Translations under genes and position numbers: made by a program | Source of the DNA: Vulcanimicrobiota bacterium | Lineage (GTDB): Bacteria > Vulcanimicrobiota > Vulcanimicrobiia > Vulcanimicrobiales > Vulcanimicrobiaceae | Assembly (NCBI GenBank): GCA_963820185.1 | Contig: CAWFYV010000003.1 | Coordinates: 365,706-429,705 of the forward strand | Length of the DNA: 64,000 bases | Reading direction: 5' to 3' | Notes under the pieces: generated by a model | What the model saw: the letters and a program-made list of their open reading frames with translations, nothing else | Told to the model about the DNA's origin: nothing | Databases searched by the model: none | Shown: in pieces, positions 1-64,000 of the stretch | How positions within the stretch are numbered: position 1 is the stretch's first letter | How the letters are laid out: each line of letters opens with the position of its first letter

Positions 1-109
1 GATGCGCTGCACGCTCGATAAAGATGACGCCGTGTGGCGGCTCCTCGAGGATGCCGAGTACGACCGCCGCGGGCCGCCGTCCCTTCGACTCCAGCTCAGG
101 ATCGCTCAT
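1..109 (-). CDS. partial CDS (5' end only, continues beyond window start); possibly Nudix/CoA-pyrophosphatase-like
   Basis: ATG at 109..107 overlaps the recQ stop (ATGA). Translation MSDPELESKGRRPAAVVLGILEEPPHGVIFIERAAH stays open to position 1. Family guess rests on 36 aa only. Confidence 0.3.
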   Translation of the reverse strand, partial: MSDPELESKGRRPAAVVLGILEEPPHGVIFIERAAH

Positions 110-1491
110 CGCACCAGGTCGGCTCGCTGCGGATAGATCGGACGATTGATGATCCGTTCGAGATCCTCCGCGCGCGCGCTCAAGACGAGATCGCAGAAGC
201 GCTTGAAACTCTCGCGCTCAGCCTCGCCCTCGGCAAAGCGCTCGTTGCGCTCGAGATCGACCTTGCCGTCGACGCTTAGAAAGCGCACGTAGCGCCCCTC
301 GTCGTCTTCGCCAATCTCGACCAAGCCTTCGTCGTCGAAGATGTGCAACGCGCGGCTGACGGTGCGGTCGCTGACCTTGTCGAGCTCGAGCGTGCGCGCG
401 ATATCGGTATAGTTCATGCGCACGATACCGTCGCGCGCGAGCCCTCGCACTCCCTTATACACCGCGCGAAGCGCGCCAAGTGTGGGCGCATCGCGATCGA
501 TGATGAACTCGTTGATCGTGCGGTCGTGCGCTCCGAAGAGCAGATGAATCTCCGCCGGCGCCCCGTCGCGTCCCGCGCGGCCCGCCTGCTGGTTGAATTC
601 GGTGAAATCGAAGTTGAGGTGGTAGAGCACGACGTGGCGCACGTCGGGCAGATCGATGCCTTCGCCGAAGGCCGACGTCGCCACGATCACGCGCAGCTCG
701 CCTTCGCGAAAGAAGCGCTCGACCTCGGCGCGTTCGGGCGTGGGCATGCCGGCGTGGTAGAACATCACTGCATCGCCAAGCTTCTTGCGCAGATTTTGCG
801 CGAGCTTCGTCGCCTCTTTGCGCGAGTTGCAGTAAACGATCGCCTTTTCACCGTCATGCATCAGATCGAGGAGGTAGTCGAGCCGATCCTTCGTCTCGCG
901 CGCGTCGACCACGTGCAGATTTTCGCGGACGCTCGGGTCGATCACCCACGCATCGATGCGCAGCTCGCGAACGATGTGGGCGAAGGCCTCGTCGTTGGCG
1001 GTCGCGGTGAGGGCGAGCACCTGCGGCGCGCCGAGCGCCGCGATCGTGGCGCCGAGCCGGCCGTAGGCCGCGCGATGGCGCGATTCGTAGAGGTGGTGTG
1101 CCTCATCGACGACGACGAACGACGGGACGCTCGCGCCGGTGAACGTTTCGCGATGGAATTCAAGAAACTCCGGCGTTGCGAGCACAATATCCCACGCGCC
1201 TTCACGCAGCGCGGCGAAGAGTTCTTCGCGCTCGTCGTGCGAGATCGCACCATTCGCGCGATAGATGCGCAGGCCAAGCGGATCGAACTTGCGGATCAAT
1301 GCTTCATACTGATCGTTGGCGAGCGCGCGTAGCGGATAGATCACCAGTGTCTTGGCGCCACCGGCAAGCGCGCGCATCGCCGCCGGATATTGAAAACAGA
1401 ACGACTTGCCGCCCCCGGTGCCAAGCACGAGCAGCGTGTTGCGCCCTGCCTCGATGCGTTCCAACGCTTGCTGCTGCGCTTTGCGCGGCAT
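106..1491 (-). CDS. recQ: RecQ-family ATP-dependent DNA helicase (short form, C-terminal winged-helix-like region, no obvious HRDC)
   Basis: 461-aa ORF. Walker A LVLGTGGGKSFCFQ, DEAH box VVVDEAHH, and motifs TATA, FYHAGM and QQAGRAGRDG typical of RecQ. Confidence 0.85.
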   Translation of the reverse strand: MPRKAQQQALERIEAGRNTLLVLGTGGGKSFCFQYPAAMRALAGGAKTLVIYPLRALANDQYEALIRKFDPLGLRIYRANGAISHDEREELFAALREGAWDIVLATPEFLEFHRETFTGASVPSFVVVDEAHHLYESRHRAAYGRLGATIAALGAPQVLALTATANDEAFAHIVRELRIDAWVIDPSVRENLHVVDARETKDRLDYLLDLMHDGEKAIVYCNSRKEATKLAQNLRKKLGDAVMFYHAGMPTPERAEVERFFREGELRVIVATSAFGEGIDLPDVRHVVLYHLNFDFTEFNQQAGRAGRDGAPAEIHLLFGAHDRTINEFIIDRDAPTLGALRAVYKGVRGLARDGIVRMNYTDIARTLELDKVSDRTVSRALHIFDDEGLVEIGEDDEGRYVRFLSVDGKVDLERNERFAEGEAERESFKRFCDLVLSARAEDLERIINRPIYPQRADLVR

Positions 1492-2096
1492 CGCATCACC
1501 GATAAGCGCCCGACGCGATGACAGTCGGCGCTAGCGGTGTCATCCCGAGCGTAGGCGCGCAGCGCCGGAGTCGAGGGACGGATAGCAATCGTGGCTTCAG
1601 CATCCCGCCACATGTAGATGTTGACGCCGCGGTTTTTCTCGCCACCGCCGGTGAGTGATTCGATGCGCGCACGATAGCGTGCACCCGCGTCGATCAGCGG
1701 AGCGAGATGTTTGGCGATTTCCTTGCGCACGAAGCCGAGTTGCAGCGCACCATAGTAGACGGCCAGTGCATTGGGATCGAATTGATTTTCGGGTTGTCGC
1801 TGGAGCGTAAGGTCCGTGCCGACGCGCAACCCGGCGATCGTATCTTGCCGCCCTTCGAATGAAACGCCGACGAGCTTCGAATGAAACTGTGACGCGCCAC
1901 CGATCGTCGCATAGCGATCCTTCGCGTACTCGTCGGCATGTTTGAAGACGCGCGAAACAAATGCGGCGACGCCGCTCGGAGCAACGCTCTCCGCAACATC
2001 GCCAACAAACGTCGCAAACGCGCGCTCGAACGCGGCTTCCGACGCGGTCGGCGGCGGAAGCGCAGCTTTACTCTTGGTGCGCGCCGTCCGGCTCAT
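1341..2096 (-). CDS. HIRAN domain-containing protein
   Basis: Core KLVGVSFEGRQDTIAGLRVGTDLTLQRQPENQFDPNALAVYYGALQLGFVRKEIAKHLAPLID matches the HIRAN pattern. The 3' 150 nt read through a REP-like repeat and overlap recQ, so the true C-terminus is uncertain. Confidence 0.65.
   Translation of the reverse strand: MSRTARTKSKAALPPPTASEAAFERAFATFVGDVAESVAPSGVAAFVSRVFKHADEYAKDRYATIGGASQFHSKLVGVSFEGRQDTIAGLRVGTDLTLQRQPENQFDPNALAVYYGALQLGFVRKEIAKHLAPLIDAGARYRARIESLTGGGEKNRGVNIYMWRDAEATIAIRPSTPALRAYARDDTASADCHRVGRLSVMRCRAKRSSKRWNASRQGATRCSCLAPGAASRSVFNIRRRCARLPVAPRHW
1539..1579. repeat. REP-like imperfect palindromic repeat, copy 1 (GTCATCCCGAGCG..GGCGC-loop-GCGCC..GTCGAGGGAC)
   Basis: About 37 of 42 nt identical to the copy at 37404..37445, and shares termini with 50438..50494. 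Central GGCGC/GCGCC hairpin. Confidence 0.55.
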
Positions 2097-3343
2097 GCTC
2101 CGGAATGGGAGCCTCGAACCCTTCGAGATTCAACGTGATCGCTTCGTGCCCGACGTCGTACGCGGCATCGTGCATTCCGCTGACTTGCGCATCGAGCGGA
2201 TCGACCGCATCCATCGTGTCGACCGGCGCCGGCGCGTTGTCTTCGCGCTTGCGGCGGTAGCGCGCGGGCGAGGTCTGCGGTGTGCGCGCGGAGGTCTTCT
2301 GCTGCTCACGGCGCGCGCGCCGCGCCGCGACGATGTCGTCACGCGATGCTTTGCCGGCTGCATCGACACGCGTCGCAGTTTGGCCCGCCGCGGCAGCCGT
2401 CTCGCGGCGCTTGCGCGCCGCCGCTTCGAGTTGACGCTTGCGGAACACCAGTACGAGCGGGGCCGAAAAGAAGATCGAGTGATAGCCGCCCGAGACGATT
2501 CCCACGAGCAGCGCGAAGGCGAAGTTTTTCAGGCTCGCGCCGCCGAGTGCGAGCAGCGCGACCAGGGTAATAACGACGGTCGCGAGCGTGTTGAACGAAC
2601 GCGTCATCGTCTGCTTGATCGACTCGTTGACGATCGTATCGTAGGCGACGCCCACCATCAGCTTGGTGTTCTCGCGGATTCGATCCAGGATGACGATCGT
2701 ATCCATGACCGAGTAGCCGATGACGGTGAGCACTGCGGCCAGGAACGCGTCGTCAGCCGGCCGGTCGGCGAGGGCGTAAATACCGATCATCACGGCCGCG
2801 TCGCGGACCAGCGCGATGACGGTGACGAGGCCGAAGATGTAGTTCCAGCCGAAGCGGAACGCGATGTAGAGGAACTGGATGCTGAGTGCGATTATCAGCG
2901 CGAGGAGCGCGTTACGCAGATACTCGGCACCAAGCGTCGGTCCGACGGCGGTGATGCTGAGCTGACTCGGATCGATCGGCGCAGCCTTGTTTAGGGCATC
3001 TTTGAGTGGCACCGAGTTGTTGGCAAACGACGTCTGCGTTTCGATCGTGAAGTGCTTGCCATCGGTGCCTGCGCGTGTTGATTCGCTCGTCGGCAAGGTT
3101 GAGCGGCGCAAGGGCGGCCGTGACCTGATCGGTCGTAACCGGCTGCGTGAATGCAACGTCGACTTCCGTGCCGCCGGTAAAGGTAAGCCCCAAGCGCAGC
3201 ATCTGCTTGGGTTGGAAGCCGTGCCCGCCTTGGAAACCGTGATAGATCATCGCACCGAAACCGAGTGCAATAATGATGGTCGAGATCGCCGAGACGGTGC
3301 GGAACCAGCCGACGATATTCCAGTTGAGTCTGCGGAAGAACAT
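2068..3343 (-). pseudogene. secF: protein translocase subunit SecF, reading frame broken near 3085 (frameshift or assembly indel)
   Basis: N-terminal SecF part (MFFRRLNWNIVGWFR...LGLTFTGGTEVDV...APLNLADE) is in ORF 2912..3343. The remainder (ESTRAGTDGKHFTIETQ...GPTLGAEYLRNA...TM bundle) is in ORF 2068..3156. The two frames meet at gag-c-gaa with one surplus base. Confidence 0.8.
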
Positions 3344-3346
3344 CGC

Positions 3347-4723
3347 TTACGCCGTCGCCCCCTGCTTGGCAAAGATCCCGACGTCGTCGGACTTGACGCC
3401 ATAGAATTCGGGAGCGGTGAGCATGTTGTTGTCGACCAAGACGTCGACGAAGAAACGCGTGATGAAGACGGCAGTGATCAGCGATACGACCGTGCCCCAG
3501 AAGAGCGTGAAGGCGAAGCCCTTCACGGTGCCCGTGCCGAGCATAAAGAGCACGCCCGCACCGACGATCGTCGTGAAGTGGCTATCGAATACCGCCGAGA
3601 ATGCGCGCGTGAAGCCGACGCGCACCGAGTTGCGCAGCGTCTTGCCGTTCCACAGTTCCTCTTTGATGCGCTCGAAGATCAGGACGTTGGCGTCGACCGC
3701 CATACCGATCGAGAGCACGAAGCCGGCGATGCCGGGCAGCGTGAGCGTCGCGTGCGAGAGCGCAAGAATGCCGAGCATGACGATCACGTAAATCACGAGC
3801 GCGAAATCGGCGAGTAAGCCGGGCAGACGATAGACCGCGATCATGAAGATCAAAACGAGCGAAAGGCCCAAGATCGAGGCCTTGAGCGACTGAATCAAAT
3901 CGATCTTGCCGAGCGTCGGGCCGATCGACTCCTTTTCGATGATCGAGATCGAGGCGGGCAGCGCGCCGGCGTTGAGTTCGTTGGCGAGCGTTGTCGTCTG
4001 CTCTTGCGTGAACGAACCGGTTATCTGGCCGTTGCTCGATATCGCGCCCTCGAGCGTTGCCGCCGAGACGTAACGATGATCGAGAAAGATCGCGAGCAGC
4101 TTGCCCAAGTTCTCGCTGCTCATCTTGTAGAACTTGCTGGGGTTCTTGGTAACAAATTGAATGTCGGGGTTGCTCGACTGGTCGTAGCCTGCGGTTGCGG
4201 ACTGCAGTTCCTTACCGGTATAGACAACCGCACCGCTGGCATCGTACGCGCCTTGCTGCACGTAGGCTTGCGCCGCTGCGCGCGCCTTCGCGCTCACGCC
4301 CGGCAACTTCGGATTGTTGACGATCTGCAGCGCCTGCTCGGCCTTCAGGTTGACCTCTTGCGGCATGATCTTGTACTCGAGGACCGCGACCTGTTTGATC
4401 AATTGCTCGGCCTGATCGGGATTCTTCAGATTCGGAATCTCGACCAGGATGCGATCGCTGCCGACGTTGCTGATCTGCGGCTCGGTGACGCCGAGTGAGT
4501 TGATACGCTGATCGATGACCTGCCGCGTCTCCGCTTGCACTTCAGACGTAATCGTCTTCACGTCGCCGGTGGGCGAAAGCTGGAGCAGCAAACGCGAGCC
4601 GCCCTGCAGATCGAGACCCAAATGGATCTTCTGATCGATCGGGAGGCACGCCCACAACGAGTAGGCGGTAACGCCGGCGATCACCAGCGCTTTGGCTAAA
4701 GGTCGAAGAAAATTCCAGCTCAT
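3347..4723 (-). CDS. secD: protein translocase subunit SecD
   Basis: 458 aa. Periplasmic domain followed by the SecD/F TM bundle (GPTLGKIDLIQS..., MAVDANVLIFERIKEE). Immediately upstream of secF. Confidence 0.9.
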   Translation of the reverse strand: MSWNFLRPLAKALVIAGVTAYSLWACLPIDQKIHLGLDLQGGSRLLLQLSPTGDVKTITSEVQAETRQVIDQRINSLGVTEPQISNVGSDRILVEIPNLKNPDQAEQLIKQVAVLEYKIMPQEVNLKAEQALQIVNNPKLPGVSAKARAAAQAYVQQGAYDASGAVVYTGKELQSATAGYDQSSNPDIQFVTKNPSKFYKMSSENLGKLLAIFLDHRYVSAATLEGAISSNGQITGSFTQEQTTTLANELNAGALPASISIIEKESIGPTLGKIDLIQSLKASILGLSLVLIFMIAVYRLPGLLADFALVIYVIVMLGILALSHATLTLPGIAGFVLSIGMAVDANVLIFERIKEELWNGKTLRNSVRVGFTRAFSAVFDSHFTTIVGAGVLFMLGTGTVKGFAFTLFWGTVVSLITAVFITRFFVDVLVDNNMLTAPEFYGVKSDDVGIFAKQGATA

Positions 4724-4848
4724 GCGGCTTCCGGTAGTGGTACCAAAGAAAGGGCCCAGGCGTGACGCCGGGGCCGGGAGGTCTTTAACCTAGAGACTGT
4801 ATCAGCCTCCCTCGCGCTCGTCAAACGGCCCGCCGTCTTGCATCGTCC

Positions 4849-4871
4849 GTAACTTTGCGATACAAAGTTAC
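4849..4871. promoter_or_regulatory. perfect 9-bp inverted repeat GTAACTTTG-cgata-CAAAGTTAC in the secD upstream region (candidate operator or RNA hairpin)
   Basis: Read directly. Lies 126 nt upstream of the secD ATG in a 300-nt intergenic region. No U-tract follows. Confidence 0.3.
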
Positions 4872-5023
4872 CAACTGCTGATGCCGCTCCAAGTCCTGAT
4901 CATCGTCTTCTTCGCTTTTAAGTGGTTGCCGCGCGAGCCGGGACCAGCACGCCAGGTCCTTGCGCTCCAAGTCGGCGCAGTGCTCACCCTGCTAACGCTG
5001 GTATATACGCTGCGTCTCTAGCC

Positions 5024-6751
5024 TTACCGCAGCAAACGTTGGATCAAGCGCGTGCTGCCCATGCTTTTGTACACCGCATCGCCGCCGCCAGGCGGCGTAC
5101 CGATCATCTCGATAGCATCCACGTCGGAACAGTGTTCGAGCATCAGCAACGGGTGCGCCGGCTCCACGTTCTCGGCTATCACCTCTCGGCCATGGTAACA
5201 GCGCATCGTGAAGGCCTTCGGATACGGTGGCGCGGTCCAATACAATGGGACTTGATCGTCAAATTGCACGGCATCAACACTTCGATCCCCGCCGCGCAGA
5301 CGCACGATGAATTCGTGCTGTGCGGGTCGGATGACCACGGCATACGCACTTGCGGGAAGCGAACGCGCGAGACTTAGAGCGAAAGGAAGAAGCACGACGA
5401 CGCACGTGAGTGCGCCGACGATGGCTTTGGTCCGCACTTCGCTTGAAAGTCTGAACACAACGAGAAGCGCGATGAGCGCTGCCGTGAAGATGAGGAGCGC
5501 GCCGATCGGCCGCGTGTACGGCGCGATGCCGCCCGGATCGCCATCGACCGGAAGGAACAAGCCGAAGTCCACGTGCGACCACAGGAACAGCGCTGCGTAC
5601 GGTATCGATGCTTGTCGACTCTCGAGATACCACAGGGGATTCAACGCGTACGTTATCGTGTTGCCGACGTTTAGCGCCGCCAAGGGAAGGACTGGTAGCC
5701 ATTCCCACCAGTGCGTCGCGAGATACAGCCAATAACACAGCCCCGCCGCAAGGAACGGCAACCCGGCGACCCAGAAGCGCGCCGTCCATGACTCCTGCGC
5801 CGTTGACCACATGAACGTCGCGAAGTAGGTCGCGAAGAGCACGAAACTGTAGACGCAAAGACGCTCGCGACGCACGGTCCCGAGCACGAGGCCGGCCAGA
5901 CCCACGAGGAGCAGCGGCGCGTACGCGATTGCACCGTGGCGAACGTCGTAGAACTGCATCCCGATCCGTTCGAACACCATCGCGATCGATGGTGCGTAGG
6001 CCGGAAATGCCGAGCCCGTAAACGAGCCGTACAGCCAGAATTGCGTTGCCGCAAACGTTCCAAGCCCGGCGGCATACAGCGTGCACGTCTGCAACCACAC
6101 GACGATGGGCACGCGATCGCGCCCCATCTGCACGAGCATAACGGCAAAGAGGGCTAGCGCCAGCGGCAGCGCGCGCAGGTGCACAAACGGTAGCACGACG
6201 ACCGCCGCAAGCGTCGCATAACGATTGCGCACGAGCAGCGCGTAGAGCGCAGCCGTCACAACCGTGAACAGCAGTATCTCCGGGTAGATGAGCTGCAGAT
6301 ACTCAACGAATGGAATGGAGATGGCGATCGCAACAATCGTGACGATCACGGCCCAACTCGCTCCCCCCGTACGATTCGGAAAGCGCAACTTGAGCATGAA
6401 ATACAGCAGCGCCAAACCGATGCAGCCGACGACGAAGTTGAGCCAACGTGCGGCCTCGAGTCCCCCGAGCCGCAGCGCCGCCCCAAAGACGAGACTCGGG
6501 GAAATCGTCTGCAGCGGCCGGCCCGGCTGGTTCGAGGCGAGGATCCCGCCGTTTCCGCACCCATTCGCGGCGGCAAACTGCTTCCACAACGCGTGTTCGG
6601 GATAAAAGCCGCCATTTGCGTAGAGGCCGACGCCTTGGAACGCGTAGCGCACCTCGTCACCCGTGCACGGCAATTTACCTGCGATGAGGTGAATGCCGGC
6701 CAGTACAAGGAAGATCGCAACGAGCCAGAGCCGATCGGCAAACCTCGCCAT
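5024..6751 (-). CDS. polytopic membrane protein, GT-C fold glycosyltransferase-like (ArnT/PMT-like) with C-terminal soluble domain
   Basis: 575 aa with more than 10 predicted TM helices. First-loop motif TGDEVRYAF resembles the DExRY loop of ArnT-type GT-C enzymes. Starts 6 nt after the flhA stop. Confidence 0.45.
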   Translation of the reverse strand: MARFADRLWLVAIFLVLAGIHLIAGKLPCTGDEVRYAFQGVGLYANGGFYPEHALWKQFAAANGCGNGGILASNQPGRPLQTISPSLVFGAALRLGGLEAARWLNFVVGCIGLALLYFMLKLRFPNRTGGASWAVIVTIVAIAISIPFVEYLQLIYPEILLFTVVTAALYALLVRNRYATLAAVVVLPFVHLRALPLALALFAVMLVQMGRDRVPIVVWLQTCTLYAAGLGTFAATQFWLYGSFTGSAFPAYAPSIAMVFERIGMQFYDVRHGAIAYAPLLLVGLAGLVLGTVRRERLCVYSFVLFATYFATFMWSTAQESWTARFWVAGLPFLAAGLCYWLYLATHWWEWLPVLPLAALNVGNTITYALNPLWYLESRQASIPYAALFLWSHVDFGLFLPVDGDPGGIAPYTRPIGALLIFTAALIALLVVFRLSSEVRTKAIVGALTCVVVLLPFALSLARSLPASAYAVVIRPAQHEFIVRLRGGDRSVDAVQFDDQVPLYWTAPPYPKAFTMRCYHGREVIAENVEPAHPLLMLEHCSDVDAIEMIGTPPGGGDAVYKSMGSTRLIQRLLR

Positions 6752-6757
6752 CGCCCT

Positions 6758-8800
6758 TCAATTGGCGATCAATCGGTCACCCACCGCCATGCCCGACGGC
6801 GCAAGCGCCAACTCAGGCGGCAGCTCCGCATAACTGAGCACGTCGACGCGCACGCCCGAACGCAAGAGCAGATCCGCGAGCACAGGGCGTAACGCGATGC
6901 TGCAGAGTACGGCGGCACGGTCGCGCGGTATGCGGGCGACGTATGTGGCAACTTCATCGCGCAGCGCGATCGCGCGCTGCGGATCGGGAGCGAGATCCGC
7001 ACCGAAGCCAACCCATTGACGCACGAGCTCGCGATCGAATTCGGCGTCGACGACGAGCGGCTCCAAGTGCTCGATCCCGCGACGCCGCAGCAGATCGGGA
7101 ACGATTACGCGTCGCGCGGTCTCAGCGAGTTCGCGTGCGTCGCGCGAGGGCGATTCCAACATCGCTTGCAATACGGCGACCGGGTCGCGCGGCCAGGCCG
7201 CCTCGCGCAGCAAATGTCCAAATGCCCGGTGCAGCGTACCCAATGGAAACGCATCCGTACCGACATCGCGAATCAGTGCAGGCATCGTTGCGCGCAGATG
7301 CTCGAGCAACGTCTGCAATTCCTGACGTCCGAGCAATTCGCTCGCGTAGCGGCGCACCGTCTCCGCGACGTGCGAGCCAATGATCGAAATCGGATCGAAG
7401 ACCAGCGCGCCAGCCGACGCAATTCGCTCGCGGTCGTTCGGATCGATCCACGCAGCGGGCAACGAGTAGACCGGTTCGCTCTCCACCCGGAGTCCGAACC
7501 CCGCGAGCAGTTGCGAATCGGCGACGGCCATCACGCGACCGAGCTCGAGCCGTCCCTCCGCAACGACGCGATCGCGTACGCGAATTGCATAGGTTCGCGG
7601 ATCGCGTGCAAGGTCGTCACGCAATCGGACGCCGGGAAGCACGAGGCCGATCTCGCCTGCGAGCGCGCGGCGCACCTCGCCGATGCGATCCAGCAACGCG
7701 TCGGAGAGCGGCGGCACGAGCAGGTGGGCAAGGTCGGCGCCGATATCGATCGCCATTGCGTCGACACCAACGAGGCTGAGCGCGAGCTCGGGGCGGCGCA
7801 ACGCCAGCCGTTTCGCACGGTCACTTGACGCGCGCGCGTCGTCGTCGCTGCGCTTCTTTCGCCGGACCGCAACTTGCGCGAGCACGAACGCACTGGCACC
7901 AAGCACAAGGAATACCGGCCGCGGCAGCGAGGGCACGAATGAAAGCACCACGAGCAATGCACCGGCACTGCGCAACACGTCGGGACGTGCGAAGAGCTGC
8001 GCTGCGAGGTCCGCGCCGAGCGCACCATCGGAGGCGACGCGCGTGACCATCATTCCCATCGCCGTGGATATAAGGAAGGCCGGCAAGGTCGTCACGAGCG
8101 CATTGCCGATCGAGAGAAGCGCAAAGGTATTAATCGCGTCGAGTGGCGAGAGGCCGTGGTAGGCGATGCCCACGACGATCCCGCCGACCAGGTTCAATGC
8201 GACGATCACCAAAGCCGCAATGGCGTCGCCCTTGACGAATTTTCCAGCACCATCCATCGCGCCATAGAAATCGGCCTCGCGCTGGACCGCAGCGCGTTTA
8301 CGACGCGCGCCGTCCGCGTCGAGCGCACCCGCATGCACGTCGGCATCGATCGCCATCTGCTTGCCCGGCATCGCGTCGAGCGTGAAGCGCGCTGCCACTT
8401 CGGCTACACGTTGCGATCCGCTCGCGATCACGACGAATTGAATGGTAATCAGGATCGCGAACACGATCAGGCCCACGACGAGATTGCCGTGGACAACGAA
8501 TGCGCCAAAAGCCGGGATGATCGCGCCGACCGCGCCTGGCGAAGCGCCCTGCGTGAGGATCAAGCGCGTGGCCGATACGTCGAGCGAAAGACGGAAAAGC
8601 GTTGCGACGAGCAGCGCAGGCGCGAAAGCCGAGAACTCGAGCGGATCGTCGATCGTCACCGCAAGCAGGAGCACGAGCGCTGAGCCGAAGATGTTGATCC
8701 CGAGCAACACGTCGAGCAACGCGGGCGGCAGCGGCACGATGAGAATGCCGACGATTGCCAGCAGCACCCCTGCAAAGATGTACACCGGCAAGCGCGTCAC
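6758..8800 (-). CDS. flhA: flagellar/type III export gate protein FlhA (SctV family)
   Basis: 680 aa. FHIPEP-type N-terminal TM domain (FAPALLVATLFRLSLDVSATRLIL, RFTLDAMPGKQMAIDAD, FYGAMDGAGKFVKGDAIA) plus large cytoplasmic C-domain. GTG start overlaps the flhB stop (GTGA). Confidence 0.9.
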   Translation of the reverse strand: MTRLPVYIFAGVLLAIVGILIVPLPPALLDVLLGINIFGSALVLLLAVTIDDPLEFSAFAPALLVATLFRLSLDVSATRLILTQGASPGAVGAIIPAFGAFVVHGNLVVGLIVFAILITIQFVVIASGSQRVAEVAARFTLDAMPGKQMAIDADVHAGALDADGARRKRAAVQREADFYGAMDGAGKFVKGDAIAALVIVALNLVGGIVVGIAYHGLSPLDAINTFALLSIGNALVTTLPAFLISTAMGMMVTRVASDGALGADLAAQLFARPDVLRSAGALLVVLSFVPSLPRPVFLVLGASAFVLAQVAVRRKKRSDDDARASSDRAKRLALRRPELALSLVGVDAMAIDIGADLAHLLVPPLSDALLDRIGEVRRALAGEIGLVLPGVRLRDDLARDPRTYAIRVRDRVVAEGRLELGRVMAVADSQLLAGFGLRVESEPVYSLPAAWIDPNDRERIASAGALVFDPISIIGSHVAETVRRYASELLGRQELQTLLEHLRATMPALIRDVGTDAFPLGTLHRAFGHLLREAAWPRDPVAVLQAMLESPSRDARELAETARRVIVPDLLRRRGIEHLEPLVVDAEFDRELVRQWVGFGADLAPDPQRAIALRDEVATYVARIPRDRAAVLCSIALRPVLADLLLRSGVRVDVLSYAELPPELALAPSGMAVGDRLIAN

Positions 8801-9810
8801 AGGAGTGCCCCGCTCTTAATCAGCGCTGCAACGATCTCCGCGACCGCGATGTAATGCTCGTAGGCGATCGGCTCGCCAACGATACCGTCGCGGTAGAGCG
8901 CACGCGCCAGCGGTACGTTCTCAATTACCGGAACATCGTGTTCCTTGGCAAACTCGCGCACACGTAGCGCCATTTCGTCGGCGGCGCGCACGAGCACCGT
9001 GGGCACCGCAACGTCCGGGGGCCGGTAGTCGAGCGCAACGGCGACGTGCGTCGGGTTCACGACGACAAATGCAGCATCTTTGACTTTCGCAAGCGCGCCA
9101 CGGATAAGATTGCGATGCAGCGCCTTGCGCCGGCTGCGCGCCAGCGGATCACCATCGCTCTCTTTCATCTCACGCTTGAGTTCGGCCAGGCTCATTCGCA
9201 GTTTGCGCAACCATGCGCGCCGGGCGACGCCGTACTCGGCGATGGCGAAGAGCAAACCTACCGCCGCCGCGGCCCAAACCACGTGCTGCGCGCCATTCCA
9301 AGCGATCTGTGCGACGCCTTGCGGCGTTAGCGCGACCGCGCCCGCTCGCGCGAGATCTTGCAGAGCGGGAACCATTGCGAAGGATGCGAGCGCAAACGCG
9401 CAAAGCGCACGCGCACCATGCGTGAGCGCCTCGCGCGAAAACATGCGCTTGAGGCCTTCGCCCGGATTCAAGCGCTCGAGCTTCATCGCCGGCGTCACGA
9501 ACACGAGTCCTCCGCTTTGCAACAGTGCGCCGATGACGCCGCTCACCGCGGCGAGTAGTGCAGGCACGAGCGCGAGTGCGACGACCGCGATTGCTGGCAC
9601 GACGGCATCTGATCCGGCTATCGCGTGCGCAAGCGCTTCTTTCACGAGCGCACCCAACGGAGCGGCAATCGCGCAGACGCCGAGCGCAGCTGCGATAAAT
9701 GCGACGTTCGCGCCGAACTCTTGCGCGCGGGGAACATTGCCCTCGCGTCGTGCCTTCGCGATGCGCGATGGCGGTGCATCGAAGGTCCGCTCACCACTGT
9801 CGGCGCTCAC
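8797..9810 (-). CDS. flhB: flagellar/type III export switch protein FlhB (SctU family)
   Basis: N-terminus ...ERTFDAPPSRIAKARREGNVPRAQE and autocleavage motif VVNPTHVAVAL. Internal GTG at 9810 overlaps the fliR stop (GTGA). The 422-aa track ORF is an over-extension into fliR. Confidence 0.85.
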   Translation of the reverse strand: MSADSGERTFDAPPSRIAKARREGNVPRAQEFGANVAFIAAALGVCAIAAPLGALVKEALAHAIAGSDAVVPAIAVVALALVPALLAAVSGVIGALLQSGGLVFVTPAMKLERLNPGEGLKRMFSREALTHGARALCAFALASFAMVPALQDLARAGAVALTPQGVAQIAWNGAQHVVWAAAAVGLLFAIAEYGVARRAWLRKLRMSLAELKREMKESDGDPLARSRRKALHRNLIRGALAKVKDAAFVVVNPTHVAVALDYRPPDVAVPTVLVRAADEMALRVREFAKEHDVPVIENVPLARALYRDGIVGEPIAYEHYIAVAEIVAALIKSGALL

Positions 9811-10520
9811 GGCCGGCTTCCGGGATAGGGCAGGAGGGGATGGCCGGCGCGCGCCGAGAGCAGCGGAATCGAAACGGCCGTCACCAGCAATACCGCGCCA
9901 AATACAAGCGGGAACGAAAGCGCAAAGCCTGCGAAACGCGGGATGGTACGCGTCAGCGCCGCGACCGCGACCTGCACGACAAATGCAAGCGCAATCGCCG
10001 GAGCAGCCACCGCAGCGCCGACGAGCACGATCGTAGTTGCGAGCGTGCTCGCGAACGCGAGCCAAGCATGCGAATCAAATGGCGCGCCGGGTGCGACGCG
10101 AGCGAAGCTTTCCGAAAACGCGAGGAGTGTCACGCGATAGGCGCCGAGCAAAAAGTAGCCGCCGGTAAATGCAATCGACCACATGCGGCCAAAACCGCTC
10201 GGCGCGACGAGTTGCACGCTCGGTGCCATCGCCTTCACACCGACGTAATCGTCGAGCATGCGCCCACCGGCATAGGCTCCGTCATACAGGAGCGATGCGC
10301 CAATGCCTATCGCGCTTCCAAGCAAGAATTCAACGACGAACGCTATTGCGAGTGCAACGCCGTGCACATGCGCGCCTCGCACGCCGGGGACGATTGCAAT
10401 CGTCAACAAGAGCGCGATCGCCGCGCGCAATGCATGCGGCACGCTTGGGTGCGAGAATCCCGGAGCCCGCGATGCAAATCCGGCGCATCGCGCGAAGACG
10501 AGCAAGGCGGTCGCGTTCAC
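9807..10520 (-). CDS. fliR: flagellar/type III export protein FliR (SctT family)
   Basis: About 237-aa polytopic protein in the fliR slot. GTG at 10520 overlaps the fliQ stop (GTGA). Sequence upstream in the track ORF is Arg-rich junk. Confidence 0.8.
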   Translation of the reverse strand: MNATALLVFARCAGFASRAPGFSHPSVPHALRAAIALLLTIAIVPGVRGAHVHGVALAIAFVVEFLLGSAIGIGASLLYDGAYAGGRMLDDYVGVKAMAPSVQLVAPSGFGRMWSIAFTGGYFLLGAYRVTLLAFSESFARVAPGAPFDSHAWLAFASTLATTIVLVGAAVAAPAIALAFVVQVAVAALTRTIPRFAGFALSFPLVFGAVLLVTAVSIPLLSARAGHPLLPYPGSRP

Positions 10521-10786
10521 GATCCATAGACCAGCGCCGGAATGGCAGCGAGTGCGTCGCCAAAAAGTTGCGCGCACGCGTGCATCCCAAAAGCGCCAAA
10601 GAGCGCGATCGTCAGGCCAACCGCAATGACCTTCGGCAGGAGGGTCAGGGTCTGTTCTTGCACCTGCGTCGCCGCCTGCACGATGGCGATCGCCGTTCCG
10701 ACGAGTGCAGCGAGCGCGAGGACCGGTATGCACAGGATCGCGGCCAGCAGCATCGTCTCACGAAGCAACGCTTCGAATGCGCCCAT
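10517..10786 (-). CDS. fliQ: flagellar/type III export protein FliQ (SctS family)
   Basis: 89 aa, two TM helices. LLAAILCIPVLALAALVGTAIAIVQAATQVQEQTLTLLPKVIAV matches the FliQ pattern. Confidence 0.85.
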   Translation of the reverse strand: MGAFEALLRETMLLAAILCIPVLALAALVGTAIAIVQAATQVQEQTLTLLPKVIAVGLTIALFGAFGMHACAQLFGDALAAIPALVYGS

Positions 10787-10839
10787 GCGCTGACGGTACG
10801 CACGCGGCGTTACCTCAATGTTGCCGAAATTGAGCCGCG

Positions 10840-11505
10840 CTAGCGCACAAGAGCGAAGGCCAGGCCGTCGTACTCCTTCTCACCGACGGTTTGCAAGGCC
10901 GTCGCCTCGAACTGCGGTTCCGTTGCGAGCAGCTCGAGTGCGCGCCGCGCACCAACGATCATTGGATCGGCGTTCGAGGGGTCGGCGACCGCGCCGCCGC
11001 GGACCACGTTATCGACCACAACGAGCGTGCCGGAGCGTGAGAGGCGCAGCCCGCGCCGTAGGTAGTTGGGGTTGTTTTCCTTGTCGGCGTCGATGAAGAT
11101 CATATCGAACGGCGCGGCGCCCTGTGCAATAAGACGATCGAGCGTTTCCAGTGCCGGTGCGACTTCGACAGTAACAAGCGCATCCAGCCCCGCGGCAGCG
11201 AGATTGTCGCGCGCCACGGCCGCGTGCTCCGGATCGATCTCGAGCGTAATCAATTGCCCATCGGGCGGAAGCGCTCGGGCAAGCCAAATCGCGCTGTATC
11301 CTCCGAGCGTGCCAATCTCGAGGATGCGCCGGGCACCGCGCACCCGAGCGAGCAGATACAAGAGTTTCCCCTGCACGGCAGAGACCGCAATCGGCGGCAA
11401 GCCCGCTGCCGCGCTGCGCTCGAGCGCGCGCTGCAGGTCGCGATCCTCGCCGACAAACAGCGAGGAGAGATAGGCATCGACCTCGTTTGCACGATCGGTG
11501 TTCAA
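10840..11505 (-). CDS. class I SAM-dependent O-methyltransferase (family 3, caffeoyl-CoA OMT/YrrM-like)
   Basis: LLARVRGARRILEIGTLGGYSAIWLA (SAM motif I), MIFIDADKENNPNY, LVVVDNV. Probable TTG start at 11505 overlaps the metF stop (TTGA). Confidence 0.8.
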   Translation of the reverse strand: MNTDRANEVDAYLSSLFVGEDRDLQRALERSAAAGLPPIAVSAVQGKLLYLLARVRGARRILEIGTLGGYSAIWLARALPPDGQLITLEIDPEHAAVARDNLAAAGLDALVTVEVAPALETLDRLIAQGAAPFDMIFIDADKENNPNYLRRGLRLSRSGTLVVVDNVVRGGAVADPSNADPMIVGARRALELLATEPQFEATALQTVGEKEYDGLAFALVR

Positions 11506-12401
11506 TGCACAGCTCCGAAACTCGGCCGCCACGCACTCCCGGCGGTCAAGGCCGATACGATTGCGCGCGTGGCGGGCGAACGATTAAGTGTGTAAAAGTG
11601 GATTCCCGGCGATCCGCGGCTGAGCAATTCGGTCGCCTGCAGCGCAGCGTAGGCAACGCCCAAGTCCTCGACCGCTTTTGGATCGTCGCGACGAATTTCG
11701 AGTTCGCGCAGTAGCTTTGGCGGGATCGACGCGCCGATACTCGAGGTGAAACGTGCAACCTGCGAGGCGTTCGTGATCGGCATGAGGCCAGGGATCATCG
11801 GGATGCCGATGCCAAGGCGCTGGGCTCGCCCCAGAAACTCTGCGTAGCGATCGTTATCAAAAAACAGTTGGCTGATGAGGAAGTCCGCGCCCGCGTCGAC
11901 CTTCTCCTTGAGATATGCAAGATCGGCCTCCGGACTCTGCGCCTCCGTGTGCGTCTCGGGATAAAACGCCGCGCCGATACAGAAATCGTAGTTGCGGCGC
12001 AACATCGCGACGAGATCGCTTGCATGCGTAAAGCCGCCCGCCGTCGCTTCAAACGCGGTTGTTCCCTTCGGCGGATCTCCGCGAAGTGCGAGCACGTTCT
12101 GGATGCCGCCTCGTGCGAGATCGTCGAAGAGCGTGCGCAGTTCTGCGCGCGACGAGCCGACGCACGTCACGTGCGCCATTACCGTCAATCCGATGTCGCG
12201 TTGTATTTGTTTAGCCAGCGATACCGTCCGCTCGCGCGACGAACCGCCCGCGCCGTAGGTGATCGAGACGAAGGCCGGGCGCAGTGGCGCGAGCAATTCG
12301 ATCGTGGCAAGAAGCGCGCGCGCACCATCGTCATCCTTCGGCGGAAAGAACTCGAAGGAGAAGAACGGTCGCTGCGTCGCAAGGGCCTCGGAGATGCGCA
12401 C
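11502..12401 (-). CDS. metF: 5,10-methylenetetrahydrofolate reductase
   Basis: PFFSFEFFPPKDDDG, FVSITYGAGGSSRERT, VMAHVTCVG. GTG at 12401 gives an N-terminus of normal length; the track start at 12434 is a TTG overlapping fliP. Confidence 0.85.
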   Translation of the reverse strand: MRISEALATQRPFFSFEFFPPKDDDGARALLATIELLAPLRPAFVSITYGAGGSSRERTVSLAKQIQRDIGLTVMAHVTCVGSSRAELRTLFDDLARGGIQNVLALRGDPPKGTTAFEATAGGFTHASDLVAMLRRNYDFCIGAAFYPETHTEAQSPEADLAYLKEKVDAGADFLISQLFFDNDRYAEFLGRAQRLGIGIPMIPGLMPITNASQVARFTSSIGASIPPKLLRELEIRRDDPKAVEDLGVAYAALQATELLSRGSPGIHFYTLNRSPATRAIVSALTAGSAWRPSFGAVH

Positions 12402-12414
12402 GATGGCCTTGCGA

Positions 12415-13098
12415 TTATCTAAAACTGGCGGCAACGCCTCCGCAGATCAGCGCCCAGCCGTCTACCATGACGAAGAGCAAGAGCTTTACCGGCAGCGAGA
12501 CAACCGGGGGGCTGAGCATCATCATACCCAGGCCCATCAGCATCGCCGCGACTGCAAGGTCGATCGCTACAAACGGAAGATAGAGGGCAAAGCCGATCGC
12601 AAATGCGCCGCGAAGCTCGCCTACGACGAAGGCCGGCACGATGACCGTGAGCGGCGCCTTCGCGACCGGCTCGCTTCCTCGATGCGCGACGCGCTCGAAG
12701 AGCGTGATGTCGGCTACACGCGTCTGGCGCAGCATGAACGAACGCAGCGGTCCGGAGGCGCGATCCAACGCCTGCGACTGCGAGAGCGCACCGTGTGCAT
12801 ACGGTTCGACCGCATCGTGGCCGATACGTTGCAGCGTCGGTGTCATTACGACCAGCGTCAGCACGAGCGCAAGGCCGGAGAGGACCGCGTTCGGCGGAAG
12901 CGCCGAGGTGCCGATCGCCGAACGCACGAGCGAGAGGACCACCACGATGCGTACGAATGAGGTACACATCATGAGCAGAAATGGCACGATCGCAAGCACG
13001 GTAAGGCTTGCGAGCACATCGAGCGGAAGTGTTGCGTGCCCGCGCGCGGCGACGTCGAAAAGACCATCCATAGAAAAACGGTGCCGCAGCAGCGTCAC
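12415..13098 (-). CDS. fliP: flagellar/type III export protein FliP (SctR family)
   Basis: 227 aa. FLLMMCTSFVRIVVVLSLVRSAIGTSALPPNAVLSGLALVLTLVVM and VPAFVVGELRGAFAIGFALYLPFVAIDL are FliP signatures. Confidence 0.85.
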   Translation of the reverse strand: MTLLRHRFSMDGLFDVAARGHATLPLDVLASLTVLAIVPFLLMMCTSFVRIVVVLSLVRSAIGTSALPPNAVLSGLALVLTLVVMTPTLQRIGHDAVEPYAHGALSQSQALDRASGPLRSFMLRQTRVADITLFERVAHRGSEPVAKAPLTVIVPAFVVGELRGAFAIGFALYLPFVAIDLAVAAMLMGLGMMMLSPPVVSLPVKLLLFVMVDGWALICGGVAASFR

Positions 13099-13134
13099 CG
13101 TTTTATGGAAAAATAATTGCGGAAACGTGAACGG

Positions 13135-13422
13135 CTAGAGGTTGGGATTTATCGGCGGCCGAGAGATCAGCTCTGTCACGCGCACGCCGAAGTTCTCATC
13201 GACGGCGACGACCTCGCCGCGCGCGATCAGCTTGTTGTTCACCATCAAATCGACCGGGCCGCCGGCAAGCCGGTCGAGCTCGATGATCGAGCCGGCGCCA
13301 AGCTTGAGGACTTCGGCAACGGACATGTGGCAGGTACCCAGTTCAGCGGTCACACTGAGCGGTACGTGCAGCAACACATCGAGATTGCCTCGATCCTTGA
13401 GTTTCTTTGCATCGATGGTCAT
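13135..13422 (-). CDS. fliN: flagellar motor switch/sorting platform protein FliN (SpoA domain)
   Basis: 95 aa. VPLSVTAELGTCHMSVAEVLKLGAGSIIELDRLAGGPVDLMVNNKLIARGEVVAVDENFGVRVTE is a canonical SpoA domain. Confidence 0.85.
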   Translation of the reverse strand: MTIDAKKLKDRGNLDVLLHVPLSVTAELGTCHMSVAEVLKLGAGSIIELDRLAGGPVDLMVNNKLIARGEVVAVDENFGVRVTELISRPPINPNL

Positions 13423-14222
13423 CGTTCCGGGTCTTCCCTTTCGGCTGGTGTGCGATCAACCGCTAAAGCATAGTATCGACCGTGAACGCCGCATTCTCCA
13501 ATGGCAAGGGGCCTTCCGGCCAGCAAAAGCCTGCCGCGCAGTGCTCCGGCGGGGAGCGGGAGGATGGCCCCGGGTTCGAGCGAGGCGACGTCAGCCGCCG
13601 GATGCCAGCCCATATCAACGTGCACGGCCAGCTCGACCTCCAGGTCGCGCAGATCGTCGAGCGCGACGCCGGGCTGCGATTCGGGAAGCGGATCGCGGCT
13701 GAGCGCAATGCCGATCCGTGCTCGCACGGGATGCTCGACCTGCAATTCGAAGAAGGTGCGCAACGCACGCACGTCAGGCGTCGTCTCGAGGGCGAGTTCG
13801 GCTGCCGTGCCGCAAATCGGACCAAACTGCATTGCAATCGCGCGAACGATTCGTTCCAGCACGGTTCGCTCGAGCGTCGAGAGCGTCGATGTCCGCAATT
13901 CGCGCTCGCCGAACGCTGCAGCCGCGAGTGCCGACGCGTCTCCCGGGCGAACGATCACCGCTGCCTCGATCGATGCAGCCCGCACCCGAAATACTGTCGC
14001 ATCGCGGACAATTGCATTCCACGCTGCGGGTTGCGGAATTGTCGGCTCGTAGAGTTTGAGCGTTACCGCTTCGCCAAAGAGCTTCGCGAGCGTCTCGCGC
14101 ACGCCGCTCGCGACGATGCACGCCGCACTGACCGGCAACATCGAGCGTTCTTCGAACGAGAGCTTGCGGATCCGGCGGCCGTCGACTACATCGCAGCGCC
14201 GGGCGAAGCCCAGCATCTTCAC
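13419..14222 (-). CDS. FliM/SctQ-like switch protein (short; lacks the N-terminal CheY-binding peptide)
   Basis: 267 aa in the fliM slot. C-terminal SpoA-like segment VELAVHVDMGWHPAADVASLEPGAILPLP...LLLAGRPLAIGECGVHGRYYALAV. No LSQxEIDxLL-type N-terminus. Confidence 0.55.
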   Translation of the reverse strand: MKMLGFARRCDVVDGRRIRKLSFEERSMLPVSAACIVASGVRETLAKLFGEAVTLKLYEPTIPQPAAWNAIVRDATVFRVRAASIEAAVIVRPGDASALAAAAFGERELRTSTLSTLERTVLERIVRAIAMQFGPICGTAAELALETTPDVRALRTFFELQVEHPVRARIGIALSRDPLPESQPGVALDDLRDLEVELAVHVDMGWHPAADVASLEPGAILPLPAGALRGRLLLAGRPLAIGECGVHGRYYALAVDRTPAEREDPER

Positions 14223-14941
14223 TTCAAGAGGTCCATAGCGGTCTTTCCGTTGGCACCTTGTGCCTTGTGTATCGCCTGCAGCGCGTCGAAAGCAATATAT
14301 GCTTCCTCAAGACGATCAAGACTGCGGTCGAAATCGATGCGGCTTTCCTCGCGCTGCATCGGCCCAACGTTTGAAAAACTTCCGTCGCCGGCGCGGCCGA
14401 CGTGCGGCAATGTCCCAAGTGGTGCAACGAAGTGATTCGCATCGACGACGCCGAGCTTCGTCGCCGCCGGGAAACGCGCAAGCGCCAATTGTCCTACTGC
14501 GACGCGTTCACGCTCGCGCGCGCCGCTGCGAGGATCGATAACCGTGCGGTCGTACGCAAGTGTGCCGTCAGCTTCGACACGTAGATTCAGCACGCGGCCA
14601 AGCGCCTCGTCGACCGGGTCAACGCGCAGTTCGCTTGCGACGCCGTTGCGCGGCGTGAATCCAAGCACCGCGCGCCCGTTCGCGCCGGCGAGCATTCCGT
14701 CGCACAGCGTGAAGCCTCCGTCACGCGTGTATACCGAGCGCCCGCGTTCATCAGTGGTCAAAAAGAACGCGTCGGCCGGCGGTGCGACCGAGAGCGGATC
14801 GAGCGCCGGATCCGACGCAGGACGCTCGGTTGCCACGTCGCCGAATTGCGGGAACGCGCCAGGCGTGAAAGCACGCTGCACGTCGGCCGCTCGCTGCGCG
14901 ATCCGGTCGAGAGCGTCTTGCGTGGCTGCATTGACCATCAT
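14219..14941 (-). CDS. flagellar hook/rod family protein (FlgE/FlgF/FlgG-like, short)
   Basis: 240 aa in the flgE slot. FFLTTDERGRSVYTRDGGFTLCDGMLAGANGRAVLGF, QLALARFPAATKLGVVDANHFVAP and C-terminal EEAYIAFDALQAIHKAQGANGKTAMDLL resemble conserved hook/rod segments. The N-terminal rod motif is degenerate. Confidence 0.6.
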   Translation of the reverse strand: MMVNAATQDALDRIAQRAADVQRAFTPGAFPQFGDVATERPASDPALDPLSVAPPADAFFLTTDERGRSVYTRDGGFTLCDGMLAGANGRAVLGFTPRNGVASELRVDPVDEALGRVLNLRVEADGTLAYDRTVIDPRSGARERERVAVGQLALARFPAATKLGVVDANHFVAPLGTLPHVGRAGDGSFSNVGPMQREESRIDFDRSLDRLEEAYIAFDALQAIHKAQGANGKTAMDLLK

Positions 14942-14944
14942 GAT

Positions 14945-15478
14945 TTAAGCCTCCGTGACGTCGCTGTGAAGCGAGATGCCACGAGCGGCGAGTGCGTAGC
15001 GCGCCTCGTCGAGCGCGCGCAAGACGCGCGTTTGGATGGACGCGGGACATACCGCGATGATACGCACCCCTGCCGGCGTCGTCTGCAACGCGACGTGCAC
15101 CCGGGCTCGCGTGCCGTCCACGGTGAATGTCGCTCGCGCTGCGCGCACAAGCGGATTGAGAAACGTCCGTTCGATTCGCCGCGCAAGCGCGGAACGCTCC
15201 GCGCGCCGTTCGGGGGCGGCTATGGCGCGCGGTTTCGATACCGCTTGACGCACGATCGTGCGCGCATCGGGTTTTTCGAGACGCGAACGCTCCCGCGATT
15301 CGCTCGCGTGTATCCCTCGCACGCACGGCGATGCATCGCCGCGAGCCGGCACTTGCGTTTGTGAGGCTTGACCTGCCCGCGCGAGATGCAGTGCGGAATA
15401 CCAGGCCTGGGAGAGTGCGCGGCGGTCGATGGCCGCAAGGGGCGCAGTGAGAATGTTGAAGCCGAGTTGCTGGGTCAT
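14945..15478 (-). CDS. hypothetical protein, FliK (hook-length control) C-terminal-domain-like
   Basis: In the fliK slot. C-terminal ATFTVDGTRARVHVALQTTPAGVRIIAVCPASIQTRVLRALDEARYALAARGISL resembles the FliK C-domain pattern. An alternative TTG start at 15505 is possible. Confidence 0.4.
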   Translation of the reverse strand: MTQQLGFNILTAPLAAIDRRALSQAWYSALHLARAGQASQTQVPARGDASPCVRGIHASESRERSRLEKPDARTIVRQAVSKPRAIAAPERRAERSALARRIERTFLNPLVRAARATFTVDGTRARVHVALQTTPAGVRIIAVCPASIQTRVLRALDEARYALAARGISLHSDVTEA

Positions 15479-15550
15479 GCCCGCATCGTCCGCCCCGGCG
15501 GTCAACGCGGCATCGCCGATTCGTTGCCGGATTATTATGAGCGGCCCTAG

Positions 15551-17161
15551 TTACTGTGGGATGCGGCGGTCGTGCCCGTCGTCGAAGCCTTGGGCTTTTT
15601 GCAAATAGAGCGCATGGTTTGCAAGATCGAAGGTCACTACGAAATTACGCAACGATCCGTAGCCAACGTTACCACCGTCATTGCGGTCGGCGAACGCACC
15701 TGTGGTGCTCAGAACCACGTCGGCATAGCGGTTGAGGAGCCGATAGGGACCAAGCTGCAGGACGTTGACGATCGTTCCGACCGTGTCAACCGACCCGCCG
15801 ACCCCGCGATTGAGCGTCGGCCCCAGCATCGCGAGCGACACGAGTCCGGGATGCTGGTCGACAAAGTTCTTGAACACGAGCAGCTCCTTCGAATTCCCGG
15901 TATCGACGATCACGCGCGTTGACGCGCCCTGGAGCTCCGCCGTAATCTCGGGCAACTCGCGGTCGGTATCGACATCGAGTTTGGTGCCGTCGAGCGGCAG
16001 CGAGCCCGGCTGCGCAATCGTAATGTTGGTCTGCGTCGGATCGATGCGCAGTTCGGCGGCGGCAAAAAACGGATAGCCGAGAATGCCGTCAACACTCGTC
16101 GCCGGAAATTGGGGCAACTTGAGTACCGTTGCAACGTGCATCGGGAACGTCACACCACCAAGTGTGATCGGCGGCGCTTCGACGATGCCGGGGCTGGTGG
16201 TCCGTCCCGTGCCGCGGATCTCGACGGTGCCCTCCGGGTGTAGGCCGAGCGTCGCCGCGAGCGATACGTCGAAAAAGTCGGTCTGCGCCGCCGAATCGAC
16301 GAGAAACGTGTAGCGCTTCTCGTCGATCGTCACCTTGACGAACATCAGTCCGCCGCGATCCTCGTATGGCACCGTGACCGGCGTCGCATTCGCGACCGCC
16401 GATGCGGTAAACGACGTAAAGACCCAAGCCGCAATCGGCTGATTGACGGTCACGGTCGTAATATGCGAGGTGATATCGAAAGCGTGCGTCCCGTCCGAGT
16501 CGACCTCGGTGTACGGAACCAAGAAGCCGTCGACGACCTTGTAATCGCTGTACGTTTCCGTCTGCATGCTGTCGCCGTTGACAAACGCCATTTGGTCAAC
16601 GAGCCACGTTGTTGTATCGAGTCCTACCCGGGACGGCTCTCCGTTGGGCGGCGCAACGGCAAGAACATACACGTCACGCCCATCATAGAGCTTCTCGCGG
16701 TCCACAAAGCGCACGTCCTCGGGATGCCGCGCAAACGCGCCGCTGCCGATGAAGTCTTCGGTGAGTTGGCGGCGCGCGACGATCCCCTGCAACTCGCGCA
16801 TCTCGCCGTTTGCATTCTGCTGCCAGAGACGATCACCGATACGCAAGATGCGTTCAGTACCAATCCCGAACTTGTCGTCGCGACGCGATTTGTCGCCCTG
16901 CGCCCACTCGTGAAACGTGCCGGAGAAGCCGGCACCGAGCAGCGTCCCGGTGGTTTCGTGTGTCTGCGGCTCGCGCACGTGCAAGGCCTCGAGCGCGTCG
17001 AGGTGTTTAGCGAGCATTGTTGCGAGCGGAGGAAGCGGTGCCGGGCTTTGCGCGCAGAGCGCGCCTATGCAGGCAAAAAGAAGCGCGCTACGGCGTAGCT
17101 GCTCCCCGATACTTGGTGTAACTAGCCAGGACGTTCTGCACGTAATTTTGGGTTTCGGCAT
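15551..17161 (-). CDS. secreted protein with N-terminal LolA-like region and two tandem retropepsin-like aspartic protease domains
   Basis: Signal-like LRRSALLFACIGALCAQSPAP. First lobe FVKVTIDEKRYTFLVDSAAQTD..ILGYPFF, second lobe STRVIVDTGNSKELLVF...GNVGYGSLRNF (DSA and DTG catalytic-type motifs). Start uncertain; ATG 17161 chosen. Confidence 0.6.
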   Translation of the reverse strand: MPKPKITCRTSWLVTPSIGEQLRRSALLFACIGALCAQSPAPLPPLATMLAKHLDALEALHVREPQTHETTGTLLGAGFSGTFHEWAQGDKSRRDDKFGIGTERILRIGDRLWQQNANGEMRELQGIVARRQLTEDFIGSGAFARHPEDVRFVDREKLYDGRDVYVLAVAPPNGEPSRVGLDTTTWLVDQMAFVNGDSMQTETYSDYKVVDGFLVPYTEVDSDGTHAFDITSHITTVTVNQPIAAWVFTSFTASAVANATPVTVPYEDRGGLMFVKVTIDEKRYTFLVDSAAQTDFFDVSLAATLGLHPEGTVEIRGTGRTTSPGIVEAPPITLGGVTFPMHVATVLKLPQFPATSVDGILGYPFFAAAELRIDPTQTNITIAQPGSLPLDGTKLDVDTDRELPEITAELQGASTRVIVDTGNSKELLVFKNFVDQHPGLVSLAMLGPTLNRGVGGSVDTVGTIVNVLQLGPYRLLNRYADVVLSTTGAFADRNDGGNVGYGSLRNFVVTFDLANHALYLQKAQGFDDGHDRRIPQ

Positions 17162-17678
17162 AGGGCGGTACCCCGCCATACTTCTCCACCGCACCCGGGC
17201 CGGCATTGTAGGCGGCGACGGCAAGTCGCACGTCGCCGTTGAAACGATCGAGCAGGCCTTTGATGTATTTCGTGCCACCTGCTACATTCTGCGCGGGATC
17301 GTAGGCATCTGTGACACCGAGGCCGGAAGCCGTGCCGGGCATCAGCTGCATGAGTCCCTGCGCGCCGACGTTCGACGTGGCGTTTGCATTAAAGCCCGAC
17401 TCGTTCGCGATGATCGCCTTGATCAGCGCGGGGTCGACCTCTTGCGATTGTGCGTTCTCGTTGACGAGTGCATCGATTTGCGCAGGCGGAACCATCGCCG
17501 GGGCGTTTGGCGCAGCGCTATCCACCGGCGAGCCCTGCGCGGCCATCTGCGACTGCAGCATTGCGGCAAACGAGCCTGCTTCGGGGGTCGCTTCGGGCAG
17601 GCCGGGCAGTTGCACCGGCGCCCCGGTGATCTGTTCGATGCGGGTGGCAACGGCGGAAAGGTCAGACGTTATATCCAT
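17088..17678 (-). CDS. lytic transglycosylase (SLT domain), flagellar/T3SS-associated type
   Basis: IIANESGFNANATSNVGAQGLMQLMPGTA...AYNAGPGAVEKYGGVPPYAETQNYV is a classical SLT family-1 domain (catalytic E-S, AYNAG). Confidence 0.8.
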   Translation of the reverse strand: MDITSDLSAVATRIEQITGAPVQLPGLPEATPEAGSFAAMLQSQMAAQGSPVDSAAPNAPAMVPPAQIDALVNENAQSQEVDPALIKAIIANESGFNANATSNVGAQGLMQLMPGTASGLGVTDAYDPAQNVAGGTKYIKGLLDRFNGDVRLAVAAYNAGPGAVEKYGGVPPYAETQNYVQNVLASYTKYRGAATP

Positions 17679-18693
17679 GGGCTTCTCCCAACATATCGGC
17701 GGTTTGCCCGAGCGCCTCTAGGGAGCCCAGGTACGAAACCGGCTCCCGGCCTTGGCGCAGCAGCCGTTCCAGCGCATCCTCGGCCGCGATCGCGGCCCGG
17801 GTCGGTTCGTCTACCGGTTCTATACCAAGCGAGCGGGCGTCAGCGCAGTGCTCCAGGCGTGCGAGGGCGGCGCGAACGCTTGCGGCGGCGCGCCGGTGCC
17901 CGCAGCCCGCTACCGCGTCCATCGTTCGGCTCGCGCTCGCGAGCACATCGATCGCTGGGAAGCGGCCGGCCTGGGCCAGGCGCGGAGCAAGCTGAAGATG
18001 ACCATCGAGCAGCGAGCGCGCGCACTCGCTCACCGGGTCGTGATCCTCGCCATCGTTGAGGACGGTGACAAGCATCGTGATCGAACCCATAGCCAACGCG
18101 CCGGCACGTTCAACCAGGCGCGCCACGCGTGCAAAGACGCTCGGCGGATAGCCACCGCGACCAACGCTCTCGCCGCCACGCACCGCGATTTCGCGAAGGG
18201 CGTATGTATAACGCGCGAGGCTATCGAGCACGACGAGCACGTGCAAGCCTCGCGACGCGAGCGCGCACGCTTGTGCCATTACGAGTTCCGCCGCGTGTAC
18301 GCGCTCCTCGGCGCTGCGATCGCTCGTCGCGCAGATCACGGTGGTGCGCTCGTCGCGTGCGGCGATCCAACGCTGTGCCTCGCGTCCACGCTCGCCGATC
18401 AGCCCGATAACGACCGCGTCGGTACGCGCGCCCGCAACGATCGTTTCGAGTAACGTTGATTTGCCTGCGCCGGGCGCACCAAAGATGCCGACGCGAGCGC
18501 CGCGACCGATCGTCAACAACGTGTCGACACAGCGCACGCCCGTCCAAAGCGGCTCGAGGATTGCGCGCCGCTGCGACGGCAGCGGCGCGGGCGCGTCGAC
18601 GCGAACGCGCACACCGTCGATCGGGTTCCCTCCGTCGAGCGGAGTACCGGAGACATCGAGCGCGCGTCCGAGTGCCGCCGTTCCTAACATCAT
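17662..18693 (-). CDS. fliI: flagellar/type III ATPase FliI (SctN family), lacking the N-terminal beta-barrel domain
   Basis: Walker A GIFGAPGAGKSTLL, Walker B LVVLDSLARY, GSITMLVTVL, RFPAIDVLASASR. ATG at 18693 overlaps the fliH-like stop (ATGA). The protein begins at MMLGTAALGRALDVSGTPLDG, which in canonical FliI follows about 90-100 aa. Confidence 0.85.
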   Translation of the reverse strand: MMLGTAALGRALDVSGTPLDGGNPIDGVRVRVDAPAPLPSQRRAILEPLWTGVRCVDTLLTIGRGARVGIFGAPGAGKSTLLETIVAGARTDAVVIGLIGERGREAQRWIAARDERTTVICATSDRSAEERVHAAELVMAQACALASRGLHVLVVLDSLARYTYALREIAVRGGESVGRGGYPPSVFARVARLVERAGALAMGSITMLVTVLNDGEDHDPVSECARSLLDGHLQLAPRLAQAGRFPAIDVLASASRTMDAVAGCGHRRAAASVRAALARLEHCADARSLGIEPVDEPTRAAIAAEDALERLLRQGREPVSYLGSLEALGQTADMLGEAHGYNV

Positions 18694-19106
18694 CGCAGGG
18701 CGCCCTCCGCAAGCAAATGCGACAACGGCACGCGTAACTGCGCGCCCAAAGAGCCACAGCGCAGTTCGATCACCGCGTCTTCCTGGCACAGCTGCTCATC
18801 GGCGACGAGCGGAAGACCAATGCCTTGCGCCGCTGCCATGCGTGAAGGATGCACGCGCACCGTCAACGGCGCCTTAGGTTCGCCGCGTTCGTGCACGTAA
18901 TCGAACGCATCGTCGAGCATCGCGCGAAAACGTCGAATACGCGCGCACACCTCGTCGATGAGCTCGTCTTGCGGCGCTGGCGCTTCAACCGCTTCCGGCT
19001 CCGGTTCGAGCACCTGCGGCTCTTCGATGACGGCGAACGGTTCTTCCGTAGTCGCGGGCTCGCGCAGCCAGCTTGCGAGCGACACGAATTCAACCATGTC
19101 GCGCAA
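18690..19106 (-). CDS. FliH/SctL-like ATPase regulator (short, 138 aa)
   Basis: In the fliH slot. Acidic N-half; C-terminal LTVRVHPSRMAAAQGIGLPLVADEQLCQEDAVIELRCGSLGAQLRVPLSHLL fits the FliH C-domain pattern. Confidence 0.5.
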   Translation of the reverse strand: MRDMVEFVSLASWLREPATTEEPFAVIEEPQVLEPEPEAVEAPAPQDELIDEVCARIRRFRAMLDDAFDYVHERGEPKAPLTVRVHPSRMAAAQGIGLPLVADEQLCQEDAVIELRCGSLGAQLRVPLSHLLAEGALR

Positions 19107-20562
19107 GCAATTCGTCGGCGCTGGGGATCACCGAGCCGTGGGCACGTTGCATGCGTTTGATGATTGCCTCGCGCTCGTGCGGAGGATAGAGCTCCAACAC
19201 CGCGGCCGCCGTCGCGGCCGGCAAGGCGCTGATAATCGCGGCAGCCGCGTGCGGCGGTTCCCCGGCAAGCGCACCGCGCACGCGCGCCGGCGCGTATCCG
19301 GCGACCGTTTGTGATGTGCGAGCAATCGCATCACGTTCGAGAACGCCTTTGACCAGGGCGTGTGCACTCGGAACAAGCCCGCGCCCGAGGAGCAGTAACC
19401 CTGTAACGATCGCGAGCGTCGGTAAGAGCGGCACGATTGCTCCATAGAGCAGAAACCATCCGTCGCGCTTCTGCTGCAATGCGCGATGAAAGTTCACCGC
19501 CTGAACGGTGAGTTCGTCCCCCCGGCGCGGATCGTACCCCACGGTCGCGGCTGCCAGCTCGCGGACTTTCGCGAGATCGGCGCCGCGCTCGGCATCGACA
19601 AAGACTGCGGTCGAGACGCGCGCGAGTGCGCCCGGCTCAGCGTGCGTCACACTTTCCTGTGTCACGCTTCCGCGATCGTCGTGCACGTCGTTCTTTGCGT
19701 ACTTTTTGCCGGCGCCCTCATATGATTCACTCGCGGTCGTGCGCTCGATGGGATTGCCGGCGACCGGCGCGCGGCGTGTATCGCGCTCTTCCGAAGTAAC
19801 ACGGGTGTACTCGTCGTGCACGCGAACGATCGTCACCCCCGTGCCGAGCGCGGCGTCCAGTGCGGACTGCAGCGAGTGCTCGAGCGTGCCGGGGTCATCG
19901 TCCCCGCCGCCATTCTCTCCGAGTGCAACGCCGCGATCGTCGAGCATCGTCACATTGGTCGCCTCGAGTCCCGCGACCGAGGCTGCAACAAAACGCCGTA
20001 TACCATCCACGGCATCGCGCGAGAGCACGACTCCGGGATGTAGCTGCAGCCGCACGCTCGCGGTCGCCGAACGGGTGCTTTGGTCGGCGAACTCGGCGCT
20101 CTGCGCCGGCGCAACGATGACGTGTGCATCGTCGACACCCTCGACGCTGCGCAACGCCATCGCAATATCGCCGGCGAGCCCGCTGCGCGTCTGGGCGTCG
20201 ATGACTGCCTGCGGGGTGAGCACGCCGACGTTCGCTAACGCCTCGCTCGTCGTCTCGACATGCGCATGCGGAACGCCCGCGAGCGAAAGTCGCAGCAGCA
20301 GATCGTTGCGCCGCGACGCATCGACGGTCACGTTGTCGGCGGCGGGTGAGAACGGGACGCTCCAGGCGGCAAGTTGCTCCTGTACTTCGGTAAGCTGTTC
20401 CGCGTGCAGTGGGCTCGCAAACAGTGGCACGCGGTCGGGATGTCCGACGATCGTTGCAACCAGTGCGAACGCGGCAAGCAATCCGAAGACGGCAAGGGCG
20501 ATAATGCGCATCGATGCCGGGAGAGTACGCAACCTGGCAAGCAGCGGCCGCAAGTGGACCAT
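19090..20562 (-). CDS. fliF: flagellar MS-ring protein FliF (SctJ family) with FliG-N-like C-terminal tail
   Basis: 490 aa. N-terminal TM, YscJ/FliF periplasmic repeats (LFASPLHAEQLTEVQEQLAAWSVPFS..., LRSVEGVDDAHVIVAP), second TM WFLLYGAIVPLLPTLAIVTGLLLL, then cytoplasmic EPPHAAAAIISALPAATAAAVLELYPPHEREAIIKRMQ. Confidence 0.8.
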   Translation of the reverse strand: MVHLRPLLARLRTLPASMRIIALAVFGLLAAFALVATIVGHPDRVPLFASPLHAEQLTEVQEQLAAWSVPFSPAADNVTVDASRRNDLLLRLSLAGVPHAHVETTSEALANVGVLTPQAVIDAQTRSGLAGDIAMALRSVEGVDDAHVIVAPAQSAEFADQSTRSATASVRLQLHPGVVLSRDAVDGIRRFVAASVAGLEATNVTMLDDRGVALGENGGGDDDPGTLEHSLQSALDAALGTGVTIVRVHDEYTRVTSEERDTRRAPVAGNPIERTTASESYEGAGKKYAKNDVHDDRGSVTQESVTHAEPGALARVSTAVFVDAERGADLAKVRELAAATVGYDPRRGDELTVQAVNFHRALQQKRDGWFLLYGAIVPLLPTLAIVTGLLLLGRGLVPSAHALVKGVLERDAIARTSQTVAGYAPARVRGALAGEPPHAAAAIISALPAATAAAVLELYPPHEREAIIKRMQRAHGSVIPSADELLARHG

Positions 20563-20566
20563 AGGA

Positions 20567-20833
20567 TCAAATCTGCAGGTTTAGCAAAGACGCAATGGCT
20601 TGGGCGGCACGCTGCGCAGCCGCGGTCGCAACCGAAAGCGCAACGTCGGCCTGCGCCCGCTGGTACATCGCATCTTGTAACGAACCCGTGCCGCTAGCAT
20701 AAGCATCTTCGGCTTTGGTCGCCTGATCGAGCACCTTGCCGATCGCATCCAGGGCTTGAGCAAATCCCGTCTGGTCGCCCGGCGCGGCGGCGGTTTGCGG
20801 CGCCGTGTCGGGTTGCAATAGCTCGATCCTCAT
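20567..20833 (-). CDS. fliE: flagellar hook-basal body complex protein FliE
   Basis: 88 aa in the fliE slot. GFAQALDAIGKVLDQATKAEDAYASGTGSLQDAMYQRAQADVALSVATAAAQRAAQAIASLLNLQI fits FliE. Confidence 0.7.
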   Translation of the reverse strand: MRIELLQPDTAPQTAAAPGDQTGFAQALDAIGKVLDQATKAEDAYASGTGSLQDAMYQRAQADVALSVATAAAQRAAQAIASLLNLQI

Positions 20834-21159
20834 GCGAGCCGTCCCATGTCGATCGTGTGTTCCTCGAGTGTCTTGCCGACGTCGAAGAGCGATGCATCGG
20901 ACTCGTAGGCGCGCGACGCATTCATCACCGCGATCATCTCGGTGATCACATCGACGTTATTGCCGCGCTCCTCGCGCGTGCCGGCAAACTGCACGATCGT
21001 GTCTCCGCCTTCGCCGCTCAACGTGAACTCCGGAATCTGCCGTGAATAGCTGCCGTTAGGACCGGCTGCTTCGGCTGCGGCAACGTTGCGTGCGCACACG
21101 TCGAGCGCTGCACGTTGTGCGTCCATGGCGCTGGCGGCGCTCGCGAGCAAATCGCTCAT
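20830..21159 (-). CDS. flgC: flagellar proximal rod protein FlgC
   Basis: 109 aa (short). N-terminal MDAQRAALDVCARNVAAAEA and C-terminal NVDVITEMIAVMNASRAYESDASLFDVGKTLEE match FlgC conserved ends. Confidence 0.7.
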   Translation of the reverse strand: MSDLLASAASAMDAQRAALDVCARNVAAAEAAGPNGSYSRQIPEFTLSGEGGDTIVQFAGTREERGNNVDVITEMIAVMNASRAYESDASLFDVGKTLEEHTIDMGRLA

Positions 21160-21371
21160 TTCGTCGCCGCCTTGACTTCCTCGAGGCGTGCGTGCATTGC
21201 GCCCAGCAGCGCCTCGTCGAAAATTGCGGCTTGCGCCGTTTGCGCCATCGCGGCATCGGCCGTGCGGCCGCCTGGGTCGGCGTTGGCGCGCGCCACGCTC
21301 GCTTGCGCTTGCGCTAATCGTTCAGCAGCGGTTTGCAGTCCGCCACGCAGGGAATCGGCGACGTCGAACAT
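21156..21371 (-). CDS. small protein in the flgB slot, FlgB N-terminal-like (71 aa, truncated relative to canonical FlgB)
   Basis: ATG at 21371. AERLAQAQASVARANADPGG weakly resembles the rod N-terminal ANxxTPG motif. The upstream part of the track ORF overlaps the divergent TMEM175 gene and was discarded. Confidence 0.35.
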   Translation of the reverse strand: MFDVADSLRGGLQTAAERLAQAQASVARANADPGGRTADAAMAQTAQAAIFDEALLGAMHARLEEVKAATK

Positions 21372-21426
21372 GGCCCTACCATAGGAACGCATGATGGCCA
21401 AGGCGCAACTGCGATGTTGCGAGATT

Positions 21427-22020
21427 ATGAACAAAGGCCGATTCGAATCATTCACCGATGGCGTGTTCGCGTTCGCGATCACGCTCTTGATCTTGGGGAT
21501 CGCCTTGCCCGTGATGTCGCATCCAAGTGAGTACCAGTTACGCGGCGCGATTCTCTCCCTCTGGCCGAACTTCATCGCCTTCGCGCTCAGCTTCGCGGTG
21601 ATCGGGATCATGTGGCAGAACCACCACGCACTCTTCCGCTTCGTGGCGCGCATCGATCGCAAGACCGTCGCATTGAACTTGCTGCTGCTCTTTGGCACGG
21701 TCGTCATTCCGTTTGCCACCTCGACGATCGGCGCGTACCCAACCATGCATGCCTCGACGCTGCTCTACGGGATCGTGCTGACCTGGTGTTCGACCGCCTA
21801 CAACCTGCTGCTAAGGCACCTCATTGCGAGCGACGCGTTCGAGGGGTCGGTCACGCCGGAGCAAATCGCGCGAACGGTCGTCGCCTATCGGGTCGGTTGG
21901 GTCACCTATGTCGTTGCGACGCTGTTGGCGCTCGTGCTGCCGCTCCTCAGCTTCGCCGCGTACATCGGCGTAACGTTCTACTATTACGTGCCGCACGGCG
22001 TGGACGCCGACGTCGCGTGA
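21427..22020 (+). CDS. TMEM175/DUF1211 family potassium channel-like membrane protein
   Basis: MNKGRFESFTDGVFAFAITLLIL carries the RxxxF(S/T)D signature on TM1. Six TM helices. Confidence 0.75.
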   Translation: MNKGRFESFTDGVFAFAITLLILGIALPVMSHPSEYQLRGAILSLWPNFIAFALSFAVIGIMWQNHHALFRFVARIDRKTVALNLLLLFGTVVIPFATSTIGAYPTMHASTLLYGIVLTWCSTAYNLLLRHLIASDAFEGSVTPEQIARTVVAYRVGWVTYVVATLLALVLPLLSFAAYIGVTFYYYVPHGVDADVA

Positions 22021-22232
22021 CCGTCTTCTTCTATGGGTTCGGTCTCGCGCTCGCGCTTGCGATGGCGCTAGCGATCGGCAATGCGTGGGTGCGCAACCAT
22101 CGCAACGGCGTGTGGACGATGCCGATGGTACTCGGCTTGCTCTTCGTCGTCATCGTCGCCGGCGTCACCATCGGATGGGCGTTCGTGCAGTACTTCGCGT
22201 TCTACGCCGCGTCCGCGACCGGTCGGACTTAG
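22017..22232 (+). CDS. small membrane protein (71 aa, 2 TM), translationally coupled to the TMEM175-like gene
   Basis: GTG at 22017 overlaps the upstream TGA (GTGA). VTVFFYGFGLALALAMALAIGNAW...VLGLLFVVIVAGVTIGWAF. No homology recognised. Confidence 0.35.
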   Translation: MTVFFYGFGLALALAMALAIGNAWVRNHRNGVWTMPMVLGLLFVVIVAGVTIGWAFVQYFAFYAASATGRT

Positions 22233-25200
22233 CTCGGCGCGGCTACGGGCGCGGGTTCGCTAGGCTTGCCGTTCTTTTTCTGCTGATCCAAGTGGAATTC
22301 AGCGCGGAACTTCTCATCCGACGGCGCGACCCACATATACACGTTGGGAATCAGCAAGAGCGTGAGCACGAGCGAGCTGAGCACACCGCCGATGACCACG
22401 ATGCCCAGACTCGAACGCGAGATCGAGCCGGGATCGAGTGCGAGCGCGAGCGGTATATTGCCGGCGACGACCGAGAAGCTGGTCATGATGATCGGACGGA
22501 ATCGCGTATGCGCGCTCTCCAGGATTGCATCGAGCTTGTCCTTACCGCGCTCACGTAAGGTATTCGCATAGTCGACGAGCAGGATGCCGTTCTTGGTCGA
22601 GATGCCGATCAGCAAGATCGTGCCGATCAGCGAGAACAGGTTGAGCGTGCGATGCGTGAGCACGAGCGCACCGATCGCGCCGATGGCCGCCACGGGCACC
22701 GAGAAGATGATGATGAACGGCGAGAGATAGTCATTGTACAGCGCGACCATCAGCAAGTACACGAGGATCACCGAGATGATCATAGACGTTCCTATGCCGA
22801 CCAGCGCTTGATGCATGAAGTCCTGTTGACCGAGCGGCGCGGGCCGCACGACGATGTTTTGCGGCAAGTGCAGCGACGGAATTTTCTTCATCAGCGCGTT
22901 CTCAACGGCCGAGAGCGACGAGTTCGGGGCGACGTTGGAATCGACGTGGATCACCGTGGTGCGGTTGGTTCGCGTCATCAGCGGGGGCGTCGGCGTCGAT
23001 TCGAAGGTCGCGATGTCGCCGAGGTAGACGATCGAGCCGTTCGACGCGCGAATCGGGACATTGCGCAACAGATCGAGGTTGGTCTGATCTTGCGGCGGAT
23101 AGATCACTTGTACTTGCTCGAGGCCCGCGGTGGTTTCGAACTGCGTAGCCACGTTGCCGCCGAACGCAGCGCCGGCGGCCATCGCTGCTTGTCCGACGTC
23201 TACGCCGAGCGCTTGCGCCTTCGCACGGTTGAAGATGATCGAGATTTCAGGCGTGAGCGCAGCGCCGCTACTATTGACGCTGGTTGCGCCCTTCACCGTC
23301 TTGAGCGCGTCGAGCACCTTCTGCGCGTACGGCGTCGGATCGCCGCCGGTAAGATCGGTCACGAGCAAGTCGACCGGCTGCGCGTTTCCGCCGCCCGTGC
23401 CCGTCGAAGGAACCACAACGACCGAGACACCGTGGGGAAACGCATTCTGCGACAGCTTCTGAAATTCCGTAACCCAGTACGAGGTCGGATGCTTGCGGTT
23501 GTCTTTCAGCCAGACGTGTACTTGGCCGACGTTCTGTTGCGAAACAAAGCCGCCGAACGACGCAGCGTAGGCCCCGGCCACGGCGGTATTGGCAAAGATA
23601 TCGGGGTAGCCGAGAACCTTTTTTTCAAACGCGAAGATACCGGTTTCGACGGTCGTAAGCGGCGTGCCGATCGGATACGCAACTTGAATGAAGATCTCGC
23701 CGCGATCGGTCGCTGGGATAAACTCCTCCCCGACGACGCCGAGCGGAATCATAGAGATCGCCACGACGAATGTGACCAGACAAAAAATCGCGACGAGCTT
23801 GCCGTGCTCCATTCCCCAGGGCAGCGCACGTTGCGTGTACCACGTGCGGACCGCATCGAAACGTTGCCCGAACCACTCGACGGCCTTCCACGGCTTCCAG
23901 TGCGACTTGAGTGCCCACAGGCCGGCGAGCGTCGGCGTGACCGTAAACGAAACGAAGAGCGAGGTCAGCGTCGAGATCACCACCACGATCGCAAACTCCG
24001 AAAGCTGGCGGCCCACTTGCCCTTGGATGAACGCGATCGGAAAGAAGACCACGACGTCGACCAGGGTGATCACTACCGCCGCAGCCCCAATCTCCTCGCG
24101 TCCGCTCACCGCCGCGTCCTCAGGCTTCTGCTTGAGTTCGGTGAAATGGCGTTCGATGTTTTCCAGCACGACCGTGGAGTCGTCGACCAAAATTCCGATG
24201 ACCAACGACATGCCGAGGAGCGAGTCGGTGTCGAGCGTGAGGCCCATCAGCTTCATTGCCGTCATCGCGATTGCAAGCGAGAGCGGAATCGAGACGCACA
24301 CGACGATTGCACTGCGCCACGAGCGCAGGAAGAACACCATTGCGAGCCCGGTGAGCAAAACCGCTTCCGCGAGCGTGCGGACCACGATGTCGATCTGCTG
24401 CTCGGTGAACGTCGACTGTACGTGAATGACGCGGAAGGAAATCTCCGGGAACTGCCGCTCGACCCCCGGCAACGCGGCGATCACCGCATTGGACGCGTCG
24501 ACTTCGCTGGCTTGCGAGGTCTTCTGCATCTGGAGAAACAGCCCGGGCTTGCCGCTGATGTGGGCGATCTGGAGGCGTGGTTCGTAGCCCGAGGTGACGG
24601 TGGCGACGTCGCCGATGCGCACGACCGCATTGCTCGCGGTCCACGGATCGACTTGGCCCGGCAAACTGGCAACGCCGCCGTTGATGTTGGCAACCTGCCC
24701 GGCTTGCGCGTTGGTCTGGCTTGCGCCCGACACGACGATCGGCAGGTTGCGCACGTTCTGCAACGTGGTGATGTCACCACGCACGTCGATCGTCGTCTGG
24801 CGATTAGGCTCGTACGCAAAACCACCCGGGACGCGCTGATTGTTGGTCGAGACCGTGTTGATGACGTCGTTAAGTGTCAGGTTGTTTGCGGCGAGTTTGG
24901 CCGGATCGACCAGGATCTCGTATGCCGGCGTCACGAGACCGCCCACGTTGGCAAACGAAATACCCGGCACTTGTTCGAGCTGCGGCGCGATCACATTCTG
25001 CGCGTAGAGCGCGAGCTCGTTAATCGGCAGCTTTTCGGAGTAGAGTGCCAGCACGACCACCGTCGACTCGGTCGGATCGTAGAGATTGACGGTCGGCGGC
25101 GTGATGTTCGTCGGAAGAAGCTTCTCCGACGCCTGCACGGCCTTGTTGGTCAAAGCGAGATCGGTCGCGGTATCGGACTTGATGTCGAACACTGCGGTGA

Positions 25201-25477
25201 TTCTCGCCGAGCCTTGCTGCACGACCGAGTTGATCGTCTGCAGATCTTGCGTGCCTGCCAAATTCTGTTCGATCGGCTGGACGATCTCGTCGCGCATCTC
25301 CGTCACCGACGCGCCATTGTAGTCCACTGAGATTGTCACGGTCGGCTGACTGACGTCGGGATAGAGCTCTTTTACGATCGTGATCGTGCTCATGATCCCG
25401 GCGAACATCATGATCGCGATGATCACGAAGACCAACGTCGGCCGGTTGATAAACAGCCGCGTTAAGCTGAATTTCAC
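22229..25477 (-). CDS. RND efflux transporter permease (AcrB/HAE1-like)
   Basis: 1082 aa. FINRPTLVFVIIAIMMFAG start and 12-TM/large-loop RND architecture. Confidence 0.9.
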   Translation of the reverse strand: MKFSLTRLFINRPTLVFVIIAIMMFAGIMSTITIVKELYPDVSQPTVTISVDYNGASVTEMRDEIVQPIEQNLAGTQDLQTINSVVQQGSARITAVFDIKSDTATDLALTNKAVQASEKLLPTNITPPTVNLYDPTESTVVVLALYSEKLPINELALYAQNVIAPQLEQVPGISFANVGGLVTPAYEILVDPAKLAANNLTLNDVINTVSTNNQRVPGGFAYEPNRQTTIDVRGDITTLQNVRNLPIVVSGASQTNAQAGQVANINGGVASLPGQVDPWTASNAVVRIGDVATVTSGYEPRLQIAHISGKPGLFLQMQKTSQASEVDASNAVIAALPGVERQFPEISFRVIHVQSTFTEQQIDIVVRTLAEAVLLTGLAMVFFLRSWRSAIVVCVSIPLSLAIAMTAMKLMGLTLDTDSLLGMSLVIGILVDDSTVVLENIERHFTELKQKPEDAAVSGREEIGAAAVVITLVDVVVFFPIAFIQGQVGRQLSEFAIVVVISTLTSLFVSFTVTPTLAGLWALKSHWKPWKAVEWFGQRFDAVRTWYTQRALPWGMEHGKLVAIFCLVTFVVAISMIPLGVVGEEFIPATDRGEIFIQVAYPIGTPLTTVETGIFAFEKKVLGYPDIFANTAVAGAYAASFGGFVSQQNVGQVHVWLKDNRKHPTSYWVTEFQKLSQNAFPHGVSVVVVPSTGTGGGNAQPVDLLVTDLTGGDPTPYAQKVLDALKTVKGATSVNSSGAALTPEISIIFNRAKAQALGVDVGQAAMAAGAAFGGNVATQFETTAGLEQVQVIYPPQDQTNLDLLRNVPIRASNGSIVYLGDIATFESTPTPPLMTRTNRTTVIHVDSNVAPNSSLSAVENALMKKIPSLHLPQNIVVRPAPLGQQDFMHQALVGIGTSMIISVILVYLLMVALYNDYLSPFIIIFSVPVAAIGAIGALVLTHRTLNLFSLIGTILLIGISTKNGILLVDYANTLRERGKDKLDAILESAHTRFRPIIMTSFSVVAGNIPLALALDPGSISRSSLGIVVIGGVLSSLVLTLLLIPNVYMWVAPSDEKFRAEFHLDQQKKNGKPSEPAPVAAPS

Positions 25478-26736
25478 GGCTTGTATGAAACCTTCTCGCC
25501 GTCGCCGAGGCTCGACTGGCCATTGCTGACCACGCGCGTGCCCGCGTTTACACCAGTGACGACGCTGTGCATGCTATCGCTCGCGACTTCGGTCACCGCA
25601 ACGGTCTTCACCGTATCGTCGGACTGCACGATTTGCACGCGGTCGTGGTTGTCGTCGGTGAATGCGGTGGTGGGAATCATCACGCCACGCGCCTGCGGGA
25701 GCGCAACGCTGCCGGTAATCGCCATGCCGGGTCGCAATACCTCGCCGGGATTCTCAAGAACGACCTTGACTTGAAATTGCGTAGAGCCTGGCTGGATTTC
25801 ATTCAACACGCCGACCACGCTTCCGGTGAACTTCTTGCTCCCGCTCACGCCGTCGGTCTGAATCGTCGCGGTCGCGCCGGGATGAATCCCGGCGATCTGA
25901 TCGGTCGAGCCGCGCAGCACTGCAAAGATCGGCGAGACCTGTTGAATCGTAAAGATCTGCCGCGTGCCCGGATACTCACCAGGATTGAGATTCCGGTTTA
26001 CCACCACGCCGTCGATCGGCGAGACGATCGTCGCCTTCGAAATCGACACACGTATCTGCTGGGCTTGCGCAAGCGCGACTGCCTCTTGTGCTTTAGCTTG
26101 CGCAACTGAGGACTGCTGCAGTCCCGGCGCGTTCAAGTTCGGACCATTCGCCTGCACGAGCGCCTGCGCGCTTTGTAGTGTCGCCTGGTCGTTCCGGACC
26201 GTCGCCTGATCGGCTTCGTACTGTTGCTGCGACACGTAGCCGTCGTGAAAGAGCGTCGTATCGCGTGCTAGGATGCGCTGATCGCGCGCCAGGTTTGCGA
26301 CCGCCGAATTCAGTCCTTGACTGCCCTGCGTGATCAGCTCGTTGCCGGAATACACGGTGTGCGCGGTGTTGGCCGCGTCGCTCTGCGCAGTGGCAAGGTC
26401 GGATTGTAGCTGCGCCTGCAAGTCAGCGGTATCGAGCTGCGCGAGCACCTCGCCTTTGCGGACGTGGTCGCCCTCTTGCACGTTCACCGTGTCGGCCGGT
26501 TCGCTCAAACTGGATTGAATCGCAACGTTTTCATACGGCGCGATCAAGCCCGACATCGCCGAAGACGGTACGAGCGTCCCGAACTGGGCAACGGTCGTAT
26601 CGACGTAAGGGGCGGGGGCTTGGGCAGCATGTTTTGCGCCGCACGCCGCGAGCGCCATAACGAGCGCAGTGCTAACGAGGTATGGGAAGACCCGCCGCGT
26701 CGCGCGCGATGCCCAGATACAGGCGCGTGACTTCAT
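25474..26736 (-). CDS. RND efflux periplasmic adaptor (HlyD/MFP family) lipoprotein
   Basis: Lipobox LVMALAAC, coiled-coil hairpin (LQAQLQSDLATAQSDAAN...), beta-barrel domain. Trimmed to ATG 26736; the track ORF extends into the upstream gene. Confidence 0.8.
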   Translation of the reverse strand: MKSRACIWASRATRRVFPYLVSTALVMALAACGAKHAAQAPAPYVDTTVAQFGTLVPSSAMSGLIAPYENVAIQSSLSEPADTVNVQEGDHVRKGEVLAQLDTADLQAQLQSDLATAQSDAANTAHTVYSGNELITQGSQGLNSAVANLARDQRILARDTTLFHDGYVSQQQYEADQATVRNDQATLQSAQALVQANGPNLNAPGLQQSSVAQAKAQEAVALAQAQQIRVSISKATIVSPIDGVVVNRNLNPGEYPGTRQIFTIQQVSPIFAVLRGSTDQIAGIHPGATATIQTDGVSGSKKFTGSVVGVLNEIQPGSTQFQVKVVLENPGEVLRPGMAITGSVALPQARGVMIPTTAFTDDNHDRVQIVQSDDTVKTVAVTEVASDSMHSVVTGVNAGTRVVSNGQSSLGDGEKVSYKP

Positions 26737-27655
26737 TGTAGTTCTGCACCCCGGATGCAACATGATTGGTCTTAAGATATGCATTATAGGTTCGCCATGA
26801 AAAGTTGGCGAGAGAGAGGTTGATGTGCCGCCGATTGCGCTCGCGCATCGCTGCGAAGTCTTGCCACACGAGCGGCACGAAAGTTCTCTTGGAATACCGC
26901 GCCTCCGGCGGAAGGTAAAGGAACAGCTCGAGCCAGCCCGAGTACTGGACCACCGGATCATTAGAGCGAGCGCAACTGAGAATTGCCAGAAAGTTCGCCT
27001 CATCCTCGCGAGCATACCCGGCCACATGGCTCCACTCATGGGCCAGGTCGAAGGGGCGTTCGAACCACAGGAGATCGCCCGCCAAGTGCACGTCGAGCGC
27101 GAGGGGGTTGATGTAGCCGCTCGTACCGGTGGCTTCCATGAAGGGGTTCGCCAGCGTCGGCTTGGGTGCCCCGGCGAGCGGCGTCCACACGTTCCCGCCG
27201 GCCTGCACAACCGGGAGCCAGGCCGCGTAGAGCCCCCCCAGATCGACGGGGATCGGGGCGCGGGCATGGGCGGCGGGCGCCAGGCGATTCATCTGCGCAA
27301 TCGCGCGCGCACGCAACACGTCGACCGCACGTGGCGTAATGCGCGCTGGATCGTAGGCGGTACGCGCTTCGATCGGCGCGCGGTCGTAGTTCCAACCCCA
27401 GCCCGCCTCAAACCAAAAGGCGTACAAGCCGGCGACGGCAAGCGCGCCGAGCCAATCGCGACGCAGCACGCGCCACACGAGCATCGCAATGCCGGCGAGC
27501 ACCACGATGTCGCCGAGCGACCACGGTAACCGCGAGCTGATCGCAAAGAGTGCGTTCTCCCAGCCGGGATAGACGCCATTGACATAGACCTGCTCGACCC
27601 ACAACGAAGAAGGCCGCCATAGCAGCGCGGCAATGCCGAGCGCTATGACGGCCAA
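26672..27655 (-). CDS. DUF3810-family membrane protein (HExxH zinc-peptidase-like)
   Basis: 327 aa, N-terminal TMs, LAHEWSHVAGYAREDEANF motif. Confidence 0.6.
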   Translation of the reverse strand: MAVIALGIAALLWRPSSLWVEQVYVNGVYPGWENALFAISSRLPWSLGDIVVLAGIAMLVWRVLRRDWLGALAVAGLYAFWFEAGWGWNYDRAPIEARTAYDPARITPRAVDVLRARAIAQMNRLAPAAHARAPIPVDLGGLYAAWLPVVQAGGNVWTPLAGAPKPTLANPFMEATGTSGYINPLALDVHLAGDLLWFERPFDLAHEWSHVAGYAREDEANFLAILSCARSNDPVVQYSGWLELFLYLPPEARYSKRTFVPLVWQDFAAMRERNRRHINLSLANFSWRTYNAYLKTNHVASGVQNYNEVTRLYLGIARDAAGLPIPR

Positions 27656-27678
27656 CTTCAGAACCGTCGAGCGACGAA

Positions 27679-28071
27679 TTATCGTTTGCTAAACTGGAAG
27701 CGCTTACGTGCGCGCTTGCGTCCGTACTTCTTCGATTCTTTCTCACGCGGGTCACGCGTCAGGAAACCGCTCTTGCGCAGGATCTCCTTGAACGAGCCGT
27801 CCATCTCGACGAGCGCGCGCGAAATACCGTGCCGCACCGCACCGGCTTGACCGGTGACGCCGCCGCCTTGCGTTTTGACGATCACGTCGTAACGGCCGCC
27901 GCTCTGCGTGGCTTCAAACGGCTGACGCACGATCTGCTGCAGCTGCGGACGCGGGAAGTACTCTTCGATCGACTTCTTGTTGACCGTGATGACGCCCTGA
28001 CCGAGGGAGAGCTTCACGCGCGCGACTGCGCGCTTGCGACGACCGGTGGCTTGAATCTGCGTGTTATCCAC
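27679..28071 (-). CDS. rpsI: 30S ribosomal protein S9
   Basis: 130 aa. GRRKRAVARV...GGGVTGQAGAVRHGISRAL...RDPREKESKKYGRKRARKRFQFSKR. Confidence 0.95.
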   Translation of the reverse strand: MDNTQIQATGRRKRAVARVKLSLGQGVITVNKKSIEEYFPRPQLQQIVRQPFEATQSGGRYDVIVKTQGGGVTGQAGAVRHGISRALVEMDGSFKEILRKSGFLTRDPREKESKKYGRKRARKRFQFSKR

Positions 28072-28079
28072 GAATGCTC

Positions 28080-28505
28080 CTAAAACAGCGGCTGCGGCTT
28101 TTGCGCGTCGTGCGGATGCGCCGCACCGGCATAAACATTGAGGCGACGCAATTGCACGTCGCGCATGCGGTTGGTCGGAAGCATGCCGCGCACGGCCTCT
28201 TCGATCAAACGCTCGGGATGTTTGGCGTGCACTTCACGCGCGGTCGGCTCTTTGAGTCCGCCCGGATAACCGCTATGACGGCGATAGAGTTTCGTGTCCC
28301 ACTTCTTGCCCGAAAGCTCGATCTTCTCGGCGTTGATCACGATGACGTGATCGCCGTTGTCGATGTGGGGCGTCCAGGTCGGCTTGTGCTTCCCCGAGAG
28401 CGCGCGTGCGATGCGCACTGCGAGCGTACCCAGGCGCTGCCCGGCCGCGTCGACGACGTACCAATCGGCCTTCGTCTCCGCGGTTTTTTGCAAAGTGGTT
28501 CTCAT
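28080..28505 (-). CDS. rplM: 50S ribosomal protein L13
   Basis: 141 aa. WYVVDAAGQRLGTLAVRIARALSGKHKPTWTPH.DNGDHVIVINA... Confidence 0.95.
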   Translation of the reverse strand: MRTTLQKTAETKADWYVVDAAGQRLGTLAVRIARALSGKHKPTWTPHIDNGDHVIVINAEKIELSGKKWDTKLYRRHSGYPGGLKEPTAREVHAKHPERLIEEAVRGMLPTNRMRDVQLRRLNVYAGAAHPHDAQKPQPLF

Positions 28506-28567
28506 AACTTGCGCATCTTACAGGGCGCCGGGGATGGAGTCAAGCAATTTTTCGAGATTGCTTTTAT

Positions 28568-28597
28568 TTGACTATTACTTGACTAATCAAATATACT
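28568..28597 (+). promoter_or_regulatory. candidate sigma70-type promoter of marR (TTGACT-18 nt-TATACT) with overlapping imperfect palindrome; predicts a near-leaderless mRNA
   Basis: AT-rich island in a GC-rich genome. The -10 ends 6 nt before the ATG at 28604. TACTTGACTAATCAAATA is a 14/18 self-complementary candidate operator. Confidence 0.3.
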
Positions 28598-28603
28598 GAG
28601 CCC

Positions 28604-29008
28604 ATGCAGACCGAGGCTATCGAGACGCTGCTCGCGCTTGCTTCTGCCCATGCGCGGGCGGTGCGCGTGCTCGAGGTGCGCGGGCTGAGCTTCGCTGAAC
28701 TGCGGCTCTTGGTGCCGCTGCGCGAGGCGAGCTCCGGGCGCCGCCCGACCGAGCTAGCCCACGAGTTGCACCTGACAGCGTCCGGGGTGACGCGCGCGCT
28801 GCTGCCGCTCGAGCGCCGCGGGATCATCGAGCGTCGCAAGGATCAGAGCGACGCCCGCGCATCGCTCGCGCTGCTCACGCCTGCGGGACGCACGCTCTTA
28901 GATGAGGCGCTCGAAGAAGCCGGCGAACGCGCAGCGCGGCTGCTGCGGCGGATCAACGTCGGCCAAACAAAGCAACTGCAACGCCTGTTAGATGAAGTCG
29001 GCCGCTAA
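28604..29008 (+). CDS. MarR family transcriptional regulator
   Basis: 134 aa. wHTH core RPTELAHELHLTASGVTRALLPLERRGIIERRKDQSDARASLALLTPAG. Confidence 0.85.
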   Translation: MQTEAIETLLALASAHARAVRVLEVRGLSFAELRLLVPLREASSGRRPTELAHELHLTASGVTRALLPLERRGIIERRKDQSDARASLALLTPAGRTLLDEALEEAGERAARLLRRINVGQTKQLQRLLDEVGR

Positions 29009-29012
29009 AAAG

Positions 29013-29044
29013 GGAAGGGCTCGTCGCGATCGACGAGCCCTTCC
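29013..29044 (-). terminator. intrinsic terminator (14-bp perfect stem, CGAT loop) followed on the minus strand by CUUUUU
   Basis: GGAAGGGCTCGTCG-cgat-CGACGAGCCCTTCC. The U-tract exists only for the minus-strand transcript coming from 29045..29842. Confidence 0.5.
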
Positions 29045-29842
29045 TCCGCAACGATCGGTCGCTTCAGTCTTGGTCTGACACAGCCTTACACGCCGTGAGA
29101 CGGTACTTTTGCTCCTCGGCAACGCCAGGTAAAAGCGCGCCATCGAATTGTTGTAAGATCCTTGGCGGTTGGCTCACGGCTGGGTCCTGATATACGTTGC
29201 GATCGATTGCGGCCGCGACCCGCGAAGCTGGCGGAAAGAACTTGCCTGCAAACTGACAGCCTGATCGCTCTGCCCTACCTTTGCATTTCCTTCGTTCGTG
29301 ACAACCTTGCAACCGTCGCCTCTTAGTACGACTGCTGCAGCGAAAGCTGTCCGCGAGACCGTAGAGCGGTACTAGATCTTGCGTTTTGATCGGCGACCGT
29401 CTGGTTGCGATTTGAGTCCGAGTTCGTTTTGTCGTCCTCGGTCTTCGCAGCGGTCGGAAACCGCGTCGGATCATTCAACGCCGCATCAATCGTAGCCAGA
29501 TTGCGAACGATCCCACTGATCACTTTATTCAGGTGCTGGCGTCGAAGATCAGTGCCGGATTTGGATCGTGTGCACCGCCGAAACGCGCACTTTTCCCCAT
29601 CGGCACCCCGACCTGACTCACCCGAAGGTAATCTTTCCCCATTTGGACCAGCATCGGTTTGGAGCTTTCGTATGAGTCGATCATTTGCCTGAAGCCCACC
29701 GATCACGTAGCAGCACGTTGTTTGCGATCGCCGCGCATAGCGGCGTCGAACGCACGCCGATGATGGTCTTAAGCGGTGGTGTTGCGGACGGCGTGGGTGC
29801 CGGGGCATCGGCGATAAGCAACAGCAAGGCAGCAATCACCAT
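29045..29842 (-). pseudogene. candidate decayed gene for a small secreted protein (signal-peptide start, coding sense jumps between three frames)
   Basis: ATG 29842 gives MVIAALLLLIADAPAPTPSATPPLKTIIG..., then stops. Protein-like stretches continue in other frames (VIGGLQANDRLIRKLQ; MLVQMGKDYLRVSQVGVPMGK; LNKVISGIVRNLATIDAALNDPTRFP). Region appears less GC-rich by eye (not computed). Confidence 0.3.
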
Positions 29843-29846
29843 ATTA

Positions 29847-30692
29847 TCAGGCCTGAAAGAGCGGCGGTTCTTTGTACGAGTCGTAGTCGTCGTAGCGTAC
29901 GCCCGCCAGATATAAGCCGTGCGCAGGCGCGGTCAGTCCGGCAGCGCGACGATCGCGTGCGTCGAGGATCGCGCGCAGCGTTGCCGGATCGCGACGGCCG
30001 AGCCCGCATTCGACCAGCGTCCCGACGATGGTGCGCACCATGCGGTGGATGAACCCATCGGCGCTGATGCCGATCCGCACGAGATCGTCCTGCCGCGCGA
30101 TCGTCAGCGAGCGTACGTTACGCACCGTCACACCGTTTTCCGGAAGCACGCCGCAGAACGAACGAAAGTCGTGCTCGCCGATCAGTTGCGCCGCCGCATC
30201 GCCCATTGCATCGAGGTCGAGCGTGTGCCGGTAGACGTGATAGGCGCGATGGGCGAGCAGCGCGCTCCGGTACCGCGCGTTGAGAATGGCGTAGACATAG
30301 CTACGCTCGCGCGCGGAAAAGCGCGCCGAGAATCCGCTTTGCACGATCGCCGCATCACGCACGCTGATGTCATCAGGAAGCGCGGCGTTTAACGCTATCG
30401 CGAGGCGCTCAAACGGAAACGAGCGGGAGGTGATAAATGAAATCACCTGCCCGCTCGCATGGACGCCGGCGTCGGTCCGGCCGGCGCCGCTTATTTTTAC
30501 CGGCTCTTCGAGCAGCTCTTCGAGGGCGCGCTCGATCTCGCCGGCGACGGTGCGGCCCTTGGCCTGCACCTGAAATCCGAAGAACGCGGTGCCGTCGTAT
30601 TCAACGGCACAGCGTACGGTGTGCGCTACGCGTGCACCGTCTCCCGCTTCGGTACGTTCCGCTTCTCGTCCAGATCCAACAGGTCGGGCCAC
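29847..30692 (-). CDS. truA: tRNA pseudouridine(38-40) synthase TruA
   Basis: VEYDGTAFFGFQVQ, GAGRTDAGVHASGQV, FIHRMVRTIVG. The only in-frame start is GTG 30692. Confidence 0.9.
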   Translation of the reverse strand: MARPVGSGREAERTEAGDGARVAHTVRCAVEYDGTAFFGFQVQAKGRTVAGEIERALEELLEEPVKISGAGRTDAGVHASGQVISFITSRSFPFERLAIALNAALPDDISVRDAAIVQSGFSARFSARERSYVYAILNARYRSALLAHRAYHVYRHTLDLDAMGDAAAQLIGEHDFRSFCGVLPENGVTVRNVRSLTIARQDDLVRIGISADGFIHRMVRTIVGTLVECGLGRRDPATLRAILDARDRRAAGLTAPAHGLYLAGVRYDDYDSYKEPPLFQA

Positions 30693-31066
30693 GCTACGAC
30701 GTCGGTCCGGTCGGGAGCAATTTGTTTGCGGAGCTCCAGGAAGTAATTGAGCGAGTCTCCCTCGGGCTTATGCGTGACCCATTCCCTGTTCCACGCTTCG
30801 ATCTCTTGCGGTGACTTCTTGTCGATGAAGCCTTTGACGTAGTTCTGGATGTCGGCATCGCTCTTGGCGTTCTTGATCACGCCGAGTAGCGCGTCGTGGT
30901 CGATGCCCAAGAATCCAAAGACGGCTTGATCCATCCCGCAATTGTAGTGATACTCGCCCTCCTTGCCTATCGCCGTTGCCTTGCCTTTGTCGATCGTACG
31001 GCCGATCTGCACGAGGCCAAAGAGCTTCTCGTGCACGCTGCGGGGATACGAAGTAGTCAAGTCCAT
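30626..31066 (-). CDS. DUF5069 domain-containing protein
   Basis: 146 aa. YPRSVHEKLFGLVQIGRTIDKGKATAIGKEGEYHYNCGMDQAVFGFLGID matches my recollection of the DUF5069 signature. Confidence 0.55.
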   Translation of the reverse strand: MDLTTSYPRSVHEKLFGLVQIGRTIDKGKATAIGKEGEYHYNCGMDQAVFGFLGIDHDALLGVIKNAKSDADIQNYVKGFIDKKSPQEIEAWNREWVTHKPEGDSLNYFLELRKQIAPDRTDVVAWPDLLDLDEKRNVPKRETVHA

Positions 31067-31439
31067 GGAGGTTCTCCTAGCTAGCTGGTTGATAACGTAC
31101 CCCGTGACACCCGCAGTCGCGCGCCGGTTTCGGCTGGGCGCATATACATTGTGCTGGCTGGTTGCCGCCGGCTTGCAGATCTACGCCGCCGATGTAGGGC
31201 CGCATGGCGCCGCGGTGGGTGCCTACGTTCCGGGTTGGCTGCTTGCGGTGGCCGCTATCCCGTTTTGGACCCTGCTGCTGCCGGCGGTCGTCGATACTGG
31301 AGCGGCCGCGGTGGCCGCGCGCGTTACGCCGGGCGCGATGCGCGCGCTCGATTGGTTCAACGCCGTCGGCTTGGTGGTCTACGCTTTTGCGAGCCTGGCA
31401 GTGATCTTTTACGTCGCCTTCGCGAACTATGGCACGTAG
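31065..31439 (+). CDS. small hydrophobic membrane protein (about 4 TM), start uncertain
   Basis: The ATG at 31065 shares the CCATGG palindrome with the divergent DUF5069 start. In-frame TTG 31089 and GTG 31104 are alternatives. No homology recognised. Confidence 0.35.
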   Translation: MEVLLASWLITYPVTPAVARRFRLGAYTLCWLVAAGLQIYAADVGPHGAAVGAYVPGWLLAVAAIPFWTLLLPAVVDTGAAAVAARVTPGAMRALDWFNAVGLVVYAFASLAVIFYVAFANYGT

Positions 31440-31601
31440 CTAGGCGACGTTTTCGCACTCCACATGGTTGCAACTGCAGTGCTCGTGCGGCGCCGCGTCG
31501 GGGTCGACGTTGGCCTGCTCACGGCAGCGGTCGCTACAAAAGAACGCTCCGAGATCGACGTAACAGGTGCACTGCACGTGATCGCACTTTTGTCCGTCCA
31601 T
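31440..31601 (-). CDS. Cys/His-rich small protein, bacterial metallothionein (SmtA/BmtA)-like
   Basis: MDGQKCDHVQCTCYVDLGAFFCSDRCREQANVDPDAAPHEHCSCNHVECENVA. The spacing KCxxxxCxCxV...(F/Y)CSxxC...CxCxHxxC parallels SmtA. Confidence 0.5.
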   Translation of the reverse strand: MDGQKCDHVQCTCYVDLGAFFCSDRCREQANVDPDAAPHEHCSCNHVECENVA

Positions 31602-31743
31602 GTTAGTGCCCCACGACGGCGGTCTGACGCACAAAGTCGCGAGCGCCGGAGCGCACTACCGAGGCGCAAGGAGCGAGCATAGCGGTGGCTATGTGACCGA
31701 CGAGCAACGACGGTAGTGCGACTCCGCCGCCGCGACCCTTTGG

Positions 31744-31842
31744 GCTGATCGTTTGGCGGGCGCGAGCGTCGTCGCTCTTCGCTCGCAAAGCAAAACTTTT
31801 GTCGCTCATCGCTCCTCGCTCGAGCGCCACCAAACGATCAGC
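31744..31842. repeat. about 99-nt imperfect inverted-repeat element (13-bp perfect outer arms GCTGATCGTTTGG / CCAAACGATCAGC)
   Basis: Read directly. Arms continue imperfectly (CGGGCGCGAGCG vs CGCTCGAGCGCCA). Lies in the intergenic region downstream of the lipoprotein gene. Confidence 0.45.
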
Positions 31843-31871
31843 TTGTGCGTCGAACCGCCGTCGTGGGGCAC

Positions 31872-32921
31872 TTAGCCTTGTACGACATAGTCTACGATCT
31901 GGACCTGCGTCCCGTTGCTATAGGTCAAGGTCCCATTGCCTGCCGAGTTCACGGTAAACGTGGCGACCGTCGCGCTCGTGCTGTTATTGGTAAGTGTCCC
32001 GGTGACGTTGCCATTCGACGATCCCGTAATCGCGAACGTACCACCATTCGTGCTGTCGGTGAGCGTGAGCGCAAAGCCGGTGCTCGTCGCCTGCCCGTTG
32101 ATCGAGACGGATGCCGTTTGATCCGAGGACGGCGAGATCGTCCAGTTGGGGAACGCACCCGGCGCGATCGAGAGCGAATTCACCGCACCTACGTACGTGG
32201 CGATCTGCATGCTGACCGACGACGTTCCGACCGCAAGGCTGACCGACGCGCCGTCCATCGCATTGAGCGCCGCAACGTTGGCAACGGCAGCGATGCCGCA
32301 CGCGTTCGACGAACACGCGAGGCCAACGTCGCCAAGCGCGGTGCCGTTCTGCACGACGTTGGTTAACAAGAACGAGTAGCCCGTGATCGTCGCCCCGCCG
32401 TTGGTGAAGTAGAACGTGATCGTCGCGTTAGCGGTGCCCGTTACTGCACCCGTCGGCGACCACTGCGTGAACGTCGCGGGACCGGTGAGCTCGGTGCTGT
32501 TCGGCTCGGACGCGGTCCACACGATCTGGTCTTCCATCTGCCCCGTGCAGTTGGCGTTATAGTAGTCGGTGATCGTTTCCGTCGCCGTGCCGTTGCCGTT
32601 GTTGACGACCGTCGTGGTTTCGCCGCCGCTGCATGTCATCGGATGACGCGGATTGATTTTGCTCAAAGCGCGATGGATCGCGCGCACGGCGGTCAAGGTC
32701 GACAGCGAACCGCCACCCGCATACTCTTGATAGGCTTGCACGCCCGAGAGTGCGCTTTGCGCATCGCTGCGTTGCACGGCCTGCTGCGAAAGGCTGGTTG
32801 GAGGGGTCGGCGTTGCTTGCGGGGCCGGTGAACCGACGAAGCCGCCAGTGCCACCTCCGCCGCCGCAGGCGGTCAGCGAAGCAACAAGCGCGTATGCGGC
32901 AATACGACGGAAACTCTGCAC
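31872..32921 (-). CDS. lipoprotein, Thr/Ser/Gly/Asn-rich secreted protein of unknown function
   Basis: Lipobox LVASLTAC. GGAGGG Shine-Dalgarno 4 nt before GTG 32921; the track TTG at 32933 lies inside the SD. Beta-rich low-complexity repeats. Confidence 0.6.
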   Translation of the reverse strand: MQSFRRIAAYALVASLTACGGGGGTGGFVGSPAPQATPTPPTSLSQQAVQRSDAQSALSGVQAYQEYAGGGSLSTLTAVRAIHRALSKINPRHPMTCSGGETTTVVNNGNGTATETITDYYNANCTGQMEDQIVWTASEPNSTELTGPATFTQWSPTGAVTGTANATITFYFTNGGATITGYSFLLTNVVQNGTALGDVGLACSSNACGIAAVANVAALNAMDGASVSLAVGTSSVSMQIATYVGAVNSLSIAPGAFPNWTISPSSDQTASVSINGQATSTGFALTLTDSTNGGTFAITGSSNGNVTGTLTNNSTSATVATFTVNSAGNGTLTYSNGTQVQIVDYVVQG

Positions 32922-33025
32922 GGCACCCTCCAATGGTAAGGAAATCCTAGAACGTTCCCTCGCCTTCGCCCGTGACGAAAGTCCCGCCTGCGTGGTAGTC
33001 CTTATGGACTACCAGTGGCGGCGTG

Positions 33026-34525
33026 TCACCCGTGTTGCCGCTGGAGCGGGAAGAGCAACACGTCGCGGATCGACACATTGTTTGTTAACAACATGATGAG
33101 CCGATCAATACCGATGCCGATGCCGGCCGTCGGCGGCATTCCGTACTCGAGCGCGCGCACGAAGTCCCAGTCGGGCTGGGGTATCTCCTCGTCGCCCTGC
33201 GCCCGTTCGCGCACCTGCGCTTCGAAGCGGGCGCGCTGATCGTCGGGATCGTTGAGCTCGGTGAACGCGTTGGAGATCTCCATGCGGTTGCAGAAGAGCT
33301 CGTAGCGATCGACCAGCTCCGGATCGCCGGGCTTACGCTTGGCGAGCGGCGAGATGATTAGCGGATAGTCGGTCACAAACGTCGGCTGGACGAGGTGCGG
33401 CTCGAGCACACGTTCGAAGATCTTGTCCAGTGCGTGGCCGTGCGTCGGCGAGGGCGGTAAGCCGAGATCGTGTAGAATATCGGCGGCGCCTTTGGGATCG
33501 AGGAGTTTCTCGCGCGTGTACTTGCCGTGCGAGTAGATCGCAATGCCTTCGAGGTAGCTCACTTTTTCGAAGGGCCGTTTGAACGAGATCAGTTGCTCGC
33601 CGAGCTGCATATCCTCGCGTCCGCCGGTCGCGACGCTTGCGAGATGCGCGATCAAGGCTTCGTTGAATTCGCGCATATCGTTCACGTCCCAATACGCCGC
33701 GTAGAGTTCGAGCATCGTGAACTCGGGATTATGCGTCGTATCGATGCCTTCGTTGCGGAAGATCCGCCCGATCTCGTAGACGCGCTCCATGCCGCCGACG
33801 ATCAACCGTTTGAGATTGAGCTCGGTCGCGATGCGCAACTGCATCTCTTCGCCCGAAAGCGCGTTGACGTGCGTGATAAACGGTCGCGCCGAGGCGCCGC
33901 CGGCCACGTGCAATAGCGTCGGCGTCTCGACTTCGTAGAATCCGCGGTCGTCGATGAAGCGACGCGTTTCGGCGATCAAGCGGCTGCGCATGATCATCGC
34001 GTCGCGCACGTCAGGATTGACGATCAGGTCGACGTAGCGCTGGCGATAGCGCTTCTCGACGTCTTGCAAGCCGTGCCACTTGTCGGGCAACGGCATCAAC
34101 GATTTGCTCAGCAGTTCGAACGACGTGACGTGAAGGGTGAGCTCGCCTTTTTTCGACCGGAACATGAAGCCGCGGACGCCGACGATATCGCCACGCTCGA
34201 TGTCATCCCACTCGGCGAAACGTTCCTCGCCGAGATCATCCTTCTTGAGGTAGATCTGTAAGCGTCCGGTGCGATCGTATAAATCGGCGAAGAGCGTTTT
34301 GCCCGCGGTACGGATCGACATGATCCGCCCGGCGATGCTCCAGCCCTCGGCCTCGGCGTGCTGGGTCGGTTCGAGAAAGCCGTAGCGCTCGCTCAGCTCG
34401 TTCGCGGTCGCTTCGATTTCGTAACGTGTCGGCGCAAACGGATCGTTGCCTCGCGAACGCAGAGCGGCCAGATGCTCGCGCCTGGCCGCTATGAGTGTTG
34501 CTTCGGTTTTCCCGAGGTCGTCCAT
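33026..34525 (-). CDS. lysS: lysine--tRNA ligase (class II)
   Basis: 499 aa. OB-fold N-domain, class II motifs (FYEVETPTL, RIFRNEGIDTTHNPEFTMLE, GIGIGIDRL). Confidence 0.95.
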   Translation of the reverse strand: MDDLGKTEATLIAARREHLAALRSRGNDPFAPTRYEIEATANELSERYGFLEPTQHAEAEGWSIAGRIMSIRTAGKTLFADLYDRTGRLQIYLKKDDLGEERFAEWDDIERGDIVGVRGFMFRSKKGELTLHVTSFELLSKSLMPLPDKWHGLQDVEKRYRQRYVDLIVNPDVRDAMIMRSRLIAETRRFIDDRGFYEVETPTLLHVAGGASARPFITHVNALSGEEMQLRIATELNLKRLIVGGMERVYEIGRIFRNEGIDTTHNPEFTMLELYAAYWDVNDMREFNEALIAHLASVATGGREDMQLGEQLISFKRPFEKVSYLEGIAIYSHGKYTREKLLDPKGAADILHDLGLPPSPTHGHALDKIFERVLEPHLVQPTFVTDYPLIISPLAKRKPGDPELVDRYELFCNRMEISNAFTELNDPDDQRARFEAQVRERAQGDEEIPQPDWDFVRALEYGMPPTAGIGIGIDRLIMLLTNNVSIRDVLLFPLQRQHG

Positions 34526-34547
34526 GTATAAGGCGCTTCGGCCGAGC

Positions 34548-35093
34548 CTACGACGCCTTTTTTGCGGTCTTCTTTGCCGAGCCGTTGCCGTTGCTGATCC
34601 CGTCGATCTTGTACTTCACTACACCGCGCGGGGTGGAGACGTCGACGGTCTCGCCTTTCTTGTGGCCGAGCAAAGCGCGACCGAGCGGCGATTCGTTGGA
34701 AATGCGCTTCGCCGACGGATCGGCCTCAGCCGAGCCCACGATGTGAAATTCGTAGCTCTCGTTGTTCTTGAGCTCTTTGACCTTGACGGTCGCGCCGATG
34801 TGCACTTCGTCGGTCGTAAACTCCGACTCGTCGATGAGCCGCGAGTTGCGAATCATGGCCTCGAGCTTGAGGATGCGCCCCTCGATGAACGCCTGCTCTT
34901 GCTTGGCGTCCTCGTATTCGGCGTTTTCACTCAGGTCGCCGTACTCTTTGGCCTGACGAATGCGGTCGTTGACCTCTTTGCGATGGACCGTCTTGAGCTC
35001 GTCGAGCTCTTCCTGGAGCTTTTGCAGCCCCTCGGCGGTCAGGATGATCTCTTTGTCGTTCAAGGATAGACCCAGCGACCCCGTAGCAAACAT
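34548..35093 (-). CDS. greA: transcription elongation factor GreA
   Basis: LTAEGLQKLQEELDELK...EYGDLSENAEYEDAKQEQAFIEGRILKLE. Trimmed to ATG 35093. Confidence 0.9.
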   Translation of the reverse strand: MFATGSLGLSLNDKEIILTAEGLQKLQEELDELKTVHRKEVNDRIRQAKEYGDLSENAEYEDAKQEQAFIEGRILKLEAMIRNSRLIDESEFTTDEVHIGATVKVKELKNNESYEFHIVGSAEADPSAKRISNESPLGRALLGHKKGETVDVSTPRGVVKYKIDGISNGNGSAKKTAKKAS

Positions 35094-35166
35094 AATTTTT
35101 GCGCCCGGTGAGGACGCTGGCGCGGTTTGTTTGGGGGACCCCAACCGTTCCCCTTCCTCCGGTGGC

Positions 35167-36498
35167 CTATCGTCGCGCCGGCCGGCCGCGCCAGAGCGCA
35201 AATGGTATACCCAAGACGACGCCCGCGCAAGCGTAGGCCTGCAGCATGCGGTTTTCGACCGCCACGGTTGCTACCAGGACACCCAAGAGCGCGAACGCTC
35301 CCACGAGCGGCACAAGCACCCCGCCAAGCCGCGCTGCTGGTTCGCCCCAGAAACGGCGGGCCGCGGCGGCGGCCGAGAGCACGAACAAGAGTCCCAGAAA
35401 GACGGAGCTGGCATTGAGTACGAGCGTCAACTGGGCGGCCGCGCTCGTCGAAAAGCCCGTTACGAGTTCGCACAGCGTGACCAGCACGCTCACCGCAAGC
35501 ATCGACCACAGCGGCTCGTCGCGCCTATCGAGCGCGCCAAGGACGCGCGGCAAGACCCCGTCGCGACCCATCGCGTACACCGAACGCGAGAGGTACAAAA
35601 TGGTCGTCCATAACGTCGAGAGGGTCGAAAGCAGCACCGTCACGACGATCGCCACCCGCCAGGCACCGTTCCCGAGCAGCGTGCCGACATACGCGAGCGC
35701 ATCGGCCTGGTTGTCGGCAAAACCTTGGAGTGAGCCAAGGTGCAAAAACGCGTACATGCACGCGACGAGCACGACGGTCGAGATCAGCAAGCCCGCAATG
35801 CCGCCGCGTCCTGATGCGGTCGCCGTGTCCTTGACCTCCTCGCTGGTGGACGCGCTGACTTCCCACCCGTCGCTCATCCACACCGCGAGCGTCATTGCCG
35901 TGACGAATCCGCTGATACCAAACGCCGCCGGCAACGGCGTCGACGTTACCGTCACGGGTGAAGTCACCGGCGCATGCAACGCCGCAGCGACCGCGGCAGC
36001 GACCAACACGCCGAGTTCGAGCGCGAGGGCGAGGAACGTTACGAGCGCGGTTGGACGCACGCCCGCGTAGAGCAGCGCCGCACTCGCAACGATCCAGATA
36101 GCGCCGATACCCGCCGTCCAGAGTGGATCTTGCACGTGTGACGGCGCAACGAGTGCCAGCGTGTAGATGCCCGCGGGTATGGCGGTCGCCATCGTCGCGA
36201 AGAAATTCGAGAGTAAGAGCAACCACGCGCCATACGCGCCCGCGTGCGGACCAAACGCCATGCGAATCCACGCGTACGACGAACCGGCATTGGGTGCGAC
36301 GCGCGAGAGAAACGCAAATGCAACCGCGATGCACAACATGATCGCCGAGAGCACGATCAGCGCTAGCGGCGCACCGTAACCGGCAGCAAAGACCATCGGG
36401 CCCATCGTGGACGCGAGCGAATATGCCGGGCCCATCGATGCCGACGCCAGCACCGAGATGTCGAAGAAGCGGAGGACGCGCGGCAGGCGACGCGTCAA
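35167..36498 (-). CDS. APC superfamily amino acid/polyamine permease
   Basis: 12-TM profile; FFDISVLASASMGPAYSLAST...NAGSSYAWI. TTG at 36498 overlaps the upstream TGA (TTGA). Confidence 0.8.
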   Translation of the reverse strand: MTRRLPRVLRFFDISVLASASMGPAYSLASTMGPMVFAAGYGAPLALIVLSAIMLCIAVAFAFLSRVAPNAGSSYAWIRMAFGPHAGAYGAWLLLLSNFFATMATAIPAGIYTLALVAPSHVQDPLWTAGIGAIWIVASAALLYAGVRPTALVTFLALALELGVLVAAAVAAALHAPVTSPVTVTSTPLPAAFGISGFVTAMTLAVWMSDGWEVSASTSEEVKDTATASGRGGIAGLLISTVVLVACMYAFLHLGSLQGFADNQADALAYVGTLLGNGAWRVAIVVTVLLSTLSTLWTTILYLSRSVYAMGRDGVLPRVLGALDRRDEPLWSMLAVSVLVTLCELVTGFSTSAAAQLTLVLNASSVFLGLLFVLSAAAAARRFWGEPAARLGGVLVPLVGAFALLGVLVATVAVENRMLQAYACAGVVLGIPFALWRGRPARR

Positions 36499-37400
36499 CG
36501 CAGTGCGATCACCCGCGGGTGCAGATGCAGCTCGTGCAGCACGCGCTCGTAGTCGGCCGCGCTCACGTCTTCCCACTTCTTGCCGAGCAGCGCCAGCAGC
36601 GCGGCTTCGACGACGTTCGTACCGAACGAGCGTCCCTGAAAATCAGGCGTGGTCGTGATTAAGGTCTTCACACCGCGTTCGCGCAGCTCATCGACGTTGC
36701 GCTCGGTGACCGTATTGGTCAACACGATCTTGCCGTCGAGATGCTCCGGCATGAATTGGCGCATAAAGTGGAAGTCGCCGGCAATGATGTCGGCCTCTTC
36801 GTAGTACTGCGGATATTTTGGATCCGGCGCTTTCTCTTGCTTCTTGCCGGTCGGATAGAAGAATTGGAACGGCAACTTGCACGCGTCGGGCAGATACTTC
36901 TCGGCCATCACTTCGAACGTGTGCAGATCGCGCACGGCCATGTCTTTGTCGAGCGCGAAGATGAAGTCGCCGAAGAGCACGTCGGCACCGGCCTCGACGA
37001 ACGCCTGGGCCATGCCGAAGCGGTCGAGCGCGCTGACCATCAGCACGTGTTTGCCGCGCAGATCGATGCCAAGATCGTCTTGCATGTAGCGGATCGCTTC
37101 GCGCTCGAGCGTGTTCTTGAGGCCGCTGCCATCGACGACCGGCGTAACTTTTGCCGCGTGCAGTAGGCGTAGCCCGTCGCGCAACGCGTAGCGCTTCGAA
37201 CCGGCGTAGAGATAGACGTCGATGCCGCCGAGGCCGATCGCGTCGACTGTGCCGTCGAGCTCCGCAACGCGCGCGATCGCTTTATCGAGCTTGCCATCCA
37301 CGCCTTCACGCGTGATATCGAACGTCTCGCCGAGCAGCTCGACGACCGCGTGATGATCGCGCGTCGAGGAGCCAAGCGAAACCGAAACGATGCGCTTCAC
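36495..37400 (-). CDS. uncharacterised conserved protein (family often annotated quinate 5-dehydrogenase-like)
   Basis: 301 aa from GTG 37400, which overlaps the Aar-like stop (GTGA). VKRIVSVSLGSSTRDHH...IGLGGIDVYL...TTTPDFQGRSFGTNVVEAAL. Family name is from memory, not verified. Confidence 0.45.
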   Translation of the reverse strand: MKRIVSVSLGSSTRDHHAVVELLGETFDITREGVDGKLDKAIARVAELDGTVDAIGLGGIDVYLYAGSKRYALRDGLRLLHAAKVTPVVDGSGLKNTLEREAIRYMQDDLGIDLRGKHVLMVSALDRFGMAQAFVEAGADVLFGDFIFALDKDMAVRDLHTFEVMAEKYLPDACKLPFQFFYPTGKKQEKAPDPKYPQYYEEADIIAGDFHFMRQFMPEHLDGKIVLTNTVTERNVDELRERGVKTLITTTPDFQGRSFGTNVVEAALLALLGKKWEDVSAADYERVLHELHLHPRVIALR

Positions 37401-38537
37401 TTTGTCATCCCGAGCGCAGGCGCCGCAGCGCCGTAGTCGAGGGACCGACGCAACGTTGCAGCTTCTCTCGTCGCGGCAATCTTCTCCGGCGTAATCGCCG
37501 TGTCGAAGGCGCGCATGTCGGCAAGCGTAAAGCCGCAGCGTGTTGCCATCTGCTTCGATCTCGATCACTTTGTTGACGTCGATACCGCGGCCGAGCGTGT
37601 AACACTCGGCGCGGTTCTCGAGCGCGAGCACCATCGTCTCGCTCATGCACGCAAGCGCCGTGCGCGGCGGAAGATTCAAATCGAATTCCAGACCCGGTTC
37701 GCGCACGCGGTCGAAAAACGGGTTGCCGGGCACGACCATGTTGCCGCCCTCGGTCACGAGCACGTCGGGACGTTCGAGCGCGACGCGCCGGCTCACGTCG
37801 TGCGGGAGCGAGAGCTCGCAGACGACCGCACCCGGCACGAGATCCTCGGGCTGGATGACGTCTTGCGTCGACGACGTCGCGGTGAGAATCAACTGCGAGC
37901 GGCGCACCGCATCGGAGATGTCGACCGTAAATGAAAGCTCGCAGGGCAATTCGATCTTCATTTGTTCGTAGAATTTCTGCAACCGCGTCTGGTTGCGGGC
38001 CACCAGCACGATGTGTTTCACGTGCGGCGCGATCAGCTTCACGCACGCGCCGCCGATCGATCCGGTTGCGCCGATGATTGCGACGGTTGCCGATGCGGGA
38101 TCAACGTTCATCTCGCGCGCGCCGCGGAAAAAACTTTGAATGCCCGCTGCGATCGTGAGCGAGTTCCCGGTCGTCACCGGAATCGGCGAGCGCTCCGCAA
38201 CGGTAATACCGCCATCACCAACGACACCGGTAAATGCACCGAGGCCCGCAACCTCGGCGCCAAGCTCTGCGCCGATCTCGATTGCGCGCACGATGCGCTT
38301 GTAGACCTCCTCGCGCGGAAACTCCATCATCTGTTCAGGCAAAAGCGGTGCGGTCACGAACCAGCCTTCGGTTTCGCGCCCGTCGGGCGTGCGGACGCCG
38401 GTGATGTGCACCGTGGCCCACGGTGGCATCCATTCCATGATCTTCCGAACGATTGGCGCGCCTTTGCCCGCCGCACCCGGTTCGTACCGCGCGACGTCTT
38501 CGAGCGAGAGCGGATGAATCACAAAACAGAACTTCAC
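37397..38537 (-). pseudogene. acyl-ACP reductase (Aar)-like NAD(P)-binding oxidoreductase, frame broken near 37550
   Basis: MKFCFVIHPLSLEDV..., GLGAFTGVVGDGG, TTGNSLT, ATVAIIGATGSIGGAC, LVARNQTRL resemble cyanobacterial Aar. After VIEIEA the sense continues in another frame as MATRCGFTLADMRAF...GMTK-stop. The 680-aa track ORF is a read-through artefact joining two genes. Confidence 0.6.
37404..37445. repeat. REP-like imperfect palindromic repeat, copy 2
   Basis: GTCATCCCGAGCGCAGGCGCCGCAGCGCCGTAGTCGAGGGAC. Lies inside the last codons of the Aar-like gene (translated as ...SLDYGAAAPALGMTK on the minus strand). Confidence 0.55.
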
Positions 38538-38968
38538 TGTTCTGCTTGTACCTTCAACGCTTTGAGCATCATCTCGCTGTTCTCGAGCACTTTCTTCTGC
38601 AGCGTAGGGCCGATCAGTTCGGCCAGCGTCGGCACCCCGAAATCATACTCCACGGTCAGGAGCACGTGCGTCAAGCCGTCGCGCTCTTCGAAGGTCCACG
38701 CACCCTCGAAGGTGTCGAGGTCGCCCTCCAGGAGCGCGTAGTCGATACGCAACGCACCGTCGTCGAAGCGGTCTTCTTCCGTCCATTCGATCGGTGCCTC
38801 TTCGACCAACGTCTTCCAGCGCGAGATCACGCGGTCGACGTGGCGCTCGAGCACCTTCACGGTCTCGACGTCGGGCATGAATTCGGGAAAGCGCTCCTGA
38901 TCTTTGGCAAGTTCGTAGACGGCGCGAGCGGGAGCGGCGATCGCGATGCGGGATTCGACATAGGGCAT
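38534..38968 (-). CDS. SRPBCC (START/polyketide cyclase-dehydrase-like) family protein
   Basis: 144 aa from ATG 38968. MPYVESRIAIAAPARAVYELAKDQERFPEFMPDVETVKV...GAWTFEE. Confidence 0.7.
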   Translation of the reverse strand: MPYVESRIAIAAPARAVYELAKDQERFPEFMPDVETVKVLERHVDRVISRWKTLVEEAPIEWTEEDRFDDGALRIDYALLEGDLDTFEGAWTFEERDGLTHVLLTVEYDFGVPTLAELIGPTLQKKVLENSEMMLKALKVQAEQ

Positions 38969-38970
38969 TT

Positions 38971-40230
38971 TTACAAGCGCCCGAGCTTCTCGGCGGCGGC
39001 CTCCACCCCTGCGGAGAACGCCGAGAGCGCGATATCCACTTCGCCCTCGCTCACGATCAGCGGTGGCTCGAGGCGAATCACGCGCTGCTGGTTGAGCGTC
39101 CACGCCGCGGTCACGCCGGCTTTGAGCATCTCGGGAATGATCCAGCCGCCGTAGCCCTCGTTGGTCAGTTCGACACCGACGAGCAAGCCAAGACCACGGG
39201 CCTCACGGATCACCTGCGGATACTCGAGCGCGAGCGTCTTACAACCATCGAGCAGCTGCTCACCGCGCGCACGTGCGTTCGCGACGAGATCGTCGTCGAG
39301 TAAGACCTCGAGCGCCGCGAGCGCCGCAGCGCACGCGATCTCACTTCCGCCAAAGGTCGAGGTGTGAATCAGCGGCTGTTTTGCATACGCACGATTCCAC
39401 GCATCGGGTCGCGCGATGTAGGCGCCGACCGGAATGATGCCGCCCGAGAGTCCTTTGGCAAGTGCCATGACGTCGGGCACCACGCCGTCGCGTTCGCAGG
39501 CGAAGAGATACCCGCAGCGTCCAAGTCCGGTTTGTACTTCATCGGCGATCAACAGCGCACCGGCGCGGTCGCACGCCTCGCGGGCCGCTCGCAAGTAGCC
39601 GGCGGGCGGCACGTTGACGCCACCCTCGCCTTGCACCGGCTCGACCACGAATGCCGCGGCGTCAAGCAATGCGCCGTCGAGGACCGCCGGGTTTCCGAAC
39701 GGTACGTGCGCGACGTCGGCGATCAATGGCGCAAACGGCGTTTGAAAGGTCGCGCGCCCGCTGATCGAAAGCGCGCCAAGCGTCTTGCCGTGATAGGCGT
39801 CGTGCGTTGCGACGATCTTGGCGCGGCCGGTAGCCGCACGCGCGAGCTTGATCGCGCCTTCGAGTGCTTCGGCGCCGCTGTTGCACCAGAACGAGTATTG
39901 CAGATCGCCGGGCGCGATCTGCGCAAGGCGCTTCGCTGCGCGGCCGAGCACGATATTGAACATCGTCTTGCCCGAGAGCGACATTGACTTCATTTGCTCG
40001 CGCACCGCCGCGATCACCCGCGGGTGCGAATGTCCAAGCGTGAAGACGCCGTAGCCGCCGGCGAAATCGAGATAGGCCTTCCCGTTTTGATCCCAGATTG
40101 TCGTACCGGACGCGCGCACCTCGACCGGCGAACCCGAGAGCTTCATCACGCGCGCAAGCGGCGGGTTGATAAAGTTCTTATAGTTTTCGAAGGCTTCGGT
40201 GGCGAGATCGCTCTCGGTCTTCGTACTCAC
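38971..40230 (-). CDS. class III PLP-dependent aminotransferase (putrescine/acetylornithine aminotransferase-like)
   Basis: LDFAGGYGVFTLGHSHP, SGAEALEGAIKLAR, LLIADEVQTGLGRCG, PDVMALAKGLSGG (PLP lysine), TSTFGG. Confidence 0.85.
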   Translation of the reverse strand: MSTKTESDLATEAFENYKNFINPPLARVMKLSGSPVEVRASGTTIWDQNGKAYLDFAGGYGVFTLGHSHPRVIAAVREQMKSMSLSGKTMFNIVLGRAAKRLAQIAPGDLQYSFWCNSGAEALEGAIKLARAATGRAKIVATHDAYHGKTLGALSISGRATFQTPFAPLIADVAHVPFGNPAVLDGALLDAAAFVVEPVQGEGGVNVPPAGYLRAAREACDRAGALLIADEVQTGLGRCGYLFACERDGVVPDVMALAKGLSGGIIPVGAYIARPDAWNRAYAKQPLIHTSTFGGSEIACAAALAALEVLLDDDLVANARARGEQLLDGCKTLALEYPQVIREARGLGLLVGVELTNEGYGGWIIPEMLKAGVTAAWTLNQQRVIRLEPPLIVSEGEVDIALSAFSAGVEAAAEKLGRL

Positions 40231-40919
40231 GCGGACACCAGTTCTATGCCGAGCGGGGGATACCCAAGAGATTTCCCGACCGTATCTCCATACAATGCAG
40301 TCATTACAACCGGCGCCGCATGCGAATCGAGGTACGGCTCAACGGCAGCGCGATATGCGGCATCTTCGTACGGCGATACCTCGCCCGCGAAACGCTGCGT
40401 GCGAATCGCGCGGTCCAGAATCTCGCGCAGCGTGCGCACGGGACCGCGCCTGCGCTCGTCAATCGTGCGGTAGACGGATTCAAACGCCCGCCGTCGCAAG
40501 AGTTGCGGCGTCGGTTCCTCGGCCGTCCAAATCACGACAGTCGCCCATGCGTGTGCGACTTCGTATTTGTTCTCGTACCGGTGTGCAAACTCGGAGAACG
40601 CGCGATTCGTCCAGCCCCCCTTGGCATCGTCCATCAACACGAGCAGTACGTTGAGCGTATCGTCGCCATCGAGGCGAGACGCCGCGTCAGTTGCGGCCGC
40701 AAAGACCTGGTCTTCAGCGCTCATCGCGAGCAGCGTATCAACGTAGGCAAGTGCATGCTCTTTCGCCATCGGATTGAGCTTCGAAAGCGGCAACGCCTCG
40801 GTGCCGGTATCTACGCGGACAAGGTTTAGGTATGCCTGGAAGCGCTCGAACGTACGCGGCATTTGGTACAGCGTTCGCACCTTCTCGAGGCAACGATACG
40901 GTTTGATCCCGATCGCCAT
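40227..40919 (-). CDS. hypothetical protein
   Basis: 230 aa from ATG 40919, 1 nt after the dus stop. Its stop codon overlaps the start of the downstream aminotransferase gene. No family recognised. Confidence 0.5.
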   Translation of the reverse strand: MAIGIKPYRCLEKVRTLYQMPRTFERFQAYLNLVRVDTGTEALPLSKLNPMAKEHALAYVDTLLAMSAEDQVFAAATDAASRLDGDDTLNVLLVLMDDAKGGWTNRAFSEFAHRYENKYEVAHAWATVVIWTAEEPTPQLLRRRAFESVYRTIDERRRGPVRTLREILDRAIRTQRFAGEVSPYEDAAYRAAVEPYLDSHAAPVVMTALYGDTVGKSLGYPPLGIELVSA

Positions 40920-40920
40920 G

Positions 40921-41928
40921 TCAAGCTGCAACCATCGGCGACGCTTCGACGCGCACGACGGTCTCCTCGATGACGGCGATCGCTTCGGTCGCGGAATCGA
41001 CGTGCATGATGCGTTCGCGTAACATCGCTGCACCCGGAATGCCTTTTAGATAGAGCGCGACGTGTTTACGCATCTGCGGTACTGCGCGGGCCTCGCCGAG
41101 TTCATCGACCATCGCGCGATAGTGCACGATGCAGTAGCGCAACCGATCGCCGGCCGAGGGCAGCGGCCGCATCTCGCGTCCTTCCATCAAATCGGCAATC
41201 TGCGCAATAAGCCAAGGATTGCCCAGCGTCGCGCGGCCGAGCATGATTGCATCAACACCGCTGTCGCGCATACGCTGCATCGCGACGTGCGCATCGTCGA
41301 GATCGCCGTTGCCGATCACCGGGATGCCGATCGCTTCTTTGAGGCGCGCGATATGCGCCCAATCCGCGCTGCCTTTGTAGAACTGCTTCGCGGTGCGCGC
41401 GTGCAGTGTGACAGCTTGCACGCCGACCGCTTGCGCGCGTTTAGCCACGTCGATGTAGACGAGATCGCTCTCGCTCCAGCCCAGACGCATCTTCATCGTG
41501 ACCGGACAATCGACCGCGTCGACGACGGCTTGCATGATCGCTTCGCAGCGGCCGACGTCGCGCAGACAGGCCGAACCGCCGTTGGTCTTGGTGACTTTTG
41601 GCGCGGGACAGCCGAAGTTAATGTCCACGATGTCGGCGCCGCATTCGCGTACGATTTTCGCCGCGGCAGCCATCGTCGCGGGGTCGTCGCCCCACAACTG
41701 CGTCGAGACCGGTTTCTCGAGCCCGTGCTGATCGATCATCTCCATCGTGCGCTTGTTGCTGAACTTGAGCGCATTCGACGAGACGAATTCGGTCACGGTC
41801 AGGCCGAGCCCAAAGGGCTTATAGAGCGCGCGCATCGTCCGGTTGGTAACGCCGGACATTGGCGCGAGCACGAGCGGAGGCCAAATCTGATGGCTGCCGA
41901 TCCGCAGCGCGGGCACAGTAGGGGGCAT
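40921..41928 (-). CDS. dus: tRNA-dihydrouridine synthase (DusB-like)
   Basis: LAPMSGVTNRTMR, QLWGDDP, DINFGCPAPKV, MKMRLGW, HARTAKQFY. Confidence 0.9.
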   Translation of the reverse strand: MPPTVPALRIGSHQIWPPLVLAPMSGVTNRTMRALYKPFGLGLTVTEFVSSNALKFSNKRTMEMIDQHGLEKPVSTQLWGDDPATMAAAAKIVRECGADIVDINFGCPAPKVTKTNGGSACLRDVGRCEAIMQAVVDAVDCPVTMKMRLGWSESDLVYIDVAKRAQAVGVQAVTLHARTAKQFYKGSADWAHIARLKEAIGIPVIGNGDLDDAHVAMQRMRDSGVDAIMLGRATLGNPWLIAQIADLMEGREMRPLPSAGDRLRYCIVHYRAMVDELGEARAVPQMRKHVALYLKGIPGAAMLRERIMHVDSATEAIAVIEETVVRVEASPMVAA

Positions 41929-41965
41929 GGCGCCCCCTACTATACCAGAGGCCTAGCCTAGCGGG

Positions 41966-43084
41966 CTACCAGTATTTGGAACAGGCCGCACCGCTGGAAT
42001 TGCAGACCGCGACCCAGCCCACGTACGGCCATGAGCCGGTGTCGTCTTCGGTCCAGTCGATGCCCTGGCTGCTGGAGTTATCGTAGTAGTAGCGGCCTTG
42101 CACGTAGACGTAATCGCCTACCGCAACCCAGGGCCACGTTGTCGGTGGCTTGTCGGTCGAGGCTTCGGCCATTGCGTCGAGATTGGAAACGATTTCGATC
42201 GTGCCCGAGCTCGAGCCCGGGATGGAGACGTAGAAATAGCCGTGATGTCCGCTGCTCGTGTCCTTTTCCGGCAGCACGGACGTGACTTGGCCGCAAACGT
42301 CGACCAGTTGATCCGCCGAGATCGATCCGCTCGCGAACTCGTTTTGATCGGTGATAAATCCGGCATCATTACACGGATAGGGCGAACTCGACGGCGCGGC
42401 CGTGGGTGAGGCCGTCGGTGATGCCGTCGCGGACGACGTCGGCGTTGGCGATGGCGATGGCGACGCGCTCGACGAACCCGTCAGCGAAACGTCGTCGAGA
42501 TACTCATAGACGTAGTCCTTGGCGTAGCCGTTGCCTTTGACGCCGAAATACAACTGCACGGTTTGACCCGCGTAGCTGCTAAGACTGAACGACTTTTGCA
42601 CCCAGCCGCTCGTGGTCTTGGCTTCCTTATACAGCTGGGTGAGGACGGACCCGCTCGTGTTCTCGACGTCGGCCTCTTGATCGACGTAGGAAATCGTATC
42701 CGTCGTGCCTTCGTAGACCCAGAACGTCAGCGTGCCGCCGGCCGGCACGGTCACGGTTTGGCAAACGCCCGCGCTGCCGTTGACTTCGGGCTTAGCAGTG
42801 GTGCCAAGCAACACGCTGTAGGTTCCGCTGTGTGCTTGTGCAGACGTCACGCTGACGTTGCTCGCAGTACCGCACGATGTCCAAGGAGAGAGCGAGCCCG
42901 TCTCAAACCCCGGATTGCTCACCACATTACTCGGCGCGCTTGTCGCCGCAGCTCGCGCGACCGGTCTACTCGCGTCTTGTGCATAAGTTGGCGTTCCCGG
43001 AGTGATGTTTGTGGTACCCGTACCACTACAGGCGTAAAGGGCAAGCGCAACGAGCGCACCCGCAGCAAATACACGCTTGTGCAA
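41966..43084 (-). CDS. secreted lipoprotein with CBM4/9-like carbohydrate-binding module, Ser/Pro/Thr linker and DUF3465-like C-domain
   Basis: Lipobox LALYAC, NVVSNPGFETGSLSPWTSCG, linker SSSASPSPSPTPTSSATASPTASPTAAPSSSP, C-terminal GIDWTEDDTGSWPYVGW. GGAGGA SD before the second TTG (43084). Confidence 0.5.
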   Translation of the reverse strand: MHKRVFAAGALVALALYACSGTGTTNITPGTPTYAQDASRPVARAAATSAPSNVVSNPGFETGSLSPWTSCGTASNVSVTSAQAHSGTYSVLLGTTAKPEVNGSAGVCQTVTVPAGGTLTFWVYEGTTDTISYVDQEADVENTSGSVLTQLYKEAKTTSGWVQKSFSLSSYAGQTVQLYFGVKGNGYAKDYVYEYLDDVSLTGSSSASPSPSPTPTSSATASPTASPTAAPSSSPYPCNDAGFITDQNEFASGSISADQLVDVCGQVTSVLPEKDTSSGHHGYFYVSIPGSSSGTIEIVSNLDAMAEASTDKPPTTWPWVAVGDYVYVQGRYYYDNSSSQGIDWTEDDTGSWPYVGWVAVCNSSGAACSKYW

Positions 43085-43176
43085 ACTTTCCTCCAAACGA
43101 GAGCTAAGAGAAACGGCATCGCGATTGCAATGCCATCTCTCAAGTCTAACGTTGCGAAGTTAAGCCGCGATAAACG

Positions 43177-43941
43177 TTACTGTAACGCGAAGGCCCGCAA
43201 TCCGTAGAGGCTCAAGTGCGGGTCCACTGCCCCAATGACCGGCGCATTGGCCGCGATGACGTGGGCCAGGCCGCCGGTCGCAACGACCGGCGCGTCGACG
43301 CCAAGTTCGGCTCGCATGCGGGTCACGAGCGCTTCCGTTTGGCCGACAAAGCCGAAGATGATGCCGGCTTGCAGCGCCTCAATCGTGTTACGCCCGATTG
43401 CGTGCGCCGGCGCATCCAGCGCGATCTGCGGCAGTTTTGCGGTGCGCCCGACCAGTGCATCGATCGAGATGTTGATGCCGGGCGCGATCGCGACACCAAG
43501 GTATTCGCCTTGCGCCGAGATTGCCATGAAGACCGTAGCCGTGCCATAGCTGACCAGGATCAGCGGCGCACCATGGCGCTCTACGCCGCCGATCGCACAC
43601 GCGATAAGATCAGCGCCGACCTCGGCCGGGTGATGCGTCTTGACCTTTATGAGCCGTTGGTTTTCCGCGTGCAGTATCTGCGGCGTAACCCCAAAGAACT
43701 TCTGGGCAACTTCGGCCAACGTATGATCGAGACGCGGCACGACGCTCGCAATTGCGACCGCCTTGATTTGACTAGCTTTGACGCCGGCGGTCGCAAAGAG
43801 TTGCGTCACGAAGACACCATACTCGTCGGCGGTGCGCCGCGACTCGGTGGTCACGCGCCAATGGTACAGCAGTTCATCACCGGTGGTATTGAAGCAGCCG
43901 AGCTTGGTCTCGGTGTTGCCGACGTCGATCGCGAGTAACAT
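43177..43941 (-). CDS. coaX: type III pantothenate kinase
   Basis: MLLAIDVGNTETKLG..., GADLIA, ATGGLA. Confidence 0.9.
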   Translation of the reverse strand: MLLAIDVGNTETKLGCFNTTGDELLYHWRVTTESRRTADEYGVFVTQLFATAGVKASQIKAVAIASVVPRLDHTLAEVAQKFFGVTPQILHAENQRLIKVKTHHPAEVGADLIACAIGGVERHGAPLILVSYGTATVFMAISAQGEYLGVAIAPGINISIDALVGRTAKLPQIALDAPAHAIGRNTIEALQAGIIFGFVGQTEALVTRMRAELGVDAPVVATGGLAHVIAANAPVIGAVDPHLSLYGLRAFALQ

Positions 43942-45122
43942 TAGTGACGCAATGGCTCAATCGCATCGAGCAATCGCGATGCTAGCTCGGGTTTGTTCGC
44001 CGTGCCCAATTCCTTGCGTCCATCCTTCCACAGCAGCGTGAGATCGTTCTGGCCCACGCCGAAGCCGCGCTCGCCGCGTACGTCGTTGACCACGATCGCA
44101 CTCAGTCCCTTACGCGTCAACTTCTCGCGCGCGTTAGCTTCGTGCGCGTCGGTCTCGGCCGCGAAACCCACCAAAAACGCCTCGTCGTTACGCTCGGCGA
44201 TCGTGGCGAGCACGTCGGGATTACGAGTCAGCTGGACCGCGAGATCCTCGTCGGTCTTCTTCAATTTGCTCTCCGCGCGCTGCGCGGGCCGCCAATCCGA
44301 GACCGCGGCGGCGGCAATCACGAGATCGGCGCGCGCGCCGTGCGCGAGCGCGAGATCGAGTAGCTCCGTAGCCGTGGTAAAGCGATGCGTCGTGACACCG
44401 GGCGGTGGTTCGAGCAATGTCGGCCCGAGCAACAGGGTGACATCAGCACCACGCCGTGCCGCCTCATGCGCCACCGCAATCCCGGTCGCGCCCGTAGACG
44501 CATTGCTCACGAACCGGATCGGATCGAAGGCCTCGCGCGTCGGACCAGCAGTCACGAGGACATGCACACCACTAAGCTGTTGGGTGCGCGTGAGCGTTCG
44601 CTCGAGCGCTTCGAGCAGCGCCTCCTCGCTCGCCAATCGGCCAACGCCGCTTTCGCGTTCGGCAAGAAATCCGTGCTCGGGATCGATAAACTCATAGCCG
44701 CGCTCGCGCAGCGTGCGCACGTTCGCCTGCGTTGCGGCGTGCTCGTACATCGCGCTGTTCATCGCCGGCGCAATGAGCACCGGGATGCGCGCCGCCAGCG
44801 CCGCGGTGGTCACGAGATCGTCGGCGATGCCTTGTGCGAGTTTCGCAATCGTGTTCGCGGTCGCGGGGGCAATCAACATGACCTGCGCTTCGCGCACGAG
44901 ACGAATATGCGGGATGCGCTCGGGCGCATCCCATAGCGACGTATAGACCGGCCGCGCGGTAAGCGACGAGAAGGTCAACGGGCCGACGAAGCGTTCGGCC
45001 TCCGGCGTCATGATCACGTCGACAACCGCGCCGCGTTGCACGAGCGTGCTCGTCAACGCAGCGATCTTGTAGACCGCGATACCGCCGCAAACACCCAAGA
45101 GAATGCGCTTCTCGTTCATCAC
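43941..45122 (-). CDS. coaBC: bifunctional phosphopantothenoylcysteine decarboxylase/phosphopantothenate-cysteine ligase
   Basis: 393 aa. ILLGVCGGIAVYK flavoprotein domain, then the VTAGPTREAFDPIRFVSNASTGATG ligase domain. Confidence 0.9.
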   Translation of the reverse strand: MMNEKRILLGVCGGIAVYKIAALTSTLVQRGAVVDVIMTPEAERFVGPLTFSSLTARPVYTSLWDAPERIPHIRLVREAQVMLIAPATANTIAKLAQGIADDLVTTAALAARIPVLIAPAMNSAMYEHAATQANVRTLRERGYEFIDPEHGFLAERESGVGRLASEEALLEALERTLTRTQQLSGVHVLVTAGPTREAFDPIRFVSNASTGATGIAVAHEAARRGADVTLLLGPTLLEPPPGVTTHRFTTATELLDLALAHGARADLVIAAAAVSDWRPAQRAESKLKKTDEDLAVQLTRNPDVLATIAERNDEAFLVGFAAETDAHEANAREKLTRKGLSAIVVNDVRGERGFGVGQNDLTLLWKDGRKELGTANKPELASRLLDAIEPLRH

Positions 45123-45943
45123 GCGATCCAGAGATTGTCGAGCAGCCGCGTCGATCCAAAGCGCGCCGCTCCGATCACAAATGCCGGGGGCGAGAGCGTA
45201 TCGATCGGCGTGAACGTGTTCGCGTCGACGACATCCAAGTAGTCGAGTCGCGCGAGCGGATGCAGACGCGTGCGACCGGCCGCAATCGCGTCGGCTTTGG
45301 AACGTCCGCTCGCCATCGCCAAACGCACCGCCTGCAGTGCGTGGTGCAACGATGGCGCGCCTTCGCGCTCCTGCGGTGAAAGATAGGCATTACGACTCGA
45401 CATTGCCAGCCCATCAGCTTCGCGCTCGGTCGGCACAATCTCTATGCGTACCGGAATTTCCAGGTCCGCAACCATGCGACGCACGACGGCCGTCTGCTGC
45501 GCGTCTTTTTGCCCGAGGTAGAGCACATCGGGCCGCACGATATTGAGCAGCTTGGATACCACCGTTGCAACGCCGCGGAAGTGACCGGGGCGAATCGCGC
45601 CCTCATACAGCTCGCCTACGGGTCCGGCGTCGACCGACGTGCCGAAACCAGGCGGATACATCGCGAGTTGACTTGGCGTGAAGAGCACGTCCACGCCGGC
45701 CTGCGAGAGCTTGGCCTGATCCCCCTCGAGGTCGCGGGGATAGCGCGCCAGATCTTCCTCCGGCGCGAACTGCAAGGGATTCACGAATACCGAGGCGCCG
45801 ACTGCAACCGAATCGGCCCGCGCCCGGCGCACGAGCGCGAGGTGCCCGTCGTGAAGTGCGCCCATTGTGGGTACAAAGCCGAGTGGACGTGGTAAAACAT
45901 CGAAGAGCGCCCGCGCTTGCGAGATCGTCGAAGCAATTTGCAC
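45119..45943 (-). CDS. panC: pantoate--beta-alanine ligase
   Basis: GFVPTMGALHDGHLALV, VFVNPLQF, GHFRGVATVV. GTG 45943 lies 5 nt after the FHA gene stop; the track ORF is over-extended. Confidence 0.9.
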   Translation of the reverse strand: MQIASTISQARALFDVLPRPLGFVPTMGALHDGHLALVRRARADSVAVGASVFVNPLQFAPEEDLARYPRDLEGDQAKLSQAGVDVLFTPSQLAMYPPGFGTSVDAGPVGELYEGAIRPGHFRGVATVVSKLLNIVRPDVLYLGQKDAQQTAVVRRMVADLEIPVRIEIVPTEREADGLAMSSRNAYLSPQEREGAPSLHHALQAVRLAMASGRSKADAIAAGRTRLHPLARLDYLDVVDANTFTPIDTLSPPAFVIGAARFGSTRLLDNLWIA

Positions 45944-45948
45944 GATCG

Positions 45949-46242
45949 CTACATTCGTGTCACGCGCAGTACCGTGCGGCCGACAATAAACGGAACGCCA
46001 ATCTCGACCGTGGCGTCCCCGCTTACCAATTCGCCGTTGACTTTGGTCCCGTTGCGGCTCTCGAGGTCGGTGAGGTGCAAACTTTCCCCATCGATGCGAA
46101 CGTGCGCGTGCTTGCGCGACACATAGCGGTCCAGAGCGATGCACGCTTGTGCAACTGAATCGTCGCGGCCGATCGTGATCTCGCTCTCGAACGTCCAACT
46201 TTTTCCATCGAGTGGTCCGCTAAGGACCTCGAGTAGGTACAT
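45949..46242 (-). CDS. FHA domain-containing protein (stand-alone, 97 aa)
   Basis: ITIGRDDSVAQACIALDRYVSRKHAHVRIDGESLHLTDLESRNGTKVNG is a canonical FHA core. Confidence 0.75.
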   Translation of the reverse strand: MYLLEVLSGPLDGKSWTFESEITIGRDDSVAQACIALDRYVSRKHAHVRIDGESLHLTDLESRNGTKVNGELVSGDATVEIGVPFIVGRTVLRVTRM

Positions 46243-46344
46243 GGCGGCGAGCCCTTCTCTGGTGCGGCTGCCCGGCTCCTGGTCGGGGGTCCCCCGTGTT
46301 AAGGGATCGCTAACAAAAAGGGCCTTCCGGACGATAGTGATAGG

Positions 46345-46575
46345 GTGACGATGAACGACCGGATCGACGAGCTCCTGGAGCTCATAGAAGTAGAGCCGGA
46401 TGCCCTCCGAGAGGCAGAATTCCTGCAAGCGCAGGCGATACTTGAGACCCTAGTGGGCAAGTCTATTACAGCTGCCGAGGTCGAAGACACGCGCATCGTC
46501 ATTACGACCGGCGACGGCAATAAGTATTTCTTCTACGGGTTCTTAGGCTCGGGAAACAGCCAGCCTACTTCGTAG
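46345..46575 (+). CDS. small hypothetical protein
   Basis: 76-aa acidic ORF with protein-like composition. Convergent with pilZ, 11-nt 3' overlap. No homology recognised. Confidence 0.3.
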   Translation: MTMNDRIDELLELIEVEPDALREAEFLQAQAILETLVGKSITAAEVEDTRIVITTGDGNKYFFYGFLGSGNSQPTS

Positions 46576-46924
46576 GCTGTTGTCGTGCAGCAACGAACGC
46601 CGCGATCTTTTCATGATCGCTGGACGTGTATTGCGTGAATGCGACGCCGTGCGCATAGCGCTTCGTCGAATTGTCGTAGAACGTCAATGCGATCTTCGCG
46701 CGCACCAACATCTCGCGATCGGAAGCAGGAAGGGTGAAGCGCAGGACGATCGGCTGCCCCGCCGGCAAGTCGGTCGTCGTAGTAATACGCATCCCGCCGC
46801 GGCTTAGATCGACGGCATTGCCGGTCAAGACCAACTCGTGCCCGGGGACGATGATAGTGACCGGGAAATCAACGATTGCGCGAAAGAACCGGCGCTCGTG
46901 CGAGCGATCCTCTTGAGTACTCAC
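46565..46924 (-). CDS. PilZ domain-containing protein (c-di-GMP receptor-like)
   Basis: ERRFFR (RxxxR) and DLSRGGM (DxSxxG) motifs at the expected spacing. Confidence 0.75.
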   Translation of the reverse strand: MSTQEDRSHERRFFRAIVDFPVTIIVPGHELVLTGNAVDLSRGGMRITTTTDLPAGQPIVLRFTLPASDREMLVRAKIALTFYDNSTKRYAHGVAFTQYTSSDHEKIAAFVAARQQPTK

Positions 46925-46964
46925 CGCTAACGCTTCTTCTCTGTGGCGCCGTGGTGGCCTTCAT

Positions 46965-48215
46965 CTAACCTGTAATCACTGCTTGCGCGGCAAGCAGCGC
47001 ACCAAGCATTGCGTGCTCGGCGACGATCCCGCCTTGAAGATATACCTCAAACGGCGCGCGCAGCGGCGCATCGCAGGAGAGCTCGATCGTCGCACCACCA
47101 ACGAAAGCACCACTGGACATGACGACTGGATCGATGTACCCGGGCACGGGTCCCGGTTCGGGACGAAAGCGCGCATTAAGCGGCATCGCCATTTGTAAAC
47201 CTAATGCAAAGCGCATTAACAGCCCCGGTTCGCGCAAACGAATCGCCTGCACGATATCGGTGCGCACCGACCCAGGTTGCGGATCCACAGCAAATCCCAG
47301 CTCCGCGAAGAGTGCTGCCGCAAAATCGAGCCCGCGCAGCGCTTGCTCCACGACCATCGGTGCAATGAAAAGTCCCTGTACGAAGGCGCGCCCGAAGCCG
47401 AATGTCGGCCCAAGCGCGCTTCGCAATCCCGGCGCGTATAAGCGCGCGCTCACACGCTCGACGAGATCAGCGCGCCCAGCGATGTAGCCACCGCCGGGTG
47501 CGAGGCCGCCGCCAATATTCTTGATCAGGGATCCCATGAGGAGATCTGTGCCCAGGTGGGAGGGCTCGCGCGCTTCGACCAGCTCGCCGTAGCAGTTGTC
47601 GACGAGCACGGCCACGTGCGGCGCGACGTCCTTGACCCGGGCAGCGATCCGGCCGCAGGCGGCAACGTCGAGCGACGGGCGCGACGCGTATCCGCGCGAG
47701 CGCTGGACGAACACCGCAGCCGCGTTCGGTGCCGCCGCAGCCGCCGCGATTGCGTCGAGATCGGCGCTGCCATCCTCGCGTAACGCGATCTCTTCATACT
47801 GCACACCTTGCGCAACGAGCGACTGATCCGCATCGCAGATCGCGTTGCGCAACGTATCGTAGGGCCGCCCGGTCGCAGCGATCAATCGCATTCCCGGCGC
47901 GACGCATGCGGCAAGTGCGACGACGATGGCATGGGTGCCGCTCACGATCGAGAGTCGTGCCAACGTGCGTTCCGTACCGAGCACGCGCGAAAGCAGTGAT
48001 TCGTAGCGTTCGCGCGCGGCATCGTCGTAGCCGTAACCGCTCGTTCCGGCCAAATCGCTGTCGTCGATTCCCTCGTCGTAGAACGCACGCAGGACGTTCG
48101 CCTTGACCTGCGCTTGCGCCGGATAGCTCAACGCGCGCGTGCGCTCGTGCGCTCGCTGCGCCGCGGCGCGTACGCGCGCATCGATGCCGAACGTTTCACA
48201 CAGAAGTTCAATCAC
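46965..48215 (-). CDS. methionine gamma-lyase family protein (YnbB / aluminium-resistance-protein-like, PLP fold)
   Basis: 416 aa. GYGYDDAARERYE, VSGTHA, VDNCYGE, GSLIKNIGGGLAPGGGYIAG. Confidence 0.7.
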   Translation of the reverse strand: MIELLCETFGIDARVRAAAQRAHERTRALSYPAQAQVKANVLRAFYDEGIDDSDLAGTSGYGYDDAARERYESLLSRVLGTERTLARLSIVSGTHAIVVALAACVAPGMRLIAATGRPYDTLRNAICDADQSLVAQGVQYEEIALREDGSADLDAIAAAAAAPNAAAVFVQRSRGYASRPSLDVAACGRIAARVKDVAPHVAVLVDNCYGELVEAREPSHLGTDLLMGSLIKNIGGGLAPGGGYIAGRADLVERVSARLYAPGLRSALGPTFGFGRAFVQGLFIAPMVVEQALRGLDFAAALFAELGFAVDPQPGSVRTDIVQAIRLREPGLLMRFALGLQMAMPLNARFRPEPGPVPGYIDPVVMSSGAFVGGATIELSCDAPLRAPFEVYLQGGIVAEHAMLGALLAAQAVITG

Positions 48216-49360
48216 GCGGCTGCCTCGAGTTCGTCGGCTAGATGCCGCTCGTAGGCGCGCACAAACGGCAGGTAGATGATCGTCGCAATGGCGACGTTAA
48301 GCACGACAAGCCCGATCGCTCGCAGATCAAGGGTCGCGATATACGTCGAAATCAGCGTCGGTATCGAGGAAGGCACATAGTAGATCGCGCGCCCGACCCA
48401 ACCGAGTGCAACCGCGAGATAGGTCGTCGTTGCGAGTACGAGCGGAGCCAATAAGAATGGCGGCACGAGAAACGGATTGAGCACCACCGGCACACTGAAA
48501 AGTAAGGGTTCGTTGGCGTTGATCAGCGCGGGGAGGATGGTCGCGCGTCCCACGTTTCGCAAACGCGTAACGCGCGAGAACGCGAGCAGCGCAGCAAGCG
48601 GCAACGTCGAACCCGCGCCGCCCGGAAAGATAAAAAGGAAGAGTGAGACCACGACGATGTGCGGCAGCGGCAGGTGATTGGCATATGCGCTCGTGTTTTC
48701 TGCTTGGAGCGTCAGGTAGACCGGCGTGACAAACGCGGCCAGCAGCGCAGGACCGTGCAGACCGATTGTCCACAGTAGCGTCTGCACGGCAACGATGACA
48801 ATCAGCGCGATATAGGTATCGCCCATCTGACCGAGCGGTCTGAGCGCACGCGTGACCGCATCGCTCACCGAGAGGTGTGCCGCACGTAGTCCGAATGCAA
48901 CGGCAATTGCGAGCAGCGCGCCGGTCCACGCGTTGCCTGAAAGCCGCGCGCCCAGCGCAACGAGCCCGCATGCGGCAAGTGCAATGAACAACCCGCTCGG
49001 CCCGATGGCGCGCAGATATTCGAGCGGCGTGCCGGCATAGGCCGGCAATGCGATCAGGTATGCAAGCGTAGAACCGGTAATTACGGCGAGTGGATTGATG
49101 TGCGCGCGCCGCGCGTAATACCAGGCGAGTGTCGGTGCGAGCACGAGGCCCATGATACCGAAGGCGGGGAGCACTGCACCCGAGACCCGCAGGCCCAGCG
49201 CCGGCCCAACCAGCGGTCCAGGCACGGCAACAAACGGAAAGATGGCGAGCGCGGCGACGAGCAGTCCGGCGAAGCTCCAAGGGAGCGCATCGCGGGTGGC
49301 TACGAGGAAGGGACTAGATGCGACGAACGACAGCTTCGACGCGACCGATGATCTCGACAT
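48212..49360 (-). CDS. PTS EIIC-like permease (lactose/cellobiose family), orphan
   Basis: Polytopic. INANEPLLFSVPVVLNPFLVPPFLLAPL resembles the EIIC GINEPxxFGxPxVxNP motif. No EIIA/EIIB nearby. The start overlaps the lexA 3' end by 47 nt, so it is uncertain. Confidence 0.5.
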   Translation of the reverse strand: MSRSSVASKLSFVASSPFLVATRDALPWSFAGLLVAALAIFPFVAVPGPLVGPALGLRVSGAVLPAFGIMGLVLAPTLAWYYARRAHINPLAVITGSTLAYLIALPAYAGTPLEYLRAIGPSGLFIALAACGLVALGARLSGNAWTGALLAIAVAFGLRAAHLSVSDAVTRALRPLGQMGDTYIALIVIVAVQTLLWTIGLHGPALLAAFVTPVYLTLQAENTSAYANHLPLPHIVVVSLFLFIFPGGAGSTLPLAALLAFSRVTRLRNVGRATILPALINANEPLLFSVPVVLNPFLVPPFLLAPLVLATTTYLAVALGWVGRAIYYVPSSIPTLISTYIATLDLRAIGLVVLNVAIATIIYLPFVRAYERHLADELEAAA

Positions 49361-49925
49361 CGCTCGCGTAGATTGGCGCCATGGCGCGATTCTCCGGCTG
49401 TAACCGGATGCGCCCGTCTTCGCGGTAATAGCGCTTCACCGTCGCTTCGCCGTCGACCATCGCCACGACGATCTCGCCATCGCGCGCGACCCGCTGCGGC
49501 CGCACCATGATCAAATCACCGTCCAAGATCGCCGCATCGACCATCGAATCGCCCTGCACGCGCAGCATGAACGCATCGGAGATGCGCGGCACAAAGGACG
49601 CGGGCAACACGAACTCGCCTTCCAGGTGCTCTTGCGCGGTGATCGGTATCCCAGCGGCGACCTTACCGAGAATCGGCATCACGATACTCTCCGGCACCGG
49701 GGCCATCCCCAGATCGGAGCGCAGCGCGCGGGGCTTGGTAGGGTCGCGCGAGATCATTCCGCGCCGCTCCAAGGCCTTAAGGTGGGCGTGAATCGTGGAC
49801 GAGGACGAGAGGCCGACCCGCTCACCGATCTCGCGCACCGACGGCGGGTATCCGCGTTCGACGGTAAAGGCGCGTATCACGTCGAGAATCCGCTGCTGTC
49901 GTTCGGTCGCTGGTTTGTCGGTCAA
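49314..49925 (-). CDS. lexA: LexA repressor
   Basis: ERQQRILDVIRAFTVERGYPPSVREIGERVGLSSSSTIHAHLKALERRG, cleavage-site AAG, S24 peptidase motif GDSM...VKR. GGGAGGGA SD followed by TTG at 49925; the track ORF is over-extended. Confidence 0.9.
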   Translation of the reverse strand: MTDKPATERQQRILDVIRAFTVERGYPPSVREIGERVGLSSSSTIHAHLKALERRGMISRDPTKPRALRSDLGMAPVPESIVMPILGKVAAGIPITAQEHLEGEFVLPASFVPRISDAFMLRVQGDSMVDAAILDGDLIMVRPQRVARDGEIVVAMVDGEATVKRYYREDGRIRLQPENRAMAPIYASDVEIIGRVEAVVRRI

Positions 49926-50015
49926 GGGCTCCCTCCCCGAGGCTTTTTTGCAGCGCAATGCCACCCGTATGGCATGGATTTGCGCTACAACCGTAGCACA
50001 GGCCGCGGGAAAAGG

Positions 50016-50029
50016 CAAACATACGTTCG
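50016..50029. promoter_or_regulatory. LexA box (Cheo-type), CAAACATACGTTCG, one mismatch
   Basis: Matches CGAAC-N4-GTTCG at 9 of 10 arm positions. Overlaps the candidate lexA -35 on the minus strand. Confidence 0.6.
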
Positions 50030-50037
50030 GACCACGC

Positions 50038-50068
50038 TTGACAGTACGTCGGCACAGTGTGCTAAAAT
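50038..50068 (+). promoter_or_regulatory. candidate promoter of the yneA-like gene: TTGACA, 19-nt spacer, extended -10 TGcTAAAAT
   Basis: Read directly. LexA boxes lie at the predicted start site and in the 5' UTR. Confidence 0.5.
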
Positions 50069-50076
50069 CTAGGGGA

Positions 50077-50090
50077 CGAACAGCTGTTTG
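50077..50090. promoter_or_regulatory. LexA box (Cheo-type), CGAACAGCTGTTTG, one mismatch
   Basis: 9 of 10 arm positions. Begins 9 nt downstream of the -10 element. Confidence 0.6.
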
Positions 50091-50116
50091 GCACAAAATG
50101 TGGGTACGTTGGTAGT

Positions 50117-50130
50117 CGAACGGTCGTTCG
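50117..50130. promoter_or_regulatory. LexA box (Cheo-type), CGAACGGTCGTTCG, perfect
   Basis: Perfect CGAAC-N4-GTTCG palindrome in the 5' UTR of the LysM gene. Confidence 0.75.
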
Positions 50131-50157
50131 CCACAAGATATGGAAGGAGCTCGAGAC

Positions 50158-50433
50158 GTGCGGAAACGGTTCACCCTCATGCCGGCGATCACGCTGGCAG
50201 CACTCAGTCTGATGGTAACGGTGCCGGCGCTTTCGAGCATGCACCTGTACGCCGCAACGGCGCAGCGCTACGCGGTCGTCACCGTGCAGCCGGGCGATAC
50301 ACTTTGGTCGATCGCCGTCGCGCACACGAATTCGAGCGGCGACGTGCAGGAGACGATCGATCGCATCAGCGCGACGAACCACCTCCAAGCATCGACGATT
50401 CTCCCGGGCGAACATCTCCGAATTCCTGAATAA
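50158..50433 (+). CDS. membrane-anchored LysM protein, YneA/ChiZ-like SOS cell-division inhibitor candidate
   Basis: GGAAGGAG SD 8 nt before GTG 50158. TM helix MPAITLAALSLMVTVPALS, then LysM YAVVTVQPGDTLWSIAV...ILPGEHLRIP. Divergent from lexA. Confidence 0.7.
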   Translation: MRKRFTLMPAITLAALSLMVTVPALSSMHLYAATAQRYAVVTVQPGDTLWSIAVAHTNSSGDVQETIDRISATNHLQASTILPGEHLRIPE

Positions 50434-50437
50434 TATT

Positions 50438-50494
50438 GTCATCCCCGCCCCTCGTCGGGCTCGGGATAAACTCCGCCATGCGTAGTCGAGGGAC
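50438..50494. repeat. REP-like repeat, copy 3 (same termini GTCATCCC...GTAGTCGAGGGAC, different interior)
   Basis: Termini are identical to copies 1 and 2. The interior carries its own small hairpin GCCC-ctcgtc-GGGC. Confidence 0.4.
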
Positions 50495-50499
50495 CGAGA

Positions 50500-50523
50500 A
50501 AGCCGCAAGCCTGCGGCTTTTTT
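50500..50523 (+). terminator. intrinsic terminator of the LysM gene (8-bp stem AAGCCGCA/TGCGGCTT, 4-nt loop, T-tract)
   Basis: Read directly: aagccgca-agcc-tgcggctt-tttt. Confidence 0.65.
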
Positions 50524-50529
50524 AGTTGT

Positions 50530-50742
50530 CTACGAGCGTCGGCTCACGAGCACGATCGAGTGCCCCGTGTGCTCGTTTAAGAACTCCAGGCCTTCCATCA
50601 TCCACGAATCGAGGCCATTGCTCGAATGTTTCGCGACCTCGCGCACCACGTGGACGCGGTCGCGCAGCCACGCAAGTTCCGAGCGCGTCGTCGTCGGAAA
50701 GATCGCAACTTCACAATCTTCGCATTGATACCCGTATTGCAC
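50530..50742 (-). CDS. small hypothetical protein (70 aa)
   Basis: Protein-like composition: MQYGYQCEDCEVAIF...EGLEFLNEHTGHSIVLV. No family recognised. Confidence 0.3.
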   Translation of the reverse strand: MQYGYQCEDCEVAIFPTTTRSELAWLRDRVHVVREVAKHSSNGLDSWMMEGLEFLNEHTGHSIVLVSRRS

Positions 50743-50767
50743 GAGGGCGCGCTTTCGCGTGAAATAC

Positions 50768-50795
50768 GAAGGCCCCCGCTTACGCGGGGGCCTTC
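50768..50795 (-). terminator. stem-loop downstream of the TonB-dependent-receptor-like gene (12-bp perfect stem GAAGGCCCCCGC/GCGGGGGCCTTC)
   Basis: Read directly. On the minus strand it is followed by GUAUUUC, a weak U-tract. Confidence 0.45.
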
Positions 50796-50818
50796 GCCCT
50801 GTTACTCGAGTCTATCGA

Positions 50819-53800
50819 CTAGAGCTTGACGTTGAACGTCACGTACACGTTGAACGGCGGCGGGATTACGCCCGCATTAGAACCGTTGGTCGGTGCGTAG
50901 GGTTGTTGCTGCCACGGATAGAGCGACGTGCCGTTGGCAGCCGCGCTGTACGTGGAGGGCTGACCCGGTGTCAGGTAGCCCGGTCCGAGTTGGTAGTTCG
51001 ACACGTAGAAGCTGTTCGCGCCGTAGCCGCAAACATTGGAGCTGGCCGGATAGGCCGAGGTCCACGGCTCTTTCGAGCCGCCGAAGCACGTGTGGAACAG
51101 GTTCGCGACGGTTACGTTCATCGTGATCTTCGGTGTGATGTCGTAGCTGAGCGCGATGTTACCAACCATGATGAACGGATTCCGATACTGTCCGATGCCA
51201 TCGAACGAACCGGTCTCCGGGTTCGGGATGAAGAGTAGACCCGTCGGAGTCGCGCCAGCGCCGTTTACGGTCGTGTAGTTGCACTGCTGCGTCGCCCCAG
51301 GTTGACTCGGTCGATCGAGGTGCAATTGCGCGGATCTACGCCCTGTACGGTGAACGGCGAACCGTACGAGGTTCCTTCCGCGAGTTGGAACGTCGGGGTG
51401 ATCGCCCATCTATCGTGACGATAGTTGAGGATCAGCGAGCTGACCCACGGCGAGTCATACAGACCGAGGCGCCGTGTTGACGCCCGGAAGCGCGACGTCG
51501 GACGGCGGTGCATACCAACCGTTGGGATCGAGCAGGCCTTGCGCCGGCGCAGCTGAAGTACGGATTGGCAATTACCGGTTGCGTGCCAACTGCGCCCGTA
51601 CAGTTCTGCGCAACACCAACTGCGCCAACGCCAGTCGTTCCCGCGAAGCACGGATAGTTCTGGCTTCCGCCCTTCGCGAGCGCGTTGTAGTTGCCGATCG
51701 CGGTGTTGTAGTAGCCGATCTGGTTCGCGCCGAGGTTGTTGACCAATCCCGATTGGAATTGGACCTTGGCGTTGGTGTACGTTACCGCGAGCGATCCCGA
51801 GAAACCATTCTTCGAGAAGTCGCCCTTGGTGAAGGCACCTTCCACACCGTAGCTCTTGAACTGTCCGACCGGAACCTGCGTAACGTAGCCGGGTCCGATG
51901 AACGATTGCTCTTGATAGCCGTTGGTGAGGTTGTAGAACGGCGTGACCTTGAAGCTCATGTCGGTTCCACGAATGTGCCGCTCGAGTGAGATGTCGTACT
52001 GCGCCGACGTTTGCGACGGCGTGTTATGGAACGGGTCGAAGAACCCGAGGCCCATGAAGTTCGCCCACTGGGCGGTGTTGTTTCCCGACTCGTTCGTGTA
52101 CTGAACTGAAGCCGAGATTGGCGGCTCGATGAAGCGGCCACCCGAGAAGCGCCAGACCGTGTCGGGCGATTCGGTGTAGGTCGCCGAGTAGCGCGCCGAC
52201 CAGTAGTGCAGGTTATACGACGCCGGCGAGGAGGCCGAGAAGCTCGGCGCCACGACGCCGTCTTGCGTCGTGCCGTTCGGGTGCACGAAGCCAGTCGCCG
52301 TGGAACCGGTGTGTGCACCGATGTACGTGTTGCAGTCGGTGGTCTGCGGGATCTCGATCGGACTAGCCGGCGGAGATTGTCCCGGTTGCAACGGTAGCGT
52401 GTAAGTACCGGCAGTTTGTACAACGCCGCCCAGGGTCGCTCCAGGCGTAGCGTAGCAGAAGTTATCTGCTGCGATCTGCGCATAGAACTGCTCGGCCTCG
52501 GTGCCGGTATGAGCCATGTTGTAGGTATAGCTCTCGTAGCGAAGTGCAGCGTTGACAAGCCACTTGTCGTTCGGACGCCACTGGTCGCTAAGCGAGATGT
52601 TGGTGAAGTTCGGATCCACCGTATTGTACGATGCAGTCTCCGGGCCGCTCCAGAGGTACTCGTTCTGCGCACCTGCGGCAGCAGCGTTTGGTCCGACTAC
52701 TCCCGGCGTGTAGCCGAAGTTCACGACGTTACCTGCGCCGCAGGTCTTGGTCGTGCTGCTTCCGGAAGCGGTGACGCACTGCTTGGGAGCGTTGTAGCAC
52801 GGAATCTGCGCATCGCCGTTCGCGAGCGAACTCCAGCAGGTGAAGTTCCCTTGCGAATTGCCGGCGACGATTCCGAACGGACCTGCAGAGCCGCCATATG
52901 CAGACGAAGCCGTGGTGTTGTTATCACGCAACACGTTCGCATACGTCTGGTTCACCGTGAACTGGAGCAGGTTCTTGTCGTTGATCTGATCGCTGAACTG
53001 GAACTCGCCGCCGCTGGTATGCGTGATCAGCAGGTAATTCTGCGCCAGTGCTTCGTTTGGTGCACCTATCACGTAGCCTGCGAGGGTCGAGTACGGTCCA
53101 GTTTGGTTCCAATCGGAGAAGAACGTGTAGCCCATCAAACGGGCGTACGCGCGATCGCCGATTGCATGCGTGTACTGGGCCTTGACGATGCCCTGATCGT
53201 TGTAGATAGCGTCCTGCGTATTTTCAGGCAGTTGACTATACATCGGACGACCTGTGGGCGAGTCCGGATAGCTGTAGAACGACGGTGTCAGCTGCGCATA
53301 CGGCGTGCCGAACGGCGCGGCGTACGTGTAGCCTTCGACGTAACCCGGACAGTTGTTCGCGCTCAAGTGGACGTTACAACTCGGATCACTCGCTGTCGGT
53401 CCCGAATATGGGTAGCCGACGGCCGCGAGCTGGTAGCCGTTGTAACCGTTGAGATCGGCTGCATCGCCGTAGAACCAGGTCTTGAGCAGCGAACCGCTCC
53501 AGAGTAACTGGAGGTCGTCGCGCTGACCATCTTTACGCGGGATCGCGAAGTGGAAGTTCACCACATTTTCGCGGTCGGCAATGAAGCTGGTGTTTGCGGC
53601 CAGGCCGCTGTACGGCGAGAGACACCACGGTGATCCTGCCGGTTGGCCAATCGCAGTGTCGACGCTTGCCGGCGTTGAGCCGTCCACCGTACTGCATTGC
53701 GCGTACGCAGCACCATTCACGGCGACATTGAATCCGAGACCCGCATTTGTGCTCGAGTAGTCGGAATAGATGCCGCCCGGGCCCATGAGGCTCGTGCCGT

Positions 53801-54713
53801 TGCTGTTGTCGATCAAGCGGAAGGCTTGATTGTATCCGCTCAGGCCGACGTAGTAGCTGAAATTCCGGTCAGGCGATGCGCCGCCGGCTTCAACCTTGGC
53901 TTGATGGTAGAACGCGTCCGACGCGATGCCGCCACCGAAGTTGGCATAGCCCGGATACGTTCCAGTCTTGATGACCTGGTTGACGAAGCCCGAAGTACCC
54001 GAGCTTGAGTTCGACGCAGGGCCACCGCCGGTATACACTTGCAACTCTTGTAGACCGAGGTTCGATTCGGTCGACGCGTTGTAGTTGTCAAATGCGCGGT
54101 TTACCGGAACGCCGTCGTATTCGAAACCGGTGAAGAACGACTGAGAACCACGAATGAATACATTCTGGTTCCAGCCCATTCCACCGATGGTGACGTTGAC
54201 GCCGGGTACTGCGGCAATTGCCGAGTACGCGGAGTTCAGGTTGCTACCGCCGCCAAGTGCGCCTGCGGCAGCGATCGTCGCCGAGTTGACGTTATAAACA
54301 TCGCCGCCGACGCCCGCCTTGACGAGCGAGCCGGCCGCGGTTGAAGTAACGTTGGCGATGGTTTTTAGTTGCCGCTGCAACTGGAAGGAGAGTGCGAGCT
54401 GGTTATCAGCGAAAACCGTGATACCTGACTCGGAGAGGGGAGCATAGCCTTCCTTGACGATCGACACCGTATAAGTATCCGGTGCGAGAGCAAGGAACGT
54501 GAAATGTCCCGAAGCGTCAGTTGTACCGTTCGCGGCTTGCGATGCAGAGAGAACTTTTACGCTCGCTCCGGCAACCGCTTTGCCTTGATCGTCTGTTACG
54601 TAGCCACCGATACCGCCAGTCACGCCTGCCAGTGCCCATGTTCCCTGGAGCAGGAATGCGACTGTGAGTGCCAGCGCCACGGCCACCTGACGGATGGTCC
54701 GTTTGCTTGTCAT
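50819..54713 (-). pseudogene. TonB-dependent-receptor-like outer membrane protein with N-terminal carboxypeptidase-regulatory-like domain; 3' end broken by three frame changes
   Basis: Signal peptide, GYVTDDQGKAVAGASVKV...GHFTFLALAPDTYTV, plug-like region, long Gly/Asn/Tyr-rich barrel. Sense moves between frames at about 51555, 51465 and 51305-51325, and ends in the terminal strand NVYVTFNVKL. Confidence 0.7.
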
Positions 54714-54874
54714 TGATAGCCCTCAATTGTGTTGTAGTGACATATCCGTCTCGCACGTGCGAGACCGCCAACAAGCGACCCATTCAAGCAACCGCCTGCG
54801 CGGCCTCAAACAAGTCTCAAATTGACGTGAGGCTCGAATTCTCTCGACTAAGGTCGCATCCTTTAAGCAAGCTT

Positions 54875-54908
54875 AAAAAATGAGGGGCCGCTTGGACCAG
54901 GCGACCCC
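54875..54908 (-). terminator. intrinsic terminator after sucD (GGGGUCGC/GCGGCCCC stem, then UCAUUUUUU)
   Basis: Read directly on the minus strand. 7 of 8 stem pairs, 9-nt loop, six U residues. Confidence 0.55.
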
Positions 54909-54933
54909 CCGTTTCTTAAGGTTCCCCTCTCGT

Positions 54934-55812
54934 CTAGACCAGGGTTGCCATCCGCTCCGCAAGCAGGCCGGGCAGTTGCGATGGCCGGTCGGCCACCGGC
55001 ACGCTCGCCGCCTGGAACGCCTTGATCTTGCTCTCCGCGGTACCGAACGCACCGGAGATGATTGCGCCCGCGTGCCCGAGCGACTTACCCGGCGGCGCGT
55101 TGCGGCCGCCGACGAACGCGACGATCGGCATCCCGGCGAGGTGCTCCTTGATGAAGGCGGCAGCGTCTTCTTCATCTGAGCCGCCGATCTCACCACAGAT
55201 CACGATCGCTTGCGTCTGCGGGTCGTTCTTGAACTCACGCAGGCAGTCGACAAACGTGGTCCCGATGATTGGATCACCACCGATGCCCACACAGGTCGAT
55301 TGGCCCAAGCCCGCGCGCGTCAGCCCGTCGACAACCTCGTACGTGAGGGTCCCGGAGCGCGAGATCAGTCCGACGTTGCCCTCTTTAAAGATGTGACCCG
55401 GCATGATGCCGACCGACGACTTGCCGGGTGAGATGAGGCCCGGGCAATTGGGGCCGATGATCCGCATGCCGGGCGTGGTCCCCACGACACGCAGCGTATC
55501 GTGAACCGGAACACCTTCGGTGATGCAGACCGAGAATCGCACGCCGGCTTCGTAGGCTTCGAAGAGTGCATCCGCGGCGCCGGCCGGCGGGACGAAGATA
55601 CACTGATGCGTCGCGCCGGTTGCCGCGACGCACTCCGCTACCGTATTAAAGACCGGCAGTCCGTGCTCGGTTTTTTGTCCGCCTTTGCCAGGCGTGACGC
55701 CACCGACGACTTTCGTGCCGTAGGCCAACATGCGTCCGGTGTGATAGGAGCCTTCCGCGCCGGTGATGCCTTGCACGAAAACCTTGCTGTTCTTATCGAG
55801 ATAGATACTCAT
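54934..55812 (-). CDS. sucD: succinate--CoA ligase subunit alpha
   Basis: VFVQGITGAEGSYH, GPNCPGLISP, SRSGTLTYE, GIGGDP, MGHAGAII. Confidence 0.95.
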   Translation of the reverse strand: MSIYLDKNSKVFVQGITGAEGSYHTGRMLAYGTKVVGGVTPGKGGQKTEHGLPVFNTVAECVAATGATHQCIFVPPAGAADALFEAYEAGVRFSVCITEGVPVHDTLRVVGTTPGMRIIGPNCPGLISPGKSSVGIMPGHIFKEGNVGLISRSGTLTYEVVDGLTRAGLGQSTCVGIGGDPIIGTTFVDCLREFKNDPQTQAIVICGEIGGSDEEDAAAFIKEHLAGMPIVAFVGGRNAPPGKSLGHAGAIISGAFGTAESKIKAFQAASVPVADRPSQLPGLLAERMATLV

Positions 55813-56972
55813 CGCGCCAACTCCACGGCGCGTTGTGCGCCTTCGTCCATCGTTTCAACCGGCGTCATGCCAGCCTCTTTGAGAATGCGCCGGCCTTCCT
55901 CTTCATTCGTACCGGTCAGCCGGATCACGAGCGGGATCTTGCGCGCCTTGGTCGTGCGCAACGCTTCGACGATCCCCTTGGCCACTTCGTCGCCGCGCGT
56001 GATGCCGCCGAAGATATTAATGAAGAACACCTTCGCCCCAGTGTGGTTGACGACGAGCTCGTAGCAGTTGCGTACGCGTTCCGCGTTCGCTCCGCCGCCG
56101 ACATCGAGGAAGTCCGCGATCTCGCCACCCGCGTTCTTCACCGCGTCCATCGTCGCCATCGCCAGGCCCGCACCGTTGGCCATCGTGCCTACCGTGCCGG
56201 GGAATCTGCGGAAGTTGCGAATGCCCAGCCCCGCTTCGACTGCGAGCGCTTCGTCGGGATCGAGCGGCAATGTCTTCTCCCACTCTTTGAGTTCCGGATG
56301 ACGAAAGAGCGCGTCGTCGTCGATTTCGACCTTCGCATCCGCGGCAATCACGCGCCCGTCTTTGGTGAGGATCAACGGGTTGATCTCGACCAGCTTTGCG
56401 CCGTAGGCGAAAAATAGATTGTACATGCCTGCGAGGATCGCCGGGAACGCCTTGCGATAACCCGCGTCGAGATCGGCTTTGAAGGCAAGCTCGCGCCCGA
56501 TGAACGGCGAGTACCCGATCGCCGTGTCCACGTAGAACGTGTGAAACGACTCGGGATGTTTCTCGTGCACCTCTTCCACGTCCATGCCGCCGAAGCGCGT
56601 CACAATGATTGCCGGCTTCTTCGTCGTGCGATCGACCGAGATCGCGCAGTACGACTCGAGCGCAACGTCAAGGGTCTCCTCAACCAGCACGGAGTTCACC
56701 GGCTCGCCGTTTGGATTCTGACGATTCGGCGGCATCGGCGTCGCCATGATCTCGGTTGCGGCTTTGCGCCCTTCTTCCGGCGTTGATGCGAACTTGATCT
56801 TGCCCGCTTTGCCGCGTCCGCCCATTAGCACTTGCGCTTTAATGACCCACTTGCCGGGGTTCTTCTCGATGAACGCCCCGACTTCGTCGGGCGTGTTGCA
56901 ATGTTGAGATCTGGGGACCGGTATGCCGCTGCGACGGAACAACTCTTTCCCCTGATACTCCATGAGATTCAT
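55809..56972 (-). CDS. sucC: succinate--CoA ligase subunit beta (ADP-forming)
   Basis: MNLMEYQGKELF, ATP-grasp domain, NGAGLAMATMD, NIFGGITR. Confidence 0.95.
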   Translation of the reverse strand: MNLMEYQGKELFRRSGIPVPRSQHCNTPDEVGAFIEKNPGKWVIKAQVLMGGRGKAGKIKFASTPEEGRKAATEIMATPMPPNRQNPNGEPVNSVLVEETLDVALESYCAISVDRTTKKPAIIVTRFGGMDVEEVHEKHPESFHTFYVDTAIGYSPFIGRELAFKADLDAGYRKAFPAILAGMYNLFFAYGAKLVEINPLILTKDGRVIAADAKVEIDDDALFRHPELKEWEKTLPLDPDEALAVEAGLGIRNFRRFPGTVGTMANGAGLAMATMDAVKNAGGEIADFLDVGGGANAERVRNCYELVVNHTGAKVFFINIFGGITRGDEVAKGIVEALRTTKARKIPLVIRLTGTNEEEGRRILKEAGMTPVETMDEGAQRAVELAR

Positions 56973-56974
56973 GC

Positions 56975-58138
56975 TTAATCTAACTTTCCAAGTAGCGATC
57001 TGGCGATGATAATGTGTTGGATTTCCGACGTGCCTTCGTAGATCTCGGTGATCTTGGCGTCACGGTAATACCGTTCGACCGGGAACTCGGTGGTGTAACC
57101 GTAGCCGCCGTGAATTTGAATCGCTTCGGCGGCGTGCTTGCGGGCGGCGGTCGAAGCGAAGAGTTTGGCTTTGCTGGCTTCGACTACGAACGGGCGGCCG
57201 GCATCGGCCAACGCACCAGCGCGGTAGACAAGGAGACGAGCCGCGTCGAGATCCATCGCCATCTGCGCGATCTTGAATGAAACCCCTTCAAAGGCGCCGA
57301 TCGCGCGCCCGAACGCTACGCGATCCTTCGCAAAGAGCACGGATGCGTCGAGACACGCAGCAACAATGCCGGTCGCCTGCGCCGCAATGCCGATGCGACC
57401 GCCGGCGAGCGCGTTCATTGCCGAACCGAAGCCTTCGCCCTCGCGGCCGAGCAACGCACTTGCCGCAACGCGCACGTCGTCGAAGGCGAGGTCGCACGTG
57501 TTGCTTGTGTGAATGCCGAGCTTCTCGGTGAGCTTCTCGACGGCGATGCCGGGCGCGGCGTTGTCGATAAGAAACGCACTGACGCCCCGGGCTCCGCCGC
57601 CGGCCGTGCGAAACATGCCCATCGTCACACCGGCAACGCTGCCGTTCGTGCACCACTGTTTACGTCCGTTGAGTACGTACGCGTCCCCGTCTTTGCGCGC
57701 CGTAGCACGAATCGCGGCAGCATCCGAGCCCGCGTCGGGCTCGGTGAGCGCAAAGCCGGCAATGACGTCACCCGTTGCAAGTTTTGGCAACCAGCGGCGC
57801 TTCTGGTCATCGCTGCCGAGGCGCGCGATCGCTGAGGCGATCATCGAGTGCACCGAAAGCGTTACCGCGCTGCCCGCGTCAACACGAGCAAGCTCCTCCA
57901 CGGCAAGCGCATACGCAACATATCCCGCGTCGACGCCGCCATAGGCTTCAGGCACGACGATCCCCATGATGCCTGCGTTGTTGAGCGTGGTGAACAGTTC
58001 ACGTGGGAAGACGTGCTCGCGATCCCAGCGCACGATGTTCGGCGCGATTTCGCGCTGCGCAATCTCGGCCGCGAGCGCAGCGACTTGGCGCTGTTCGTCG
58101 GTTAGATCGAACTGCGCACGCGCGGTTGAATCGATCAT
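56975..58138 (-). CDS. acyl-CoA dehydrogenase (short/medium-chain type)
   Basis: 387 aa. FALTEPDAGSDA, KQWCTNG, QIHGGYGYTTEFPVERYYRDAKITEIYEGTSEIQ. Confidence 0.9.
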   Translation of the reverse strand: MIDSTARAQFDLTDEQRQVAALAAEIAQREIAPNIVRWDREHVFPRELFTTLNNAGIMGIVVPEAYGGVDAGYVAYALAVEELARVDAGSAVTLSVHSMIASAIARLGSDDQKRRWLPKLATGDVIAGFALTEPDAGSDAAAIRATARKDGDAYVLNGRKQWCTNGSVAGVTMGMFRTAGGGARGVSAFLIDNAAPGIAVEKLTEKLGIHTSNTCDLAFDDVRVAASALLGREGEGFGSAMNALAGGRIGIAAQATGIVAACLDASVLFAKDRVAFGRAIGAFEGVSFKIAQMAMDLDAARLLVYRAGALADAGRPFVVEASKAKLFASTAARKHAAEAIQIHGGYGYTTEFPVERYYRDAKITEIYEGTSEIQHIIIARSLLGKLD

Positions 58139-58153
58139 GTGCTTACGGCGGCT

Positions 58154-59494
58154 CTAACCGACCTTGACCAACATCGCATCGCCCTGGCCGCCGCCCGAGC
58201 AAATCGCAGCGATGCCATACCCGCCACCGCGGCGACGCAACTGATTGATCAACGTCCCAACGATGCGCGCACCGGATGCGCCGACCGGATGGCCCATCGC
58301 TACCGCGCCACCAAAGAGGTTGACGTGCTCTTCGCCGACGCCCAAATTGCGCGCCGAGGTAATTGCGACATTGGCAAAGGCTTCGTTGATCTCCCACACC
58401 GCGATGTCTTTGGTGGAAAGGCCGGTGCGATCGAGCAGCTTCTGCGCCGACATGGCCGGCGTCATGCAAATGTACGGCGAGTCCCAGCCCACGGTTGCAT
58501 GGTCGAGCACCGTCGCGAGCGGCGCGATGCCGTGCTCGCGCGCGTACGCCGCGTCAGCGAGAATCAACGCGGCAGCCCCGTCGTTGACGCCCGGCGCATT
58601 AGCAGCCGTAACGGTGCCGTCTTTCTCCAGCGGTTTAAGCTTGGCCATGGACTCGAGGCTCGCGTCGCCGCGCACGGCTTCGTCGCGATCGACCAGCGTA
58701 AACGGCGCGTCACCGGTGAGGAACGGGGCCCACGAGGCGTAATCGAGCGTGAAGCGCTCCGAGGGTTCGTGACTCCACACCTTGCTCGAGCCGCCAACGG
58801 TCGTCGGCACGCGCGCGGCGCCCCGCTGCGGCAGCGCATCGACGACGATCTTGCCCTTGGCTTTGGTCGCGACGCGAACCGGCACGATTTCGTCCGCAAA
58901 GTTGCCGGCCTCGTGCGCAGCGTGCGCGCGGCGGTGACTCTCGTAGGCGAAGCGATCTTGTTCCTCGCGCGTCATCCCAAATTCGTTTGCGACGTGACTG
59001 CCTTGCGTCGCCATCGTCATCGGGAAATATTGATCCCAAAGCGCGTCGTAGATCATTGCGTCTATCAGCGTCCCATCGCCGAAGCGATAGCCGCTACGCG
59101 CCTCCTTGAGTAAGTAGGGCGCGTTGGACATCGACTCCATGCCGCCGGCAGCGACGACGCGATTCGCGCCCGTATTGATTAAGCGCATCGCTGTTGCGAT
59201 CGCAAGCATCCCCGACGCGCAAACCTTGTTGAGCGTCTCGGCGGTCACGGTCTTGGCGAGGCCCGCTTTGAACAACACTTGCCGCGCGGGATTCTGTCCG
59301 ACGCCTGCCTGCAAGACTTCGCCAAGCGCAACGTGCTCGACGTCGCTCGGATCGATGCCGGCGCGCTGCAACGCTCCGACTAAAGCCGCAGCCCCGAGCG
59401 TTGTCGCGTCGAGGGATGCAAGCGCCCCGTTCAGCTTGCCGAACGGCGTGCGTGCGAGGGAGAGGACGACGGTTTGCGATTCCATGGAAGCCAT
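58154..59494 (-). CDS. acetyl-CoA C-acetyltransferase (thiolase II) with an internal insertion of about 48 aa
   Basis: NKVCASGMLAI (active-site Cys), NAPGVNDGAAA, GGAVAMGHPVGASGARI, CSGGGQG. Trimmed to ATG 59494. Confidence 0.9.
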   Translation of the reverse strand: MASMESQTVVLSLARTPFGKLNGALASLDATTLGAAALVGALQRAGIDPSDVEHVALGEVLQAGVGQNPARQVLFKAGLAKTVTAETLNKVCASGMLAIATAMRLINTGANRVVAAGGMESMSNAPYLLKEARSGYRFGDGTLIDAMIYDALWDQYFPMTMATQGSHVANEFGMTREEQDRFAYESHRRAHAAHEAGNFADEIVPVRVATKAKGKIVVDALPQRGAARVPTTVGGSSKVWSHEPSERFTLDYASWAPFLTGDAPFTLVDRDEAVRGDASLESMAKLKPLEKDGTVTAANAPGVNDGAAALILADAAYAREHGIAPLATVLDHATVGWDSPYICMTPAMSAQKLLDRTGLSTKDIAVWEINEAFANVAITSARNLGVGEEHVNLFGGAVAMGHPVGASGARIVGTLINQLRRRGGGYGIAAICSGGGQGDAMLVKVG

Positions 59495-59568
59495 AACTCG
59501 TTCAGATTTCGGGAAGGGTGCAGCCTTTACTTCCCTTTTAAAGGTGCTCCGTCCGAGACTCCCACGAG

Positions 59569-60453
59569 TTACGGCTGGTCCGAGGGGCAGATGACGATTC
59601 CGCCGGGATCGCAGTGCTCGCACTCTAGCTGCACCGTCACGTGCCCGATGCCGTACCGTTCGCGCACCATGGTACGCAACCGTTCCAGAATCTGCGGACT
59701 CTGCAGCAGCTGGCCGGGATCGATCAAGAGATGCGCCGAGAGTGCGTGCGATCCGCTGCCAATCGTCCAGACATGCAGATCGTGCACGCCCTCGATGCCG
59801 GCAAGCGTGCGGATCTGCGACTCGACGTCGGCTGAATCGACGCCGGGTGGCGCCGCTTCCAGCAGCACGTCGCTCGCATCGCGCAAGACACCGGCTACAC
59901 CAATCACGATGATGGCGGCGACAAAGAGCGAGAGCAGCGGATCGATCCACGCGGCGCCGGTCAGCGCGATCACCACGCCGCCGATGATTACGGCGAAGGC
60001 GCCGAGCGCGTCGCCCGCGACGTGTGCCAGCACCGCGCGCAGGTTGTAATTGTCATGCTGATGCCGCGCAAGGCCAAACCCAATCGCGACGTTGACCACG
60101 AGCCCGACCGCGGCGACTCCGGTCATCAGGAATCCGTGTGGTTCGACCGGTGCGTGAAAGCGCAGCATCGCCTGATACACGATCACGGCGGTGGCGCCCA
60201 AAAGTATCGCTCCATTGAGCAATGCGCCCAAGACCTCGAGACGACCATACCCAAATGTTTTCCGGCGATTTGCTCGCCGTGTCGCGCCGGTTGCGGCGAG
60301 TAACGCAATCCCAAGCGCAAGGACGTCGATGCAGACGTGCACCGCATCGGTCGTGAGCGCTATGCTATGTGAGGCTGCGCCGCCCCAGAACTCAAACGCC
60401 GCCACCGCGGCCGAAAGGATCAGCGCAAGTGTTAGACGTGCACGCGAGGACAT
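59569..60453 (-). CDS. cation diffusion facilitator family transporter (CzcD/ZitB-like)
   Basis: SIALTTDAVHVCIDV, FGYGRLEVLGAL, LAHVAGDALGA, cytoplasmic domain DLHVWTIGSG. Confidence 0.9.
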   Translation of the reverse strand: MSSRARLTLALILSAAVAAFEFWGGAASHSIALTTDAVHVCIDVLALGIALLAATGATRRANRRKTFGYGRLEVLGALLNGAILLGATAVIVYQAMLRFHAPVEPHGFLMTGVAAVGLVVNVAIGFGLARHQHDNYNLRAVLAHVAGDALGAFAVIIGGVVIALTGAAWIDPLLSLFVAAIIVIGVAGVLRDASDVLLEAAPPGVDSADVESQIRTLAGIEGVHDLHVWTIGSGSHALSAHLLIDPGQLLQSPQILERLRTMVRERYGIGHVTVQLECEHCDPGGIVICPSDQP

Positions 60454-60462
60454 GACACGCCG

Positions 60463-61071
60463 TTAGGCTCGGAGCGTCTTGAGCACGAGCACGCCGAGCA
60501 TTGCGCCGAAGGTGGCGAACGTGCGGCTTTCGGCTTCGCGTATCACGTTTGGATTCCAGCTTCCCTCACCGCCGGGCGCCGGCTGCGAGCGTGGCACGAC
60601 CGGTGGTACCTGCTCGCAATACCGGTCGAACGCTTCGCCGAACTCAGCACGAAGAAACGCTTCTTCGTGCGGAACGATCGTTGCATACACCGCAGCCATC
60701 GCAGCGAGCGATCCGCCGACGAGCGCAACTTTTGCGCCGAAACTATTCTTGCCCGTATAGGCGACGGCGAATCCGAGCGCGGTGACGAAGTTGCCGACGT
60801 AGAGCGGATTGCGTACGTAGGCATAGGGCCCGGCGGTTATCAAGCGCGGCGCTTCGACATGGTCGCCGCGTGTCGTTACGCCCGAGTAGCCAACTGCCCA
60901 GCAACGTATCAGTTCACCCGCGATCGCGACCGGAAGACCAAGCGCAACGCTCGTCGCGCTCGGTCGACCGAAAAGCGCGAGCATCGCGGCCGGAATCGCG
61001 AGCAGCAGGCCGCGATTCTTGAAGACGAGCGCTTGCAGATCGTCGTTGTTCGGTTCGTTCATCGGATCCAT
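60463..61071 (-). CDS. isoprenylcysteine carboxyl methyltransferase (ICMT/PEMT) family membrane methyltransferase
   Basis: LITAGPYAYVRNPLYVGNFVTALGFA and EEAFLRAEFGEAFDRY motifs. Confidence 0.75.
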   Translation of the reverse strand: MDPMNEPNNDDLQALVFKNRGLLLAIPAAMLALFGRPSATSVALGLPVAIAGELIRCWAVGYSGVTTRGDHVEAPRLITAGPYAYVRNPLYVGNFVTALGFAVAYTGKNSFGAKVALVGGSLAAMAAVYATIVPHEEAFLRAEFGEAFDRYCEQVPPVVPRSQPAPGGEGSWNPNVIREAESRTFATFGAMLGVLVLKTLRA

Positions 61072-61077
61072 GCGCTC

Positions 61078-62002
61078 TTAGCTGTTGGCGGCAGCGTTGT
61101 AGATATCCCGTATCGATGTGGGGAAAGGAATGTTTGGCGTCCATCCCGTCGCCGCGTGCAACTTCGACGGATCGCCGAGCGAAAGCGGTACATCCGATGG
61201 GCGCTGCCGCGCCGGATCGTCGCGGACCTCGACCGGCACGTGTGCTGCGATGATCAACTCGCGCAGTACGTCGCGAATTGAGCGGGCCGTGCCGCTGCAG
61301 ACGTTGTACGCCTCGCCACTCGCACCGTCGCGGGCGAGTGCGATGTAGGCGCGTACGACGTCGCGCACGTCGAGAAAATCGCGTTTCGCATCGAGGTTGC
61401 CAACGTAGAGCTGCGGCGGCGCGCCGGCGGCGATCTTGCGCGAGCTGCTTGGCAAAGTTCGCAACGACGAACCGGTCGCTCTGTCCGGGACCGATGTGAT
61501 TGAAGGCGCGCGCGATCACGACGTCAAGCCCGAGACTGCGCGCTTCCCCAAGCAACAGCATCTCCGCCGCCGCTTTGCTCGCTGCGTACGGATTGGCCGG
61601 AGAGGGCGCGATCGATTCCGACAACGGATATGCCTGCGCGGGTTGCGCGCCGTAGACTTCGGCGGAGCTCGTGAAAAGCAGCCGCACGTTCGCCCCGGTG
61701 TCGCGCATGTGCTCCCGTATGGCTTGGGCGACGTTGGCCGTACCTCGTACGTTGGTCACATACGTCGCCATGGGCGCGGCCAGCGACTCCGGAACGAACG
61801 TGACCGCTGCAAGGTGAAAGACGACCTGCGGTCGTCCGAGTTCAAGCGCTGCGCGCAACGACGCGAGATCGAGCACGTCGACCGGCAGCGCGTCGATGTC
61901 GTGCGGCCCTCCGCACCCAAGCGTTTCATAACCCGCCTTCTGCAGCGCTTCGAGAAGATATCGGCCGACGAACCCGGTTGCACCGGTGACAAGCGCGCGC
62001 AT
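61078..62002 (-). pseudogene. rmd: GDP-4-dehydro-6-deoxy-D-mannose reductase (Rmd-like SDR), frame broken near 61438
   Basis: N-part MRALVTGATGFVGRYL...SSAEVYG...PYAASKAAAE...FNHIGPGQSDRFVVANFAKQLA in ORF 60914..62002. C-part IAAGAPPQLYVGNLDAKRDFLDVRDVVRAY... in ORF 61078..61464. Frames meet at gcg-c-aag. Confidence 0.7.
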
Positions 62003-62008
62003 GTTCGA

Positions 62009-64000
62009 CTAGTGCGTAGGCGTCGAGAGCCGGTCGAGATCCGCGCGCACCATCCGCTCGACAAGCTCCTCGAAGCTCACTTGGGGCTCCCAGCCCAACA
62101 CGCGCTTCGCCTTGGCCGGATCGCCGATCAAGAGATCGACTTCGGCCGGGCGTACGAAGCGTTCGTCGAGGACGACATACGGTTCATACGAGCCAAGCCC
62201 GGCCGATTCAAAGGCTATGCGTACGAAATCACGCACACTGTGCGTGCGGCCTGTAGCGATGACGTAATCATCGGCGGTATCTTGTTGCAACATCAACCAC
62301 ATCGCGCGCACGTAGTCGCCTGCAAATCCCCAATCGCGCTGCGCATCGAGATTGCCTAGGCGCAGTTCCTTCGCCAAGCCTAGCTTGATGCGCGCGACGC
62401 CGTCGGTGATTTTGCGCGTGACAAACTCCTTGCCTCGCCGAGGCGAGTTATGGATCACGAGCTCGCCGACTCCCGCGTGGAAGCGTTGCGATTCAGTAGT
62501 AATATCGTAGAGCCATCCATCAAAGTGCGGTTCCTCGACCACGCGTTTAACCTCGGCAAGATCCTTTCGCAGATGCGCACCCTTGCCACCGACGTTATTG
62601 GGCGAACGCAGATTCATCGAAAAGAACGGGCCCGGACGCTCTTGCGGTCCAACGTCGACGTTTAATGCGACTTCCTGCCGAAGAGCTTTGCGCGTCATCC
62701 ACCACAGCCCCATAGCGAGCGTCGGGGAGTTCGTTTTGAAGTTCTTGTAGCGGTGCGTAGCGTTGCCGGCCTTCAGGCCGTCCGTCGCATTGTAGCCCTC
62801 GAGAAACGCGCGCCACACAGCCTCATCGCCGTTGAGGATTATACGAGGTACACGCTTGTATCCGTCGCGCGTATAACACTCCTCTTGCAGCCATTCGAGG
62901 AATCGTGGGGCGCCGTTAAGAGCCAGCGCACCGACAACGGCACCTGCGCGAAAACCTGAGGTCGTCTTACTGTAGGTCGTGAACCCTAAGGTCTGGCGTT
63001 CCCAAACCTCGGTAAAGAATGTCCGTAGACGGGAATCAGCGTTGGTGAACTTCCCATCGACGTGGCCGCCACGCTGCCTAGACGCCGAGCCGTCTCCCAC
63101 GAATGCGCCGAGCATCCAAGCGAACTCGAGCCCAGGGTTGGTAAACGCGGGTGCTTCGGGCAACTCCGCGCGGCTTACGCGATCACCGGCCGTCACCTCT
63201 TTTGATGGGCACTCCCTGTCTTCCATGAACATCACGTGGTCGGCAGTAAGCGTCACGCTACCGCAGCGCGCCTCGACACGCCGGACACCTTTGTTTTCGA
63301 CGACGGGCCGATGGCGATACGCGGTTCCACCAAGAACCTTGACGAACCGCTCGCCGTCCCAAACTTGCACGTCTTCGATGTCGAATTGTTGGACGTTCGG
63401 TCCCTTCTCCCGCGCGTGCAAGAGGTCCCCAATCGGAAGTACATCGATCAGGTTGCCGCGTTTGACGATGATTGGTGTGCTGGCCGGAACAGACTCGTGA
63501 TTGAAAAGTATTCCACTCACCGCAAAAATGTCGTATGACTCGCGATAGTTGACGGTGATCCAATGGCCGTACACCTTGGCAACGCCGTATGGGCTACGCG
63601 GGTAGAACGGCGTGCTCTCACGCTGCGGTGTCTCGACGACCTTCCCAAACATCTCCGAACTCGACGCCTGGTAGAAGCGTATCGACGGATCGGCTGCGCG
63701 AACTGCCTCAAGCACGCGCGTGACGCCGAGCGCGGTGAATTCGCCGGTGAGCACGGGCTGCTGCCATGAGGTTGGCACGAATGACTGGGCGGCGAGGTTG
63801 TAGACTTCGTTCGGACGCACATCGCGCACAATTGAGGTTATCGAAGATTGATCGAGTAAGTCTCCCGAGACGAATTCGATCTCGTCGACGAGGTGCGCAA
63901 TGCGCTCGTGCACGTCGGTCGACGTGCGGCGCGTCATGCCGACGACGCGATAGCCCTGTTCGAGGAGCAACTCGGCGAGGTACGAGCCATCCTGGCCGGT
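62009..64000 (-). CDS. gmd: GDP-mannose 4,6-dehydratase, 5'-partial (start beyond window end), interrupted in frame by an intein
   Basis: TGQDGSYLAELLLEQGY at the window edge, YNLAAQSFV, YQASSSEMFG, SPYGVAKVY, ILFNHE[intein]SPRRGKEFVTRKIT, RDWGFAGDYV. Confidence 0.9.
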   Translation of the reverse strand, partial: TGQDGSYLAELLLEQGYRVVGMTRRTSTDVHERIAHLVDEIEFVSGDLLDQSSITSIVRDVRPNEVYNLAAQSFVPTSWQQPVLTGEFTALGVTRVLEAVRAADPSIRFYQASSSEMFGKVVETPQRESTPFYPRSPYGVAKVYGHWITVNYRESYDIFAVSGILFNHESVPASTPIIVKRGNLIDVLPIGDLLHAREKGPNVQQFDIEDVQVWDGERFVKVLGGTAYRHRPVVENKGVRRVEARCGSVTLTADHVMFMEDRECPSKEVTAGDRVSRAELPEAPAFTNPGLEFAWMLGAFVGDGSASRQRGGHVDGKFTNADSRLRTFFTEVWERQTLGFTTYSKTTSGFRAGAVVGALALNGAPRFLEWLQEECYTRDGYKRVPRIILNGDEAVWRAFLEGYNATDGLKAGNATHRYKNFKTNSPTLAMGLWWMTRKALRQEVALNVDVGPQERPGPFFSMNLRSPNNVGGKGAHLRKDLAEVKRVVEEPHFDGWLYDITTESQRFHAGVGELVIHNSPRRGKEFVTRKITDGVARIKLGLAKELRLGNLDAQRDWGFAGDYVRAMWLMLQQDTADDYVIATGRTHSVRDFVRIAFESAGLGSYEPYVVLDERFVRPAEVDLLIGDPAKAKRVLGWEPQVSFEELVERMVRADLDRLSTPTH
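62447..63493 (-). mobile_element. intein (349 aa) with LAGLIDADG homing-endonuclease domain inserted in gmd
   Basis: Ser1 (SVPASTPIIV, block A), block B GSVTLTADHVMF, LAGLIDADG motifs MLGAFVGDGS and FLEGYNATDG, blocks F/G WLYDITTESQRFHAGVGELVIHN, followed by +1 Ser. Removal restores the conserved NHESPRRG. Confidence 0.85.

Follow-up and report, generated by a model that had tools for sequence, protein, structure and literature searches.

A conserved, reduced flagellar-type export operon in a Vulcanimicrobiota bacterium

Buchnera aphidicola, an obligate endosymbiont whose genome is being reduced, keeps fliG together with ordinary rod, hook and ring genes. In this non-motile bacterium, the flagellar locus is cut down to a basal body that has been proposed to be a protein exporter (Maezawa 2006; Toft & Fares 2008, as related in PMC3459982). 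In Lysobacter enzymogenes OH11, a flagellum-type export system is present without flagella; its genes, which are expressed, serve in protein export and influence twitching (PMC7688988, PMC7277350). The loss is recent there and confined to one gammaproteobacterial genus, and more flagellar genes are left, FlgD being a secreted protein. On the non-flagellar side, the needleless T3SS* of the Myxococcales (the 'Myxo' NF-T3SS), which has no secretin, needle or motor, is strongly conserved within a lineage of soil bacteria and was argued to be functional (PMC3459982). It was later linked to contact-dependent prey killing (PMC12075869).

The locus described here lies in a 64-kb window of a Vulcanimicrobiota bacterium, the window being the whole stretch of DNA analysed. 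Twenty ORFs, all on the minus strand, run in one direction from 21371 to 5024 in the order of the fla/che operon, and most of them overlap; all the genes given coordinates below are among these twenty. Overlaps of 4 nt between start and stop codons are found at nine junctions (FlgB-like/FlgC, FlgC/FliE, FliH/FliI, the 240-aa rod/hook protein/FliM, FliM/FliN, MetF/O-methyltransferase, FliQ/FliR, FliR/FlhB and FlhB/FlhA). At the other junctions the genes overlap by up to 17 nt or are up to 53 nt apart, with the exception of the 74-nt overlap between the retropepsin-like protease and SLT genes. The tight, co-directional arrangement given in a preliminary description of the window, with its many 4-nt overlaps, is borne out by these coordinates. 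Its gene labels fared well for 17 of the 20 genes, which are supported by Pfam, NCBIfam, PDB profiles or a structure model; the 'FlgB-like' label of a 71-aa protein and the 'GT-C' label of a membrane protein were not upheld, and the FliK-like label is weakly supported. The presence of a reduced flagellar export operon in the window is confirmed.

For the genes in common, the order is that of Bacillus subtilis, as first proposed: a gene at the flgB position, flgC, fliE, fliF, fliH, fliI, fliK and a flgE-family gene, then fliM, fliN/Y, fliP, fliQ, fliR, flhB and flhA. Compared with this operon of an ordinary Terrabacteria flagellum, a FliG_M motif on FliF is present without a separate fliG, the axial proteins are shrunken (71, 109, 88 and 240 aa), and genes for MetF, a protease and an SLT enzyme stand among the flagellar ones. 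The operon is without fliJ, flgD, fliL, cheY, fliO and flhF/G, no sigD was seen in the window, and stator, junction, filament and cap genes are missing nearby.

The export gate is of the flagellar type, as in a bacterial flagellum. FliP (12415..13098; Pfam 3e-72) reaches 227 bits against the TIGR01103 cutoff of 217. It is accompanied by FliQ (10517..10786; Pfam 2e-19), FliR (9807..10520; Pfam 9e-25), whose start at 10520 creates the overlap with the FliQ stop, FlhB (8797..9810; Pfam 6e-76), with an NPTH autocleavage site ('VVNPTHVAVAL' in the translation), and FlhA (6758..8800; FHIPEP 2e-191). In NCBIfam, the flagellar models outscore the Sct models for FlhA, FliP, FliQ and FliR. For FlhA, the flagellar model scores 599 bits and SctV 489, and the closest PDB chains are flagellar FlhA. 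FlhB is ambiguous (SctU 220 bits, FlhB 211).

The ATPase module is made of a short FliH (18690..19097, 135 aa) and a FliI/SctN-type ATPase (17662..18693, 343 aa; ATP-synt_ab 1e-58). FliH, at first called 'FliH-like', is identified by PF02108 in 22 of 24 orthologues (best E 1e-16). The translated ATPase shows the Walker A, Walker B and GERGRE motifs and is without the N-terminal domain; its alignment with Salmonella FliI starts at chain residue 93 of 2dpy and at residue 111 of the 456-residue 5b0o. SctN scores 317 bits and FliI 292 (NCBIfam), and the PDB matches are split evenly between the two.

These ATPase and FlhB scores would fit a system that belongs to the non-flagellar T3SS (injectisome) lineage or branches early in it, an 'intermediate' comparable to the needleless system of Myxococcus. 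The same can be said of the lack of motor and filament, and of the fact that, FliP and FliN apart, the core proteins all stay far below the trusted NCBIfam cutoffs of both the flagellar and the Sct families. This placement is nevertheless very unlikely. FlgC and FliE, flagellum-specific markers for Abby & Rocha (PMC3459982), are present, the MS-ring protein FliF has its full length, the middle domain of FliM is of the flagellum-type, CheC-like kind, an FlgE-family protein is encoded, and four of the gate proteins favour the flagellar models. In a published tree, an Eremiobacteraeota FlhA stands beside an Armatimonadetes flagellar FlhA (PMC10284905). Pfam finds no SctC, SctD, SctF or SctI domain in the twenty genes or in ten other ORFs of the window, in line with the early remark that, without secretin or needle genes, the locus is not an injectisome.

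The likeness to an injectisome would be that of a non-rotating T3SS with a gate, an ATPase, a SpoA-domain platform, a ruler and a dedicated lytic transglycosylase. In contrast, secretin, SctD, SctF needle, SctI, tip and translocon are missing here, and the platform would be FliM/FliN held via a FliG remnant, whereas that of the injectisome is SctQ/K/L docked on SctD. The Myxo systems, on their side, are without FlgBCDEK, FliE and FliG and fall in the non-flagellar clade (PMC3459982), whereas the present system keeps FlgC, FliE, FliM, an FlgE-like protein, a full-length FliF and the FliG_M motif. Judged by gene content, the flagellar parts that are kept here and missing there point to an independent derivative on the flagellar side.

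FliF (19090..20562, 490 aa; Pfam YscJ_FliF 5e-25, YscJ_FliF_C 2e-11) is the MS-ring protein, with a FliF model that outscores SctJ in NCBIfam. Its C-terminus is FliG-like: residues 427-473 (19144..19284) carry a FliG_M (ARM) motif, GEPPHAAAAIISALPAATAAAVLELYPPHEREAI..RM, the assignment being a short HMM match of 47 residues (Pfam FliG_M 1.6e-7). The match recurs in all 24 orthologues, and it is found in the precomputed annotation of almost all of 120 homologues. Over 71 FliF sequences the motif is nearly invariant and forms the best-conserved part of the protein. In our reading, its E-P-P-H...R may correspond to the EHPQR of FliG. The AF2 model of the fragment is poor (pLDDT 64.6); the best Foldseek matches are FliG middle domains, taken from FliG-FliM complexes, at E values of at least 0.14, which are not significant.

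Neither in the window nor in the syntenic loci examined are fliF and fliH separated by a fliG gene; throughout the loci, the stop of fliF falls within the overlap with fliH. The C-terminal torque domain of FliG was found neither in the locus, nor in the 64-kb window, nor within ±10 kb in the relatives. The absence of fliG that had been noted in the preliminary description is thus correct for a separate gene and for the torque domain at this locus, but not for the FliG_M motif, which is fused to FliF. From the sequence, we infer that FliG has probably been reduced to its FliM-binding middle-domain motif, covalently joined to FliF. Engineered FliF-FliG fusions in Salmonella and Vibrio, in which FliF is joined to FliG, reportedly still assemble rings. 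In comparison, the laboratory fusions contain full-length FliG with its torque domain, whereas the natural one described here has only about 50 middle-domain residues. No FliF-FliG fusion has been reported in Lysobacter.

The switch-complex proteins FliM and FliN of the bacterial flagellum are both present. FliM (13419..14222, 267 aa) is built of a CheC-like middle domain and a SpoA C-terminal domain. Its AF2 model (pLDDT 87.6) retrieves full-length Salmonella FliM at 5e-11 in Foldseek and FliM middle domains with TM scores of 0.57-0.65, so that the protein first described as FliM-like has a true FliM fold. The CheY-binding N-terminal peptide is apparently missing. FliN (13135..13422; Pfam FliMN_C 2e-25) scores 99.9 bits with the NCBIfam FliN model, over its cutoff, and its dN/dS is only 0.02-0.04.

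Among the axial proteins, the first gene of the operon encodes a 71-aa helical-hairpin protein (21156..21371), which is kept in 53 loci with a median length of 71 aa. It occupies the flgB position, has no Pfam or PDB match, and hhalign against the FlgC family gives a probability of 3.5%. The 'FlgB-like' label is not supported by these comparisons, which reveal no detectable similarity to a rod protein. The MS ring/proximal rod set otherwise comprises FliF, FlgC (20830..21159), a short proximal rod protein of 109 aa (Pfam Flg_bbr_C 2.7e-5) whose family profile matches Salmonella FlgC in PDB 7bin at 4e-11, and FliE (20567..20833, 88 aa; Pfam FliE 8.5e-6), found in 54 loci.

A hook or rod protein of 240 aa (14219..14941) had been recognized from the start. 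An FlgE/F/G D1 domain is detected in 24 of 24 orthologues, and the profile is nearest to the hook protein FlgE (PDB 3a69, 6jzt; 5e-13, against 2e-4 to 7e-3 for FlgG/FlgF). It is without the D2 domain, a 'mini-hook'. The adjacent 186-aa protein (14945..15505) is probably a FliK-type ruler and substrate-switch protein. It has no Pfam match; the best PDB match of its profile, a weak one, is the T3S4 domain of Salmonella FliK (2rrl, E=0.038; hhalign 81%), and its N-terminal 40 aa are nearly invariant. FlgD, FlgF/FlgG-type distal rod and L/P-ring proteins were not found in the locus. The presence of a ruler and of the NPTH switch points to late substrates, a role that filament proteins have in ordinary flagella.

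The operon also contains other genes. The SLT lytic transglycosylase (17088..17678; Pfam SLT 1e-31), a peptidoglycan-clearing enzyme, has the same slot in 56 loci. It is overlapped by the gene of a secreted protein with two retropepsin-like aspartyl-protease domains (15551..17161; Asp_protease_2 6.5e-17, two stretches), for which a conserved MPK(R/P)K start is found at 17161. The N-terminal half of this protein has no Pfam assignment and is LolA-like by eye. Its orthologues, 520-590 aa long and with signal peptides, occupy this slot in the majority of loci and are missing in two (L025 and L075). A methylenetetrahydrofolate reductase, MetF (11502..12401; Pfam MTHFR 3e-92), stands between fliP and fliQ, and its position is the same in 73 loci. 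The class-I O-methyltransferase (10840..11505; Methyltransf_3 1e-40) is an accessory insertion shared by 12 close relatives only. The last gene, the polytopic membrane protein labelled GT-C (5024..6751), has no Pfam match at E<=5 and is found in the window and in one other locus (L007), secDF coming directly after flhA in the others; it is placed outside the conserved system.

The relatives were taken from 216 FliP matches in genome contigs, of which the best 80, mostly in records named Eremiobacterota or Vulcanimicrobiota, were examined. All 80 have the same locus, which thus recurs in about 80 species-level genomes, with FliP identities down to about 70%. The gene order is strictly conserved, and in about 50-79 of these genomes the ORFs are unbroken and keep a constant length. 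No slot for fliG, fliJ, flgD, fliL, fliO, cheY or flhF exists in any locus, and the larger insertions at junctions in relatives are unrelated genes. With three relatives at dS ~1, dN/dS ranges from 0.02 to 0.27 for all genes but FliH (0.18-0.50, the highest of the operon), values comparable to those of SecD and MetF. As in Buchnera and Lysobacter, basal-body and export genes of flagellar lineage are kept under selection. Unlike the endosymbiont Buchnera, the bacteria that carry the locus live freely in soil and peat and have genomes of 2-4.5 Mb, and throughout the family the reduction has become fixed. Set against Lysobacter, the Eremiobacterota have a more streamlined system, whose conservation extends over far more divergent genomes.

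A vestigial flagellar locus in decay, with no present function, was one of the two readings offered in the preliminary description. Many canonical genes are indeed missing, and metF, the O-methyltransferase, toxin-antitoxin-like genes and transporters are inserted at junctions in various lineages. One locus (L075) has a broken flhA, which could equally be an assembly error. The N-terminal domain of the ATPase, which serves in ring formation and FliH binding, is kept in 29 of 61 loci and lost in the other 32; its loss in about half of the lineages, together with the fast evolution of FliH, could mean that a part of the machine is degenerating. For the operon as a whole, decay is nonetheless extremely improbable and is rejected on synteny, intact ORFs and dN/dS ratios equal to those of housekeeping neighbours. 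Catalytic and gating motifs are retained in the translations, and the FliM family, with 175 clusters at 50% identity, consists mostly of proteins of ~250-270 aa, the others being shorter fragments. Mis-assembly is unlikely as a source of these signals because the assemblies are independent. A routine, lineage-specific layout, which had been named as evidence against a non-motility machine, is literally what the synteny reveals; ordinary flagella are not thereby implied, since a layout typical of a lineage argues for function rather than for ordinary flagella.

An ordinary but divergent flagellum would need its motor, hook cap, junction, filament and regulators at other loci, and would allow swimming under conditions not yet observed. 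Flagellar genes are often spread over several loci. Parts for hook-length control and switching (the FliK-like protein and the NPTH site of FlhB) and a true FliM/FliN ring are kept, and annotation pipelines label these proteins flagellar. As in an ordinary flagellum, FlhA, FliPQR, FliF, FliM, FlgC and FliE are flagellar-type. On the other hand, fliG nearly always follows fliF directly, and here this place is taken by the overlapping fliH; by general knowledge of FliF tails, a FliG_M-type motif stands where a FliG_N-binding tail would be expected. The FliM sequence, as we read it, has no CheY-binding N-terminus, and the locus is devoid of distal rod, FlgD and L/P-ring proteins.

A fliG C-terminal domain, motAB, flgD, flgKL, fliC and fliD were found neither in the 64-kb window nor, in the relatives, in the 10 kb on either side of the locus. 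For the window, this statement is based on translations read by eye and on Pfam searches of ten uncertain ORFs (three without a match); it agrees with the initial listing of motAB, flagellin, flgKL, fliD and sigD as missing. Where assignable, the remaining ORFs are housekeeping genes. The only cultured member of the family, Vulcanimicrobium alpinum WC8-2, has no flagella and no flagellin gene; its movement is driven by type IV pili, and Tad/Flp genes are also present (PMC9758169). Its gene table lists fliN, but not fliG, fliM, motA or motB (PMC9758169), and it is the fliN entry that suggests that this strain may carry the operon. In the published trees of one study, Eremiobacteraeota sequences are present for FlhA and FliI and missing for FliC (PMC10284905). 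Taken with the features of the locus, these reports make an ordinary flagellum unlikely.

The best-supported reading is the other one offered at the outset, a flagellum-derived export machine with a role other than motility, for which parts, synteny and selection all speak. We consider, with a probability of roughly 60%, that the operon represents a reduced flagellar system which is functional and extends across the lineage of the Vulcanimicrobiaceae/Baltobacteraceae (Eremiobacterota), and which consists of a non-rotating basal body and a type III export apparatus. The operon encodes a gate, a FliH and FliI ATPase module, a FliF MS ring and a FliM/FliN C-ring or sorting platform, together with FliE, FlgC, the 71-aa protein, an FlgE-like protein without D2, a probable FliK and a lytic transglycosylase, all of them under purifying selection. 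The FliM/FliN ring would be tethered straight to the MS ring through the FliG_M motif on FliF. As no torque domain, no CheY-binding FliM N-terminus and no stator are in sight, the ring would be neither driven nor switched. A gate driven by the proton-motive force and aided by FliH and FliI would export FliE, FlgC and the mini-hook protein. From these proteins a short axial tube would be built, its length controlled, and it would pass through an opening made by the SLT enzyme. Once a specificity switch of the FliK/FlhB type has taken place, the machine would probably export non-flagellar cargo or remain as an envelope-spanning structure.

A more indirect role is also conceivable, such as support of type IV pili, comparable to the Lysobacter FT3SS, or the seeding of membrane nanotubes, which the Bacillus export core is reportedly proposed to do. 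Deletion of flhA, flhB, fliI or fliR abolishes twitching in L. enzymogenes OH11 (PMC7277350), and V. alpinum moves by type IV pili. However, none of the loci has a pilus gene linked to the operon, and rings, axial proteins, ruler and lytic enzyme seem more than a nanotube or regulatory role needs, which makes this explanation quite improbable. For the proposed export machine, L. enzymogenes OH11 is the best functional analogy. Within the literature searched, no described system has this exact composition, as had been supposed, but Buchnera, L. enzymogenes and the needleless T3SS of Myxococcus come close to it in concept. If our reading is correct, a non-swimming secretion or envelope machine would have been kept across a family of soil bacteria.

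The gene cluster consists of 20 co-directional ORFs on the minus strand, running from 21371 down to 5024 in a window with a G+C content of 62%, and is obviously non-random. With start codons picked by reference to the upstream stop, nine junctions are ATGA/GTGA-type 4-nt overlaps. At the remaining ones, genes overlap by up to 17 nt or lie up to 53 nt apart, the exception being the retropepsin gene, which overlaps the SLT lytic transglycosylase gene by 74 nt. Pfam supports FlhA, FlhB, FliR, FliQ, FliP, FliN, a FliMN_C-bearing protein, a FliI-type ATPase, FliF, FliE, FlgC, a protein with an FlgE/F/G D1 domain, SLT, MTHFR, an O-methyltransferase and an aspartyl protease with two retropepsin stretches. 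Four genes are without a Pfam match: the 71-aa first gene, the FliH-like and FliK-like genes and a 575-aa membrane protein. Based on the ORF calls and Pfam, the preliminary description of a 20-gene operon with 4-nt start/stop overlaps is correct once several labels are amended. Promoter and terminator predictions along the operon were no more frequent than in shuffled sequence, so that the operon boundaries are set by gene spacing alone.

Two of these labels can be made firmer. PF02108 (FliH) is matched by 22 of 24 orthologues of the FliH-like protein (best E-value 1e-16), which identifies it as FliH. For the FliM-like protein, an AF2 model built from 80 homologues (pLDDT 87.6) aligns with the full-length Salmonella FliM of cryo-EM C-ring structures (E-value 5e-11) and with isolated FliM middle domains (TM-score 0.57-0.65, rmsd 3.4-4.3 Å), with CheC/CheX next. 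Judged by this model, it is a genuine FliM: the middle domain is of the CheC-like kind seen in flagella, and the C-terminus is a SpoA domain. No LSQxEID-type CheY-binding N-terminus could be recognised on it by reading its sequence. The 240-aa axial protein carries an FlgE/F/G D1 domain in 24/24 orthologues, and its family profile gives the best match with FlgE (5e-13) and weaker ones with FlgG/FlgF (2e-4 to 7e-3); the protein is too small to include a D2 domain. The FlgC family profile leads to Salmonella FlgC (4e-11). The top PDB match of the FliK-like profile is the Salmonella FliK T3S4 domain, at the expected C-terminal position (E-value 0.038, hhalign probability 81%), which is suggestive only of the 186-aa protein being of the FliK type. 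By eye, the 71-aa product of the first gene forms a conserved helical hairpin. Its position alone says FlgB; profile searches found no match in Pfam, PDB or the FlgC family, and the earlier FlgB-like label is therefore dropped as unproven.

The C-terminal part of FliF contains an unexpected element. Residues 427-473 match the Pfam family FliG_M with E-values of 1.1e-6 for the whole protein and 1.6e-7 for the fragment; the same stretch shows a weaker match to MgtE_N, a related fold. All 24 orthologues show the FliG_M match (best 3e-9), and so do the precomputed annotations of nearly all of 120 database homologues. In a 71-sequence alignment, the stretch GEPPHAAAAIISALPAATAAAVLELYPPHEREAI(I/V)(K/R)RMQR is almost invariant and is the most conserved part of FliF. 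The EHPQR motif is how the FliG middle domain binds FliM, and by our reading the E-P-P-H ... R of FliF appears to stand at its place. An AF2 model of the C-terminal fragment is poor (pLDDT 64.6), and FliG accounts for 13 of its top 14 Foldseek matches, several of them middle domains from FliG-FliM co-crystals; given the low pLDDT and non-significant E-values, this corroborates the FliG_M assignment only weakly. With fliH beginning before the fliF stop, no space is left for a separate fliG, and nothing resembling the C-terminal torque domain of FliG is present at the operon. The gene reported as missing is thus absent from the operon as a separate unit and in its torque domain, while a FliG_M-type motif is retained as a fusion to the FliF C-terminus.

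Whether the locus belongs to the flagellar or the injectisome lineage was judged by NCBIfam equivalog model scores and gene content. Of the core proteins, only FliP (227 vs 217 bits) and FliN pass a trusted cutoff; the others fall far short in either family. FlhA (599 bits with the flagellar model, 489 bits with the Sct model), FliP (227 and 184 bits), FliQ (60 and 53 bits) and FliR (63 and 45 bits) lean to the flagellar side; the ATPase (292 and 317 bits) and FlhB (211 and 220 bits) lean slightly toward SctN and SctU. The PDB matches are split likewise. Gene content decides: FlgC, FliE, a full FliF, a CheC-type FliM and an FlgE-family protein are present, and no secretin, SctD, SctF or SctI is found. 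By the discriminators of Abby and Rocha (PMC3459982), this content places the system on the flagellar side, as far as sequence can tell, and bears out the earlier statement that a locus devoid of secretin and needle genes is not an injectisome. In a published FlhA tree, an Eremiobacteraeota FlhA adjoins a flagellar FlhA of Armatimonadetes (PMC10284905).

Searched with the window FliP, a collection of one genome for each GTDB species yielded 216 relatives. The best 80 of these, at 69-94% identity, are mostly named Eremiobacterota/Vulcanimicrobiota (Aquilonibacter, Tumulicola, Cybelea, Baltobacteraceae), with several complete chromosomes among them; Candidatus Aquilonibacter is a member of the Vulcanimicrobiaceae. 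Five records titled Candidatus Acidoferrum or Acidiferrales (Acidobacteriota) carry the Eremiobacterota-type operon, with FliP identities of 89-92% (L001-L003, L013) and 78% (L077); mislabelling or contamination of these SMAG TPA bins is the probable cause. A synteny comparison, as proposed in the preliminary description, was made by tblastn of the 20 window proteins against the loci of the best 80 of 216 relatives and revealed one order in almost all of them: the FlgB-position gene, FlgC, FliE, FliF, FliH, FliI, SLT, [protease], FliK-like, the 240-aa axial protein, FliM, FliN, FliP, MetF, [O-methyltransferase], FliQ, FliR, FlhB, FlhA, SecD and SecF, brackets marking genes absent from some loci. 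Protein lengths are constant across the loci, with medians of 71, 110, 88, 489, 343, 196, 185, 240, 263, 92, 218, 299, 89, 237, 337 and 681 aa. In pairwise Nei-Gojobori comparisons with three relatives (dS near 1), dN/dS is 0.02-0.27 for the T3SS genes, the same range as for MetF and SecD, and reaches the highest values of the operon in FliH (0.18-0.50). The FliM family comprises 175 clusters at 50% identity in a library of 1.84 billion proteins, most of ~250-270 aa and the rest shorter fragments. The operon is kept up by selection. On the dN/dS values, constant lengths, gene order and breadth of the FliM family, a decaying flagellar locus, one of the two alternatives of the preliminary description, is rejected.

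One feature calls for caution. The alignment of the window FliI (17662-18693) with Salmonella FliI starts at chain residue 93 in 2dpy and at residue 111 in 5b0o (456 residues). The N-terminal domain is thus lacking, as it is in the window clade and in the Cybelea clade, where the ATG start of FliI overlaps the fliH stop. The Walker A, Walker B and catalytic GERGRE motifs are retained. In FliI, the N-terminal domain forms the hexamer collar and binds FliH. Among 61 loci, this ~75-aa domain is present in 29, the more distant ones, and absent from 32, including L024, L026, L032, L040, L057 and L061, where FliH is retained; it has probably been lost more than once. The proton-motive force can drive type III export in the absence of the ATPase, so the loss need not abolish function. 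It nevertheless stands, with the fastest-evolving FliH, as a possible sign of ongoing reduction.

The genes inserted between the flagellar ones differ in age. metF (11502-12401) lies between fliP and fliQ in 73 loci from the best 80 of 216 relatives, and its insertion is thus old and fixed. The neighbouring O-methyltransferase gene (10840-11505) is restricted to 12 close relatives and the 575-aa membrane protein gene (5024-6751) only in the window and in one related locus, L007, which leaves both outside the conserved system; the latter protein has no Pfam match and loses its GT-C label. It is wedged between flhA and secD-secF (2068-4723), the gene pair that in almost every relative comes straight after flhA. 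The secD promoter could be a sigma-70-like site at 4824-4796. Between the SLT and FliK-like genes, 15551-17161 encodes a conserved secreted protein whose N-terminal half looks LolA-like to the eye and precedes two retropepsin domains (DTG/DSG motifs), the first motif of the window copy being DSAA rather than DTGA/DSGA. By tblastn this gene seemed missing in distant loci, and direct ORF inspection found the orthologue, a secreted protein of 520-590 aa, everywhere except in the Cybelea-type loci L025 and L075. The fliP/metF, metF/fliQ and flhA/secD junctions are insertion sites for unrelated cargo in various lineages (L007 10660-12749, L036 10681-13733, L061 11545-13038, L025/L075 downstream of flhA). 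Read by eye, the inserts encode, among others, pairs of toxin-antitoxin type, a TetR regulator, a GNAT, a racemase, transporters such as a solute symporter, and a phospholipase-C-like protein. In L075, flhA is apparently broken.

Elsewhere in the window, SecDF, an RND pump, ribosomal proteins, LysS, GreA, CoaBC/PanC, LexA, SucCD and similar housekeeping genes are encoded. These ORFs were mostly assigned by eye from their translations, and Pfam was run on ten uncertain ones. Arg/Ala-rich low-information tails or split ORFs occur at 60914-62002, 50819-54713, 36495-38537 and 1341-2096, affecting among others an epimerase and a large outer-membrane protein, which suggests frameshifts, pseudogenes or assembly errors. 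At 62009-64000, running off the window end, a GDP-mannose 4,6-dehydratase is split by an intein-like insert of ~330 aa with a LAGLIDADG-type domain. At a distance of ~25 kb from the operon, 46565-46924 encodes a stand-alone PilZ-domain protein (Pfam 5e-14) that may be a c-di-GMP receptor.

No stator, flagellin, junction, cap or sigma-28 gene was recognisable in the 64-kb window, in agreement with the preliminary description. The main rival explanation, an ordinary flagellum whose remaining genes lie at other loci, has to be weighed here. None of the missing flagellar genes is found in the window or in the ±10-kb flanks in the 80 genomes of the best relatives out of 216. The larger gaps in some relatives are filled by unrelated genes; translations read by eye gave no hidden T3SS genes there (fliO, fliJ, chaperones, effectors). 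The fliN-fliP junction (13099-13134) is too short for a fliO upstream of fliP. According to a 2025 survey, only two phyla have lost FliO (PMC12248157), so that the Eremiobacterota lineage is a further exception unless its FliO gene lies elsewhere. Vulcanimicrobium alpinum WC8-2, the sole cultured family member, is diderm, motile by type IV pili and published as aflagellate and flagellin-less, and its gene table places fliN (WPS_28550) among chemotaxis genes and leaves fliG, fliM, motA and motB unlisted (PMC9758169). Such a table is the yield expected from an operon of this kind under routine annotation, and V. alpinum may carry the operon. Among the supplementary trees of one study, Eremiobacteraeota appear in those of FlhA and FliI and not in that of FliC (PMC10284905). 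Judged from the window, the flanks in relatives, the one cultured member and these trees, an ordinary flagellum is considered unlikely. The operon is best read, with a probability of roughly 60%, as a non-rotary export machine derived from the flagellum and kept for something other than motility, the second alternative of the preliminary description.

A mechanism for such an export machine may be proposed from what is shown, namely the set of parts, the conservation of that set and the FliG_M-type motif on FliF. FliF rings would carry a built-in FliM-docking motif, so that the FliM/FliN ring could assemble directly on the MS ring. Given the lack of a FliG torque domain and of any CheY-binding peptide or stator in sight, this ring would not be a motor. 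Together with FliH and FliI, it would serve as a sorting platform for the FliPQR-FlhB-FlhA gate, which would export FliE, FlgC, the D2-less FlgE-like protein and perhaps the 71-aa protein, the peptidoglycan being opened by SLT. The short FliK-like protein (186 aa; Salmonella FliK has 405 aa) and the FlhB NPTH site would limit tube length and switch specificity. More tentatively, Vulcanimicrobiaceae/Baltobacteraceae may independently have made the flagellum a non-rotating nanomachine, parallel to the origin of the injectisome: FliG cut down to a FliM-docking motif on the MS ring, the FliM/FliN platform fixed to the gate, and the axial structure reduced to a ruler-measured FlgC/FliE/FlgE-like stub, in a machine for cargo export or envelope bridging in abundant free-living soil and peat bacteria. 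If true, this would be the first natural FliF-FliG(M) fusion and a living intermediate between motor and secretion system.

Conceptual precedents exist. Buchnera has basal bodies, and flagella-like loci occur in a dozen species thought to be non-flagellated (PMC3459982). In Lysobacter enzymogenes OH11, a non-flagellated soil bacterium motile by type IV pili, the flagellar T3SS genes that remain are expressed, serve in protein secretion and are required for twitching (PMC7688988, PMC7277350). The function of the secretin-less, needle-less T3SS* of Myxococcus was first argued from conservation alone and is now tied to prey killing (PMC3459982, PMC12075869). In contrast to these, the Eremiobacterota system is fixed family-wide in free-living bacteria, is a compact single operon with a shrunken axial set, and carries a putative natural FliF-FliG(M) fusion with the torque domain lost. 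In the literature searched (Eremiobacterota flagellar/T3SS, flagellar relics and remnants, natural FliF-FliG fusions), no description of the locus was found, in line with the earlier remark that a described system of this exact composition is not known.

The evidence on how a flagellum turns into a secretion system has up to now come chiefly from Myxococcus systems and endosymbiont relics; the present operon would, if the reading is true, be a widespread flagellar-side derivative under selection. Its motor-loss signature, a deleted torque domain and a FliM-binding motif on FliF, would make the motor-to-secretion question testable in the culturable V. alpinum. It would be a clean, testable case of a motor evolving into an exporter in an abundant, now culturable lineage, tempered by the existing precedents. 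The operon also defines a compact set of ~16 proteins, basal body plus export gate, useful for structural and synthetic work. TXSScan calls flagella from markers such as the export core with FlgB/FlgC/FliE. Marker schemes of this type (as in PMC3459982) would score such genomes as flagellated, and inferences on motility traits and ancestral flagellation for the phylum would be inflated as a result. Peat, tundra and Antarctic soils harbour Eremiobacterota in abundance, so an export machine of this kind would be relevant to their ecology.

Follow-up and report, generated by a model that had tools for sequence, protein, structure and literature searches.

A probable class 1 intein with a LAGLIDADG homing endonuclease domain at the NHE/SPRRG motif of a Vulcanimicrobiaceae GDP-mannose 4,6-dehydratase

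The window analysed here, a stretch of 64,000 nucleotides, comes from a genome of the Vulcanimicrobiaceae, probably of the genus Aquilonibacter or one near it, in the phylum Vulcanimicrobiota, formerly named Eremiobacterota or WPS-2. At one end of it, the gene for GDP-mannose 4,6-dehydratase (Gmd) very probably contains a class 1 intein with a double-motif LAGLIDADG homing endonuclease, inserted in the motif NHE|SPRRG. This reading, which a preliminary description of the DNA had reached with the endonuclease judged apparently intact, draws support from the motifs, the conservation of the family, the fold prediction and a comparison with orthologues that lack the intein. The in-frame insert of 349 aa that separates ILFNHE from SPRRG had been placed at 62447–63493; these coordinates are exact, and the strand, previously unstated, is the minus strand. 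The features of the precursor gene are given below. The limits of the intein domains are approximate and were set from the secondary structure of an AlphaFold (AF2) model.

62009–64000, minus strand: gmd precursor gene, comprising N-extein, intein and C-extein (open reading frame and translation, Pfam GDP_Man_Dehyd match)
62009–62011, minus strand: gmd stop codon
62012–62446, minus strand: C-extein, 145 aa, starting SPRRGKEFVTRKIT (collinear with the intein-free orthologue L082 from its position 6544 onward)
62444–62446, minus strand: +1 Ser codon, the first of the C-extein
62447–63493, minus strand: predicted intein, 349 aa, 38.9 kDa, Ser1 to Asn349 (motifs, family alignment, AF2 model, Foldseek)
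62447–62563, minus strand: predicted C-terminal splicing region, about residues 311–349 (H348/N349 conservation, block matches to TFIIB and PI-PkoII inteins)
62447–62518, minus strand: blocks F/G, GWLYDITTESQRFHAGVGELVIHN
62447–62452, minus strand: His348-Asn349
62564–63157, minus strand: predicted LAGLIDADG homing-endonuclease domain, about residues 113–310 (Pfam, conserved residues, Foldseek, dN/dS)
62777–62806, minus strand: LAGLIDADG motif 2, FLEGYNATDG
62843–62857, minus strand: block D-like KRVPR
63086–63121, minus strand: LAGLIDADG motif 1, AWMLGAFVGDGS
63158–63493, minus strand: predicted N-terminal splicing (HINT) region, about residues 1–112 (conserved T83/H86, β-strands of the AF2 model)
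63236–63247, minus strand: block B, TADH
63422–63493, minus strand: block A, with the Ser1 codon at 63491–63493
63494–64000, minus strand: N-extein, visible part 169 aa, ending ...SGILFNHE (collinear with L082)

The precursor is matched by Pfam GDP_Man_Dehyd in two stretches (E 7.5e-127), and the window stops at 64000 before its 5′ end is reached, which leaves the first nine or so codons outside. Conceptual splicing gives a visible Gmd of 314 aa that, with about nine N-terminal residues missing, scores 422.5 bits against the curated NCBIfam equivalog TIGR01472 gmd, for which the cut-off is 415 bits. The junctions read NHE|SVPASTPIIV on the N-terminal side of the insert and GWLYDITTESQRFHAGVGELVIHN|SPRRG on its C-terminal side. 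Across the splice point, the joined exteins align without a gap to the GMD of P. aeruginosa (1rpn, E 5e-128) and to that of A. aeolicus (2z1m). The octapeptide NHESPRRG is thereby restored, as had been claimed, but it is highly conserved and not, as the preliminary description put it, universally so: solved GMD structures carry NHESPLRG and NHESIRRG besides NHESPRRG. At the DNA level, collinearity with the intein-free orthologue L082 extends over 6.9 kb (85% nucleotide identity to the N-extein at L082 positions 6031–6536), and L082 lacks precisely the 1047 nt of the intein. The synteny is common to L082, L083, L123, L124 and L125, and close relatives have intein-free alleles at this locus.

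A homologue of Rmd lies downstream of gmd, the same as in GDP-rhamnose loci. This neighbouring rmd is frameshifted in the window (about 61434–61440), which indicates that this genome or its assembly has flaws; the sugar pathway may be decaying here, or the assembly may contain indel errors.

All motifs quoted in the preliminary description (Ser1, TADH, two LAGLIDADG motifs, blocks F/G and +1 Ser) are found in the translation, and the window displays the class 1 residues Ser1, T83-A-D-H86, His348-Asn349 and Ser+1. In a family alignment of 16–17 sequences, H348, K213, D238 and G239 are invariant, T83 and H86 (both at least 90% conserved), N349 and G135 are nearly so, and position 134 always holds Asp or Glu; intein position 1 is occupied by Ser, Cys or Thr among relatives. 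The LAGLIDADG motifs are AWMLGAFVGD134G and FLEGYNATD238G, with helices predicted at residues 122–134 and 224–236. The AF2 model of the insert has a pLDDT of 89.5 and a pTM of 0.90, and its splicing domain is predicted to adopt the HINT fold. The top Foldseek matches to this model are four solved full-length LAGLIDADG inteins, namely TliVMA of Thermococcus litoralis (7qsu/7qss, E 1.5e-19 for 7qsu), PI-PkoII (2cw7), PI-PfuI (1dq3) and PI-SceI (1vde), and lower matches include free LAGLIDADG enzymes and mini-inteins such as 5o9i and 6vgv; I-SceI and I-DmoI are matched at E about 1e-6.

Sequence profiles are less responsive. The window intein matches Pfam LAGLIDADG_3 at 23.4 bits, borderline against a gathering score of 22.5, and gives no match at E ≤ 1 to the intein-splicing models PF14890 (Intein_splicing), TIGR01445 and TIGR01443 of Pfam and NCBIfam. 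We attribute the latter failure to profile sensitivity, as the family is divergent. Among its 16 members, 12 match LAGLIDADG_3, three match TIGR01445 weakly and two match PF14890 weakly, and members also match the intein-bearing stretches of RpoA'', RNR, DnaB, RecA, RFC and GyrA models.

We propose the following course of splicing and homing, in which the chemical steps are taken from the established intein mechanism and the sequence features that would perform them are observed. Translation of gmd would produce a precursor of about 672 aa. Ser1, aided by Thr83 and His86 of block B, would perform an N–O acyl shift at the Glu–Ser1 bond, after which the side chain of Ser+1 would receive the N-extein. 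Cyclisation of Asn349, aided by His348, would release the 38.9-kDa intein, and an O–N shift would create a normal peptide bond, giving an active Gmd, some 323 aa long, with an intact NHESPRRG. Its conservation and distribution make it most likely that the released intein still acts as a site-specific endonuclease. Its target would be an intein-free gmd, cut at or beside ...AAC CAC GAG|TCG CCG CG..., and, after DNA transfer, recombinational repair would copy the intein into the cut allele. Within the phylum, the inheritance of the element is mainly vertical, with repeated gains or losses.

Comparison with TliVMA, PI-PkoII, PI-PfuI and PI-SceI shows the same predicted architecture, in which a double-motif LAGLIDADG endonuclease splits a HINT domain (Foldseek E 1.5e-19 to 4.5e-09), and likewise standard class 1 junction residues, with a sequence identity of only 11–17%. 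The hosts of these four inteins are an ATPase, a polymerase or an RNR, whereas the host here is a bacterial sugar-nucleotide dehydratase. The Gmd intein also differs from them in having Ser at both nucleophile positions and in its smaller size (349 aa), with no obvious extra DNA-recognition region; a helix-turn-helix insert is present in distant Gmd-intein relatives. The best PDB sequence matches to blocks A and F/G, at E of only about 0.3, are the Methanocaldococcus TFIIB mini-inteins (5o9j, 5o9i), which share PIIxK...IG.L and Y.YDLT...F.AG.G..V.HN with the Gmd intein but, unlike it, lack an endonuclease and reside in an archaeal host. Blocks F/G are also matched by the C-terminal blocks of PI-PkoII in the PDB sequence search.

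A parallel by host is the full-length gmd intein described in Thermosynechococcus sp. TA-1/CL-1 and Indian strains (Cheng et al. 2022, PMC9403480), which likewise contains an endonuclease and occupies a bacterial gmd, in a different phylum (Cyanobacteria); that paper states no insertion site. Thermosynechococcus is absent from the best 80 genome loci of our intein-profile scan, and in the clusters of ten representatives the only named members are Anaerolineae MAGs. The cyanobacterial element may be a different allele or occupy a different site. The preliminary description had drawn a comparison with the UDP-glucose dehydrogenase intein of Methanocaldococcus jannaschii, and this agrees with Novikova et al. 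(PMC4760082), who list ten inteins of UDP-glucose/GDP-mannose dehydrogenase (UDP-GlcDH, COG1004) in Euryarchaeota, M. jannaschii being an example of a carrier. Those inteins also reside in a nucleotide-sugar enzyme outside the replication and repair network. UDP-GlcDH, however, is an unrelated dehydrogenase from another domain of life and not an SDR 4,6-dehydratase.

The insertion site itself is widely occupied. In the first search, all 46 homologous database proteins had the insert embedded in Gmd at the identical position. In the genome scan with the intein profile, for which the best 80 loci were considered, an intact intein occupies this site, within one uninterrupted precursor frame, in 77 of the 81 fetched loci. 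About 50 of the intein-bearing loci represent Vulcanimicrobiota species, and the other carriers belong to Patescibacteria, Omnitrophota, DPANN archaea and Solirubrobacterales. The same Gmd site is filled in about 28 viral contigs of IMG/VR and in 74 of the 146 best-scoring cluster representatives at 50% identity that were new from the profile search. Homologous inserts at one identical position in 46 database proteins, 80 genome loci and about 28 viral loci are far beyond chance. The suggestion of a possibly new allele or insertion site is not supported, as the same site is filled in at least 77 species-representative genomes besides the viral contigs. Searched with the intein by tblastn, GenBank phages yielded one weak unannotated match and PLSDB plasmids none, and no relevant paper came up when the literature was searched for the motif NHESP. 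The four non-intact loci include two contig-end fragments and L047, whose frameshift on a 2.3-Mb contig is possibly an assembly error.

Many database homologues are short and start at an internal MGLWW, and some are seemingly frameshifted, which raised the suspicion of split or decayed inteins. The contig behind one of these proteins (P0027) can be read in a single open frame that begins at the contig start and passes through FNHE|C...HN|SPRRG; the short database proteins are hence gene-calling artefacts. Gene callers often truncate intein-bearing Gmd at an internal Met.

The Gmd intein is ordinary in mechanism, an element of a well-known type at an insertion point that is already widely used in uncultured bacteria, archaea and viruses. 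Bacterial inteins concentrate in the replication and repair network, and the Gmd site offers a well-populated case away from it, in a metabolic enzyme of cell-envelope sugar synthesis. Its users span Vulcanimicrobiota, bacteria of the candidate phyla radiation, DPANN archaea, Actinomycetota and giant viruses or phages. Although databases contain the site, it is poorly catalogued: public records mostly name these proteins just GDP-mannose 4,6-dehydratase. Considering both these labels and the truncated gene calls, annotation pipelines and intein catalogues could be improved. The Ser1/Ser+1 pair is of possible interest to engineers who want thiol-independent splicing.

Variation at the empty site bears on whether the intein is still mobile. 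In alleles encoding Ser-Pro, the empty site reads TTCAACCACGAG|TCGCCGCGCCGCGGC. The +1/+2 Ser-Pro does not vary among the 47 alleles of the phylum that carry the intein, but is found in only 54 of 120 (45%) of its intein-free alleles, where it is replaced by SS, SE, SA, GP, AP, TP, SG or SM (for example AGC AGC for SS in L082, AGT GAG for SE in L124 and GCC CCC for AP in L123). Independent changes number at least 29 at +2 and seven at +1, while the rest of the motif is frozen. By comparison, all of 120 similarly diverged Gmd clusters from Pseudomonadales keep Ser-Pro, and so do 60 of 66 sequences (91%) of a broad metagenomic background. Solirubrobacterales-like Gmd provides a small replicate in the same direction, with four SE and two SP alleles among the intein-free loci and one intein-bearing locus. 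The use of AGY instead of TCN for the +1 Ser was considered as a resistance marker and is a weak one, AGY being found in 14 of 60 background SP alleles. We tentatively suggest that the Vulcanimicrobiota intein may still be an active homing element and that the intein-free gmd alleles may bear a signature of target-site escape. If true, this would be a natural bacterial arms race between host and homing endonuclease inside a conserved enzyme motif. With many intein-bearing and intein-free alleles paired at one syntenic position and natural site variants at hand, the locus is a convenient system for testing resistance to homing endonucleases.

A rather doubtful alternative is that the intein is fixed, that is, splicing-competent, no longer homing and kept by vertical descent, since imprecise deletion would wreck the NHESPRRG motif. 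Intein and extein divergence are indeed strongly correlated (Mantel r 0.70, reached in 0 of 2000 permutations), as expected of such descent. The nearest intein-bearing relative has an intein only 87% identical, the spliced gmd shows 78–85% DNA identity to intein-bearing and intein-free relatives alike, and 90-nt sliding windows on the spliced gmd against both allele types reveal no junction-centred signal of co-conversion; nothing, therefore, points to recent homing into this genome. A foreign base composition is ruled out, with a GC content of 0.57–0.61 in intein and exteins alike, and such full amelioration points to long residence. Internal deletions in the endonuclease domain of L004, L042 and L011 favour loss of homing as well. 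Against a fixed element, 46 of 48 phylum members retain an intact intein of similar length, and each LAGLIDADG motif keeps its acidic residue, as the domain does the invariant Lys. Nei–Gojobori dN/dS over 304 pairs comes to 0.18 in the extein and the endonuclease domain alike and to 0.21 in the splicing regions (for the endonuclease domain, dN 0.058 and dS 0.96 between the window and L002), figures that are rough because dS is near saturation (about 1 or more). By this estimate the endonuclease domain is under purifying selection similar to that on the host enzyme, which a fixed intein would have to explain by structural coupling to splicing or by a co-opted host role. Furthermore, the neighbour-joining tree of the exteins intermingles alleles with and without the intein and requires its presence to have changed at least 14 times, and related inteins at the same site in distant phyla and viruses require horizontal spread at some time.

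Improbable, though compatible with the active homing element that we favour, is conditional protein splicing, in which the intein would be a post-translational switch that gates Gmd, and hence the synthesis of GDP-rhamnose or GDP-fucose, by an environmental cue. The precursor should be inactive until spliced, as the insertion lies within a conserved motif, and a benefit to the host would account for the retention of the intein in about 50 species of one phylum; biased intein placement has been taken to hint at function (Novikova et al., PMC4760082). Close relatives nevertheless thrive without the intein, the best 120 extein matches (85–95% identity) being intein-free in 120 of 120 cases, and the usual redox or thiol switches are inapplicable to an intein with Ser at both nucleophile positions. 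We regard it as very improbable that the insert does not splice at all and is a permanent domain of a variant Gmd, a pseudogene or an assembly artefact. The failure of the window sequence alone on the Pfam and NCBIfam intein-splicing models and the imperfection evident from the adjacent rmd frameshift could be read that way. A permanent 349-aa domain, however, would break an otherwise invariant motif, the predicted HINT and LAGLIDADG folds have full-length inteins as their best matches, the open reading frame is subject to purifying selection, and all splice-junction residues are kept across more than 100 independent assemblies.

The gene for GDP-mannose 4,6-dehydratase (gmd; protein Gmd) enters the window at its end and is interrupted by an insert, with a reductase gene (rmd) homologue directly downstream:

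62009..64000, minus strand: gmd reading frame, stop codon 62009-62011, about the first nine codons outside the window
62447..63493, minus strand: intein insert, exactly 349 codons, in frame, between ...SGILFNHE and SPRRGKEFVTRKIT
61078..62002, minus strand: rmd homologue (PDB 2pk3), frameshift near 61434-61440

The preliminary description had reported this 349-residue in-frame insert, and its coordinates and every motif were found again in the translation: Ser1 (SVPASTPIIV), TADH, AWMLGAFVGDGS, FLEGYNATDG and GWLYDITTESQRFHAGVGELVIHN, followed by Ser+1, the first C-extein residue. Its proposal that conceptual splicing restores NHESPRRG was likewise borne out. Without the insert, the visible Gmd of 314 amino acids scores 422.5 bits against NCBIfam TIGR01472 (cut-off 415), and the spliced sequence aligns without gaps through the junction to the GMDs of P. 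aeruginosa (1rpn, E 5e-128) and A. aeolicus (2z1m), among others.

Taken alone, the window intein passes a single Pfam model, LAGLIDADG_3 (23.4 bits against 22.5). No Pfam or NCBIfam intein-splicing model matches it, the sole test of intein membership with a negative outcome, which reflects divergence of the sequence. A phmmer search of PDB sequences returned weak matches (E about 0.3), all of them inteins (TFIIB mini-inteins, PI-PkoII) aligned at blocks A and F/G. We regard the family of homologues as the decisive evidence: all 46 proteins that match the insert in a 5.8-billion-protein collection carry it inside a Gmd, and in an alignment of 16-17 of them H348, K213, D238 and G239 are invariant, T83, H86, N349 and G135 are nearly so, and residue 134 is acidic throughout. 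Other family members match Pfam Intein_splicing and TIGR01445, as well as the intein-bearing stretches of the NCBIfam RpoA'', RNR, DnaB, RecA, RFC and GyrA models.

A confident AlphaFold2 model built from the homologue alignment (pLDDT 89.5, pTM 0.90) predicts beta-rich N- and C-terminal parts flanking two alpha/beta repeats, each with a LAGLIDADG motif on its first helix. A Foldseek search of the PDB with this model ranks the full-length LAGLIDADG inteins TliVMA (7qsu, E 1.5e-19), PI-PkoII, PI-PfuI and PI-SceI highest, followed by free LAGLIDADG enzymes (I-SceI, I-DmoI) and mini-inteins. From the family alignment, the predicted fold and the profile matches of its relatives, the insert is a class 1 intein in which a double-motif LAGLIDADG endonuclease is embedded, in support of its earlier reading as a LAGLIDADG intein.

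The architecture, the conserved junction residues, the restored host motif and the predicted fold are direct results; judged by architecture and junction residues, the element should belong to the standard LAGLIDADG-bearing inteins and work as they do. By the established class 1 mechanism, splicing would begin with an N-O acyl shift at Ser1, helped by Thr83 and His86, and proceed through transesterification onto Ser+1 to cyclisation of Asn349, helped by His348, after which an O-N shift would leave an active Gmd (about 36 kDa) alongside the free intein (computed 38.9 kDa, pI 8.4). Less certainly than these steps, the free intein would cut empty gmd alleles and spread via recombinational repair.

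Purifying selection and the presence or absence of the intein at one locus are also direct results. The best 120 matches to the spliced extein (85-95% identity; 294-353 amino acids, one partial and the rest 311 or more) are all intein-free; those with names are mostly Aquilonibacter, Vulcanimicrobiaceae, Baltobacteraceae or Cybelea, with one labelled Verrucomicrobiae, and the nearest are named Candidatus Aquilonibacter. The window most likely comes from a member of the Vulcanimicrobiaceae. One of the intein-free orthologues, L082, is collinear with the window (64000-63495 corresponds to 6031-6536, and 62440-55989 to 6544-12978) and lacks precisely the 1047-nt intein. Five intein-free loci (L082, L083, L123, L124, L125) share the gmd neighbourhood. 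In all but L124, whose contig stops inside the gene at the methyltransferase position, the order is lysine aminomutase, OAM-like B12 protein, PilZ, gmd, rmd-like SDR, PEMT/ICMT-like methyltransferase and CDF transporter, with a thiolase next on those contigs that extend far enough. Intein presence is thus polymorphic among close relatives, and a neighbour-joining tree of 160 exteins requires at least 14 changes of it.

Phylum-wide, conservation is as strong in the endonuclease domain as in the splicing regions. Nei-Gojobori dN/dS (304 pairs, dS<2) is 0.18 for the exteins, 0.21 for the splicing regions and 0.18 for the endonuclease domain, values that are rough because dS is near saturation (window versus L002, the genome locus with the highest intein identity, endonuclease domain: dN 0.058, dS 0.96). 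The domain is open and constant in length in 46 of 48 species, as a decaying domain would not be, with internal deletions in three lineages only; these values fit the apparently intact endonuclease described earlier. Intein and extein divergence are correlated (Mantel r 0.70, 0 of 2000 permutations), which indicates mainly vertical inheritance of the two together. A search for recent homing into the window genome found no trace of it, with no close donor, co-conversion tract or compositional difference.

We compared the +1/+2 dipeptide (Ser-Pro of NHESPRRG) across five allele sets.

Residues at +1/+2 by allele set
Intein-free Vulcanimicrobiota (n=120): SP 54, SS 33, SE 10, SA 8, GP 6, AP 2, TP 2, SG 2, SM 2
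Intein-bearing, same phylum (n=47): SP 47/47, codons TCN CCN
Pseudomonadales Gmd clusters, comparable in divergence (n=120; column entropy averaging 0.35 against 0.41): SP 120/120
Broad metagenomic intein-free Gmd (n=66): SP 60
Loci closest to intein-bearing Solirubrobacterales (n=7): SE 4, SP 2, one intein-bearing

In the intein-free Vulcanimicrobiota, the +2 column has an entropy of 1.75 bits within an otherwise invariant NHE..RRG.EFVTRK block, and the extein tree requires 29 changes at +2 (rank 31 of 314 columns) and 7 at +1. Against the broad background the odds ratio is 12 (p about 1e-10, a statistic that ignores phylogeny). One tentative reading, which we would sooner doubt than accept, is selection on empty alleles to evade cutting in the middle of the recognition site; Gly or Ala at +1 would also leave an invading intein unable to splice. 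Pro+2 may instead simply be under relaxed constraint in the Vulcanimicrobiota lineage, and Naegleria GMD does have Ile at this position. The intein itself may also constrain +1/+2 in occupied alleles, although SE is found in some distant intein-bearing ones.

The suggestion of a possibly new intein allele or insertion site was not supported as a claim of novelty. The window intein does not represent a novel type of element, and public data already contain inteins at its site. A profile search of 1.84 billion cluster representatives gave 4504 matches at E<=1e-3 and 178 at E<=1e-30; 74 of 146 newly returned representatives have Gmd-like exteins with an intein at the same position (consensus FNHE|[C/S/T]...[H/A/G/S]N|SP.RG). 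When each GTDB species was scanned through a single genome, about 50 of the best 80 loci proved to belong to Vulcanimicrobiota/Eremiobacterota (58-87% intein identity), led by L002 (87%) and L003, 'Candidatus Aquilonibacter' (86%). At 29-41% identity follow Saccharibacteria and other Patescibacteria, Omnitrophota, Nanoarchaeota/Woesearchaeota, Planctomycetia, Gemmatimonadota, Solirubrobacteraceae and Bacteroidota; cluster look-up added Anaerolineae. The precursor frame is uninterrupted in 77 of 81 loci. About 28 of 39 related IMG/VR loci, giant-virus MAGs among them, are Gmd with an intein at the same site. A full-length intein in Thermosynechococcus gmd has been published (PMC9403480); our literature search on inteins with gmd, GDP-mannose or Eremiobacter found no further report. 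The Gmd intein at NHE/SPRRG is abundant in public data and hardly catalogued, and its breadth of hosts, viruses included, together with the hypervariable empty sites, adds a little to its interest.

A large clade of same-site inteins starts with Thr (FNHE|T[VI]ASFMP...HN|SPRRG) in Patescibacteria, Omnitrophota, DPANN archaea, Bacteroidota and viruses (genome loci L052-L060, L062-L066, L068, L069, L071-L073, L075, L080, L081; viral contigs L084-L086, L089-L095, L098, L099, L105, L106; proteins P0045, P0049, P0050, P0054, P0071, P0144, P0149). All 22 genome loci that were checked have intact frames, and junctions are conserved in genome and viral loci. These would be natural Thr1 inteins; Tori et al. 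2010 (PMC2807308) state that none was known in nature as of InBase 2009, although an S1T mutant splices, and our literature search found no later report of them. In this distant clade, inteins of 387-405 amino acids (P0031, P0033, P0045; L052-L081) have an extra ~30-45 residues, placed after the endonuclease and before the C-terminal splicing region, that resemble a helix-turn-helix (e.g. LSQRGIHRETGISRGFIRKV; weak Pfam HTH_19/HTH_7/HTH_23 matches), and P0045 has a further Cys/His-rich insert (CLQCKYCKYVCSRKSNHANHELKC) ahead of the first LAGLIDADG motif. Both are probably added DNA-binding modules.

Two metagenomic Gmd proteins, P0059 (1087 aa; YQAS|SIAYDTPVLV...VLAHN|SSEMFG) and P0090 (1043 aa; FYNAG|CHSADTKVL...), contain a second intein at the catalytic ...YQAS|SSEMFG motif, so Gmd has at least two insertion sites. 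In paralogous SDR sugar-nucleotide enzymes, related inteins occupy the position that is equivalent in structure (P0085, P0087, P0101, P0103; L107, L111; junctions such as ...FNHS|I/SV...HN|TGPRRG and ...MFTHS|VSRW...), which suggests movement between paralogous sites sharing the motif.

Public annotation of these precursors often covers just their last ~230 residues, called from an internal Met (MGLWW...) in the endonuclease domain and labelled GDP-mannose 4,6-dehydratase (P0027, P0029, P0032, P0034-P0040 and similar; L001 1149-1856, where the full open frame reaches upstream as far as the start of the contig). Intein-bearing genes at contig edges are systematically subject to this artefact of gene calling and annotation. 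Some long-contig gmd copies have a frameshift within the intein or at the N-junction (L047, contig CAVUBQ010000002.1, 2.29 Mb, protein P0014; P0020, P0026, P0030, P0046), reflecting either long-read indel errors or real pseudogenes.

The product of the rmd-like gene is homologous to GDP-6-deoxy-D-lyxo-4-hexulose reductase (Rmd; 2pk3, E 2e-62 with the L082 orthologue as query). Against the L001 orthologue, residues 1-189 and 191-305 align in different frames that meet at GC-rich ...GCGCAAGATCGCCGCCGGCGCGCC.... The gene may be a true pseudogene, and GDP-rhamnose synthesis would then be disabled; otherwise the frameshift is an assembly indel.
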